This document shows positions 1 to 64,000 of a stretch of DNA of 64,000 nt, in pieces. This DNA comes from Negaprion brevirostris (Eukaryota): the NCBI GenBank assembly GCA_030324005.1, contig JARDVH010000073.1, forward strand, positions 94,957,878 to 95,021,877. Direction: 5' to 3'. A program made the translations under genes and the position numbers. A model generated the notes under the pieces. It did not search any database. It was not told where the DNA came from and worked only from the letters and a program-made list of their open reading frames with translations. How positions within the stretch are numbered: the first letter of the stretch is position 1; the number at the start of each line of letters is the position of its first letter.

Positions 1-140
1 ATTGTTACATGGGTATGATAGGTATGGAGGGATATCGGCCAAATGCAGGCAATTGGGATTAGCTTAGGGGTTTTAAAAAAAAGAGTGGCATAGACAAGTT
101 GGGCCAAAGGGCCTGTTTCCATGCTGTCAAACTCTATGAA
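1..140 (+). mobile_element. CR1-type LINE 3' end fragment
   Basis: Typical shark CR1 3' tail (gagggatatcggccaaatgcaggcaattggga...aagggcctgtttccatgctgt...ctctatga). Similar tails occur in reverse at ~27750 and ~28995. Confidence 0.65.
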
Positions 141-1387
141 CCTCAACGACTCTATGTCCCTTTGTATACTTCTTTGTCATCCGAACTGCTTGCCTTCCCA
201 TCTATTTTTGTGTTATTGGCAAATTTGGCAATAGTACCTTCACTTCGCTTGTCCAAATCATTAATATATATTGTAAATAATTGTGGCCTCACACTGAAGC
301 CTGTGACACTCCACCATCCTGAAAACGTCCCTCTTATCCCAACTCTCTGTCTTCTGTCAGCCAACCCATCTATGCTAATACACTGCCCCCACTGGGCTTT
401 TATCTTATTGAACAGCCTCTTGTGCAGTACCTCATTGAATATCTTTGGAAATTTAAGTGTATTACATCTACTGGCTACTCTTTATTTATCCTGCTTGATA
501 CCATCTCAAAGAATTCTAATAAATTTGTCAGGCATGATTTCCCCCTCATGAAGCCATGCTGACTCCATTTGATAATATATATTCCTAAATCCATCCTTTA
601 TGAGCAACTCTAACATTTTGCCAATGACAGATGTTAAGCTAACGAGCTATAGATAGCTGTTGTCATCATCCTCCCTTTTTGAATAAGAGTGCTTTCATTG
701 TCAGTTTTCAAATCACCTAGGACTTTTCCAGAATTTAAAGATTCTACTGGTGCATCCACTAACTCTGCAGCTACTTCCTATGATATCCTAGGATTTATTG
801 GCGTTTAACCCCATTAGTTTCCTTAGTAATTATCTAGTGATTTTTTTTTATTTCCCCGACCCCTTTTGCTCCTTGATATCTAGTATTTTTGGAATGTTAT
901 TAGTGTCTTCTACCGTGAAGATTGATGCAAAGTATGTCCTGATTTCTCATCATTATTTCCCCAATCTAATTCTCTAATGGGCCGATGATCACTTTGGCCT
1001 CTCTCTTCTTTTTAATACATTTAATGAAGCTCTAACTGTCCATTTTTATATTGTTAGTTTACCCGAATAGTTTATCTTCTCCCTCATTGTTCTTTTTTTG
1101 ATCATCTTTTGTTTGTTTTCAAACTTTCCCAACCCTCTGACTTAGCGCTAATCTTTTCCATTTTGCATGCTTTTTCTTTCAGTTTAATGCTATTCTTAAC
1201 TTTCTTGGTTAACTGCGGCTGATTTATATCCTTCATAGAATCCCCCTTCATTATATTTGCTCTGAGTCACGAACTATTTTCATAAAAATGTCTGCCATTG
1301 CCGATCAGACTCCTTTCCAAGTCCGCTCCAACAAATTCTGCCCTTTTTTTGTTAATTACCCTTATTTAAATTTGGCACAGTTGTTTC

Positions 1388-2018
1388 AGGCCTTCAAAGC
1401 AAGGGGACTTGAGTATAGGAGTAAGGATGTCTTGCTGCAGTTATACAGGGCCTTGGTGAGGCCATACCTTGCATATTGTGTGCAGTTTTGGTCTCCTAGT
1501 CAGAGGAATTCTTGCTATTGAGGGAGTCCAGCAAAGGTTCACCAGACTGATTCCTGGAATGGCAGGACTGACATATGAAGAAAGACTGGATCAACTAGGC
1601 TTGTACTCACTGGAATTTAGAAGAATGAGAGGGGATCTCTTTGAAACATATAAAATCTTGAGGGGACAGGACAGGCTATATGTGGGAAGAATGCTCCCGA
1701 TGTTGTGAAGGTCCAGAACTAGAGGTCACAACCTAAGAATAAGGGGTAAGCCATTCAGGACTGAGATGAGGAAGAACTTCTTCACTCTGAGAGTTGTGAA
1801 CCTGTGGAATTCTCTGTCACAGAAAGCAGATGGGGCCAGTTCGTTAGATATGTTCAAGAGGGAACTGGATGTGGTCCTTGCAGCTGAGGGATTAAGTGGT
1901 GTGGAGAGAAAGCGGGAGTGGGATGTTGAGAGTGCATGATCAGCCATGATTTATTGAATGGTGCTACAGACTCGAAGGACCAAATGGCCTACTTGTGCAT
2001 CTACTTTCTATGTTTCTG
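1388..2018 (+). mobile_element. CR1 LINE 3' fragment inserted in opposite orientation inside the older CR1
   Basis: LYRALVRPYLAYCVQFWSP / EGVQQRFTRLIPGM / YEERLDQLGLYSLEFRRMRGDLFETYKI is the CR1 ORF2 C-terminus. It ends in the tttctatgtttct tail. Confidence 0.85.
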
Positions 2019-2865
2019 TGACCGAAGTTTCTCACATTCAAACTGATTGCTAAATTCTACCATGTTATGGTCACTGTTTCCTAGGAGTTCTTTTACTCTG
2101 ATATTGAATATTAAACCTGTCTCATTCCACATCAGATCCAAAATACCCTGATCCTCGTTTGGGTCCAGAACATATTCTTCAAAACTATCCTGAATACACG
2201 CTATGAATTCTTCCTCATGGCTACCTCTGCCAATTTAATTTTCCCAATCCCAAAGAAGATTAAAGTCACTTATGATTAAAATACTAGCCTTTTTGCAATC
2301 TCTCCTGATTTTTCTTGGTCCTAATTATAGCTACTGTTAGAGGGGCCTATAGATTACTTCCACAAGGTCATCTTCCCCTTGTTATTTCTTGCCTCCACTC
2401 ACGTGGATTCTACATCTTCCAATCCAAGATCTGTTTTGTGCTATTGTACTTATTCCATCTCATACTAACAAAGTTTCCTTCCTATCTGTCCTCATGAAAA
2501 GTCACATACCCTGATTATTTACTTCCCAGCTTTGATCTCTTTGTAACCACATATCTGTAATGGCTTTAAGATCATACCCAGTGACCCCCGTTTGTGCCAT
2601 TCATTCATTATTTTGTGATGCATACTATGCATTTAAGTAAAGAGCCATGAATTTTGCTTTTTTTAAAACCATCCCCGCCCTGCCCCGCTCTGCCCCGCCC
2701 CACTCTTACCCTATTTGCTGATGTTGTTATGTTGTACCTTCTCTCCCTTCCTGTCCCACTCTGGGTATCATTACCTAAATAGCTGCCTTGCAACACTGCC
2801 ATTTCCTTTTGCTTTGTAAGCCTACTCTTATTCAGAATGATTTTCCTGAACCCCTCCTGCCCTTC

Positions 2866-2951
2866 ACCCCACTCCACCACACCCCACTCCACCACACCGC
2901 ACACGGCACCCCACCCCACCCCACCCCACTCCACCACACACACACACACAC
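2866..2951. repeat. (CCAC/CCACC)n and (CA)n low-complexity microsatellite
   Basis: Directly visible ccacaccccactccaccacacc...cacacacaca run. Confidence 0.85.
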
Positions 2952-3384
2952 ATTTAGTTTAAAGCCCTCTGTACCTTCCTAGCTATGTGGTTTGCAAGAA
3001 CGCTGGTGCCAACACGGTTCAGATGTAGGCTGTTCCAATGGTACAGCCCTAACTTCCCCAGTTCTGATGCCAGTGCATCTGAAACCCAGTCCTCCCAGAG
3101 GAGTATGGTGAAGCCTTGTGCCTTTATTGGATTGCCCAAAAGCTCAGGACGGCTATGCTTCGGTGGTTGCTTTCTGCATGGCAGCATCGACTTGCCCACC
3201 AATCAGCAACCTATTCTCCTGTCGTATAAATTATTGTGATTACTTGAAATTTGCTATTCTTATGTTTGTTCTGTGAATGCAAGACATAAAGCTTCAGCAA
3301 CATGTCTGTCTTTTTATTGATGCTCAAGTTCTGTCCTGTCAATCAGCTAGTTGATGTTAGGATAGTTGACCAAAATGTTGTCTG

Positions 3385-3830
3385 AAGATGCACGTTTGAA
3401 GGACCATCTAAAGAAAGAAAGAGAAGAGGAGAGGTTTAAGAAGGAAATTCCAGAGCTTAAAGCTGAGACAGTGGAAGGCATGGCCACCATTGATGGGGTG
3501 ATTAAAATTGGGGATGAACAAACGGGCAGATCTGGCAGGCTGCATCCATCTCAGATGGTTTCAGGGACGGAGAAGATTACAGAGGTAGGAAGGTCCTGGT
3601 GGGATTTGAAAATAATGAGAATACCTCACCTTGATGAACCAGTATCAGCAAGCACAGGGATCAGGTGAGATAAAGGGTAAACGGGATTGGGTGGGTAGGA
3701 AAAGGGCAGTGAAATTTAGAATGAGCTGAAATTTATGGAGGTTGGGAGGTGGGAGAATGACCAGGAAAAGCATTGGAATAGATTGAATAAGCAAATGAGG
3801 GGGGAAGGAATAGGAGGTTAGATGAAGCAA
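3385..3830 (-). mobile_element. Degenerate LINE fragment, probably L2-like
   Basis: Purine-rich gagagg..ggaaattccagagctta..gaaggcatggccacca pattern resembles the reverse complement of vertebrate L2 3' regions. No intact ORF. Confidence 0.4.
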
Positions 3831-3964
3831 TGTGCGAGGAGACTGATGTAGAGCTGTTAGGCTGGGATGGTGTTTTTACATTCTTTATTATGTTGAAATA
3901 AATCTGGACACGGTCTTGTCTGGTGGACACAAACAAAAATGGCCTGTTCTTATTAAATCTGCAG

Positions 3965-4318
3965 AAAGCAAGTTGGAATTGAGAGTGAGCCAAAGTCCTG
4001 TGGAAGTAAATCACAATGAAAATGTCCTCCTGCTGTGCGAAATTGCTCAACTCACTGGGGCTACGTTGAACTTGAAAAACTTGGGCGTATTATGGACTGT
4101 CACTCGTGGCACTGAAACATCAACAGCCTTTTCCTACGCTCCTGGAAATATAAAGGAAGCATGGCCAGAAGCCGAACTTTTGGAAAGCTCCATTGTACGT
4201 GGAAACATGTCACTGTTGCCAAGAAATGTCATATTTAAACACACCGGACAATATAAATGTGAAATTGTTATTCCACCAAATGATAAGGCATTTAAGATAG
4301 TGAAGTTTGAGGTTTTAG
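3965..4318 (+). CDS. B7-H6/NCR3LG1-like gene, IgV exon (first coding exon seen; leader not found in window)
   Basis: Acceptor tctgcag|3965 and donor 4318|gtcagc, phase 1-1. Translation (E)SKLELRVSQSPVEVNHNENVLLLCEI..LNLKNLGVLW..GNMSLL..GQYKCEIVIPPNDKAFKIVKFEVL has the V-set Cys/Trp/Cys. By recollection it aligns with human B7-H6 ([41 protein letters not shown]). Confidence 0.85.
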
Positions 4319-5976
4319 GTCAGCTGAATTATATGCAGAAACAGTAATTTTTTATAACTTGCAGTGCAACCAAATGCCAACGGTTTCACATTTAAGTTTG
4401 TCTTTATAGCTTTCGGAAGCATAATCTGGTGGAGGGAATGCCCTTAATTATAAAATCAAACTGCTGCAGATGTTGGAAATCCTGAAATGAAAACGCTGTA
4501 AATAATCAGCATGTCAGGGAGAATCTGTGGCGAGAGAAGCAGAGTTCGTTTCATCAGAATGGTTAAAAAATAAATAGTTTTTAACCTAGCGTTTAATGCT
4601 TTCTGACCTGATGCGTGTTGATATCAAGCTATGTAATTTAAATATGTTGCACATCATCAATTAGTTGAATCAATAGCAAGAGTAAAATTGGAAATATTGG
4701 CTGTGTAAGACAGCATTTTGAGAAGGAAATAAAAAAAACAAGTGTGTGTTTGGTTGAGGGAGTGACATTTGCCTCAAATAAGCACATTGTTGCCTAGGGA
4801 TAAACACTTAACTACTGTTAAATATGATTAATTATTTGTAAGAGCCATTGAAGTATTTTTCACATTTGGAACTGAAACAAATTAAAAGCGTGCACATACA
4901 TAGTTAGGCTTCTCTGAAATTTTAATGTTACTCTGTATGAAGAAAGAAGGAGCTTACATTTATCTAGTTCCTTTTACTTCCGGAAGATGTCATTCATTCA
5001 GTTATGTTGAGTCTGCAACATAGCAACAGGTCTTTTGGTCCACCTGGTCACGAAACCTTTTTGTTATGTTGAAGACAACTATCACCCTCAGCTCCTCGCT
5101 TCTAGAGAGAAAAGCCCAACCTGTTAAGTCTTTCTTGATAATTTTGCAGCTCTGGTATCATCCTTATGAACTGTATTGACACCTTCTCTGATGGCTGTAT
5201 ATTCATTGTATAGTATGGAAACCAGAACTGTGCATGGTACTTTGAATGGGGTATAATCATATTTCATTGCAAGTTTAACACTGTTTTTCAACTGTACTCT
5301 TCTATAAATGAATCCCAGTACTGCATTTGCCTTTTTTAATAGCCTTATTAACTAGAACTGCTTCTAGTGATTAATGTATCTGAACCCCATAGATTCCTCC
5401 TTCTCTACCTCACTTCCACTTATTATCCAGCCAGTATGTGGCCACCTTATTCTTCTTGCCAAAATGCACCAGCTCCCACTATTGCAGGCAAATGAATTTC
5501 AGTGATCCATTTTGTTTAATAGTTTATTGATATCATATATTTTTGTCACTTCTTCACTGAGATGTCTACAGCTTCCACTTTGCTGCCTTGTGCAAGTTTT
5601 GGAATTGTACTTTGGTTCCAGAGTCCAAATTGTTAATGTAAGTGGTAGACAAAGTGGTCCCTGCAGTGACGAGCACCACTTCCCATCTTTTGGCAGTCTG
5701 ATTAGCTACCCCTAAGCCCTACACAGTGCATTCTCTCTGGCCATCCATTCGGCCGTGTGTTCAACTCCCTTTTTAAATATAGGAATCACACCGGTTGTGC
5801 TCTATTTCTCTGGCACCATTCCATTTACAAATTATTTATTTATATAAATAGCTAACAGTGCCTCTGCTATTTCTTCACTAATTTAGTTTAGCACGCTCAT
5901 ATCCAAGCTAATGCATTACTGTTCAAGTGTAGCCACAATTGTTAGTGACACTAACTGTATCCTTCTATTTTGGCAG

Positions 5977-6303
5977 CACGTCCTACAGTGACTGTGATTT
6001 CAGAAAATATCGTGGAAGTTGGCACGGGGGGAGAGATGGCCTTGGGTTGTCAGTTAAGTGGATATTATCCTTGTGATAGCAGTGCTGAATGGTTTCAGAC
6101 AATCCCGTCACGAGGAGAGACAAGATTATTAAAGGACATTTGCATTTCCCCGCCAGTCAAAAACCCTGATGGAACATGTAACATAACCACTGAAGTTAGG
6201 TTGGAACCTCGTGTAGAAGACATTGGCAGCATTTTCGAATGCCATGTCACACACAAGACGTTTTCCGAGCCCCTCTCTGTAAAAGCTTCGGTGATTCTGA
6301 AAG
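5977..6303 (+). CDS. B7-H6/NCR3LG1-like gene, extracellular C1 exon
   Basis: Acceptor ttggcag|5977 and donor 6303|gtcagt, phase 1-1. ARPTVTV..LGCQLSGYYP..W..PVKNPDGTCNIT..EDIGSIFECHVTH is a C1-set domain of B7-H6/tapasin type (cf. B7-H6 SGFYP, PTIKNMDGTFNVT, YQCVVRH). Confidence 0.9.
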
Positions 6304-6929
6304 GTCAGTTGCAGTGACAAATGCAAAGTATAACTTTTTTTATTCAAAAACGCTTATCGTTATCCAATGTACTACAGTTTTTACTTCTTGGGGAAACAAC
6401 TAAATCAGAAACTTTTAGATGGATTTGTTTGATGCTGACAGCTAATGAATTTTGAACTTTCTTGTGTTTATTAAGATACGTTTTTACAAAAATGTTGGTA
6501 TTTAACTCAATCAACTTCTTTCTATTGATGTGATCTAATTAGATTACTTGTATATTATGAATAATTATTTTGTTACAGTTCTAAGCATATGGGAGGTTTA
6601 TCAAATTCATAAATATGTATTTTTAAATATAAAATTAGCATTCCATCTAATGAGTTGAACACCTTTTCCATACCAAGCATCTATTTCTGACCACTAGATA
6701 CATCTTGATGACTGCCTGATCTAGAGAAAGTTTAATTGATTTCAATTTTCCACTTCTTTATCTGAACAAATCTTTTGAATGGAAAATGATTGTTTCAGAG
6801 ACTTGGCTCCAATCTTACCTAAGATTTTTTTAATATAAAGTTGCAAATTATATACAGCACTGAAAGAGGCCATTCAGCCGACTATTCTGCTGGTGTTTAT
6901 AACCACACTGGTTGTAAGTTGGAGTAATT

Positions 6930-7810
6930 CACACTGTCTTTTTTAGTGGGAGTTCACACTAGAATCTCCCACACTTTGTGCAATGCAGAGGCCACCAGCG
7001 TGAATATCATTAGATTTCAGAGGGTGGGGAGAGGCTGAAAATCAACAGGCCTCTGCGCATGTGCAGTGGCCCTGAAGTGTCATCCTCTCATTTTCTGGCC
7101 AGCTAGGGACACCCGCAGTGCAGTCCCCTCCACCCCTCCACAGCCAAACCGTGGCCCCTCTTCCATTCATGGGCCAGCCCTGAACACCCCTGTCCTAGCC
7201 TGCCCCAATCTCCAGCTTCCCCACCTCCAGCAATCGCTACCTCCCCCCCACCGGCATCAGCAGACACCCCGGCTGAACCCCACCCCCTGTGCCCAGCCCG
7301 CCCCAATTGCTGGCCTGCCTCCAGCCCCCACTGATCCCAGTGCAGTAGGAACCCCCATCAATCACCCCCTTGGCACTGCCCCACACCCAACGGGCAGTGC
7401 AAAGGTGCCCCCAGATATGGGCACTTTGCCCCTTGGGCAGTGCCGTAGGCTGGCATCACCCCCTCCCCCCACCGCCCAATCCCTGGGGGGCCGCGATTTC
7501 CCCCCCTTTCATTCCAGCAGGGCCCGGTCGCTAGCTCGCCAAACGTGGCGTGTTGGGAGATGTTAGTGGGCCCGGTGAATTCAGTCCCAGGCCCGCAAAC
7601 AGCATTTAAATACCATGTAAAATACTATTTCAATGCTAGCCCTGCCTCCCAGCCGATTTCCAATGCCGCGCAGACTCCGCGGGAAATCTGAGCGCGGGAG
7701 ATATAAGCGCAGTGCGAACGCTTGCAGGAATCCCGCAAATTGGCCAACATACGATTCTGCTGGCCACTGTGCAAAAAAATTAGCGCAGCAGGATGGGAGA
7801 ATCACAGCCA
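6930..7810. mobile_element. GC-rich non-autonomous shark repeat (putative DNA-transposon/MITE-like)
   Basis: Abrupt GC-rich island. It shares blocks (cccttggcactgccc, gggcactttgcccttgggcagtgcc, ggccc..gaattcag) and a GGGAGAAT terminus with 8195-9240 and 33106-33662. Confidence 0.6.
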
Positions 7811-8194
7811 TTTAGTCTGAAATTGGGAGAATTCCACCCACTGATCCATTACTAAAGCTATTGTGAGAAACGCAGCTCACAGTCAAACAATTTAGTCGAG
7901 TCAAGTTCCGAAGGAGCAAGATATTTTATTTAGCGTTCTTGCAAGACTGGGTGTCCAAAAGATAGGCACACCTTACATCGAGTTTAAGCAGGCTTTTTAT
8001 ACTATTTCTATAAGCTTATTAATCAATTACACAATACGTTGTTCTCCCCTAATTGGTGGTCCCTATCCCATTTATGTGTTGTCATTCCCCTATTGNNNNN
8101 NNNNNNNNNNNNNNNNNNNNNNNNNNNNNNNNNNNNNNNNNNNNNNNNNNNNNNNNNNNNNNNNNNNNNNNNNNNNNNNNNNNNNNNNNNNNNN

Positions 8195-9240
8195 NGTCCC
8201 CACAGCCTGATTGTGGGCCCTCTGGCAATTCCCAGGCCAGCCTTGAACCCCCTTCCTGTCCTGGATGGCTCCGATCTCCAACAACTCCCCACATGTATTG
8301 TGAATACTCCCAGCCTGCCCGATTTTCAGCTCACCTCCCCCCAGCAGTCCCGATCTGTCTTGATTGCTGGCCTCCCTCCAGCCCCTATCAATCCCCATGC
8401 AGAGTGGCAACGGAACCCCCCAACAGGGCACACTCTCCTATAGGCCCCATCCCCTTGGCACTGCCCGAAGCCTGGTGGACAGTGCCAAAGTTTTCCATGG
8501 GTATGGGCACTTTGTCCCTTGGGCAGTGCCAGGGAGTAGAGGCTTGCATTGCCAGGGTCCCCATACCCAGGGGATGGCACCCTATACCACCCGACCCCCT
8601 GGGGGGGGCCCCAATTGCCTCCCCCTTCACTCCAGTGGTGTTGGGCTGCTAGTTCCCCGAAAGTGGGGAGCTAGACTGAACCCCGCTGGAATGAAATACT
8701 GGGGTGGCACAGTGATTAGCTGCCTCTCATCACCAGGGACCCGGGTTCGATTCCTAGCTTGGGCCACTGTCTGTGTAGAGTTTGCATGTTCTTCCCATGT
8801 CTGAATGGATTTCCCCCAGTTGTTCTGGTTTCGTCCCACAGTCTGAAAGATGTGCTAGTTGAGTGCGTTTACCCGAACAGGTGCCATTAGTATGGTGACT
8901 AGGGGAATTTCACAGTAACTTCGTTGCAGTGTTCATATAAGCCTTACTTGTGACTAATAAATAACTTTAAATACTCCTTGTGGGGTGGGAGATGTTAATG
9001 GGCCCAGAGAATTCAGTTCTGGGCCCTCTAATAGCATTAAAATGACATTAAAGTGAGATGTAAAGTACTTACCTGGTGTTCCCATCGTTTTCCAGCGCGA
9101 ATCAGCTGGCACCAGAAATCCAGTGCTGGGAGATGCGCACGTGGCGGGAATGCATGTGTGAATCCTACACATGTCTTGACGTGAGATTCTTCCACCACGC
9201 AGTGCTAGAAAATTAGCACGGCAGGGTGGGAGAATTGCCC
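8195..9240. mobile_element. Second copy of the GC-rich shark repeat, interrupted by a SINE
   Basis: Homologous to 6930-7810 and ends gggagaattgccc. The 5' part runs into an N gap. Confidence 0.6.
8701..8968 (+). mobile_element. HE1-like tRNA-derived SINE with 7-bp target-site duplication
   Basis: A-box-like ggtggcacagtg and B-box gggttcgattcc. It is flanked by aaatact at 8694-8700 and 8969-8975, and the uninterrupted site is visible in the copy at ~33430. Confidence 0.85.
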
Positions 9241-10126
9241 TCATTGTTTCATTTCTATCTTGTCCAACTGATCTGTAATTTGAAAGACCACTATCGGGTC
9301 ACCTACAAGTCTTCTGGTTTCCAAAGATGATGGCCCCAAGCTATTCAATATTTCATCAATAATCTGTTAGTTCTGGTACCATCCTTATAATTTTTTTTCC
9401 ACACTTTCTCCCATAATTGTGTGTCTCTTTTACTAGTACATGACCAGAACTGTGCATAATACACTGGGTGCAACCTGACCAGCTTCCTATACAAGTTTAA
9501 CAAATTCTGTACCTCTAGAAATAAATCCCAGAGTTTTCCTTACTTCTTAAATGCTTTTTGTTGCAATGCTGCTTTGAGCAATTTGTTCACTTCTTTGCTG
9601 AGATCCTCATGCAGTTCTACTCCATTGTGTTTTTATGATTGTAAAGTGCAGATGACGATTCTGTTTTTTCTTCACAAGTGCACCTCATTTATTGAGGCTA
9701 AAGTTTATTTTTAAATACCTGGTCTGCACATATTCCAATATCTTCTCTAATTATGTTGCAGTATTTTTCAGTGTTAGCTATGCCCTCTTGATGTTTGGTA
9801 TCAGTCGCAAGTTTTGATCTTAAGTTACTTGTTTTCAATTCCAAAACATCAGTGTAAATTATAAATAACAGTTTCAGCACTCATCCTTGTGAAACACTGC
9901 ATTTATGTTACAAGTAACCAGTTTTCCAAGTGACACAATTGGGGTACAAACAATATAAGATGTTTGGGTTTGAAAATAAATGCCACTTAGCTGTGAGCAC
10001 TGGCTGGCCCAGAGCTGTGCTAAATATTTATTGACTATTCTTTATCCTGTTCTACAATATTACGTGGGTGAATTGTGGTACAATTGAAACCAGTTGTGTG
10101 AGAAATTTGAAACTTTTCTTTTGCAG

Positions 10127-10243
10127 AAGCAGAAATTCGTCTGTCAACTTCATCAATAGTCGGAAGCGTGATTGCGAGTATTATTATTTCTGTTGCCTTA
10201 ATAGCGCTTGGAATTTTCCTCTTTATGCGGGTCCAATATAAAG
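10127..10243 (+). CDS. B7-H6/NCR3LG1-like gene, transmembrane exon
   Basis: Acceptor aacttttcttttgcag|10127 and donor AAG 10243|gtaagg; 117 nt, phase 1-1. Translation EAEIRLSTSS-IVGSVIASIIISVALIALGIFLFM-RVQYK gives a 24-residue hydrophobic helix followed by basic residues, with no stop. Not shown in this frame in the ORF track. Confidence 0.88.
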
Positions 10244-10829
10244 GTAAGGGTGCATTCTAGGCATGTAGGGNNNNNNNNNNNNNNNNNNNNNNNNNNNNNN
10301 NNNNNNNNNNNNNNNNNNNNNNNNNNNNNNNNNNNNNNNNNNNNNNNNNNNNNNNNNNNNNNNNNNNNNNNNNNNNNNNNNNNNNNNNNNNNNNNNNNNN
10401 NNNNNNNNNNNNNNNNNNNNNNNNNNNNNNNNNNNNNNNNNNNNNNNNNNNNNNNNNNNNNNNNNNNNNNNNNNNNNNNNNNNNNNNNNNNNNNNNNNNN
10501 NNNNNNNNNNNNNNNNNNNNNNNNNNNNNNNNNNNNNNNNNNNNNNNNNNNNNNNNNNNNNNNNNNNNNNNNNNNNNNNNNNNNNNNNNNNNNNNNNNNN
10601 NNNNNNNNNNNNNNNNNNNNNNNNNCAGTCTACCTAACTTTAGGCTATTTTTCTATGGTGTACAGATATATGTGTTAACAGCATCTTTACCTGTTGCTCA
10701 CACCATGGAGAATGTACCATTAACAGTTTGCAGGTTTTAGGTTAAATTGAAACTAGCCAAGTCGATTTTGCGCACGGCGTTTCTATGAGAATACCCCAGA
10801 GAAATGTTGCACCCCTCACCCCCAAGCTT

Positions 10830-11930
10830 TTCTTTCATTGAAAAAGATGCAATGCCTGGACTTGTTATTTTTGTTCACAGAGGACATGACCCTCTGTGAT
10901 TGTGTGAATAGCTGTAGTTTCTGGTAAGCGTAAGTGAGCCCCATTGTAAAAACCACCCCCCACCACTGCAACAGATGACCTTGAAATGGTTGTTATAAAT
11001 GACTGAAACAGCACAGTTTGGATTTTTAAGTAAGTGCTGCCTGATTCCAGAATTATGTTTAATGTTTGACCCTGTTTTCTGAGCTCTGCAAGCACTGGCT
11101 GATTGAGTGCAGTCCATACTCTGCCTGTTGAGAATAGCCAAAGGTATGTGCTGTTTGATATGATCCACCAGATATTGGAATATAAGGCCTGTATTCCTGG
11201 CATCTCACTGGCACAGGAACTCAAGTCACATTACTCATTGATCTTTTTGGCTTAATGGCACCATCCTGTTAGTGGTGAATACCACTCATTGCTACTGCAT
11301 GACAGCGGCTTGAAACAGATAGCTTCACCTGTTGTTCAAATTCTTTTGATACCTTGTCCTTCTAGGGTACCAGAATTGTTAACCTTGGGGCCTGTTCATG
11401 AGTTTGTCAGCAAGCAATGGCCTGATCAGGGTAGCCAATTTCCTGCAGGAAAGCTTTGATGTGGCCTTTCTTGGCATCAAGATTTCATGAGCACGTGGCT
11501 TGGGACTTATTACTGAGGTTGCCAAGAAGAGACATCTTGTAGGGTCTGGAGCTGTCGTGTATCGACATGTATATTCACCACAGAAAGAAGGCTTGTAGCA
11601 GTAGTAGTAAAAATAGGTAGTAGACAACTGGCAGATTTCTCAATTAGAAAATTGAGGAAAGGAAGCTCATTAGATTGTTCTACTTCAAAGGTGTATTTGA
11701 ATGTGGCATGGAGCCCATTAAGATGTTTAAGGAAATTCTTACCTGCAGCTTCAAATATAGCAAATGTTTAATCTACTTCTCAGAAGTATGAATGTGGTAG
11801 GCAGTTAGGGGTCATTCTCTTAAAGAAGTGCTTCTCCTGGAAACCAACAAAAATGTTAGCAAGAACTGGGCCTAGAAGTGATAAAGTTGAACTCAGATGC
11901 ACAAGTGGCTGGGTTTATAAGTTCAATGAA
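10830..11930 (-). mobile_element. Penelope-like element (GIY-YIG region) relic
   Basis: Minus ORF 10875-11168 IKQHIPLAILNRQ..SGIRQHLLKNPNCA..FKVI resembles the GIY-YIG C-terminus of Penelope-like elements (S.I.QHLL.N..CA). It is frameshifted. Confidence 0.6.
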
Positions 11931-12214
11931 TGTTGTGGGGGATTTATTGAATTCACAAATATGTATTTTTAAGTTTGAGATACATTCCATCTAATAAGTT
12001 GAATATCTCTTTCTGACCTTCAGATATGTCTTGATGACTGCATAATTCTTGAGAAATTTTTCAATTTTCCACTTCATTGCACGAACAAATCTTTTTAGTG
12101 AAAAATGATTCTGTGACCATTGTTCCCCATGGTTCACTGCATCCACATTTATATCGGTTGCCCAAGATGCACAAAAAGTTTTTTAAAAAATTCATTTATA
12201 GGAAGTGAACTTTG

Positions 12215-12770
12215 GCTAGGCCAGTGTTTATTTCCCATCTTGATTGAACCGTTGCAATCTCTGTGGTGTAGATACACCCACAGTGCTGTTAGGAAGAGCA
12301 TTCCGGGATTTTGCCCCAGTGACAGTCGGGATGGGATGTGATTTAGAGGGAGCTTCCAGATGACAGTGTTCCCATGTGACATGCACTCTTATCGTTATGG
12401 ATTGTAGCAGTTGTAAGTTTGGAAAGTGCTACCTAAGGAACCTTGGGTGTGTTCTGCAGTGCATCCTGTAGAAGGTACACAGCACTGCCACTGTTCATTG
12501 GTGGTGGCAGGATTGAATATTTGTGGAAGGGATCCCAATCATTGTCCAACTTCTTCAGTGTTGTTGGAGCTGCACTTATCCAGGTAACTAAAGATAGTCC
12601 ATCACACTCCTAACTTGTGTCTTGTAGATGGTGAATAGAGTTTAGGGAGTCAGAAGGTGAGTTACTTGCCACAGGATTCCTAGCCTCTGACCTGCCCTTG
12701 AAGCCACTGTATTTAAATGACTACTCTAGTTTCTGGTCAATTGCAACCCCCAGAATGTTGTTAGGAGATT
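12215..12770 (-). mobile_element. LINE 3' fragment of a second common shark family (also at ~24620-25220, 34650-35215, 51600-51720, 52600-52870, 59900-60060)
   Basis: Shared blocks gtgtagatacacccacagtgctgttagga..ttccaggattttg..cagtgacagtg across the listed copies. Confidence 0.55.
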
Positions 12771-13200
12771 TAGAGCTTTATGCATTATCTTGACTGACTC
12801 AGCACAACATGAATTGGCCAAATGGTTAAATGAGTTGCTGCAAACAATCCTGAGTGAAGTTTCTGATAAATACTTCACCTTCATAAAAATTAACAAGACC
12901 TGATGAGTGCAAGATGAAAAGCCTTTACAGTATATTCTCCTGGCCAGCAGCGATAATTATTTTTGTTGTTTCTCATTTATTCTTTAATGACCTATTATAT
13001 TTTGAAATTTTTTCTGTGCTCCATTACCAAAGATCTGCCTGTCTAGCACCCCTTCCAGGTGCTCTTTATATTTATCCTCACATCTTGAAACTTCTGAAAT
13101 AAAAGCAAAATACTGTGGATGCCAGAGATCTGAAATAAAATGCTGGAAAAACCTTTCTGAATGATCCAACTTGAAAATGCTTTGTTCTTTTTATTCCTAG

Positions 13201-13623
13201 TTGCACCAAAAGTGTCACAAATTCAAGGACCTGCACAAGTTGTACACAAAGAACTTGCAGAGTTTGTGTGCCAAGTGTCTGGATATCGACCCAATGTTAT
13301 TACTATCAGCTGGTATTTGCAGAGGTGCAATGACGATGAAATTAATTTGATCGCTGAATGGCAAGAAAACGACATATTCCGTTTCCCTTTCATCAGTGAC
13401 AGGAAACTAGAAAGCACTGGTAATAAAAATGAAAATGATATGGCATGGAAAGTCAAGGCAGTCAGTTTCCAGAAAAATGATGATGGAACATTCAGCCTTT
13501 CCAGTGTTCTTGAGGTTTATCCTGACATCAATGTGGACAATAATGCAAAAATCACATGTAAAGTGATGCATGCATCTGACAGTGAAGGCATCACCAGAAA
13601 GATTGACTTAAAAATTAAGGGAG
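13201..13623 (+). CDS. Post-TM C1-type Ig exon 1 (141 aa, long C-D insertion)
   Basis: Acceptor ttattcctag|13201 and donor 13623|gtaagc, phase 1-1. VAPKVSQIQGP..FVCQVSGYRP..ISW..KNDDGTFSLSSVL..ITCKVMH. Confidence 0.88.
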
Positions 13624-16020
13624 GTAAGCTTTTAATCAAAATCTACTATTCCATTAGGTAGAACATCTGAACTCTTTCCAATCTCCACTGTTTTGTGATC
13701 ATATTAAATGTTGCAAACCCAAGACCTGCCACTCCTAGATCTGCCACTCTTGAGTTTTCAAATTAATGATTAGTGATATTTGCAGCAACCTTTTATGGAT
13801 GTCCACATGCTTCTCCAGTTGAATATTGCCATGTTGTTTCAGTGAGTTACCTGAGAGTGGGCCTCTTGACAAAGTTTGCCCTCTTCTCATAGATTACTGT
13901 GTTAAAATTACATGTGTTGTAGTAAAATTATCCATCTAGAATTCTATCTGAGTGTTTTTAAGTTATATGATTACTAACTTAAGCAATAAAGCTATATGAA
14001 ATTGAAAAGGTAAATTGGAGGGACAGCAGCACTGAAATGTTCAATATAGCATCAATAGACTAGAATATATCTGGAACCAAGGCTGTGAAAAATTGTGGAG
14101 GGAGTGGGGGAGAATTACAGCAATCCAGCAGAGAACAGAATGGAACCTTAAGAAAAGTCTTTAGTCATTAGTTAACAACAACAAGGNNNNNNNNNNNNNN
14201 NNNNNNNNNNNNNNNNNNNNNNNNNNNNNNNNNNNNNNNNNNNNNNNNNNNNNNNNNNNNNNNNNNNNNNNNNNNNNNNNNNNNNNACAAGGTATAAAAC
14301 ATGTTGCTTTGTAGTTCAGTGTTTCCTCTTCTAACCCTAATGCCAAAACGCAGTCTTATAGATTTTTTTCCATTAATAGCATTATGGCTTTTTTAATTAA
14401 TGGCACAAAGTAGGAAATGAGTGTTCTACCTTAAATTATATATTGTTAAAAGGAAATAGTATAGACTTCAATATCATTTTGTAACCGTTTTGTAGCTTTT
14501 CTGGCCCTTGCACCCTTTTCACCTCTTTTTTTTAATATTTTGATTTTCTATCACACTCTAGCTCTAGTTTTGTCATATTTCTTCCCCGTTTATCTTTTAC
14601 CTCCACTCCTTCCTTTGTTGCATTGTTTTGTGCCTCATCTAACATTTGAAAAATCTTCACTGCTGATCCATGGTCCTATTTACCAACTTAAAATCATACC
14701 ATCGTATTACCCAATTATTCTTATGTCTGTCTGAGATGTTGACATATTTCATCTGCCATCTTATCTTTACTATTTGCTGGCCTGCTTCAGTACACAGAAA
14801 CATTTGTCTTCTATTCCTTAACTTTACCCATATAGATTTTGTTCTAACCTAAGCCTTTAAAATATCCTTGCATTTTAACAGTGGGATAAAATGCTTAATG
14901 CACACTTGACCTCACTTTTTTCCTTCTGCATCTCTCCTGAAGAAGCTTAAGCAGGAATATTAAGTTCCCAGTTTGTCCAAACCTTAAATAATTTTGATTA
15001 TAGCTACTATATCATATCCATAAGCTACCAGTTCATTCAGTTTGTTTTAACTGCTTTGTCCATTTGTTTACATACCACTCAATTTTGAGTCCAATTTTCT
15101 TTTTGGTTTATTGTTTTTTTTTCTTTTTCCTAGTTATAAGTTTTTGCTATCTTTTTATTCTTTTTGCTTCTCATTACCTCAAAGACCCTTTCTCATCTAA
15201 CATTTTACCATTGCATTTTCCCAATTAAGCCTTCTGCTTCTACTCCAACAGCTTGTCCCCCTCTAATCTCAAGCCTATTTTTCTCACCACTTCCTCAACA
15301 TACTTGTTACATTCTTCTTGCTGACCTATTTATCCTCTTCACAAGGATGGTGGTGTCACTTTGGATGGGATGAAGGCTCCTTGGCTTCAATTTGCTCCCT
15401 TCTGTGGCTTTGGTGCTCAAGTTGGACATGCTGTCTGTTTTCAAACCCATTGACTTTGGTTTTTAGCCGTAAATAAAAAGTTATTTTATTGATAGACTAG
15501 GAAATAACTGGATAGTTGGAGAATATGAGGTTATTTATCTGATTTTAATCTGCTCGAGGTGATTCTCAGCAAATAATGCAATTGAGTTATTGGGAGTACC
15601 CCTTTTTGCCTGCCTCTCCCTTCTTTCCCTCTATTCCATTACATTTACAATCTCCTGTTTCTGTCACTGCCCTGGAGTCAGAGGTGAGATTCTGACCAAT
15701 TTTTTTTTCCCCATTAGCAAAGGAGTCTAGAATTTTGGAGCAATTTTGGGCTGGGAAAGCTGTTGAGGTTAGGTTGGTTTGAATATTTCAGAGTTGAGTT
15801 TGATAGATTTTTGTTGGGCAGGATCATTGAAAGAAAGCATTGTTAAATAATGTCCTTTACAATCTCATGACATGCCAAGGCTCTTTACAACCAATGAAGT
15901 ACAATTGAATTATAGTCTCTGTTGTAGTTATGAGTTATGGAGTCAAGACGAATGGATGGAGTATATTATGTGACAAGTGAAGATGTTCACTTCAACAGAA
16001 AGATTGAAAAAATAGAGAAT

Positions 16021-16306
16021 TAAGTTTAAAGTTTATTTATTAGGGTTACACGTAGGCTTACATTAACACTGCAGTGAAGTTACTGTGAAAATCCCCTAGT
16101 CGCCACACTCTGGCGCCTGTTCGAGTACACTGAAGGAAAATTTTGCATGCCCAAGACACCTAATCACGTCTTTTGGACTGTGGGAGGAAACTGGAGCACT
16201 TGGAGGAAACCCACACAGACACCGGGAGAATGTACAGATTCTTCACAGATAGTGACCCAAGCCAGGTATTGAACCTAGGTCCCTGGTGCTGTGAGGCAGC
16301 AGTACT
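16021..16306 (-). mobile_element. HE1-like SINE
   Basis: Reverse complement of the SINE consensus (ttggactgtgggaggaaactggagcac..gaaacccac..gacccaagcc). Confidence 0.85.
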
Positions 16307-17388
16307 NNNNNNNNNNNNNNNNNNNNNNNNNNNNNNNNNNNNNNNNNNNNNNNNNNNNNNNNNNNNNNNNNNNNNNNNNNNNNNNNNNNNNNNNNNNNNN
16401 NNNNNNNNNNNNNNNNNNNNNNNNNNNNNNNNNNNNNNNNNNNNNNNNNNNNNNNNNNNNNNNNNNNNNNNNNNNNNNNNNNNNNNNNNNNNNNNNNNNN
16501 NNNNNNNNNNNNNNNNNNNNNNNNNNNNNNNNNNNNNNNNNNNNNNNNNNNNNNNNNNNNNNNNNNNNNNNNNNNNNNNNNNNNNNNNNNNNNNNNNNNN
16601 NNNNNNNNNNNNNNNNNNNNNNNNNNNNNNNNNNNNNNNNNNNNNNNNNNNNNNNNNNNNNNNNNNNNNNNNNNNNNNNNNNNNNNNNNNNNNNNNNNNN
16701 NNNNNNNNNNNNNNNNNNNNNNNNNNNNNNNNNNNNNNNNNNNNNNNNNNNNNNNNNNNNNNNNNNNNNNNNNNNNNNNNNNNNNNNNNNNNNNNNNNNN
16801 NNNNNNNNNNNNNNNNNNNNNNNNNNNNNNNNNNNNNNNNNNNNNNNNNNNNNNNNNNNNNNNNNNNNNNNNNNCTTTAAGATGGAGGTTGATAGATTTT
16901 TGTTAGGTGAGGAAATCAGACCAAAGGTTATTGGGCGTAGAGGGGAATATGAAATGTGAAACATAACAGGCTTAAGGGGCTGAATGGCCAACTTCTATTT
17001 TGTTTGGAGTTAAGCTAGTGAACACCGATATCTAATTAGATGGTGGAACATATAGCTGGTCCCATGTTTCCAATTCCATCCTGAGTGACGTTATCTTTTT
17101 GTTATGCTTGTCCTGAATTTGGAATGGCACTGCTGGCGTGTCGGGGGATTGGTACGTGATAGAAACAAGAGCAGCAGCATGGGTTAGGATGCAGGAGGTA
17201 GAACAGAGAGCAGATCACTTGTATAACTTACAGAAAAATGAAAAGGTGTAAGATAATGGACACAATATTGTTTGCTTAATACATAAATAGATAATATTCT
17301 CTAATTATAAAAAGATGAACCAATAACATTTATCTTGAGAAGTTGTACCATTAAAACTGAATGCTTTGTGTCTTTTTTCCCTCTTTAG

Positions 17389-17751
17389 TTCCTCCTAAGT
17401 TGGCTAACATAATTAAACCTCCAGTTGTGCACCATAACAATTCTGTGATGCTGACTTGTCCGATAAATTTCTTCAAGCCACACCCTCTGAAGATCCTATG
17501 GTATAAAATAATAGATGGAAAGAAAATCCCTTTGCTGAAACACGATAATGGAGCTGAAGAGAATTTCTATTTGAAGGAATATACCCATTTAATGATTAAA
17601 TTTGATTATCCTGACCACACTCACAGTGTCTGCAGCATGCTGCTCTTTACTGCAACAATCCAAGAAGATGAAAACAGTCAGTATTCCTGTGAAGTTGGAC
17701 ACATTGGTTTGAAAGATCCAGTGGAGAAGTCTGTTCGACTGAATGCAAAAG
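17389..17751 (+). CDS. Post-TM C1-type Ig exon 2
   Basis: Acceptor ttttttccctctttag|17389 and donor 17751|gtaaca, phase 1-1. VPPKLANI..MLTCPINFFKP..ILW..HSVCSMLLF..YSCEVGH. Confidence 0.88.
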
Positions 17752-18309
17752 GTAACAGAAACATTTTGTTGATTCTCTTTTATAATGTATTGGTGCCTTC
17801 CTTCTTCTAACATTGCTACGAGGAATTTCAATATGAGGGGATAGAACAAACATCTATTTTGGGCATCTGTTGTCAGGATTAAGCATTTCCAAATGTTTAA
17901 TTGATTGGATGTGAGCAACTATTGCAAATTTGATCACTGCTTATGTTAACCCTCTGTGGCCTTTTTGTGAGAAAGTATTCCTTGGATCCTAGACCATCAG
18001 GTGTTGAGCTGACTCCAACTTTGCTTGTGTAGGACGTATAGGGCATTAAAAGGGGGAGATCATCTTTTTTTTTCTGTGAATGTATTTAAATCCAGAGGTG
18101 AAAGTATAATGTGCTAAATCATGACACTACCCAATTCCAGACTTCTGGATTACAGATAACCTCCATAAATTTGTGTGAATCTAAGTTTATTAAAAAATTT
18201 CATCCAAATTTCATAAAGAATTATTCTTGTAATATAACATATGGAGTACTTTTGTACATCATCGGAGGAAAAGGGCTGATGTTACATTTGTGGTGTGAGG
18301 TGTTTCCCC

Positions 18310-18490
18310 TTGACACATGAAGCAAGACTGGATCAACTGGGCTTGTACTCACTGTCATTTAAAGGAATGATGAGAGGGATTCTCATAGAAACATATAAAA
18401 GCCTGATGGGACTGAACAGGCCAGATGCAGGAAGAATGTTCCCGCTGTTGGGGAAGTCCAGAACTAGGGATCACAGTCTTAAGAATAACA
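18310..18490 (+). mobile_element. CR1 LINE fragment
   Basis: RLDQLGLYSL..RGILIETYK..RMFPLLGKSRTR matches the CR1 ORF2 C-terminus. Confidence 0.8.
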
Positions 18491-19528
18491 TCTACTAGTA
18501 TTGCAGTGAATTTTCACAACAGGCGCACCCAGAGTTTTATTTAATGAATGACACTGATGAGAAAAAGCTGGTAAGTGAGAGTTATGTCTGGGTTGAAAGC
18601 CATATTGTATGGGGTGGAGGTCAGAAGTGGCATTCCAGCATGCGCAGGTTGCTTGTGTGTATCCTACTTGCTCCCTTCAGTGCTGATGTCTGTATCAGCA
18701 GTGAAATGTCATGGATATAGATGGACATCCTGGAATTTGGTGGATGTGAAAAGGGTAGTGCTGCAGAATACAGCTCTGCCTCATGGCCCTGCAATTGCTC
18801 ACAATTCCAATTCCATTAAGGCAGCAATTTTTCAATTTACTGTCACTTATTCTATTATCTATTTATCACAGATATTTTTCTATTCAGATTTCCCATTTTT
18901 TTAAAATCCAGCTTCGTGAAGCTTTTGCTTTCCTTGCACATGGTGAGGTTCTGCTTTCTGTCTTCACTGTTCCATTAGATGCATTAGCCTTGTGCGGTTT
19001 TTTTGAAGGCTTGTTCTCAGTATTAATTAGTTTCTTTCATTTCATCAGGTCCTTATTGNNNNNNNNNNNNNNNNNNNNNNNNNNNNNNNNNNNNNNNNNN
19101 NNNNNNNNNNNNNNNNNNNNNNNNNNNNNNNNNNNNNNNNNNNNNNNNNNNNNNNNNNTTCTTTCATTTCATCAGGTCTTTATTGCATTGATATTTGTGA
19201 GAACTTGCTGTGTACATGGTGATCTTGGACATGTCAGAGTCATTTAAGTTCACATTGCTCAGCCTGCTATCCATAAGGTGTTGAAAAACTGCAGAGAATG
19301 TTAAAAGTGTGCTGACCTTTCTGGGAAACTGCAGCTAATATCCATGCATCCGTTATTGTGCAACCCAGAAGGACAGAATTGTGGGCGCATGCAACATAAA
19401 CCCACATGTCATCAGTGATCGAACAACAGAGGTCACCAGCTTCGACCTCCAACAGGACAGTGGATGGCACTCAACATTGCCCCTCATTGGGCACACACAA
19501 TCTGGGGTGCGATCGTGACCATTGGTTC

Positions 19529-19660
19529 CTGACAATGGAACCCATCGCAACAACCTTTCCACTGATATCTATTACAGGAGGCATCCCATTTCTCCTGGCA
19601 ATGGAATACATCGCAACAACCTTTCCACTAACATCTGTTGCAGGAGGCATCTCATTTCTC
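19529..19660. repeat. Two-copy 66-bp tandem duplication
   Basis: ctgacaatggaacccatcgcaacaacctttccactga..tttctc is repeated at 19595 as ctggcaatggaatacatcgcaacaacctttccactaa..tttctc. Confidence 0.85.
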
Positions 19661-20199
19661 CGCTCAGAAGCCACAGAATAGATAGTAAAACCAGACATCT
19701 CATTATAAGCTGTCCTTGTCATACAAGAGTAGCAATAGTGAAAAAAATGGAAGATTGTTGTGATAAGAAAGCTCAATGAGTTGGAACTAATGCCCTTACA
19801 TAGAGTTGATTCTATACCTTAACTTAGAATGGTTAATGTTGATGGAACACAGTGGAAAATGGTATTGCAGAATCTACTCCCTTCATCATTAAGAGTCCAA
19901 ACCTAAAATAATCACATCTTTTCACAGCTGTTAGTGGACCTGCTGTTCATTCCTAGTGTTTTTTACTTTCAATTCCAATATGCCATCTCTTTTACTTTTA
20001 CTTTTTTGTTGTAATTTATTCTATCAACATCACTAAAAACATACCATCAAGTCTTCATTGCATTGATGTTTGTGAGAACTTGCTGTGCACAAATTGGTTG
20101 CCGTATTTCCTAATTAATCAGTTGGAAAACATTTTGACGCTTTAAAAAAAATTCCTTTCCCATTCTGAATAATAATCAATCTCCTCCTGCACCACCTGT

Positions 20200-20420
20200 C
20201 TAGGATCCAGTTGTAGAGGGAGGAGCTGAGCCCTAGGCCACAGAATTTGGAGATGAGTTTTGTAGAAATAATGATGTTCGAGATTGAGCTGTAGTCAATA
20301 AATAGGAGTCTGACATAAGAGTCCTTGTTATCCAGGTATACGAGGGTTGAGTGTAGGGCTGAGGTGGTGGTGATTGCTGTGGACCTATTGCAGCGCTAGA
20401 TGAACTGTAGTGGATCTAAT
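20200..20420 (-). mobile_element. Rex1/Babar-type non-LTR retrotransposon RT fragment
   Basis: Reverse complement encodes [13 protein letters not shown].., the Rex1-clade RT motif ([15 protein letters not shown]). Confidence 0.6.
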
Positions 20421-20425
20421 CAATT

Positions 20426-20730
20426 GGGTGGCATGGTGACACATTGGTTAGCACTGCTGCGCCTCAGCACCAGGGACCCGATTTCAATTCCTGGCTTGGG
20501 TCACAGTCTGTGTGGAGTTTGCACATTCTCCTTGTGGCTGCATGGGTTTTTTCTGGGTGCTCTGGTTTCCTCCCACAGTCCAAAGACGTGCTGGTTAGGT
20601 GCATTGGCGGTGCTAAATTGTTCCTTGGTGGAGTGGAACAGGCGCCGGAGTGTGGTAACTAGGGGATTTTTACAGTAACTTCATTGTTGTGTTAATGTAA
20701 GCTGACTTGTGACAGTAATAAATACATTTT
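20426..20730 (+). mobile_element. HE1-like SINE
   Basis: ggtggcatggtgacacattggttagcactgctg..ggcttgggtcac..tgacagtaataaata. Confidence 0.85.
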
Positions 20731-20773
20731 AAAAGAATTAGAATAGAGTTTTAGAAACATACAACAAGGACAT

Positions 20774-21106
20774 CATAGAATCCTAGAGTGCAGAAAGAGG
20801 CCATTCGGCCCATCGAGTCTGCACCGACCTCAATCACACCCAGGCCCTACCCCCATATCCCTACATATTTTACCCGCTACTCCCTCTAATCTACGCACCT
20901 CAGGACACTAAGGGGCAATTTTAGCAAGGCCAATCAACCTACCCCGCACATCTTTGGACTGTGGGAGGAAACCAGAGCACCTGGAGGAAACCCACGCAGA
21001 CACGAAGAGAATGTGCAAACTCCACACAGACAGTGACCTGGCTGGGAATCGAACCCAGGTCCCTGGAGCTGTGAAGCAGCAGTGCTAACCACTGTGCCAC
21101 CATGCC
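20774..21106 (-). mobile_element. HE1-like SINE with CR1-type tail (tail-to-tail with the previous copy)
   Basis: Near full-length reverse copy ending gctaaccactgtgccaccatgcc. Confidence 0.88.
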
Positions 21107-21536
21107 ACCCATTGTGAGGAGGTACAATCAGAACAAGAAGGGGGTTAGAGTCCATTCTTTTCACAGTACAGATTTTTGCATTCTAGGAACATGTGTTCAG
21201 GGACAGGGAAGCGATTTGCAAGGTTACCACATTAATGTCTGCAAATTAAGAACACCTCGGCATACTGAAATATAAGTCGTGACCATTTTGTCCACCCAAA
21301 TAGTATCTGGTCAGAGTTAAGAGGGGAGCTGGGCGTTCACTCACCCACACCCCATTTTCGGGGCAAATCACTNNNNNNNNNNNNNNNNNNNNNNNNNNNN
21401 NNNNNNNNNNNNNNNNNNNNNNNNNNNNNNNNNNNNNNNNNNNNNNNNNNNNNNNNNNNNNNNNNNNNNNNNNNNNNNNNNNNNNNNNNNNNNNNNNNNN
21501 NNNNNNNNNNNNNNNNNNNNNNNNNNNNNNNNNNNN

Positions 21537-21838
21537 TCTTAATGCGATCATCAGTGAGCCAAGGAACCCTGTAATTGGAAAACAATTGACTTTGACCTGC
21601 AAAGTGCATTCATTTTACCCTAAAGATATTAGTGTTCAGTGGTTGAAAAATGAAGATGTTATTACAGATACAAAAACATCTGAAATAGTTAAAAATCCTG
21701 AAAGTGTGTTGTATGAACTTACCAGTTCATGCACATTTACTGCAACATTATCAGACCTAAGCAGTAAATATAAATGCCAGGTTCATCATGACAGTCTTCC
21801 ATATCCAAGGTTTGCAGAATATATTCCTGAAAGTTTAG
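21537..21838 (+). CDS. Post-TM C1-type Ig exon 3 (5' edge hidden in N gap 21373-21536)
   Basis: Open frame from the gap edge: LNAIISEPRNPVIGKQLTLTCKVHSFYPKDISVQWLKN..LYELTSSCTF..YKCQVHHDSL. Donor 21838|gtatgt, phase 1. Acceptor not visible. Confidence 0.85.
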
Positions 21839-22458
21839 GTATGTTTATTCTTAGTTTTAAAAATATAAAAATGAGGATGTCTTATTTATAATCAAATTAT
21901 CTTGCATTCTAATTTCACAAAATGTATTTAGTAAAATTAATGATGTTGTTCCCCACCTTTAACTTTTCATGCTTGAATGTAGTTATCAGCTGTTTCTGTT
22001 GTGCAAAGAGCACTACTGGAATTTAAAAGTGTTCTAATGGTACAAAATGGTTAAGTGCACCTCATGGTACCCCAAATAGGTTTGTAAGAGAATTTCACTA
22101 CAACAAGTAATTATTCAGGGCAGATTTCAGCTGAGACACAGGTTATGCTGGTAGCTATCTTACTTTGGCTGTGGTAAAATCAGCTTACTGTCATCAAAAT
22201 GAAATTCAGTTTTGAAGTTATTGGTGCGTTGATGGGAATTTTTTGTTCCTGGGGCCTTTATAAGTTTTTGGCATGCTGTACTTAAAATAATCTAGGTGAA
22301 GTGGAGAGGAAAGTCACAAAACCGGGTGTAAGAAATTTGGTTACATTCTTACTATGCATATTAAAATTACATCTGGTATTGGTNNNNNNNNNNNNNNNNN
22401 NNNNNNNNNNNNNNNNNNNNNNNNNNNNNNNNNNNNNNNNNNNNNNNNNNNNNNNNNN

Positions 22459-22640
22459 CCTTAATTACGGATTCAAGCATTTTTCCTACAACAGACGTTA
22501 AACTAACCGGCCTATAATTCCCTGCCTTTTGCCTGTTACCCTTTTTAAACAGCGGCGTAACTTTAGCCTTTTTCCAATCTTCCGGCACTTCCCCGGAATC
22601 CAGCAAGGTTTGGAAAATAATCACTAATTTTCCTACTGTG
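22459..22640 (-). mobile_element. CR1 RT fragment
   Basis: SGEVPEDWKKAKVTPLFKKGNRQKAGNYRPVSLTSVVGKMLE. Confidence 0.85.
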
Positions 22641-23113
22641 GAATGACAAATCAGCAGCACGATTATTACGTTGTCTTTTTTCCCAGTGTTTTAAATTATA
22701 TATAACCCAGTTACTCTGTTGCAAGTTCAGGTAATGTGCCAAAATCCTAGTGACAATCTTCTGATAGTTATGACTATTCTCAGTTGAAGCTACAATTTTC
22801 TTGATCTGCATGATGTCCTAGTGGTAAAATATAGTTAATTTTTGGAAAGAAAGGCTGAGTAACTATTTCTGTGGAGTTTTGCAATGATAGACTAACCTGG
22901 AGAATAACATTAATTTAAAATTTTAAAACTCGTTTGCATAAGTGGGGCTATCTAAATGTAGCACCAAATGTGAATAGCCTACTTGTTTGCTGCTTTCCAG
23001 TTACAAGCCTTGAATAAATTCAACATAGTTTGTTACACAATTTTTGGTATTTATGTTTGCAACAAATATTGGAATGTTGTACTTCAGTTTTTCTTAATGT
23101 ATTTCTATTTCAG

Positions 23114-23440
23114 TATCTTTTCCCAAAGTCTCTGAAATTACCTGCAATCCAGCTACCCCTGAACTAGGGAGAGAATTGACTTTAACCTGTAAGATAAGTG
23201 AATTTTATCCAGAGGATATTCAAGTTGAATGGTTCAGAAATGAGGTGCGAATAAATGAAGGTGTAAAACACAGAATAGTTACGGGAACATCACAGTGTGA
23301 AAATGGTCTGTACATCAACATCTCCACGGTAACCATGACTCCAAGTTCTGATGATCATCAAGCTGAATATAGAATTGAAGTCTGTCATTCCAAATCTTCA
23401 ACCAAACCTTTTAAGCAATGTTATCAACTACTTCTTAAAG
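23114..23440 (+). CDS. Post-TM C1-type Ig exon 4 (F-strand Cys displaced)
   Basis: Acceptor atttctatttcag|23114 and donor 23440|gtgagt, phase 1-1. VSFPKVSEITCNP..LTLTCKISEFYPEDIQVEWFRN..NGLYINISTV..AEYRIEVCH. Confidence 0.88.
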
Positions 23441-25313
23441 GTGAGTTTCTTTTTCTGTGTGGTGAAGCGAGCCATGTTGGTAATTTTTCAAAGACCTTAA
23501 TGAGGAAGCTATTGTGAATTGATTACAGGATTTGTCTCTTGCTCTGTGAGAGGTTGACAAAAATGTATTTGAAATACTAAAACATCACCTTAATTGTGCA
23601 GTTATATCTTCCCTTTCATTTTATTTGTTCTGAATGAGTGGCTCAATTTGCCACTGTTTAATTAACATTATTGAAAAGTATATTTTTCAAACATACAAAT
23701 TAAGAGCAAGAGTAGGCCCCTAGAGGCCACTCCTAATTATACAAAATTTGCCAATGTTAGTACCATTTTCTGCTTCATCTTGGCCTGTGGAGCCTAAGGT
23801 AAACATGTGCAACAATGAAAGGTCTGCTTACTATGTTTAACTTTTGAATATTGTTACAATGAGGTTAGCAGGAGTGAACTGACTCCTTTCTTTATCGCAT
23901 TCCTGAGTTAATTGTGACAGAATTTGAATTTTAAAGGAAGCTGCTGTGGCCAATGCAATTATATATTTAATTGTGTATAGCTCGGTGGAAGAAATAAGCC
24001 AGCCAAGTTATTCAAGTTAGTTTTTTAATTGCTGAAGCTTAATCAGGTATAAGTGCAGAAAAAAATTAACAGAAGTTTTAAAATGTGCCAATATGTTTTA
24101 ATAGCCCTGATGCAAAAACAACATGCACCAAACATGCACAAAATGAGAAAAAATTCTAACTGCCAGATCTTAAAATAAAATTGGCCAAGTGGCAAGTCAG
24201 AAAAAAAAATTGACATATCGTCCAAGAGGACTTCTGTTTTAGAGCTGAAGAATCCCATTCTGCGTTGGAGCAGTTACCTGCAATCATGGCTGATTTAGAA
24301 TTCTCCTTTGAGAACTCTTGGTTTGTAGCAATAAAGTCTCAAATTACAGACAGCTCAGCTTTGATGAGAGAGGTTTCAGAAGAGAGATGGGCTAACTTTC
24401 TGATTGTCTTACATCCAGCATATTTTTTTCACCCAAGAGCTGGAACATGTGACCCCTCTCTGAGAGCTGCATAGATTAAGGGTCTCTACAAAAGCAGCTG
24501 ATATCCTCCACTAATTCAGCGTAGTGGCTGCTATAGCCAGTATCCTTTGGTTAGAAAAAAAATGTTCAGCCGATCATGTTATAGATGAATATTTTATATA
24601 ACATTTCTTCACAACAGTATGAAGGAAAACCTGACCACATCCCCTTGATGTTCAATGGCATTATCATCACTGAATCCCCACCATCACTGTCAATATCCTG
24701 GAGTCACCAATGGCCAGAAACTCTATTGGATAAGCCACATAAATGTCTCAGCCACAAGAGATTTGATACTCTGTGGTGAGTGGCTCACCTGACTCACCAG
24801 GAACTTTCCACTTCTGCAAAGCTGCGATTGAATACTGTTTGTGTAGCTCTTTGGGTGCACTTCAGCATAAATGAAGAATCTCACCATTAACTAGTACAGG
24901 CTACCGAATTGACACCCTGTCTAGTATAAATGTTCTCTTATTCCACCTGTGGTGTACTGTGGGTGCAATGTGAACTATGTACAGGAAACATTGCAACAAG
25001 TTGTCAAAACTGCCCAAACCTGTGACCTTCAACACCTGGAAGGACATGATTTGGACATAGAATGCCGTTCCTTCTACACCTAGGCCAAATTCCTGAAATT
25101 CCCTACCTGTATGCTGGTTCCCTACCTATAATCTACGGGAACCTGATACAGCAGTTTATCACCTCTTTGAGGGTGAATGGAGTTGAGTAACAAATAGCAG
25201 CCTTGTCAATATGACCTGTCCAAAAAATAATTAAAATGACATGTTGGCAGATAGGATGTGGCTTAGTTTGGTCTTTTGTATTAATTAAATATATTATTTT
25301 TCTCTGTTTATAG

Positions 25314-25628
25314 GCTCGCCAAAATTTTCAAAGATCAAGATAAAGCCAGAGAACCCTGTGTATGGCCGGCCTTTACTTCTGTCGACTTCAGTGTATGGAA
25401 TTCCCCATAACGATGTTACAGTTGAATGGTATAAAGCATCTGAGCGCATTAAAGATGTCAAAAATTCAAATCCTGAGCGTAGCAGAGAAAACACGTACAA
25501 ATTAGACAGTCACCTGGAGTTTATAGTGACTGCAGAAGACTTTGAAAGAGATTTATACTTTGTGTACAAAGACAATTCTAAAATGGATGTACCTGTATTC
25601 AAAAGACGTATTCAACTGCCACTTAAAG
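25314..25628 (+). CDS. Post-TM C1-like Ig exon 5 (cysteine-free)
   Basis: Acceptor tctctgtttatag|25314 and donor 25628|gtgagt, phase 1-1. GSPKFSKIKIKPENPVYGRPLLLSTSVYGIPHNDVTVEWYK..NTYKLDSHLEFIVTAEDF..QLPLK keeps the strand pattern and Trp of its neighbours but has no Cys. Confidence 0.8.
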
Positions 25629-27181
25629 GTGAGTGTATGTCATTCGTTTATCTGTATATATGTTTGGAAAAGCAGGTTTTGTTGATAATTCATATGAAAA
25701 TAAATATATAATTGAAGATGATCACCCTGTTTTGCTGAACAACAAAGGAATAGTTTTCATTATTCACCTCACGTACAGTTGCAAACGAACCTTTCGTGGG
25801 TTTCTCAGGAGAGTTTTCCCAGCTTCATCTAAATTGGCCCAATTTAAATTAAGCTGGGGCAATAACTGTCTGTGTAACTCTTTGGGTGCACTTCAGCAAC
25901 AATGAAGAATCTCACCATTAACTAAAAACAGGCTAATGGGAGAATTGCAGGGTAAATACACGGAGTTATGGCGATAGGGCCTGGGTAGGATTGTTGTCGG
26001 TGCAGGCTGGATGGGCTGAATGGTCTCCTTCTGCACTGTAGGGATTCTATGGAAAGTGCAAGCGATGCACCCAAACAACAGCCAAAACGTTCTAGCACTA
26101 CTGATACAACAATTGTGGATCGTGTTTGCCTTCCATTTTCCCACTAATAACAGAATAGCAACTCCTTCATCACCTTGACTCCCCCTCTGTGTAGGGATTC
26201 TTCCTGCAGCCACTGGTCTGTGGTGTGCTTTCATTGATGCCTCCCAGCTTTTGATCGCTGTCATAATCCTTGTCAGCCATCCTGATGTGAAACAGTACGC
26301 AGAATTTTAACAGTTTGCTAAAGTTAAAAGTTAAAGTTTATTTATTAATCACAAGTAAGGCTTACATTAACACTGCAATGACGNNNNNNNNNNNNNNNNN
26401 NNNNNNNNNNNNNNNNNNNNNNNNNNNNNNNNNNNNNNNNNNNNNNNNNNNNNNNNNNNNNNNNNNNNNNNNNNNNNNNNNNNAGGGCTTCTATGATTCT
26501 ATAATCTTAGATGGACTCTATTAGCATGGAATCTGAGACATCTGTGAACAGGTCTAGTAGCCTGCAGACTTCAACAAGATTGAAGGATCTTCACTGATGC
26601 GTGCAGATATCAAAGCTGGAAGTAAAAACAAAAATAAATATAATTCACATTAAAAGCATACAAGAAGCTCAAATAAACATATGGGATCAATGGAATTATG
26701 AAAAATGTACAAAACAGAAATGCTATATAAAAATATCATTAAATTTTCATATTTCTTCTGAAGCACTGAGACTCCACACTTGTCAAAATTAATTTATAGT
26801 GCAGTCACTATAAACTCCAGATGACTGTCTAAAGTTATGGTTAATCCTGATTGAGCAGGCCAACCTTTTCATTTATTTTTAAAATGAGAATAGTGGATAA
26901 ATTAACTCAAGGTTTAAGCTGTGATAGTGATTTCTGTGCAGATTTCTGTGCAGATTCCATTGGCGAAGCCAAAGGTGGGGCAGGATATCACAGATAATAT
27001 TTCATGGTGCAAGTGAATTTTTATTATTTTATACCACTCTTCGGAATTTAAAATAAATGTTCATCTTGAATAGTTACGGAGAAAGCTTTTTAAATCCTTA
27101 AAACCATAAAAATAAATGTATTTTTAGGGAGTCTGATTGCAGTTGATATTTTGTTACATTTTGTTTCTGCATTTTTCACAG

Positions 27182-27489
27182 CTGTGACTCCCAAAGTGTC
27201 AGAAATCAAGTGTCACCCTGCTCATCCCACAAATGGTGAAAATGTAACTCTTACTTGCATGGTTGAACATTTTTGCCCAGTGGACATACATATTCTTTGG
27301 AGCAAGGGATGGACGGAATACAGGGATAAGCAAAGTGTCGAAACACCCAGAATTGACAGCGAGGGACTTTATTCCACAGTTACGAAGTTGTCTGTCACCG
27401 CAAATGAAGGTACAGCAGAATACAGCTGTGAAGTTCGGCATGCGAAAACCAATGATATTATAGAGAAGATGTTCACTCTGTGTGTTTAG
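27182..27489 (+). CDS. Post-TM C1-type Ig exon 6, last coding exon (stop TAG 27487-27489)
   Basis: Acceptor atttttcacag|27182. AVTPKVSEIKCHP..VTLTCMVEHFCPVDIHILW..EGLYSTVTKLSV..YSCEVRH..MFTLCV*. The stop is immediately followed by donor gtatga. Confidence 0.88.
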
Positions 27490-27749
27490 GTATGATCGGC
27501 AATTTCTGTGCAGCTTGATAATTTACTTTTAATACTAGCCATTTTTGAACAANNNNNNNNNNATTAAACATGATAGATCCAACTTGAGGAGGTGAAGACC
27601 TGAAATAAAAACAGAAAATGCTGGAAAAGCCCAGCAGGTCTAGTAGTACTGATAGAGAGTGAAACAGTTCACTTTTTGAGTCGGTGTGACTCTTCAGCGA
27701 TGGAGAGCAAATAATGATTCTGTACCTTGGAAGCTTATTGAAGCACTAC

Positions 27750-28430
27750 TAGAGTCATAGAGGTTTGCAGCATAAGAACAGACCCTTCAGTCCAACTTGT
27801 CCAAGCTGCCCTTTTTTTTCAAACCCCTAAGCTAGTCCCAATTGCCCACATTTGGCCCATATCCCTCTACACCCATTTTACCCATGTAACTGTCTAAATG
27901 CTTTTTAAAAGATAAAATTGTNNNNNNNNNNNNNNNNNNNNNNNNNNNNNNNNNNNNNNNNNNNNNNNNNNNNNNNNNNNNNNNNNNNNNNNNNNNNNNN
28001 NNNNNNNNNNNNNNNNNNNNNCCCGCCATTCAATAAGATCATGGCTGATCTGTCGTGGCTCAGTTCCACACTCCCGCCCTCTCCCCATAACCCTTAAACC
28101 CCTCGCTTATCAAAAACCCATCAACAACTTCCTTACCACCACATGGGGTTCACTGGGTTCTAGTTTGCTGTCTACCTCCCTTTTTGAACAGCAGGCTTAC
28201 TCTCCCTAACCTCCAATCTGTGGGAACCATTCTGCTTTTTCCAGGGCCATTCCTGAAGTCCTCTGGGATGAAGATTCTCAGGACCTGGGGATTTATCCAC
28301 CTTCGATCCCATTAATTTCCCCAAACCCATTTCTCTACTAATAACTTCCTTCAGCTCCTCACTGAAACCTGTGTTTCTCAGGACTTCTGGTACATAATTC
28401 ATGTCTTCCTTTGTGATGACTGAAGTATGA
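27750..28430 (-). mobile_element. CR1 LINE fragments
   Basis: KLMGSKVDKSPGPENLHPRGL (CR1 ORF2 linker) plus CR1 3' tails, either side of an N gap. Confidence 0.75.
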
Positions 28431-28994
28431 ATTTAGTTGATAACCTATGTGTCACTGACCACCCTGTCGGACCAGTGGTGACCTTACCTGGCCAGTGATG
28501 ATGCCATTGGCCAGACCCTACCCTTCGACCCAGTGATGACCCCTGTGGGCCTGGATGAGCCTTCACCACCAATGGCCATTTTGGCCTCACCGGTTGCCTC
28601 ACTCAATCCACGCATGGAATGACCTCATGTTTCTCGTTGCTTTGCTGGGAATATCCAACCCCTGGATATGGCAAATTGCTTTCCAGTCACTGATGTAATG
28701 TATAAACATGGCGGCCAATATGCATACAGCAAGATCCCACACACACACACCAATTTTATAATGACTAGACCATCTGTTTCTGTGGTGTTGGTTGAGGGAT
28801 AAGTATTGGCCCTAAGGGGAGAATTGTTCAGTTCATTGACATGATGCCAGAGGTTAGACAGGGCCTTTGGTTTAATGCCCAGGGATCTTACTTTAAGAGG
28901 TGTTTCAATGACCTTGTCCAGATGTGTTGCCCATTTTGGATAGTTGTGTCTTAATGTTTCTGTATTCTGAGGTCCACTCACCTAGAGACTTCAC

Positions 28995-30397
28995 TTATAG
29001 AGGTTTACAGCATGGAAACAGGCCCTTCGGCCAACGTGACCATGCTGCTATGTTTTTACCACTAAGATGATCCCAGTCACCCGGGATTGGCTCATATCCC
29101 TCTATACCTATCATACCCACGTAACTGTCTAAATGCTTTTTAAAAGATAAAATTGTACCTGCCTCTACTACTACCTCTGGCAGCTTGTTCCAGACACTCA
29201 CCCTTTGTGTGAAAAAATTGTCCCTCTAGACACTTTTGTATCTCTCTGCTCTCACCTTAAACCTATGCTCTCTGGTTTTAGATTTCCCTACCTTTGGGAA
29301 AAGATATTGACTATTAGGCTGATCTGTGCCCTTCATTTTTTTATAACATCTATATCACCCCTCAGCCTTCTGCGCTCCAGAGAAAAAAGTCCCAGTCTAT
29401 CCGGCCTCCTTATAACTCAAACCATCAAGTTCCGGGAGCATCCTAGTAAATTTTTTCTACACTCTTGCTAGTTTAATAATATCCTTTCTATAATAGGGTG
29501 ACCAGAATTGTGCACAGTATTCCAAGTATGGCCTTACCAATATCTTGTACAACTTCAACAAGATGTCCCAACTCATGTATTCAGTGTTCTGACTGATGAA
29601 ACCAAGCATACTGTATACCTTCTTCACCACTCTGTCCACCTGTGACTCCACTTTCAAGGAGCTATGAACATTGTTCTGTAACTCTCCCCTATGTCCTACC
29701 ATTAACTGAGTTCGTCCTGCCCTGGTTCAATCTAGCAAAATGCACACCCCGCATTTATCTAAGTTAAACTCCATCTGCCGTTCGTTAGCCCATTGGCCCA
29801 ATTGATCAAGATCATGTTGCAATCGGAAATAACTTTCTTCACTGTCCACTATGCAACCAATCTTGGTATCATCTGCAAACTTACTAACCATGCCTAGTAT
29901 ATTCTCATCCAAATCATTAATATGAATGACAAATAACAGTGGACTCACCACTGATCGCTGAGGCGCAGAGCTGGTCACAGGCTGCCAGTCTGAAAAACAA
30001 CCCTGTACAATCACCCTCTGGCTTCTATCAAGAAACTAATTTTGTACCCATTTAGAAAACTCACTCTGGATCCCGTGAGATTTAACCTTATGCAACAAGC
30101 TACCATGCAGTACCTTGTCAAAGGCCTGGCTAAAGTCCATGTAGATAACATCAACTACACTGCCCTCATCTACCTTCTTGGATACCCCTTCAACAAACTC
30201 AATCAAATTTGAGAGACATGATTTTCCACCACAAAGCCATGCTGACTGTCCCTGACCAATCTTTGCTTCTCTAAATACCTGTAGATCCTTTCCCCCAAAA
30301 TACCTTCCAACAATTTACCCACCACAGACGTGAGGCTCACTGGCTTATTGTTCCCAGGCTTTCCTCCGCATCCCTTTTTAAACAAAGGCACAACATG
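28995..30397 (-). mobile_element. CR1 LINE, ~1.4 kb RT-to-3' end fragment
   Basis: PLFKKG..PVSLTSVVGKLLE; INDLDENILGMVSKFADDTKIG; LYKILVRPYLEYCAQFWSP; WNKLPEVVVEAGTILSFKKHLD. Confidence 0.9.
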
Positions 30398-31528
30398 GCA
30401 CTAGTTCAAAAGCATTAAAAGATTTTGTCACTGTGGTCTCATCCAATTTAAAAGTCTCCTCTATTACAAAATGTAATATAATTAACAGATACAACAGCTT
30501 TTAGGTCTGTGTAATTGTTCACTATTAACATTAATGACCTGGGGGTGGGGTGGGTGGGAGGTAAAGATGTCCAAATTTGCCGATGATACAGAGAGGGTAA
30601 AAGGAATGTTACAAGGATATTGTGAATCTGCAACGGGATATATATAGATGGGTAACTGGGTGGAAACCTGGCAAATGGAGTCTAATGTGGGGAAATGTGA
30701 GCTCATGCACTTCACTAGGAAGAATCAAAAAGCACATTATTATCTAAATGGATTCTGTAAATGTCATGATGCAAGTTATGAGATTTAATTCAACAAATCT
30801 AATCATTTAAGTCTCGCACCAAAAGAAACACCACCATAGAAGCTGCCACATTATCAGGGAATCAGCCTTGCCTCCATGTGACTGCATTTCCACATTAGGT
30901 GACTCATACTAACAGTTTCAGGTCTCAGAAGATCTTTGGTCTCTCTAATCACTTAGTATTCCCTTGATGCATTTAGTACTTTCTGAAGTGGCCTGGCAAA
31001 TTGATGAAAATAAGAATTAGTATTAAATGTGGTCTCGCGAGCCAGAGGTCGCCATCATGTCTAGCTGCTTCTCCAACACTGGCAGCCTCCCAGTATTAGA
31101 GCTGAGGGATCTATTTGGAAATTGGCCATAATGTAGAGTATTGCAATACTAATGGACCATTCTAGATGGTCATTGTCATGAATTATGATGTGAGGTAGCC
31201 AAGCTATTTTATTCCAATTTATGGTAAAGAGGATCCGAACTGAATTGATCAGAAAACCACTTTGAAAATTCTCTTGAACACTAAGGAGTTGTTGATAACC
31301 TGAATGATCTTTTCTTTTTGAATAATGTTTCCTAAAAATCATTTTATTAACAGCCCAATAAGTTTACTTTCTGAAATTAAATAATTAATTTCTATCATAC
31401 GTTGGGAAGTAGGTTATTTAATAGTGGAAGAAGTTGCGTTTTATAATTTTACAATTTAACTCAGAGTATGAGGAAACTTTATCTTTTCTATTTTGCAATT
31501 GACATTTTCTGTTTTACTATCTGCCCAG

Positions 31529-31815
31529 ATTGAATGTGCTTGGCGTTGTTCCAAAGTTTCTTAACATTGAAATTTTAAACAACAATGATCCCAATGCCTG
31601 TCATGTCTTGTGCCAAGGTGTTAAAGTTGCATGTTCACAAACATGTAAACTATGTAATTATATTTTATGATGTTTTTACAAAATGTATTAAATATAGTGA
31701 ATAAATGTAAATTGATAAAAGATGTACAGACTAATGTTTTGGTGCTTTTTCTATGGAAATTTCATGTACAGTGTTCTGATTTAAGGAAAATAAAGATGTC
31801 TCAAACAGCAACTCG
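31529..31815 (+). other. Probable non-coding terminal (3' UTR) exon of the B7-H6-like gene
   Basis: Polypyrimidine tract plus ctgcccag|31529 in non-repetitive AT-rich sequence, with several TGTA motifs. AATAAA at 31700 and 31789, and GT/T-rich sequence after ~31812. It supplies the acceptor required by the donor at 27490. Confidence 0.55.
31789..31794 (+). terminator. Polyadenylation signal AATAAA
   Basis: Canonical hexamer with upstream TGTA and downstream gtgattttgtagttgt. An alternative signal lies at 31700-31705. Confidence 0.5.
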
Positions 31816-33105
31816 TGATTTTGTAGTTGTCATTTAATGTAGTTTTTAAGAATTTGAGAACTGAAAATACAGGGTTAAAATGTATAGATTTAGAGATTAG
31901 TGTTAATTATAATACAGGGCACAGTATGATTCTGCCTTGTCACCTACAATTGACAATGTAACTCCTTCCACAGTTAAATTATTTTATTGTATTTGTTCCT
32001 GATTCTAGAAGGTAGTCAAACATACATTGCAAGTGAAACTTTAGCAGCAGTTTTATTTGCATTGCTGTTTCAGTAACTGATCTTCAGGGTCAGATTGTGG
32101 AGAATTCAAACTTTAAACCTTCTGAAATGAACTTTAGCATTTCAATCAATGAAGACTGTTGTAACAGGTTTGGGGACTTTACAGTTTGTGCATCAGTAAA
32201 ATCAGTGGTATAACCCAGGAGCCCGGTCACTCTTAAACAGGTGAAAGGCAACAAAAGTGAAGCTACATAAAACTAATAGTTTGAGAGCGCTTTAGTTTCA
32301 CAGACTATTATCCAATTGTATTTGGATTTGAATATAAACAACTCGCAGTGCAGTTCAAATAGTTCTATTTGCTTTATGTGATCAAAGAGCTAAGTCTACA
32401 AAATGCCGTTCCTTATCATCAAACCAGCAAGCTGCATGTTTGAAAATCTGCTGTTCTCAAGCTGGCACAGTTAGTTGACCTGGATATTTCCATTATATCA
32501 GTTTGCAAGAAGCTATAAGCTGCAAGATTCCACAGACTGGTTTTATTCACATCTTAAATGCTGATCTTTGTTCTCTCTGGCTCTTCTAAAAAAAACAAAT
32601 ACATGCAAGTTTGATCTGGAGGAGGGAACCGAGTGTATGGTGTCGAAATTTGCTGATGACACCAAGATTGGTGGAATGGCAAATTGCGNNNNNNNNNNNN
32701 NNNNNNNNNNNNNNNNNNNNNNNNNNNNNNNNNNNNNNNNNNNNNNNNNNNNNNNNNNNNNNNNNNNNNNNNNNNNNNNNNNNNNNNNNNNNNNNNNNNN
32801 NNNNNNNNNNNNNNNNNNNNNNNNNNNNNNNNNNNNNNNNNNNNNNNNNNNNNNNNNNNNNNNNNNNNNNNNNNNNNNNNNNNNNNNNNNNNNNNNNNNN
32901 NNNNNNNNNNNNNNNNNNNNNNNNNNNNNNNNNNNNNNNNNNNNNNNNNNNNNNNNNNNNNNNNNNNNNNNNNNNNNNNNNNNNNNNNNNNNNNNNNNNN
33001 NNNNNNNNNNNNNNNNNNNNNNNNNNNNNNNNNNNNNNNNNNNNNNNNNNNNNNNNNNNNNNNNNNNNNNNNNNNNNNNNNNNNNNNNNNNNNNNNNNNN
33101 NNNNN

Positions 33106-33662
33106 CCTCATCCACCCCCGCACCCCGCCCCCCCCCCCCCCCGCCCAACCCCGATTGTTGCCCACCCTCCCTCTGCCACTACTGAGTGCAGTGTGGCAGC
33201 AGGACATCCCATGCCCTTGGCACTGGTGCCTGATGCCCATTGGAAGTGCCAAGACACCCTTTGAGTTTTGGCACTTTGCCGCTTGGGCAATGATGGGGCG
33301 CCAGGCTAGCATTGCCATGTTGGCAGTGCCCAGGGGGCACCCCCTGACTTCTGGAAGGCCCCACCCCATTCATTCCAATGGGGTCGGGCCGCCTTTTCCC
33401 TGCTAATGGGGACCTATTGTCAACCCTGCTGGAGTGAAATGCTCCTGTCCAGGATGGGGGGTGGGGGAGTGGAGGCTAGCGGGCCCGGAGACTTCTGTCC
33501 GGTGCCCACTAATGACATTCAAATACCCACTTATGTAATTTAGGCGCCCGAAATCCGACTGCCGCAGACTCGCGGAGGCTGCGGCGCCCAGCGGGATGCC
33601 CACTACATAGTTTCCACTTGTGTCTCCCTAAAGCAGTGCAACAGGCTGGGAGAATCGCCCCC
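33106..33662. mobile_element. Third copy of the GC-rich shark repeat
   Basis: Shared internal blocks and a gggagaatcgccc terminus. Confidence 0.6.
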
Positions 33663-33974
33663 TTCACCTCGCCCAGTCTCCGCCCCATGTTAAATGCAAA
33701 ACAGAAAAAAAATTGTATTCAAAGATGCCTGAAGTTTTACTAAATTGCATGACAATTTATTTTATATACTATAAATTATGCAAGAACTGAACTCATTATC
33801 TTCTGCACGTCCTCCTATTGAAAAAAAAGCACAAATGGAATCAATTCTCCACAGTTATTTAATGATTTTGATTCCGGTCGTAAATGTGAACATTTGAGAA
33901 GAAAAGTTTAGTACTTGAGATAAGTTTGAATTTGCTTGTGAGAGTTTACTACTCATTCTGATCCCAGTATTTTA

Positions 33975-35780
33975 ATACCCTATCCTAAGTCTAACTCTAA
34001 TGCACTAACCCTAACTGTTAAGCCCATGTCCTAACCATATCCTTAATTCCTTAACACTAATCCCAGCATTACCGCTTGCTCTAATTCCTATTAATGCAGT
34101 AAATAAATGAAATTTTAGATTTAACATTAGCGTAACAACAGTTTTGTTAAGTAGCTGCGAAAGGAAATTTACATATATTCAAACCTCATTTCGTTTCAAG
34201 GTTTTAAATTTTTACAGATACAAATAGTATGGATGCCATATAGACCCACTAGATGGCAGTTTTGTCTTTCTGAAAGGGAAGATTATTCAATGTCGCCAGA
34301 ATGCATAAACAACGCTTACAAATGGATGATAACACATTTAAAATTTAATGGTTTGAGTGTGGGACGTGAATTCTCCACTTATCACAGCAAATGGGAGGAA
34401 TCAGTTTTTCTAGGATTCTTGTAGCACCTTCCATCGGATCGTGTGCTGCTCACAGGGAAATTAATGGTGAAATACGGGGATTTGATTCCAAGCTAAAATA
34501 ACGGGTAAATCTATCATTTAGTTTGAAGCAGGTTTGAAGAAAAAAACAAGGGACTGACTGGAGTAGTTTTGAACCTATCAGAGATACCACCATGTTTGTG
34601 GTTACGAGTAGCTATCTCACAGTAGCATGAATACTAATAACTACCAGGGCAGATCAGGACCTGAGAATTCTGTGGCAAGTAACTCACCTGTTGACCCCCG
34701 AAAGCCAGTTCACCATTTACAAGATACAAGTCAGGAGTCATGACGAATTATTGCCCACTTGCTTAGGCGAGTACAGCTCCAACAAGCAATCGTGAGTAAA
34801 GCAGCCCGCTTGACTGACACCCCAACTACCACTTCAGGCATTCACTTGCTAGACCCCTAGCATACAATAGCAGCAATATGCACCATCTATAAAATGCACT
34901 GCAGTAACTCACCCAAGGCTCCTTCAATAGCACCTTCCAAATCAATGATCTCTACTGGATAGGACAAGGGTAGCAGATGCATGAGAATGCCACCACTTGT
35001 GAGATCCCCTCCAAGCCTACACACCAGACTGACTTGGAGCTTAAAAGCCAATTCTTTATTGTGAGCTGGTCAAAATTTTGGAACTGTCTTCCTATGGATG
35101 TAGCCATACGAGATTCAAAACAGCAATTCGAGAAAGTGGTTCACCCCCACCTTCTCAAAGATAAATGGGGATGAATGACAAATCCTGGCCGGCAATGCTC
35201 ACATCCCATGAAAGAATAATATAAACCTTAACCATAAACCAACAATAACCATAATACTGTGTCTCTAACCTCAACTCTAAGCCTAAAACCAAATATTGTT
35301 TTGGCTAGGTGGATTAGATTAGATCCAAAAACAATTAAAGTGAGAACTTATCAAAAACTTTAAGTGTTTGGGATAATGTAATTTAGCAGTATGGTCCTGA
35401 GATGGAGAAAGGACAGGACAGATTATCCCATCAGCAGAAACTTACATGCATATTTTGACTTGTCTAAGCATTTAGTAACGCCTTATCCGGAGATGGATAA
35501 TGGCAAACTAACCTGGACAAAAGGCAATAGAAAACATGAGAGAACCAAAAATGGCAGATTCCATAGATTATTAAAGTCAAATGGGAATTTATAAACAAGA
35601 CAATACAATCTCCTGTCCTAACCCCAACTATTATCCTAACACAATACAGCAAGCCCGACCCATAACCCTAGCCTTACTCTAACCTAACCCAACTTGGAAG
35701 TTTAATTCTCTGGGGTAGTCTTGAACCCTAACCTCCAATCATCAACCGTGAACCCCAAACACTAAAACTGAGCTCTGAAC
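33975..35780. repeat. Patches of degenerate (CCCTAA)-like hexamers
   Basis: taccctatcctaagtctaactctaa..ctaaccctaa (33975-34090), aaccttaaccataaacc (35223-35290) and ataaccctagccttactctaacctaaccc (35615-35780). Confidence 0.55.
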
Positions 35781-38700
35781 CTCTGATCGGGATTGGAATT
35801 CCCATTTCCAACGCTGGTCTGGCAGAAAAATGCTCACGAACTTCCTCCGGTTTTTCTGGGCAATACTGATGGGGGAATGCATCCAAACAGACGCAGTGGA
35901 GGAAGTGTAGGAGAGAGCAGTGAAGCGAAGCCCTGGAGAAGACATTCCCCCCTGTTTACTGTATGAGCTGCCATATTCCATTAAGTAAAGAGTTTAAATG
36001 TCCCAAAGCTACAGAGAGAGCAGGTAAGAGTGTAAGAAGGTAAAGGTGGTAAAGCTGAGTTGGGGGAGATGTCAAAATTTTGGTGAATGGTGATTTTATG
36101 TCAAATGCGAGTGAGTCGAGAGATCAGGATGGAGTTTGAGGTCAGTTATTTGATTACCCAGGAGTTAGTCTCAGATTTATCTGTGTAATGTTTTCTGGGG
36201 AGGTATTCAAACAAGTACNNNNNNNNNNNNNNNNNNNNNNNNNNNNNNNNNNNNNNNNNNNNNNNNNNNNNNNNNNNNNNNNNNNNNNNNNNNNNNNNNN
36301 NNNNNNNNNNNNNNNNNNNNNNNNNNNNNNNNNNNNNNNNNNNNNNNNNNNNNNNNNNNNNNNNNNNNNNNNNNNNNNNNNNNNNNNNNNNNNNNNNNNN
36401 NNNNNNNNNNNNNNNNNNNNNNNNNNNNNNNNNNNNNNNNNNNNNNNNNNNNNNNNNNNNNNNNNNNNNNNNNNNNNNNNNNNNNNNNNNNNNNNNNNNN
36501 NNNNNNNNNNNNNNNNNNNNNNNNNNNNNNNNNNNNNNNNNNNNNNNNNNNNNNNNNNNNNNNNNNNNNNNNNNNNNNNNNNNNNNNNNNNNNNNNNNNN
36601 NNNNNNNNNNNNNNNNNNNNNNNNNNNNNNNNNNNNNNNNNNNNNNNNNNNNNNNNNNNNNNNNNNNNNNNNNNNNNNNNNNNNNNNNNNNNNNNNNNNN
36701 NNNNNNNNNNNNNNNNNNNNNNNNNNNNNNNNNNNNNNNNNNNNNNNNNNNNNNNNNNNNNNNNNNNNNNNNNNNNNNNNNNNNNNNNNNNNNNNNNNNN
36801 NNNNNNNNNNNNNNNNNNNNNNNNNNNNNNNNNNNNNNNNNNNNNNNNNNNNNNNNNNNNNNNNNNNNNNNNNNNNNNNNNNNNNNNNNNNNNNNNNNNN
36901 NNNNNNNNNNNNNNNNNNNNNNNNNNNNNNNNNNNNNNNNNNNNNNNNNNNNNNNNNNNNNNNNNNNNNNNNNNNNNNNNCGAGTTCATCACCAGCAATT
37001 GCTGCAAACTACAAATAACACTCAAAAGGTGGAGCCGCCCTCTGTATTTTCAGCATTTTCTGTTCTTATTTCAGAATTCCAGCATCCAATGTATTTTCTT
37101 TTAAAGAGTCAGTAGTGTAGTGGGGCTGTCTCCCTGACCTCTGTAGGGTTCTTTAGACTGAGTGCAGCTGTGGAAGTTGGCCTCAGTGCTGAGCCCCCAG
37201 GCTGCTATTGTGGCTGTCAGCCAGGCTTGATGCGGAGAGCACATCCTGGGTTGTTCAGCATTTTGGAGCAGTTTTTGGCCGGCTTGAAGAAGGAGCAAAG
37301 CTCAGTGCCACAAGGGATGGGAAGAAGAAGAACCATTTTGGAAAAGGACCACATAAAATTCCCCGAGTTTGATTAATCCTCAAGATGGTTGAGGTACCAC
37401 CTAGATGACAAGGTATTCAGCTTCAAGTCTTCGAAGGGAACTAATAAAATGAATGCCACGAGCTCTCAACTTCTGTTTTATTTCACTCTGCTTGAGTCTA
37501 GTTTTAAGACCAATTTGCAAAGAGCGTGAATAAGGGATTGAAGAGAAAGTTTTACAATCACTAGCTTTCATTCATTTTGGCTCCCACTGTTTAATAACTA
37601 AGTCAACACTGACTTGAGACAAAGAGTTGCGCTCTCAATGGTTTTCCAGTGTTTTGGGGTGTTGCGCAATAGTCACCCACCATAAGCAACTTTCAAGAAT
37701 GTACATCTATGTTTATTGCCTGTGGATCACTGAGCTGGAACCTTTATGCATTGTGCGTGTTTTTTCCTACGTTGCAATCATGCATAAGGACATCTTGTGC
37801 CATCAAATGAGGAGTAATGTAATCATATGAACTCACTGCACAGTAGGAAACCATACTGGCCCATTGTAGCTATTGTACTGAAGGTCTTATGATGCAGTGG
37901 GTAGCGGCGTCTTTGCCTCTGAGCTAAAAGCTGTGGCTTCGAGTGCCACCCAATTCTTGATGGCCAAGGAAGGTACATTTTTAATGTGATCAACAGGATG
38001 AGTATCAACCTCCAAAATTTCCCAATATATGGCGCCATCAGGTGGTAAGGGCGGGAGAGACTCCTGTCAGCCGTACTTTTGGAGCGGTGCTCCTCAAGCT
38101 ATAAACTGCTAGTGAACTATTTTGCGCGGGTGGGGAATCATTGCGGGAACAGATGAAAGTCTGCCTTGTTGTGCACCATTAGCTGAAGGAAGGAAAACAA
38201 CAACCTATGTTAACTCAGTTTGGGGAACCGTCTCAGGCTCACATGCTTGCTTAGGTCTACATGCCTTTGCTTCTTATTGTGGGGCAGAACTTCAATTCAT
38301 ACCGAATGCCAAAATTAAAATAAAAATGCAGAGAGTAAAATAACAGCTTCAATGAATTAATTGTTCCATGAGCAGCAGTGTTGAGATAGGCAAATAATTT
38401 TTTTTAAAAAATGCCACGCGTTTGCAGATTGGGAAAGTACAACCCTGTAGATACCTACCATATCCTGGGGGTGGCGGTGTTGTATTGCGAAAAACACATA
38501 CCGAAAAACAGACCAAGCTCCTGTTGTTGAAGTCAGAGAGCGGTCGGCCTGCTTTGCGGGGGTGGGGGGGAGGGGGAATGAAAATCCTTCAATGTTGACA
38601 TAATACATAGAAATGTCAGCCAAATTTCTGAGAAGTATCTCTCCTGTCTCCTTGACGAAGCTGTAGCAACAACAGAAGAGAGAGAATTAGTCAAAAGTAA

Positions 38701-39094
38701 GCAAACAAACTGAATGAAAGAATTGTTTCCACTGTGGGCACTCACATTAACATCCTTCCAACCCCTTCTGGCATTTTCCACCCGCAGACAATGGGGACTT
38801 GCATGACTTGCTGCAGACTTGTTCAATATGAGTTCAATCTCTGACACATATATGAATTGAAACTCTTGCTGTGACAGTTAGAATGATCTATAAAATGGCC
38901 CTGACCATCCATCACCTATTGTTACTGGTGACCATAGCGACCCTAACTCGGTAAGGTTTAAGGTAGTAATGGAAAAGGACAAAGATGGTAGGCAGTAAAG
39001 GTTCTGAACTGGTGAATCGCCAATTGTAATAGGGTAAAACAGGACCTGGCTAAAGTGGTCTGGAAACAGATACTTGTAGGAAAATCCACATCTA

Positions 39095-39367
39095 CGGGTG
39101 GCACAGTGGTTAGCACTACTGCCTATCAGAACCAGGGACCTGGGTTCGATTCCTGGCTTGGGTCACTGTCTGTGTAGAGTTTGCACGTTCTCCCTGTGTC
39201 TGCGTGGGTTTCCTCCAGGTGCTCCGGTTTCCTCACACATTCAAAAAGACCGGTTAGGTGCATTGACCCGAACAGGTGCTAGACTGTGGCGACTAGGGGA
39301 ATTTCACAGTAACTTAACTGCAGTGTTAATGTAAGTCTTACATGTGTCTAATAAATAAACTACTTTA
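39095..39367 (+). mobile_element. HE1-like SINE inserted in a CR1 relic
   Basis: gggtggcacagtggttagcact..gggttcgattcctggcttgggtcactgtc..taataaataaac. Confidence 0.88.
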
Positions 39368-39494
39368 TCAGAGCAGTGGAAGTCATCCAAAAAGGATATA
39401 GCGTACAAAGCCAATACATCCCTGTAAAGGGCAGAACCAATAAGTCCAAAGAACCTGGATGTCAAGGGATATAAAAGAGAGAGAGGACTACAAA

Positions 39495-40085
39495 CAGAAG
39501 CAGGGAAGCAGACTGCTGAGGCTTTATAAGGTTCTGGTCAGACCACATTTAGAACATTGCGAGCAATTTTGGATCCTGTATCTAAGGAAGGATGGCCTTG
39601 GAGAGGGTCCAGAGGAGGTTCATGAGAATGATCCCTGGAATGAAAGAATAGTCATATAAGAAGAAATTGAGAACTCTGGGTCTGTACTTGATGGAATTTA
39701 GAACGATGAGGATGACCTCACTGAAACTTACAGAATACTGAAAAGCCTAGAAAGAGGGGCCGTGGGGAAGATGTTTCCATTAGTAGGCGAGACTTGAATC
39801 CGAGGGCAGTGTCAGAAAGAAGGGCCGACCCTTTAGAACTGAATTGAGAATGAATTTCTTCAGCCAGAAGGCAGTGAATCTATGGAATTCGTTGCCACAG
39901 AAGGCTGTGGAGTTCAGGTCTTTGAGCGCATTTAAGACAGGATAGGTTCTTGATTCGTAAAGGGACCAAAGGTTATGGAGAAAAGATGGGAGAATAGAGT
40001 TCAGAAACTTATCAGCCATGATTGAATGGCAGAACAGATTTGATGGGCTGAAAGGCCTAATTCTGCTCCTATATCTTATGGTCTG
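39495..40085 (+). mobile_element. CR1 LINE 3' fragment
   Basis: LLRLYKVLVRPHLEHCEQFW..; ends ttctgctcctatatcttatggtc. Confidence 0.85.
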
Positions 40086-42544
40086 ATAGACCCCAACGGT
40101 TTTTCTATCTTTTTCTTTTTATTACTTTTTCAGTCGGGCTTCATAACATACTTTGGTTTTCCTGCTCTGACACCCTAACAATAGACAAACAATATTTCAC
40201 AGCATTGTTAAGATGGGCCCTCCAGAAAGTCAAACATCTCATTGATACATGCATCTTATGAGATCTCTGTTGTCTATTTAGAAGAGCCAGCTGTGTTTTT
40301 ACAGTGGGCTGAGCACCATTCAGAACTTAACTCCACTGAATCTACCAGTGCATTGCCTACTTTATCCCTATTGTCCATGAAGAGTCTTCCACCGAGGATG
40401 CCTTGCCTAAGTACATGTTACATTCCATGGAACATCACACTCCTGGAAAGCTGGTTCCGTACTTTAGTCCCAGCTGAAAGCCTTCTTTAAAGGGCACCGC
40501 AGTGCACAATAGTTCACCAGAAAACCCCCTCCAGCACACCCCTCTNNNNNNNNNNTCCTCACGCACCAGTCCGGGCACTGGCCCCCTGGGAGCAGTTAGG
40601 GGAGGTTTGGTACAGAATCCCGATATAGATGCTGCTCTGAAACTTCCAAGACACATTGGGATTGATGGATCATTGGTTGTGTGGCGTTGAATGGTAAAGT
40701 CATTCAGACCATGGTGTCCGCTTTCTCCTCACCGATAGAAATTGCATTTTCGAACATTAAAGCCAAATGTTTTTTATATTGACTCCGAAATCCCAAGGAA
40801 TTTGCAGATCTAAAAGATCATTTTTGATTGTTGCTTAGTCAGATGGTGTATCGTTTAACTTGTTAGTTGTGTATTTGTGAAAATGAGCAGATGCATCACG
40901 TGCAGATTGCTAAAGCTTCCAAAAGTTACATTCAGATAAAACAAGTTTATTTCTGTTTTTCAAGCCACAATACGTGTTTTCATATGGGCATGTGGGAAAG
41001 GATCGTGATACACAGCTATGCATTTGATAATGCTTTTATAATACAGCTGATAAAATTGAAGGTTGGGTTATATTATGAGGAAAATGGGCATCATATATAT
41101 TTGTAAACAAGTTTTTACATGTTGTGGCTAAGTGAGCAGTGGGAATGGCGTCTCTCTGAAAGAAGCTGCATTCATTACTTTTGAATTCTCCTAGCTACTA
41201 GAATGCGAGTCTATCAGTTGTCAGCAGCTTGCAAAAGTAGATGATATATTTTCTAATACCAAAACATTGTTTCTCGACTTGCGGTCTACGCAATGTGTTA
41301 CCTGTTCTGGCAGTACCGGTTTGTCTCTTCTGTGAATGCAATACTTACCATCTTGCATTCACAGAAGAGACAAACCGTCCAGAAAGACGGTTATTTAAGC
41401 AGGCATGTTTTAACAGGAAAAGAAGCTCTGATCAAATTGTGTATTTTCTTGGCTTTGACCTTCGGGTGCCAGGGTGGGGCGGAAAAGTGAAGCTGAACAC
41501 GGAGCCTTGCTACACTGCCACACGAAAGCAGAATTAGAATAACTAATATTCACAACAGTAAACAGCTTCTGTTAGACTGAACACCACATTTACACAAGGA
41601 AAACACTGATTTTCTGGATATCACAGTATCCAGATTAGTACATGAAATCGACAAGCATAAACCAGCGACTATAGTATTTTTCAAAGCAACTGACACATTT
41701 CTACACAGAAAAAGCCAACCCCCTAAACGCGCCTCCCAGCAACTTGTGTAGTCACAGCTGGTGTGATTCCATTGCAGATGCACAATGATTGAAGACTTTA
41801 ACCATGCATCTGCCAACATTCTCACTGTACCAAGAGAGAGAAGATACATCAAATGTGTGTTCAGGCCTGTCAAGTATTGAGAAGGAATTAGATGATCCGC
41901 AGCCAGAGAGCAGCAATCTTAATTAGTCATAAAAAGTTGNNNNNNNNNNNNNNNNNNNNNNNNNNNNNNNNNNNNNNNNNNNNNNNNNNNNNNNNNNNNN
42001 NNNNNNNNNNNNNNNNNNNNNNNNNNNNNNNNNNNNNNNAATTAGTCATAAAAAGTTGCACAATGACCCAATAAATTAACAAAATAATTTAAAACCTTTT
42101 TTGGGGGAAAAAAAGCTGACAAGGCTGTAAATACACTCAATCAGTAAAGCATAACATCCGCTTTTTAAAGAGGCAAGAATAAGGATGCTGGCAATGTGGG
42201 GCGTGTAAACACTTAAAATTCAGCAAGTGATACAAAACAGGAGCCTTAATTAACATGGACATGTGAACAATATAATGTAATCTACACTATCTGATGCTTG
42301 CAGCGCCATGTTCTATATATAGAGGACAAACAGGCCCTTCTTTCAGATCCAGAATTACCAGCGGAAATCAGTGCGATTAATCCAGGAAATGAAGACAAAG
42401 CCTTTTGTCAGGCATTTCGTGCACTAGGGGAGATTCTGGTGTTTGAAGCCAACAGGACCCAGACAACATCACTAATCAAAAGGGGAGTGAGAGCTGGAGG
42501 ATTGCAAATTCAGAAATCCAGTTACCAAATGGCATTAATTGATT

Positions 42545-43520
42545 TTCAAGTTTGCTGATGACATAGTGGGTGGGACCTCAAAAATGATGAGACAGAGTAA
42601 AGGAATGAGATAGAGAATCTTGTGAACTGGTTCAATGACAATAATCTGTCCGTCAATGTCAACAAAATGAAGGAGTTAGTCATTGACCTCAGGTTGCGTA
42701 CTGGAGAACATGCCCCTGTTTATATCACTGGGGATGAAGTAGAAATGGTCGAGAGATTCAAATTTTTAGTTGTCCTGATCACCAACAACCTGTCCTGGTT
42801 CCCTCTCTGCTGACACTATAATTAAGAAAGCCCACCAATGCCTCTACTTTCTCAGAAGAGTAAGGAAATTTGGCATGTCAGCTATGACTCACCAACTTTT
42901 ACAGATGCACAATAGAAAGCTTGGTATTATTCCTTCGCTGACCAAGATTACAAGAAACTACAAAAGGTCATGAATTTAGCCCAATCCATCACGCAAAGAA
43001 GCCTCCCATCCACTGACTCAGTCTACACTTCCCACTGCCTTGGAAAAGCAACCAGCATAATTAAGGACCCCACGCACCCTGGACATATTCTCTTTCATCT
43101 CCTTCCAAAAGGAAAAAGATAAAAAAATCTGAGCTCACAATCCAACCAATCCAAAAGCAGTTTCTTTCCTGCTGCCATCAGACTTTGTTTGTTACCAAAT
43201 ATTAACCATATTAAAGAAGCTATTTTCCAATTTACAGCAATCAACTTGGCATCTCAAAAAATGCATGTCTGATGTTCAGCCGTCATGTTCCACAGTATTT
43301 CAGTTAAAATGCATCTTTAAAACAGTCATTTCAAAACAAGGTCCCATCAAGAATTCATGGCTCTCTTTCGCACTAAGTTGATCTTTCACTACACCATAGC
43401 TATGACTGTAACACTACATTCTGCACTCTCTCCTTTCCTTCACTATGAATGGTATGCTTTGTCTCTATAACACACAAGAAACAATACTTTTCACAGTATG
43501 CTAATACATATGACAATATT
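42545..43520 (+). mobile_element. Rex1/Babar-type non-LTR retrotransposon 3' fragment
   Basis: aagtttgctgatgac (KFADD), then NLVNWFNDNNLSVNVNKMKELVIDLR..VEMVERFKFLVV.ITNNLSW, the Rex1-clade RT C-terminus. Confidence 0.8.
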
Positions 43521-44649
43521 TTATTTTCTTCTTTTCTTTCCTCTATTCAAATACAAAGGAGGAAATGTCTTGTCCAGATCCAAAATTAAAAACAAAATGC
43601 CCAAAATCTGCTGCGTGAAATGATGCCTAACCCTAAACCCCTATCCTAAATGCCACAGATATCTCAAAGTTGACTCAAAATCTAAACTGACACATTAATC
43701 CTAATATTTACTCACATCTCACAATACTAATCCCAGGCACCAACCCATAATATAAACCTTAAGTTGTATGTATGTGTGGCCATTTGGAAACCTTAAAAAG
43801 AACACGCAATGCAATAGACAGGCCGCACTTACCAAAGGGGAATAGGGAACATATGTCCACATCCTATCTTAACGCTGTAGGTTCTTTCTCTTTCAGTATA
43901 TGTCTGATTACCACACATTCACAAAATGAAAATGAAGTGAAAATACAGAAGATAAAATTTTAAACTAGATGCAATGATCTGGATTTTGCAGGGAGGTTTG
44001 ATAGTAAACTATCAACAATCGCCATCCACATTCCTCTGGAACTGATTGTAATTTCACTATTTGATTCATGGACATTTAGTCCTGAAATTCCACTCCTGTC
44101 ATTCACTGCTCCATCATAGGCTGTGCTGTATACTCCCCCTCCTCCTTCTCCTCCCACTCTCCTGCCAAACCAGCAACAAGTCGGGTGTAACTGGATTTTT
44201 AATGGCAATGCAAAAAATAATGAATGTTGAAAACCAGAATTTTATAATTGTGGAGTGTTGATAAATGTCCTCGTTATGATTACTATGTTCTGAAGCTACA
44301 TTTTTAAAATCATAATTTTGAAAGAGCGTTTTGCATGTTACTTCACCTTCCACTGTCACCCCATGTCAATGATGCAACCTTTATTTTGCATTAATTAACA
44401 TTTTTTTAAATAAAGAAATTTAATTTTGGTACCTTTCACTTCCTGATTGGCTCTCTGTGAGAATTTTTTAATGTTGAACAGCTTGCTGGCAGTCCTGCAA
44501 CTCGCCATTAATTTATGCTACATCCCACTGCATGGCAAGGCCATGTAAGATCCAGCTAGAATGATCATTGGATTTCTCAGCACAGCTTTCTTTGAGGCCA
44601 GTGGTCCTTGTTCCTCTGGAGACCACAAACAATCCAAATCCCAAATCAA

Positions 44650-44879
44650 CTCTCTCTCTCCCCTTGCCTCTCACGCCCCTCATTCTCTTCTCCCCTCTCT
44701 TTTCTTCCCGCCTTTGTCTCTCTTCTCCCCCTTTCTCTCTTCTTCCCCTCTCTCTCTCGCTTCTCCCCACCTGTTTCTCTTCACCTGCTTACTCTCTTCT
44801 CCCCCTCGCTCTCTCTGTCTTCTCCCCCTCCCCCTCTCTCTGCCCCCTTATCCACCCTCTCTCTCTTCTCTTCCTCTCT
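44650..44879. repeat. (CT)-rich polypyrimidine low-complexity tract
   Basis: Directly visible. A similar tract lies at 59570-59740. Confidence 0.9.
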
Positions 44880-45165
44880 AGGGTAGTTAGCATTGCTGCC
44901 TCACAGTGCCAGAGCCCCGGTTCAGTTCCTGGCTTGGTCACTGTTTGTCCGGAGTCTGCATGGGTTTCCTCTGGATGCTCCAGTTTCCTCCCAACAGTCC
45001 GATAGATATGCTGGTCAGGTGCATTGGCTATGCTAAATTCTCCCTCAGTGTACCCAAACAGGCATTGGAGTGTGTCAACTCAGGAATATTCACAGTAACT
45101 TCATTGCAGTGTTAATGTAAGCCTACTTGTGACATTTAAAAATACACTTTAAACTTTAAAACTTT
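44880..45165 (+). mobile_element. HE1-like SINE
   Basis: gttagcattgctgcctcacagtgccag..ggcttggtcactg..cctacttgtgaca. Confidence 0.8.
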
Positions 45166-46607
45166 ATGTGGACCCTGAGCTGCAAGTTACCCACCACCTC
45201 TTTAAGTGAAGGTTGGAGGTGAGGGAAGAATAGCGCTGGAGCATATGTTCAGCTGTGTGAAGTTAACAATGGAGGATGCAGGTTAAAGCTTATTGCTCTA
45301 GTGGATGCAAATGAAGAAAAAACATTGACTTATTTTAGTAGATGTAGAGGTGATGTGGCAATTAAATTGGTTGGAGAGAGACGACCTCTGACAAAACACT
45401 AGCCCTATTACCAACAGCTGGGATTTCCCTCCCATAACCCTGCTGCAATCCTGGGGAATCTTCAGGATTTTGAGAGAAGGTTGGGAATCGGGAGGTTGCG
45501 TGACCTGCTGAGTATGTCCAGGATTTTCAGGTTTTTTTAATTTAGGATTTCTGACGTAGGTGTTTTGCCTTTACGATAGCTTGTACAAAAGGCTAGTTCT
45601 GTGTATTGTAACTATTCCAGAATGGAAGGAGAGCTTTTGGCCCATCATTTCCACACCAGTTCTGTACTAGAACAATCCCCGATTGATTCCCCTATTCCTG
45701 CTTCTCTTCTAAGTCGTTTACCATCCCCTAATTGAAACATTTATCCAGGCTTCCCTCGCAAAATGCAGTGGTCTTTGCTTCAACCATTTGCCATGGCAAA
45801 TCTTTGGGGCTCCAACAAGCTTTTATCTGCACATGTCTCCAAATTCATGACTACTTGTCACCAACTCCCTGATCCGGGGGGAATGTTAGTTTCCCCAATT
45901 CCAGTTAACAACCTTGAAACAAATAAATGGCGCTTAAAATAAAGCAGTCTCACATTTTTCATTGGGCCAAACAGATTTTTTTTGAGGAAAGGATAAAAAT
46001 GGATACCAAAATTACATTTGATGCAAAATATTCCCGTGCAGGAGAACTTAACCACTTCAGTAATCTGACTTCACTCAGAAAAATGCAACCATTCATCGTG
46101 GCTTTCCTTCCTCTTCCTGCAGTTTTTGCAAGAGGCTCACTATAAGCAGCCACCCCTTGGTGTGGTTCACTAATTCCACATCAATTAACCCTCAGATGAG
46201 TCTTAGAAAAAAAACCTTCTTTCAATAAAACAGAGACTGCGCCTAGGATTTCTAGACATAAAATGACTCTCAAAGAAAAGATAATTTCTAATCATTATTG
46301 GCCTGGATTAAAGTGGACCAGAGGAGTATCTTCTGTTATTTCATTTCTATGACTGAATCCGAGTGAATTATAGACCATTGCTTAAGTTTTAATAACCCAT
46401 AGGTTTTTTGATCTATTCTTGCTACTTATTATTGTTCTTTGCACATAGGGTGATGTTTCGTTAATAGAAACATAGGCGGGATAGAGGGAAGCCATTTTGT
46501 CCATTGTGCCTGTGTCAATGAGAAAAGAGCTGTCCAGCTCAATCCCATTTTGATTTGAATTGATTTATTATTGTCACATGTATTGGAATATAGTGAAAAG
46601 TATTGAC

Positions 46608-47340
46608 TTAGAATCTCTACATTACAGAAAGAAGCCATTCGAGTCTGCACTGACCACAATCCCACCCATGGACTACCCCCATATCCACCCACTAATCCCT
46701 CTAACCTATGCATCTCAGGACACTAAGGGCAATTTTGCACGGCCAATCAACCTAACCCGCACATCTTTGGATTCTGGGAGGAAACCAGAGCTCCTGAAGG
46801 AAACCCATGCAGACATGAGGAGAATGTGCAAACTCCACACACACAGTGACCCAAGCCAGGAATTGAACCCAGGTCCCTGGAGCTGTGAAGCAGCAATGCA
46901 GCACTGTGCTACCGTGCCGCCCTTGTTTTTTGTGCACTATACAGGTAAAACATATTGCTCATAGAGGATAAGGAACGGNNNNNNNNNNTGAAGAGAAAGA
47001 TCAGCCTAACATATGATAGGTCCAGTCAAAAGTTTAAAATTTATTTATTAGTGTCACAAGTAGGCTTACGTTAACACTGCAGTGAAGTTACTGTGAAAAT
47101 CTCCTAATCATCACACTCCGACACCTGTTCGGAAACACTGAGGGAGAATTTAGAATGGCCAATGCACCTAACCAGCACGTTTTTTGGACAGTGGAAGAAA
47201 ACTGGAGCACCTGGAAGAAACCCATGCAGACACGGGGAGGCTGTGCAGACTCCACTTAGACAGTGACCCCACCTAGGAATCTAACTGGGATTCCTAGTGC
47301 CGTGAGGCAGCAGTGCTGACCATTCGGTCACCGTGCCACC
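46608..47340 (-). mobile_element. Two tandem HE1-like SINE copies (46608-46922, 47028-47340)
   Basis: Both are reverse complements of the SINE consensus. Confidence 0.85.
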
Positions 47341-47479
47341 GTGATGGCGGTCTGATGGAGTTGGGAAGAATCGGTTGGTACGTGTTCTCAGTCAATGGAT
47401 GGGAGACTGGTTTGCGTGATGGACTGGGCTTCATTCACAACAATTTGTAGTTTCTTGTGGACTTGGTCAGAGCAGGAGC

Positions 47480-49920
47480 CACTTTCTACCATCTGTAAGG
47501 TTATGGCATGTCAAATGCATCCCTAGAGGTCTTTTTTAAATTGTGGTAAGGCACCACCAACCTTTTAGTCAGTGAGTTCCAGGCCTTCACCATGAAAAAT
47601 GTCCTCCTCAATTTCCCTTTAATCCTTTTACAAATTACTTTAAACCTATGCTCCCTGGTTATTGACCNNNNNNNNNNNNNNNNNNNNNNNNNNNNNNNNN
47701 NNNNNNNNNNNNNNNNNNNNNNNNNNNNNNNNNNNNNNNNNNNNNNNNNNNNNNNNNNNNNNNNNNNTTAATCCTTTTACAAATTACTTTAAACCTATGC
47801 TCCCTGGTTATTGACCTCTCTCCAAAGGGAAGTAATCCTCCCTATCCACACAATCAAAGCCTCTCATAATTTTATCATAAAATGTGCAAACTCCACAAAG
47901 ACAGTGATCTGAGGCCGGAATTGAGCCTGAGTCCTGGGCGCTGTGAGGCAGCAGTAATAACCACTGTGCCGCCGTACCACCCATTTATTAGTTCAATTAA
48001 ATCTCCCCTTAGCCGAAGAACACAATTCCATCTATCCAATCTTTCTCCAAGTTGAAATTTTCAATTTCTTGCAACATCCTGGTAAATCTTCTCTGTAATT
48101 TCTCTAGTGCGATCATATTCTTCCTGTATGCGGTGTAACTGGTGCTTTGTACTGTTCCAACATAACTTTATTGCACTAATTTCAACTAATTCAACTAATG
48201 TCCGAAAGCATCACATCAGCCTTCTGACCCCACCTTATCGACTGTCCTTCAAGTAGCACAGACTAAGGTCCCTCTGTTCCTCTACACCTATCAACGCACA
48301 TAAACATATGAAATAGGATCAGAACTAGGCCATTTGGCCCCTTGACCCTGCTTCTCCATTCATTAAGATCAAGACTGGAATTCTCTGATCTTACATGCCC
48401 GTCTACCTCTGCCACCAAGAAAGGAGAATTTGGCACTCATCCAAAACTATATTCCCAGCCGAACGACTGGATAATTCCAGCCACTGGTGAGGTCGGACAA
48501 CTTTGGCCCATGACTGATCCATATATATCTGATTTTGCATTCCAATCCAACCCCCAATAACCTTTGATTTCCTTACCTAACAAGAATATATTTACCTCAG
48601 CCTTAACAATATTCAATTAACCCACCTCCACCACCTTCCGAGGCAGAGAGTTCCAAAGTTACATTACCCTTGGAGAGAAAAGAATTCTCCTCATCTCTGC
48701 CCTAAAAGGGCAACCCCTAATTTTGAAATAGTGCCTCCCTAATTCTGGACGTACACACAAAAGAAAACCACCTTTCCGTGAGCACTTTGTCAAGATCATT
48801 CAGGATCTTATATACTTCAATCAAATCACCCTTCACTCTTCTAAACTCCAGTGGAAACAAACCCAACCTATCCAACCTATCCTCATNNNNNNNNNNNNNN
48901 NNNNNNNNNNNNNNNNNNNNNNNNNNNNNNNNNNNNNNNNNNNNNNNNNNNNNNNNNNNNNNNNNNNNNNNNNNNNNNNNNNNNNNCCTTCACTCTTCTA
49001 AACTCCAGTGGAAACACACCCAACCTATCCAACCTATCCTCATAAGACAATCCATTTATTCCAGCTATCAGTCTGATGAACTATCCTATATTTATAGTTT
49101 ATTTCCATGCCTGTTTGCTCTCCCCAAATATCTTACCTCACATTTCTGCTGATTGAATTCTATGACCACTTTTCTGCTCACCTGAACAGTCCATTGATAC
49201 CTTCCTATAATCTACAAATCTGTCCTCACTATTAACCACACACTTACCATCTGCAAACTTCTTAAGACCATAAGACATAGGAGCAGAATTAGGCTATTCA
49301 GCCCATCGGATCTGCTCCACCATTCAATCATGGTTGATATTTTTCTCATCTCCATTCTCATGCCTTCTCCCCATCACCCTTGATTATCTTCTTGATCAAG
49401 AACCTATCTATTTCTGTCTTAAAGACAGTCAATGAATTGGTCTCCACACCCTTCTGAGGCAATGAGTTCCACAAATTCACCATCCTTTGGTTAAAGAAAT
49501 TCCTCCTCATCTCAGTTTTAAATGAGCGTCCCTTCACTCTGAGGTTGTGCCCTTGAGTTCTAGCCTGTCCCACTAGTGGAAATATCCGCTCCACAGATAC
49601 CTAGGCCTCTCTATTCTGTAAGTTTCAATTAATCATTTAATTAATTCAATTACTTCAATTCAATTGATCATCTCACCTAAATTTGAATCTAAATTGTTGA
49701 TTTAATACCACAAAAAACAAAGGACACAGCACCGAACTCTGTGGAACCCCACTTGAAACAGCCTTTTAGTCTCATAAACCACTCGCCAGTTTAGATATCA
49801 TTGGCAAACTTCTTAATCATGTCCCTTTTGCATTTATGTCTACATCGTTGATACGTAACACAGCCAGCAAGGGACCCAGTACTGACCCCTACAGAATCCC
49901 ACTGGAAACATTTCCTTCTG
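47480..49920 (-). mobile_element. Cluster of nested CR1 3' fragments plus a SINE head
   Basis: ORF 49358-49594 RIFPLVGQARTQGHNLRVKGRSFKTEMRRNFFNQRMVNLWNSLPQ, with several similar tails. Confidence 0.75.
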
Positions 49921-52900
49921 AAGGTGCAATTCTACAGTTCAACAACCATCAGTATCTTGCTCAAGTGACCATTCCTCATCTGCAAGCATAGAAGTCAATA
50001 ATCAGAGATGTTCAACTATAAAAGTGTTGTTTCTGCCATAGAAAGCTCCATCGTGTTATATGTAGAAGGTATGAAAACCCTAGTAANNNNNNNNNNTTTA
50101 CTAATGACTGGTGTATCACTGAGATCACTATCTGTTATATAAGAAGACAATCCAGTAATCATCTAAAACCATGGATTGGTCCTGAACCTCTTGACTTCTC
50201 ATTTGTATGCAAGAGCACAGCAGAGGTGAAAACTGAGCCTTCTGACTGGTTGCTTCTGGTAGAAGCATGGGAAATTAGGGAGTATTATCAGACCTTAATG
50301 AGCTACTTTGAGGTTCTTTGTCGTAATGCATTGTTGGAGCTTTGGACGGGGATTTGCTCATGAATGGCTATGGTGATTCTTTGACTGAAAGAGCTGAAGT
50401 ACTATTGCCTGTATGACTTCAGACTAGACCCCACACATCAGGCCCTGCTTTTGAACAAGACTGGAGTTGTTTCTACAAGGGTTTGAAAGGAGAAAGGAGT
50501 CAATATCCATTGCCNNNNNNNNNNNNNNNNNNNNNNNNNNNNNNNNNNNNNNNNNNNNNNNNNNNNNNNNNNNNNNNNNNNNNNNNNNNNNNNNNNNNNN
50601 NNNNNNNNNNNNNNNNNNNNNNNNNNNNNNNNNNNNNNNNNNNNNNNNNNNNNNNNNNNNNNNNNNNNNNNNNNNNNNNNNNNNNNNNNNNNNNNNNNNN
50701 NNNNNNNNNNNNNNNNNNNNNNNNNNNNNNNNNNNNNNNNNNNNNNNNNNNNNNNNNNNNNNNNNNNNNNNNNNNNNNNNNNNNNNNNNNNNNNNNNNNN
50801 NNNNNNNNNNNNNNNNNNNNNNNNNNNNNNNNNNNNNNNNNNNNNNNNNNNNNNNNNNNNNNNNNNNNNNNNNNNNNNNNNNNNNNNNNNNNNNNNNNNN
50901 NNNNNNNNNNNNNNNNNNNNNNNNNNNNNNNNNNNNNNNNNNNNNNNNNNNNNNNNNNNNNNNNNNNNNNNNNNNNNNNNNNNNNNNNNNNNNNNNNNNN
51001 NNNNNNNNNNNNNNNNNNNNNNNNNNNNNNNNNNNNNNNNNNNNNNNNNNNNNNNNNNNNNNNNNNNNNNNNNNNNNNNNNNNNNNNNNNNNNNNNNNNN
51101 NNNNNNNNNNNNNNNNNNNNNNNNNNNNNNNNNNNNNNNNNNNNNNNNNNNNNNNNNNNNNNNNNNNNNNNNNNNNNNNNNNNNNNNNNNNNNNNNNNNN
51201 NNNNNNNNNNNNNNNNNNNNNNNNNNNNNNNNNNNNNNNNNNNNNNNNNNNNNNNNNNNNNNNNNNNNNNNNNNNNNNNNNNNNNNNNNNNNNNNNNNNN
51301 NNNNNNNNNNNNNNNNNNNNNNNNNNNNNTGATATCTGATACTGTTTGCAAAGAGGTGCAGTCCAGAGAGAGGTTTTGGTTTGGGATTTGGAGCTCAATT
51401 AGTTGAAAAGGATTCAATGAATCCCATGGAGGTAGGTGGTGTATAAGAAGGTGCAATTGATCTAAAATACAGGATGGTTTGTCACCTCAGGTGGAGGCTC
51501 AGGATTGAGACTGTGCAGTCTGATACCACAGAACTGCCTGGCAAAATTCAATAACTAGCATGTGGGCAAGGGTTTACAAACTCTGTCCTTTTAACAACAC
51601 ACATGAATGTGCTGCAATCCATGTGGTGCAGATACACCTACAATATTGTGGGCAAGGGAGTTCCAGGACTTCAACTCAGTGACAGTGAAAGAATGATGGC
51701 AATTTGGTCCCAAGTCAGCGCTGGTCTGATCAGAAATGTGTGAGCTAAAGAATGCACATCATCAAATCAGAGAGTAACTGTGTGAAGACTTCAGCCAGTA
51801 AGCCACAGCCAAGGTAGGCTGACAAAAAGTGATATCCAGTTGGAGTTCTCAGATATTCTGGTTTCTCCATACGCATGCTGATTATTTTAGTTACACAGCT
51901 ACGGTCTTTGACTGGTTGCAGCTGATTTTCCTCCACCCCATTCAAAGTCATTGCTGATCTTCTACCTTAGCCACACTTCCCCACATTATCCTTTCACCTC
52001 TTCATTCCCTTAACATGAAAATCTCTATTCATTTCTAAGTTCAATATTCTCAATCATTAAGAATCCACAGCTCCCAGGGAATAGAGAATTCCAAAGATTC
52101 ACAACAATCTGATTGAAAATATTTTCCTTACTTCAGTCATTTTTGTGGGACTATTCTAGACTTTACTTTAGACTGGGTTCTAGATTTCTCGGAAAGCAGA
52201 AAACGACCTCTCGGCGTAGACCCTATCAGTAAAGTTGCCAGAGTCCCAGACGACCATAGACTGCTCTCCCTTTCGAGAGGGAGAGCTGACTGGTGGTAAC
52301 TTAACCTAAGATTCACTACACTTCAGGTGAGGGGCAAGGTTGACAAGAACAACCTTCATGGACAACCTCAGTCAGTACAGGAATTGAACCCACGCTGTTG
52401 TCATCACTCTGCATCACTAATCAGTTGTCCAGCCAACTGAGCTAAAATGACTTCCGTACCTTATTAAGCACCCTAACAATCATACATAATCCAGTGAGGT
52501 CACCTCTCGTTCTTCTGAACTCCAGGAAATGTAGGCTCAGTCTACTCAATCTCTCCTCATAACACAATGCCTCTTCTTTTTATTCAGATGAAGGCACCAC
52601 TGACAAAACCAGCACTTATTGCCCATTCCTAATAGCCCCTGAGAAGTTGGTGGAGCACTATCTTCTTGAACTGCTGCAATCCATGCAGTGCAGATACACT
52701 TGCAATATTGTTGGAGAGGGAGTTCCAGGTCTTCGACCAAGTGACAATAAAGGAATGATGGCAATATAGTCCCAAGTCAGAATGGTGTGTGACTTGAGGG
52801 GAACCTGAGGTGGTGGTGATGTGTCCTACTTCTTCTCAGTTGTAGTAGTCAACAAGTTTGGAAAGTTGAAGACATGAGGACAAGGTTGCCCTCCTGTTTC

Positions 52901-53445
52901 TCAAAGACCAAAGTCAAAGGAGTTTCAGTCTCTCTGAATACGCAGATAAGCTAAGAAATTGTCTAAAGTCTGTGAAAAATAGTTTCTGTTCACTGTATCA
53001 ACCTCTTTCAACTGAATATCTATTTTTAAAGCTCACAAAATTCCACATTGTGTGAAAAATAAAGCTTTTGCAACCCTGTTTGTGGAAAATCATTGAACAT
53101 TCGAAGTGAGACACCTGAATGAGACAATAGCAGAGTATTGCTGTTCTGCCTTCAATCTACAGTAACCGATACACTTCAGCAGTGACTGTGGCTGTAAATC
53201 TACAAAATTAGAAGCTGCTGATAAGTTCTATGTCATAACGTTAGTCATTAGGAATTGCTTTGATACACACATAGATCATTATCCACATAAGGCAATCTGC
53301 AGATGTTTTTAAAGTTACCCAAGAAAACATATATTTGTCTCTTTCCAATAATAGTAAGTCCACATTATGTACAGCGGCTGCTAACTAAGTGCCACTTTTG
53401 AAGAGACTAAAGCATGGAATCATGGAACTCCTCCTTTGCTTGGTT

Positions 53446-53453
53446 TATATAAA
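53446..53453 (+). promoter_or_regulatory. TATA box of the IFITM-like gene
   Basis: TATATAAA ~60 nt before the ATG at 53513, with an Inr-like TCACTCT at ~53482. Confidence 0.65.
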
Positions 53454-53512
53454 TGGATCAGTTCAAATCAGAGTTTCTTCCTCACTCTGTGGCTCTGGAT
53501 TAACAGCTTCAG

Positions 53513-53737
53513 ATGGAGACTGGAGACTTGGCATTACAGCCCAAAGTTGAGGAGGCAATGGGGCCCAACCAACCTGAACCATCCAATAGCACCATTGTGA
53601 ACATGAAAACTCCTGGTCAACCCCACCCCCGTTCACAGTCCCGACCTCCACATGACCACATCATCTGGTCCCTGTTCAATGCCTTCTACCTGAATGCCTG
53701 CTGTCTTGGATTCCTTGCACTTACCTTCTCAATCAGA
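53513..53737 (+). CDS. IFITM/dispanin (CD225) family gene, exon 1
   Basis: ATG in cagATGG context. PPHDHIIWSLFNAFYLNACCLGFLALTFSIR is the IFITM amphipathic helix/IM1 with the CC palmitoylation pair. Donor 53737|gtaagt is phase 0 at the conserved IFITM intron position. Confidence 0.93.
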
Positions 53738-54074
53738 GTAAGTTGTCCTTCTGTTGTATTTCTGCCTGTAATAAATGGTAAATGGTCAAAATCCTGTGCT
53801 GCAGGAAATGATATCTGTCAATGTCTTGTCAGGATTTTCACAGTAACTACATTGCAGTGTTAATGTATGCCTACTTGTGACACGAATGAGTAAAACAAGG
53901 GATCCTTTTTTTCGCCCCTTTGCATCCTGTGATTGAAAGTGGTCATTTAAGACTGGATTCTGGGTCAACACAATCTGAGGCTAAAGCTATGGAATTCTCT
54001 AATGATATACAAATCTTTCCAAGAAGCTGCAACACCATGAACACATGCTGCTCTTGTTCTCAGGATTGAGAAAG

Positions 54075-54700
54075 CACTGCATTTTCACAGGGACAGAACT
54101 ATGACAGTGCTGCACTGTTGAATGGACAATGCTGAGCAAACACTGCACTGTCAGCGGGCAAGTATTGAAGGAGTTTTGCATTTCATTGATGGAGGGACAG
54201 TAGTGAGGGAGTGAGTCAGTGTCAGAGGGGAAGTGCTTCATTGTTGCAGGGCGAGAATGGAGGAAGTGCTGCATTGTTAGAGGTGTACAACTAAGAAAAT
54301 GCTGCTTGTTGATTGGGCAGTATTGAGAGAGCACTGTTTGTTGCAGAACAGTACTGAGGGAATAATGCGCTGTCAGGGGGGCAGTAGTGAGCAAGTGCTG
54401 CAATTTCAGAGGGACTGTACAGATAGACTGGGGTACGGTTATAGAAATTGTCCTGAGGGAGTACTGCATTTTTGGAGGGCCAGCAAGAGCAGCACTGTTG
54501 TAGGGGCAGTACTGATAATTGCTACGTAGTTAGAGGAACAGTATTTAGCAAGTGCGGCACTGTTAAAGGACTGGACATTACACTGTTGGATGGTCAGTAG
54601 TGAAGGAGTGCTGCACTGTTGGAGAGCATGTAATGAGGGAGCATTGCGCTGTTGGTGGGATCAATACTGAGGGACATTGTACTGTTGGGGGACAGTCATG
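54075..54700. repeat. Degenerate ~33-bp minisatellite (gggagtgctgcactgt..gggncagtactga)
   Basis: About 15-20 diverged units with recurring gtgctgcactgt/cagtactgaggg motifs, running into a SINE body. Confidence 0.75.
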
Positions 54701-55015
54701 AGGAATATCAAAGGATCTGTCTGTCAGGCAAGAGTTTAATTTGAGCCCTGTCTGCACCCTTAGGTGCTGTAAAAGATCCATGGCACTATTTTGAAGAAGA
54801 GCAAGGGAGTTTTTGCCTTTTTCCCGGACATTTATCCCTCAATCAACACCTGTCAAACAGATTAGCTGCTCGTTTTCAGGCTACTGTTTGAGGTTGCTTG
54901 CTATTTGCAATTTGAGTGCTATATTTCCTGCTTTGTAACAGTGACTATATTTTGAAACTCCCTCATTGGCTCTAAAGCACTTTGGGAGGTCCTGAGATGG
55001 TGGAAAGTGCTGTTG
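54700..55015 (+). mobile_element. SacSINE1/DeuSINE-like element (further pieces at 56510-56765 and reverse at ~28700-28830)
   Basis: gatccatggcactattttgaagaagagcaagggag..atttatccctcaatcaac..cattggctctaaagcactttggga. Confidence 0.6.
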
Positions 55016-56175
55016 GAAAGAATTTCAGTTGCTCATTCTTAGAAGTTCCCTGAGGCTCCCCCATTGCTGCATTTAATTTTTCTTTAATGATTCCAAGTGT
55101 TCCTGGCACTGATCACTCTTTGTGAAGAAGGTTTCCCTGAGAAAGTCTCTTCTGAATATGCATCATGTTAGCAGGAATCCCTGTCTCTTTTGCACCTTTT
55201 ACTTTTCACTTCACATTCACTTCAGATCAGCCATGATCTTATTGAATGGCAGGGCAGGCTCGAAGGGCTAGATGGCCTACTCCTGCTCCTATTTCTTGTG
55301 CTCTTATGTTCTCCCCAATGCGATCACATCCTTCTAACAGTGTGGCATCAGAACGGTCCACAATGTTCCAGGGTTGTCCGTTGGTGGAATATGGATATTT
55401 GACCATGATACCGGCACACCTAAAACAGAGGTTTCTATCCCGCCCGCCACTGCAATTGTAGCGGGTCGATTGTGATGGCCCACTGATGGTCGGGCAGGAA
55501 TATCCGACTTTTAGACCAGCATGGCCAGAGAATTCCGCCCAGGAGATCAGCCTTTAATGAAGTAAGTGCAAGCACTTGGCCCTACACCACTCCAGTTAAA
55601 ACTCTCCTCCCTGCCACTGTTTCCCTATTTGATTTACCATTTTGTCTCGATGGAAACTTGTTCAATGTTGAAAGCACTCGATAAAAACAAGTTATTTTTG
55701 ACACTATTACAAATTGTTGGGATGGGTCTTACTTTCTGGAAGATTAATATAAAAGCCTTAGAAATTAATATTACTCTATAACAGCGAATAAGCAACACTG
55801 TTTGTTTCCGATAACTATTGCTAACTTGGCAATTTATAAGCTCCGATGACAAATAGGTAAGGCCTAGAAATAAAAAACATTCAGAATTCAAACACATTTC
55901 GTCATTTATTGACAGAACAAGCCTTGGCAGTGTAAAGATGTGTTAAAATAGTATGGAATCAGGGTCATTCTGCTCTGCAGATTCAGAATGTTGTTCTGGT
56001 CTGATTCCATGTGCCAACTCCAGTTAACTTTTTATTTTTTTGACATTGATGCTTCCCACATTTAGTGAGATAAGGGGCAAACAAAACACAGGCTGTGTCC
56101 CAGAGCTTAGAATCATAGCAGCCAACAGCAGAAGGAGGCCACTCGGCCCATTGAGTCTGCACCGACCACAATCCA

Positions 56176-56500
56176 CTGTGGCACTTTGGTTAGCACTGCT
56201 GGCTTGCAGCGCTAAGGATCTGGGTTCAATTCCCGGGTTGGGTCACTGAATTTACATGTTCTCCCTGTGTCTGTGTGGGATTCCTCTGGGTGCTCCAGTT
56301 CCCTCCCACAGTCCAAAGATGTGCAGGTTAGTTGGGATAGTGGGATTTCCTCCCATAGTGTCCCAACATGTGTAGGCTAAGGGAATTAGCATGGTAAATA
56401 AGAGGGTTATGGGGATAGAGCCTGAGTAAGATGCATTATCAGAGAGTCAGTACAGACCTGATGGTTCGAATGGCCTCCTTCTGCACTGTACTGATTCTAT
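56176..56500 (+). mobile_element. HE1-like SINE
   Basis: gtggcactttggttagcactgct..gggttcaattcccgggttgggtcac..ccttctgcactgta. Confidence 0.8.
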
Positions 56501-57654
56501 AATTCAGTGACACTATTTCAAAGTACAGCAGAGGAGTTATCTCTGGAACCTTGGCCAACATTTATTCCTCAATCAACATCAGAAAAGCAGGTTATCTGAT
56601 CATTAAGACATTGCCATTTGTTGATGCTTGCTGCGCGCAATTTAGCTGCAGCATTTCCTACACTACAACAGCGACCACCACACTATGGAAGTATTCCATT
56701 GGCTTAAAGTGCTTTGAGATATCTGGTGGTCCTGAAAGACAGTATAGAAATACAAGTCTTTCTTGTTCTTCTGGCTTTCCTTGCATCTCTGTGAAGCACC
56801 TTGAGTAAAGCCATCACAGAAGTGCCATTTTTCACCATTGAAGATTAGGCTCAAGCATATCTGGGCTCTTGGGTTCAACATATTTAAAGCTTTGAGGATA
56901 ACTGATGACACGTGAATGGTGAAAAAAAAACAAGTTGAAATTTTCCATGATATCAATTTAGCGCAGAAGTGGGAATAGGAGGTGGCAGGGAGGAGAACAC
57001 ATTGGTCCTAATTTAAGAACACCCAAATGTATAACACTTGAACCATCCAGTAAACTATACGCACTGTGTACTTTTATTTAGACTTCCCAAGTCATTTAAT
57101 TAGCTCGATGAGATGGATAACCCTTCAATAAAAGGGGAAAACTTGCTACCCTCCAAAAAAAACCCAAACCTTCATAATATTAATCCATCAATACTATTCA
57201 ACACATGAGTCTCAACAGGCATATGTACTAGCCAACAGCATTTTACATACCTTGATTCAAATGCTAATCTGTTAATATTTCACATGGAAAAAATAACCAT
57301 TTAGGCCAATGTTGGAGGTTGTCAGTATTAGCCAATTAGATCAGTGAAAAGATAGGACTGAATATGATTGGTTGACAGGTGGAACTGGTATATATTCAAA
57401 CAAAAGCAAATCTTGAAGAAAAGTGAATTTCTCCCACTGCTGGTTGCGCAGAAACTTGAGTTGGAATAATGAGCCTGGAATTGCAGTTACCAATGTGATT
57501 GTTTATTAAGTTTCAATAAAGAATAAACAGCTTCTGAAACACTTTTAAAATCGATCTTCCAAAGACAACCTTCCGGAGCATTCTTAAGATGTTTTATGCG
57601 AAGGTCTATTTTCTTTAACGCTCATTTTTTGAAAGAATGATGCTCCCCAGTATC

Positions 57655-57752
57655 AGTAAGAAGTCTCACAACACCAGGTTAAAGCCCAGTGTTGTGAGAC
57701 TTCTTACTATGCTTACCCCAGTCCAACGCTGACATCTCCACATTATGGCTAC
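57655..57752. mobile_element. Short inverted-repeat insertion with target-site duplication
   Basis: Perfect 20-bp inverted repeat (57655-57674 / 57689-57708) flanked by ccccagtatca at 57645-57655 and 57753-57763. Confidence 0.75.
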
Positions 57753-60338
57753 CCCCAGTATCATACATTGGACTCTGGGCTCCACCTTGGATCCGGATTT
57801 CCACCTTGGTCAGGTTGGTGGACTGGATAGATAGGTGCTTTCACAGGTTCACATTCTCTGCTATGCAGCTCTGTGGCTGGCCATTGGATTAACATGTCCT
57901 CAGTGGAGTAGCAGTGGCACAATGGAAGTTGACAAAAGGAAAAATGTGGCTAAAATGACCGTTGGTGGGAATGCAGAATAAATGGACCAGGAAACTCTCT
58001 GCAGCAGTTTTAACACCTACTTCAATCATTTCCAGTGGTTGGAAATGGTTAAAATCACCTTTCTGTGTCGATTTTCCAATCTCTCCAGTAGTCGACTTGG
58101 AGCACGAGACCAAGAAAATAGAGGGAAGCCAAGTTGGGACAATTCCAAGGATAAGGCAGAAAATAGGGGTGATTTTGTGGCCTTGCTAACAGTTTGCCAC
58201 TGATGGATCAGTCCCCCCACCACTTAAGGAGACCATTTGTTCATTGGAGAAGGTTTCTCTGCAACAGGCAAGAAGGCTGCCAGGTCCAGAGTCTCCAGCC
58301 CCTGTTGATAAAGCCATGAGCGTGGAAGATCTCAATCCTGGCCAAGCCCAATCAGAATAGAAGGGTTTGCTTCCATCCCGATGGACTGTTGGTCTCAATC
58401 TGTTTCATTGATGTACAGACAACAGGAGTGACTCCATGTTGGGGCTGCTGAGACTGCCAGGTCTCTAATTGGATTGGCAACATTGGGAGCCCACTGTGAA
58501 CATGGAGGCGGCCAGTTGTGAGGCGACCAGCCAGACAATTTCTGAGCCAATCTCACTGCCTGCAAGTGTTGGTTCAGAACCCCCATTTGATCCTGACATT
58601 ATGGTCCCAAGGTCCACGGGAAAACCCAGTCCTGTATTTTTAATGTATTTAAATAGTTGAAAAATTAGATCACAAATTTCACAATAAGATCTCCAAATAT
58701 GTGCTTTCTCACTGAAAGTGCCTGAATGGGGAATTGGTCCTGGCATTAGCGTGCAATTTAGTGATTCAATGTGTAATGGTTTTTATTCCCAGCACAAGAA
58801 AATAAACCCTTTTGACAGGGTCAAAAGACTAATACAGGCTAGAAATCATTGTTGGTGATAATAGCTTAATGCATTCATATGACATTCATTTTTCAATATT
58901 TTACCGCAACATTATCAGATTTAATCATTTGTCCACTATTATCACAAAATCGTAATCTTTAGGTTAATATGTTTTAAAGCTTTCTAAACGGGAAATGAAC
59001 TGCATAACAATTTGATCAACATCTAAGAGGAAAAGACAAGTTAATGTTTGGATGCGATCCTTCATCACAGCTTTTGTCCACGGTTTAGCCTCGATGACAC
59101 TAATGCAGCCTTACCCTCCTTAAGCTACTGAAAGATGAAAAATTGCAAACCAACTGTTGTGACACAAAAGTGGTTCAATTCTGATGCAGGGAACGGCAAT
59201 CAAGCCAGAATTATATCTCTTCCAAAATGCATGGTATTTGAATTTCTGAAAAAAAGCTCTCTTGCTTGGCCACTGGGGTTGTTCTCCCTGGAGCGACATA
59301 ATAGAAGTTCATAAAATTCTGAGGGGTATAGATAGGGTAACCAATTGGAAGCTTTTTTCCCAGGGCAGAAATGACAATTACAAGGGGGCACAAGTTCAAG
59401 GTAAGGGGGGAATAGTTCAGTGGAGATGTGTGGGGGGAGTTTTTTTACATAGAGAATGGTGGGGGCCTGNNNNNNNNNNNNNNNNNNNNNNNNNNNNNNN
59501 NNNNNNNNNNNNNNNNNNNNNNNNNNNNNNNNNNNNNNNNNNNNNNNNNNNNNNNNNNNNNNNNNNNNNTTTCTTTCTTTCTCTCCCTCTTTCTTTTCTC
59601 CCTCATTCTTTCTCTCCCTTTTTCTTTCTCTCCTTCTTTCTTTCTCTCCCTCTTTCTTTCTCTTCCTCTTTTTCCTTCTTCATTTCCCTCTTTCTTTCTT
59701 TCTTGCTCTCTTTTTCATGCTCTCTCTCCTGCTCTCTACCTCGTTGGATGTTTCCTGCAGTCAAGCTGCTTTCTGAATGCAAGCACTTGAAAATCATAAG
59801 ATGGGACAGTGGAATTTTTCATTGAGCATTTCCAAGTGAGCACAAGGAAGGGACACAACAAGACTGTTTCTGTCTCTATCACTTGGTGATATCATCACTA
59901 GGCCAAAGTCCAGGAACACTCTTCCTAACAGCACTATAGATGTACCTACAGCCACATGAACTGCAGCGGTTCAAGAAGGCAGCTTACCACCAGCTTCTCA
60001 AGGACAATTAGGTGGGGGCAATACAGACTGGTCTTTCAGTGACATATCCATCTCAAGAATAAATTTTAATAGGAAAAGAAAGATGCAAATGGGAAATAAT
60101 GGAGTGTTTAATCTTTCCCCAGGGTGATTGTGTTGCTGTCAAAGCTGCACTGATTAGATTCTGCAATGTTTTTCACAACCTCAAGAAGTCACAGAATATT
60201 TTACAGCCAGTCAAACAATTTTATAAATTGTAGTCAGTCTTGTAATGTGAGGAACATGACAACCAATTTGTACATCACAAGTTTCCAAAAATGGAACATG
60301 ATAATGAGCAGATCATCTGTTTTAAGTGATGTTTTGGA

Positions 60339-60622
60339 TCATAGAATCCCTGCAGTGCAGAAGGAGGCCAGTCGGCCCACTGAGTATGCACCAAACACAA
60401 TCCCACCCAGATCCTATTCCTGTAACCCCACATATTTACCCTAAAAATCCTCTGACACTAGGGTCAACTTTCATGGCCAATCAACTTAACCTGCACATTT
60501 TTGAACTGGGGAAGGAAACCAGAGCATGCGGAGGAAACCCATGCAGACAATGTGCAAACTCCATACAGACAGTGACCCGAGGGTGGAACTGAACCTGGGT
60601 CCCTGGTGCCACCGTGCCACCC
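60339..60622 (-). mobile_element. HE1-like SINE
   Basis: Reverse copy ending ccctggtgccaccgtgccaccc. Confidence 0.8.
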
Positions 60623-61115
60623 ACAATTTAGTTGAGGCATACATTTTTGACTGACTCTCTAAAAGCTCCGGAGAGTTGGACTTTTCTCTGAACACTGATA
60701 TGAAATAGGAGAATCAAAGTACTAGGCTATTGTACAGAAAGAAAAGGCGATCATGCCCAGAAATTTCACAGTCAGTTTATTCATCCCTTTTTCTGAAGTC
60801 CTTGAAAAACTCTCTGACCTGTGATGCCTTTCAGTGTTTGCCATCAGGGGTTTAAGTCTCTGTGGTACCCATCAATGTGACAACATCTCCAACAGCAGCA
60901 ATAACTTTTATATTGTGTCTTTACAGTAAGTAAAATGTTACAGGCTGCTTCACACAGGTGTAATTATAATCAGCATAAAGAGGCTCCTTTCCACTTGTTC
61001 CTCTATGTTCCTTGGAACTTTCAATGACAGATGGTGTTTTAACAATTTCCAAGTGTTACGGTTGGTTTGCAAATCAGCTCTCACAGCACATAATCTCTCC
61101 ATTTGTCCTTTCCAG

Positions 61116-61274
61116 GCTCGGGATTACAAAGTTGCTAACAACATGCGGAAAGCAAGAAAATTGGCTTCTACTGCCAGGGGGTTGAATATCGCTGCCACCT
61201 TGTTCTCCCTGATCCTGTTAGCGGCTGGTGTAGCCTATTACCTGTATGTGACTGTGGCCCATTTCACCCCCTGA
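61116..61274 (+). CDS. IFITM/dispanin (CD225) family gene, exon 2 (total protein 127 aa)
   Basis: Acceptor atttgtcctttccag|61116, phase 0. ARDYKVANNMRKARKLASTARGLNIAATLFSLILLAAGVAYYLYVTVAHFTP* gives the conserved intracellular loop (RD.K, ASTA..LN) and the C-terminal TM helix. Confidence 0.93.
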   Translation, partial: ARDYKVANNMRKARKLASTARGLNIAATLFSLILLAAGVAYYLYVTVAHFTP

Positions 61275-61604
61275 CCAGAGACACTTGCCAAACGCAGAAA
61301 GGGGAACATTTCGAAATAGAAGTCACAGATTCTGCTGCAGAACAAACTTCCTGTGACTGAGTCAACACACAAAGCAAACTGCACCCACCGTGCAAATTCA
61401 CGGTGAAAATATTTTTTATACAATGGTTTTATGTTCTGTCTGTAATTCTTTTACTCCGGACATTCTAGACTTTCTGAATACTCGGTTGCACTTGCAAACT
61501 ATTGTCAATATATTCACCCGGAATTGAGAATGAATCAAAATTTTAGCCCTTAGGAAATGATGATAAATCCTGAAACTGTAATATTGCTTGCGGATTGGTT
61601 CTAG

Positions 61605-61830
61605 GAAACTGGAGACTGGAGAACAAAGCTTAGGGTTGAAGATTGGTGACTGGGCTAAGGGTATTAGACATTGGAGAATAGGGACTTGGGACTGCTAGCT
61701 AGAGAAAGGAATGGCAGACTGGAGGCTGGGCACAGGGTACTGGAAATTGGAGAATAGGGTCTGAAGACTGGGGATTGGGGACTGAGAGTGGAGATTGGGG
61801 AATGAAGACAAGGCCAGGGAGAGGAATCAT
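61605..61830. repeat. Degenerate purine-rich short tandem repeat (ggagactgg/ggagaataggg)
   Basis: Repeated gactgg/ggagaataggg/gattggg units downstream of the IFITM stop. Confidence 0.55.
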
Positions 61831-64000
61831 AGCCCCGGTGCTTCTCTTGTTTCCAGCTCTCTATTCCTGGAACCCACCCGAAATCCAAGCCCTCAAACAT
61901 GCATGTTACTTTCTCCCCATTTCAAGATTCATAATGAAATCACCAAAGAATCACAGAAAGGTCCTAGTAAATGTTACACCCATTGTTGACATTGAGTTAT
62001 AAGTAAATCTGACATGTGCAGCATGGGTTATTAGTATTAAGAATAGCAATAATAAGCAATTAATATTAGGGGTAGTGTTAGTTTTTGTGTGCCCTACATG
62101 GACCCCACTGTAATAATTAAACATACCGGGGGGGTACAAGTTTTATCTTAACGGCATTGTGCAATATTGTTACTTTGACAGTAAAATATCCCATTAGCTA
62201 TTTATAACACTGCAAAAGACAACACTGATTGCTATGACTGGTTAACATGTTCTATACATTGCATCATACATGGTGACAGTAAATTCATCAGCAAAACTTT
62301 ACAGATACTGGAACTTTGAAATAAAAACAAAAAATGCTGGAAAAATCTACGGACGGTGACAGACTTAATGTTTCAGGTCAATTACCTTTTATTAGAAAAG
62401 GGGGAAAGATTCAAGAATATTCATAACATTTTGATTTGTGTATATTTGACTTGCTGCTTTGTAGAGAAAGGAAAAGCTGGCTCCATCTTGCAGTTGGCAC
62501 TGTTACATTGTTAGAGAATTGTAGAAGGAAGCAGGGAGAGAGGTAGCAGAGGGAGGAGTAGAGGGTATGGTCCAACTCACTCAATGCTGCCTGAACTCTT
62601 TCTTTCCTCCCTAGGCAGGAGCAGTCACTGAGGTGACTTGCTGCTTCTTTTGCTCACTAGCCTTTGTATGTCTAATGGCGTGGGTTGCATTGATTAAAGA
62701 GGGAGAGAGGTGACCCCAGCCATCCACCTAGCGTCACCCTCTCTGATTGGAAATATTCTGGGCAATGTTGATGGGGGTGATGTCACAGAAAGCCAGGGTG
62801 TAGTGCAAAGGGTTAGAAGGGAGTGTTAGAGAGGAAAACACACCAAGGCCTCTATCAAACCCACTGCAAAGGTCCATGTCACGCCAGCTAAAACTTCCTG
62901 CATAAATTCCCAGAAGTAGGCACGATAGGTTCATTTTAAAAAAAAATCAGCTCAGACTAAATCTATGTTTATAAATTTTAACCTATTTATTTGGCATTAG
63001 ATAGATGTGAACACAGGTAAAATAAATGCTCCTACAAACCTTGCAAAGATGTTACAAATCCCTCAAGAAAGTTTCCTATTGTGAATGTCCTTGTTTGCAC
63101 TACAGAGTGGGGAATAAATGCCCCATATACACAGGAAACTTAAGAATTTAACACAGCTTTGTGTAAGTTAGCAATAATGCGCAATTTCAATTACTCGCTT
63201 TGAGCTTCATCTTGTCCTAATGTGGAAGCCAGAAAAACAAGTTCCAATTCCAGATTAAAATCCCATGAAAATCAATGCTCCCCTCCATTCAAAATAAAGT
63301 CCCATTAGGATCAGCTTTTGTCCAAAAGATAAATGTCAGAATTTTACACCCTCCACCCCACGGGCGGGTCTGAGGCAAGGGGAGTGTGAAGTTACATGGA
63401 GGGGATTCCCTCTGGGTTTTCACTTGCCCCAATCTGGGAGTGATTTTATGCTGGGGTAGGCAGGGCCTGGAAGGAGAACCTCACCCTCGCCCAAATGAAA
63501 CTCTCCAGTGGCCACTTAATTGCTACTTAAGAGCCTTTTCCTGCCCAGTCTCAGTTTTTAGGCTGGTGGATGGCTGATAGCTCAGTGGGGGGAGGCCAGA
63601 TTGAGTTAGATCCCCAGTGGGAATGGGTGGTGCACCTACATCAGAAGTCCTTATCTGACAGGGGGTGCCCTTGCCTTAAGACCCAAGTGATCTGCCCCTC
63701 AAGACACTGGTTACCCATCTTGCACACTTCCAGACCTTCCCTATTTTGGGACCTTCTGAAAGTCAGTCATAGTCATCTCATGCCACAGCTCTTCCCCTTC
63801 TGAAGCAGTGGCTGTCGTTCAGGAGCTCAGGCATCTGCTCCTCCACCAAAACCATTTCAGGTTGCTGATGGAGAGGAGGGCTGTGGCTGCTGGGGTGACC
63901 AGGATGGGGCACATGCTGAATGGTGGAGCAGTGGGTTGGATGGTACCCTACAAGCTTGCCAAGCATGCGGCGATGGGTATTCAGCTCACGACCAATGCCA

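What the first reader, a model, noticed from the sequence alone, without database searches (positions are those of the whole stretch)
3965..27489. B7-H6-like receptor with six C1 immunoglobulin domains behind the transmembrane helix (V-C1-TM-C1x6)
Seen: nine same-strand exons with canonical splice sites, all phase 1 and mutually in frame. They are V (3965-4318), C1 (5977-6303), TM (10127-10243), then six C1-type exons (13201, 17389, ~21537, 23114, 25314, 27182) ending in a stop, with no second hydrophobic segment. The TM is followed by R..K (positive-inside rule), which implies type I topology. Known: C1-set domains are normally extracellular or lumenal modules of Ig, TCR, MHC, tapasin, SIRP and some B7 members. 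B7-H6 is the NKp30 ligand, and in human its cytoplasmic tail is Gag-like. Inference: this gene encodes a receptor with a ~680-aa cytosolic array of C1 domains, an inverted IgSF architecture that could act as a scaffold, an intracellular sensor or a cleavable effector. I know of no characterised example, but cannot exclude that it exists among uncharacterised gene models.
Basis: partly seen in the sequence, partly recalled or inferred. Interest (0 to 1): 0.9.

Follow-up and report, generated by a model that had tools for sequence, protein, structure and literature searches.

The report
B7-H6 relative with cytosolic C1 string
This shark gene encodes a relative of the NK-cell ligand B7-H6 with six antibody-type (C1) domains behind its only membrane anchor, likely inside the cell where such domains are not expected, and gene models with this layout occur from chimaeras and sharks to lungfish and amphibians.

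Summary
Nine in-frame, phase-1 exons encode V-C1-TM-C1x6; a candidate leader exon lies 5.5 kb upstream of the window. Full-length 941-986 aa orthologue models exist in sharks, rays and chimaera, and one is a contiguous ORF on a 3.9-kb, transcript-like contig. The V-C1 part matches human B7-H6 best by sequence and fold. The gene lies in a five-gene cluster beside nucleobindin, PI3K and RPS13 exons, as human NCR3LG1 does (recalled). Of 150 top homologues, 112 have Ig-TM-Ig with 1-14 post-TM domains. Three sequence signatures point to a cytosolic array: positive-inside charge (101 of 112), glycosylation sequons at background level behind the TM, and the canonical disulfide pair in only 267 of 525 post-TM domains versus 124 of 135 pre-TM. 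The array lacks the antibody pairing face, so it is likely a monomeric string serving as a scaffold. Topology, partners and NKp30 binding are untested, and I obtained no RNA reads. TM-skipped isoform models exist. The window gene is an ancient sister paralogue of B7-H6 proper. Ten literature searches found no description, but the key 2012 B7-evolution paper could not be read.

The parts
3965..4318 (+). V-set exon, B7-H6-like; keeps the FG-loop Pro (the candidate leader exon lies outside the window, at G000:C73:94952300-94952363)
   Evidence: 3 of 3 PDB hits at E<=0.01 are B7-H6; leader:
5977..6303 (+). Pre-TM (extracellular) C1 exon
10127..10243 (+). Transmembrane exon, followed by R..K
   Evidence: KD 2.94, the only TM-like segment
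13201..13623 (+). Post-TM C1 domain 1 (140 aa, long insertion)
17389..17751 (+). Post-TM C1 domain 2
21537..21838 (+). Post-TM C1 domain 3 (5' end in an N gap)
   Evidence: the equivalent model region aligns to residues 25-122 of a single-chain MHC-I trimer (read as its beta-2-microglobulin part), rmsd 2.1 over 98 residues
23114..23440 (+). Post-TM C1 domain 4; F-strand Cys replaced by Ile/Val in 17 of 17 subfamily-A proteins
25314..25628 (+). Post-TM C1 domain 5; no cysteine in the window protein
27182..27489 (+). Post-TM C1 domain 6, ending in a stop at about the same position as in orthologues

Best explanation
The gene encodes a B7-H6-family protein with a V-C1 head, one membrane helix and six C1 domains behind it; the six domains likely lie in the cytosol as a monomeric string that is predicted to act as a protein-binding scaffold controlling where and when the V-C1 head is displayed to an NKp30-type receptor. 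Shown: exon structure, domain identity, single TM, B7-H6 kinship, cluster position, and position-wise conservation of the six-domain array between cartilaginous fish and lobe-finned vertebrates. Inferred (about 0.85): cytosolic location. Inferred (about 0.75): the domains do not pair like antibody C domains. Inferred (about 0.55, given cytosolic): the string is a scaffold for host trafficking or clustering partners. Untested: NKp30 binding and every partner.
For: One ORF: RefSeq/GenBank models of 966-986 aa in five sharks and 890-974 aa models in further sharks, rays and chimaera. P0180 is a 949-aa V-C1-TM-C1x6 protein held only from Logan, longest contig 3,886 bases, so it can hardly come from intron-containing DNA. 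Five B7-H6-like genes lie in this genome's cluster; in four of them (this one included) a TM exon precedes c1, in the fifth no TM exon was found but a 1.8-kb gap lies there. Topology: net charge after the TM +2.5 versus -0.4 before, higher after in 101 of 112. N-sequons 1.41 per 100 aa before the TM (O/E 1.98) versus 0.56 after (O/E 1.13), higher before in 102 of 112. Canonical Cys pair in 98 of 100 V, 124 of 135 pre-TM C, 42 of 43 control extracellular C, but 267 of 525 post-TM domains. An alignment-free check gives the B-strand Cys in 225 of 361 post-TM versus 114 of 125 pre-TM and 35 of 35 control, the replacements being mostly L/V/F/Y/W/I. Pairing face: the residue after the B-strand Cys is hydrophobic in 31 of 35 control domains but in 12% of 361 post-TM domains. 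The c2-c4 region aligns to the linear SIRP-alpha ectodomain (Z 15.3, rmsd 7.2, 290 residues). A conserved role is suggested by post-TM domains being about as conserved as V among 15 chondrichthyan orthologues (14-26% invariant columns versus 15% for V) and by position-wise groups for array positions 1-6 (SH-aLRT 82-98 for positions 2-6; position 1 shares an 89 branch with position 2; quick tree). Kinship: B7-H6 is the top PDB hit (E 1.4e-19) and top fold match (Z 19.5, rmsd 2.3, 210 residues).
Against: I have no RNA reads and no topology experiment. In this subfamily c2 and c3 keep both cysteines in 17 of 17 proteins, c6 in 16 and c1 in 14. One post-TM sequon (c2 N444) is present in 12 of 15 orthologues, and five more in 7-8 of 15. 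The sequon contrast is weaker in subfamily A alone (O/E 1.62 versus 1.11). Isoform models lacking only the TM exon exist in 2 of 9 isoform groups compared, one of them a subfamily-A orthologue. The sequences are related, so the p-values are inflated; the control is only 5 unnamed proteins. Human Thr127, an NKp30 contact, is Pro here. No partner is identified, so the scaffold role is an inference from anatomy.
Confidence: 0.5

Rival explanations
1. The cytosolic C1 string is a sensor or bait. It binds pathogen or stress-induced cytosolic proteins and switches on display of the V-C1 head (inside-out), as the B30.2 tail of butyrophilin BTN3A1 does for phosphoantigens.
For: Domain number varies from 1 to 14 with lineage-specific internal duplications. 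The genes sit in a tandem cluster with a broken duplicate exon, and IFITM genes lie next door. Human B7-H6 is tumour- and inflammation-induced (passages of PMC6514059). BTN inside-out sensing is established knowledge.
Against: Subfamily A keeps exactly six post-TM domains in all 17 aligned members from chimaera to lungfish and caecilian, and its post-TM domains are about as conserved as V. I had no coding sequences for a selection test.
Confidence: 0.2
2. The functional product is the TM-skipped, secreted V-C1-C1x6 chain, a soluble multi-Ig decoy; the C1 string then works outside the cell.
For: All exons are phase 1, so skipping keeps the frame. RefSeq isoforms XP_030056930.1 (caecilian, subfamily A) and XP_067902349.1 (horn shark) lack just the TM exon. 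Three representatives join the first C1 directly to c1. Four of six domains mostly keep both cysteines in subfamily A. Soluble human B7-H6 exists (passage of PMC6514059).
Against: 15 of 15 chondrichthyan orthologue proteins, the transcript-like P0180 among them, contain the TM. Sequons behind the TM are near background level, and c4 and c5 lack the pair in 17 of 17.
Confidence: 0.12
3. The array is cytosolic but drives clustering by C1-C1 pairing, as antibody constant domains do.
For: C1 domains are pairing modules in Ig, TCR and MHC (established knowledge). Human B7-H6 and NKp30 ectodomains are monomers (passage of PMC3135353), so avidity would have to come from elsewhere. The human tail is homologous to Gag, a self-assembling protein (established knowledge).
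Against: The outward B-strand positions are polar (11-12% hydrophobic at C-1, C+1, C+3) versus 89% at C+1 in control domains. Pairing through another face is not excluded.
Confidence: 0.1
4. The model fuses two genes, or the C-terminus is lumenal through an unusual topology.
For: N gaps at 10271-10625 and 16307-16874 cannot be read. TM read-through gives a short tail with a stop. Most support comes from predicted gene models.
Against: Contiguous P0180. An Ig-TM-Ig layout recurs in 112 of 150 homologues. No leader was found before c1, and there is no second hydrophobic segment.
Confidence: 0.05

Closest known systems
Human B7-H6 (NCR3LG1), the NKp30 ligand
   Same: V-C1-TM type I layout; best PDB sequence and fold match; neighbours RPS13, a PI3K gene and nucleobindin; Gly62, Gly83, Val125, Pro128 and Lys130 of the 11 listed NKp30 contacts align to the same residues.
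   Different: The tail is six C1 domains instead of a Gag-homologous domain. Thr127 is Pro and the FG loop is one residue longer. Subfamily-B paralogues with the same array match human B7-H6 better (newt 3e-38, coelacanth 2e-26, chimaera 4e-24 versus 1e-19), so the window gene is likely a sister paralogue.
Butyrophilins (BTN3A1/BTN2A1)
   Same: B7-like V-C ectodomain (Z 15.1) with a folded cytosolic domain right after the TM.
   Different: The cytosolic module is B30.2/PRYSPRY (established knowledge); Pfam finds none in 12 of 12 family members scanned.
Cytosolic Ig strings (titin, myosin-binding protein C, filamin-type)
   Same: Tandem Ig domains in a reducing compartment with frequent disulfide loss (established knowledge); titin I65-I70 is the top Foldseek row for the whole model, at TM only 0.19.
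   Different: Those are I-set or filamin folds in soluble proteins; here Pfam C1-set scores highest for all six domains and they hang on a membrane anchor.
Shark UrIg2, IgW/IgD heavy chains and SIRP
   Same: V plus many C1 domains (UrIg2: VJ, nine C1, TM; passage of PMC12227049).
   Different: Their C1 domains precede the TM, keep the disulfide (42 of 43 in the control set) and, in Ig, pair; the Ig-like controls group apart from the post-TM domains in the quick tree, on a weak branch.

Membership tests
B7-H6/NCR3LG1 family | Leader, V-set, C1-type domain and single TM on phase-1 exons | tested here: met
   the leader assignment is a candidate
B7-H6/NCR3LG1 family | Ectodomain closest to B7-H6 among solved structures | tested here: met
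   E 1.4e-19 top hit; Z 19.5, rmsd 2.3, 210 aligned, versus PD-L1 15.9
B7-H6/NCR3LG1 family | Synteny with RPS13-PIK3C2A-NUCB2 (human order recalled) | tested here: met
   RPS13 exon C73:94.314 Mb (-), PI3K_rbd exon 94.445 Mb (-), nucleobindin exons 94.548-94.558 Mb (+), cluster 94.666-94.985 Mb; one-sided only
One-to-one orthologue of human NCR3LG1 | KCNJ11 on the other side (human order recalled) | tested here: not met
   Kir-type hits on C73 lie at 59.4 and 84.6 Mb; IFITM genes follow instead; search counts are lower bounds
B7-H6/NCR3LG1 family | NKp30 contact residues | tested here: inconclusive
   5 of 11 contacts identical by pairwise alignment, Thr127 not; FG-loop Pro in 86 of 114 family proteins
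B7-H6/NCR3LG1 family | Binds NKp30 and triggers NK cells | not tested
   No shark NKp30 was fetched; needs an experiment
One-to-one orthologue of human NCR3LG1 | Closest non-mammalian relative of the human ectodomain | tested here: not met
   Subfamily-B proteins score higher against human B7-H6 and keep the T-P-x-K loop; the human sequence was not in my trees
C1-set Ig domains (PF07654) | Pfam C1-set above the gathering cut-off, C1 fold | tested here: met
   6 of 6 post-TM exons; AF2 beta-sandwiches, mean pLDDT 81 for the orthologue model; c3 matches an MHC-I single-chain C1 region at rmsd 2.1
C1-set Ig domains (PF07654) | Canonical B-F disulfide cysteines | tested here: inconclusive
   Present in c1, c2, c3, c6; absent in c4 and c5; 267 of 525 family-wide
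C1-set Ig domains (PF07654) | Extracellular or lumenal location | not testable with these tools
   Sequence signatures point to the cytosol; needs a topology assay
Antibody-type paired C1 domains | Hydrophobic ABED pairing face | tested here: not met
   12% of 361 versus 31 of 35 hydrophobic after the B-strand Cys; one position only
Butyrophilin | Cytosolic B30.2 domain | tested here: not met
   None in 12 of 12 proteins

The most novel reading that the evidence does not exclude
The ancestral gnathostome B7-H6 carried a cytosolic string of C1-set domains, the first cytosolic use of the adaptive-immunity C1 fold. This string is an inside-out sensor that reads the state of the cytosol (infection or stress) and licenses display of the NK-activating head. 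The human lineage replaced it with a retroviral Gag-like module, and TM-exon skipping lets the same string also be secreted.
Probability: 0.2. Interest if true: 0.9.

Novelty: new variant of a known kind. Interest (0 to 1): 0.72.

Why it matters
C1-set domains are treated as extracellular or lumenal modules of Ig, TCR, MHC, tapasin and SIRP. A family that has kept them on the cytosolic side since before cartilaginous and bony fish split would change that rule and give a natural set of C1 domains that fold with few or no disulfides, of practical interest for intracellular antibody design. It also reframes the odd Gag-like tail of human B7-H6 as a likely replacement of an older folded tail, and makes the role of the B7-H6 tail in NKp30 activation testable by tail swaps, including in frogs and newts.

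Tried and rejected
Complex prediction for two copies of c1-c3 (residues 288-652 of P0001) gave no answer, score 0.00 in 2 of 2 runs, alignment not used; this is no evidence either way. A single-sequence AF2 model of c5 was poor (pLDDT 48) and was not used. The search for short amniote B7-H6 with the newt ectodomain found 0 of 470 candidates at E<=1e-15, so I did not trace where the array was lost; birds, lizards and mammals are unsampled. The caecilian (E<=1e-17) and one frog protein (E<=1e-14) had no PDB hit at those strict cut-offs, and the turtle protein hit B7-H3 before B7-H6; the bichir/frog/turtle group is therefore only loosely tied to B7-H6. The ESM Atlas gave unnamed Ig-like chordate clusters at 0.92. 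Earlier scan findings: nothing in three look-ups. Literature: ten searches showed no description of the array in listings or in the passages read. Flajnik et al. 2012 (PMC3709836) and Ohta and Flajnik 2015 (PMC4594805) are not held. Only one supplementary file of the elephant shark paper was searchable, with no hit; unseen supplements may bear on novelty. Rejected: a hidden leader between TM and c1 (none in readable DNA); the AATAAA sites at 13098 and 13134 as a gene end (they sit in what I recall as a common shark repeat, just before the c1 acceptor); a frameshifted last exon (orthologues end at about the same place). The domain tree is the quick tree only; the careful search did not finish.
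Full report
1. Observation. They are stop-free, mutually in frame and phase 1, with canonical splice sites wherever readable; the c3 acceptor lies in an N gap. Pfam calls the first exon V-set and 7 of 7 C exons C1-set above the curated cut-off. The spliced pieces have one hydrophobic 19-mer (KD 2.94; next best 1.14), followed by R..K. A scan for any AG..GT phase 1-1 open exon of 285-432 nt between 10244 and 30000 finds, on the + strand, only candidates starting at the five readable C1 acceptors. A candidate leader exon lies upstream of the window at G000:C73:94952300-94952363, in a CpG-rich stretch; a 5,004-N gap lies between it and the window.

2. One gene or two. The c1 exon retrieves 967-974 aa 'uncharacterized' proteins of Mustelus, Cetorhinus and Scyliorhinus, with cluster members in Carcharodon and a second Scyliorhinus. 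The window's V, C and TM exons are 84-93% identical to the Mustelus protein, so the window is from a related shark. A second search lists 14 close proteins of 890-974 aa, 13 named as sharks, rays or Callorhinchus and one unnamed. That one, P0180 (949 aa), is held only from Logan with a longest contig of 3,886 bases and reads V-C1-TM-C1x6 without a break; such an ORF can hardly be genomic when the introns are kilobases long, so I read it as a transcript (inference). A chimaera paralogue entry, UniRef100_V9K7L7, has the same layout; that such entries come from mRNA is recalled, not shown. No leader-like exon was found between TM and c1 in readable DNA.

3. Kinship. Human B7-H6 is the top PDB hit of the Mustelus protein (E 1.4e-19), and all 3 hits of the window's V exon at E<=0.01 are B7-H6. 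The AF2 model (19-row alignment, mean pLDDT 81) matches B7-H6 at TM 0.84-0.87 and Z 19.5, rmsd 2.3 over 210 residues, ahead of PD-L1 at 15.9. On contig C73 an RPS13 exon (94.314 Mb, -), a PI3K_rbd exon (94.445 Mb, -) and nucleobindin exons (94.548-94.558 Mb, +; PDB 1snl E 1.9e-11) precede the cluster. This is the human RPS13-PIK3C2A-NUCB2-NCR3LG1 order (recalled; 11p15.1 for B7-H6 from a passage of PMC2715080). Naming the PI3K gene PIK3C2A rests on position only. No Kir-type gene was found near the other side; IFITM genes follow. The cluster (94.666-94.985 Mb) holds five B7-H6-like genes, all with c1-type exons; four show a TM exon before c1, and in the fifth a 1.8-kb gap lies where it would be.

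4. The family. A whole-library phmmer found 1,099 proteins at E<=0.001 and listed the best 150. Of these, 102 are V..TM..Ig, 10 are Ig..TM..Ig without V, 27 have no TM, 6 have several, and 5 end in a TM; post-TM Ig counts run from 1 to 14. The 20 representatives I looked up and the hits come from chimaera, sharks, rays, bichir, reedfish, a teleost (Prochilodus), coelacanth, lungfish, caecilian, newt, frogs and a turtle; the names are 'uncharacterized', 'hypothetical', 'unnamed', 'Ig-like domain-containing' or, once, 'hemicentin-1-like'. Quick trees (SH-aLRT only, 108 and 215 columns) group array positions 1-6 by position across cartilaginous and lobe-finned species and mostly split each position into subfamily A (window gene, chimaera, caecilian, lungfish) and B (chimaera, ray, coelacanth, newt, frog). 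Both the six-domain array and the A/B split therefore likely predate the shark-bony fish divergence. B members match human B7-H6 better and often keep its T-P-x-K loop, so the window gene is likely a sister paralogue. A third group (bichir, some frogs, turtle) is more loosely attached.

5. Topology. With a leader and one TM, the C-terminus should be cytosolic (established rule). Three family-wide signatures agree. Net charge in the 12 residues after the TM averages +2.5 versus -0.4 before, higher after in 101 of 112. N-sequons are enriched before the TM (374 in 26,536 aa, O/E 1.98) and near background after it (390 in 69,085 aa, O/E 1.13), higher before in 102 of 112; the control gives O/E 1.37. 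The B-F cysteine pair is kept in 98 of 100 V, 124 of 135 pre-TM C and 42 of 43 control C domains, but in 267 of 525 post-TM domains; 24 post-TM, 2 pre-TM and 9 control rows with a gap were dropped. Extra cysteines run at 1.83 per 100 aa post-TM versus 0.62 and 0.25. An alignment-free motif check agrees (225 of 361 versus 114 of 125 and 35 of 35), with hydrophobic replacements. The control is five unnamed proteins ending in a TM, three of which look like Ig heavy chains (my reading). Against: in 17 subfamily-A proteins c2 and c3 always keep the pair, c6 in 16 and c1 in 14, although c4 and c5 never do; the sequon contrast is smaller (O/E 1.62 versus 1.11); one c2 sequon is present in 12 of 15 orthologues. 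The sequences are related, so I rely on effect sizes, not p-values. Isoform models that lack only the TM exon occur in 2 of 9 isoform groups compared, so a secreted form may coexist.

6. Mechanism. The residue after the B-strand Cys, part of the antibody pairing face (established knowledge), is hydrophobic in 31 of 35 control domains but in 12% of post-TM and 11% of pre-TM domains; human B7-H6's ectodomain is a monomer (PMC3135353, passages). The first post-TM domain starts a median 11 residues after the TM, domains abut with short linkers, and c2-c4 align to the linear SIRP-alpha ectodomain. I read the tail as a membrane-anchored monomeric string, roughly 25 nm if extended (estimate at about 4 nm per domain). 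Its conservation, comparable to V among 15 orthologues, with fixed motifs in c2, c4, c5 and c6, fits stable host partners better than an arms race in this subfamily. I therefore commit to a scaffold that governs trafficking, clustering or display of the head (0.5 overall). Five of the 11 listed NKp30 contacts align to identical residues, including Pro128, but Thr127 does not; NKp30 binding is untested. Rivals: cytosolic sensor (0.2), secreted form as the main product (0.12), C1 pairing (0.1), mis-model or lumenal tail (0.05).

7. What is known. Human B7-H6 has a Gag-homologous intracytoplasmic domain (PMC2715080, passage). UrIg2 has nine C1 domains before its TM (PMC12227049, passages). Ten searches (listings and abstract starts) and passages of PMC6514059, PMC13262535, PMC11599192, PMC8144714 and PMC10751288 did not describe a post-TM C1 array. 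The two papers most likely to mention it, Flajnik et al. 2012 and Ohta and Flajnik 2015, were not available, and only one supplementary file of PMC3964593 could be searched. I put the chance of a prior brief mention at about one in three (judgement). The proteins are in public databases as uncharacterised models.

8. Verdict. A real, old and apparently uncharacterised architectural variant of the B7-H6 family. The gene structure is shown, the cytosolic location is likely (about 0.85), and the function is inferred. Novelty: new variant of a known kind. Interest 0.72.

Noticed in passing
window 53504-53860 (+), 60930-61271 (+); G000:C73:95096083 (-): IFITM/CD225 exons downstream of the cluster (Pfam CD225 E 2e-8 for the first; the second looks like an IFITM C-terminal exon by eye).
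   Followed up: partly
G000:C73:94792516 (-): A near-identical copy of one nucleobindin exon, with its intron flank, sits inverted inside the B7-H6-like cluster (original at 94557987, +); likely carried along by a local duplication.
   Followed up: no
G000:C73:94882600-94911260 (-): An inverted paralogue close in sequence to the gene at 94.81-94.83 Mb, with an extra c2-c3 pair whose c2 copy has an in-frame stop; no TM exon found, with a 1.8-kb gap in that intron.
   Followed up: partly
G000:C73:94920499 (-): A V exon of butyrophilin/MOG-like appearance (by eye), different from the B7-H6 V exons, inside the cluster.
   Followed up: no
P0160 (XP_030056930.1), P0196 (XP_067902349.1): RefSeq isoforms lacking only the TM exon; others (P0007, P0195, P0198) lack the leader and V domain.
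   Followed up: partly
P0057 (Heterodontus, 1,515 aa): A paralogue whose tail is seven c1-type repeats spaced 167 aa apart.
   Followed up: no
window 27182-27489: c6 has FCP in place of the usual FYP, invariant in 15 of 15 chondrichthyan orthologues; the stop codon is directly followed by a donor-like GTATGA, and a Carcharodon isoform model extends past this point.
   Followed up: no
G000:C140:39496400, C140:13738563, C68796, C54277: Weaker Ig-exon matches outside the cluster; not examined.
   Followed up: no
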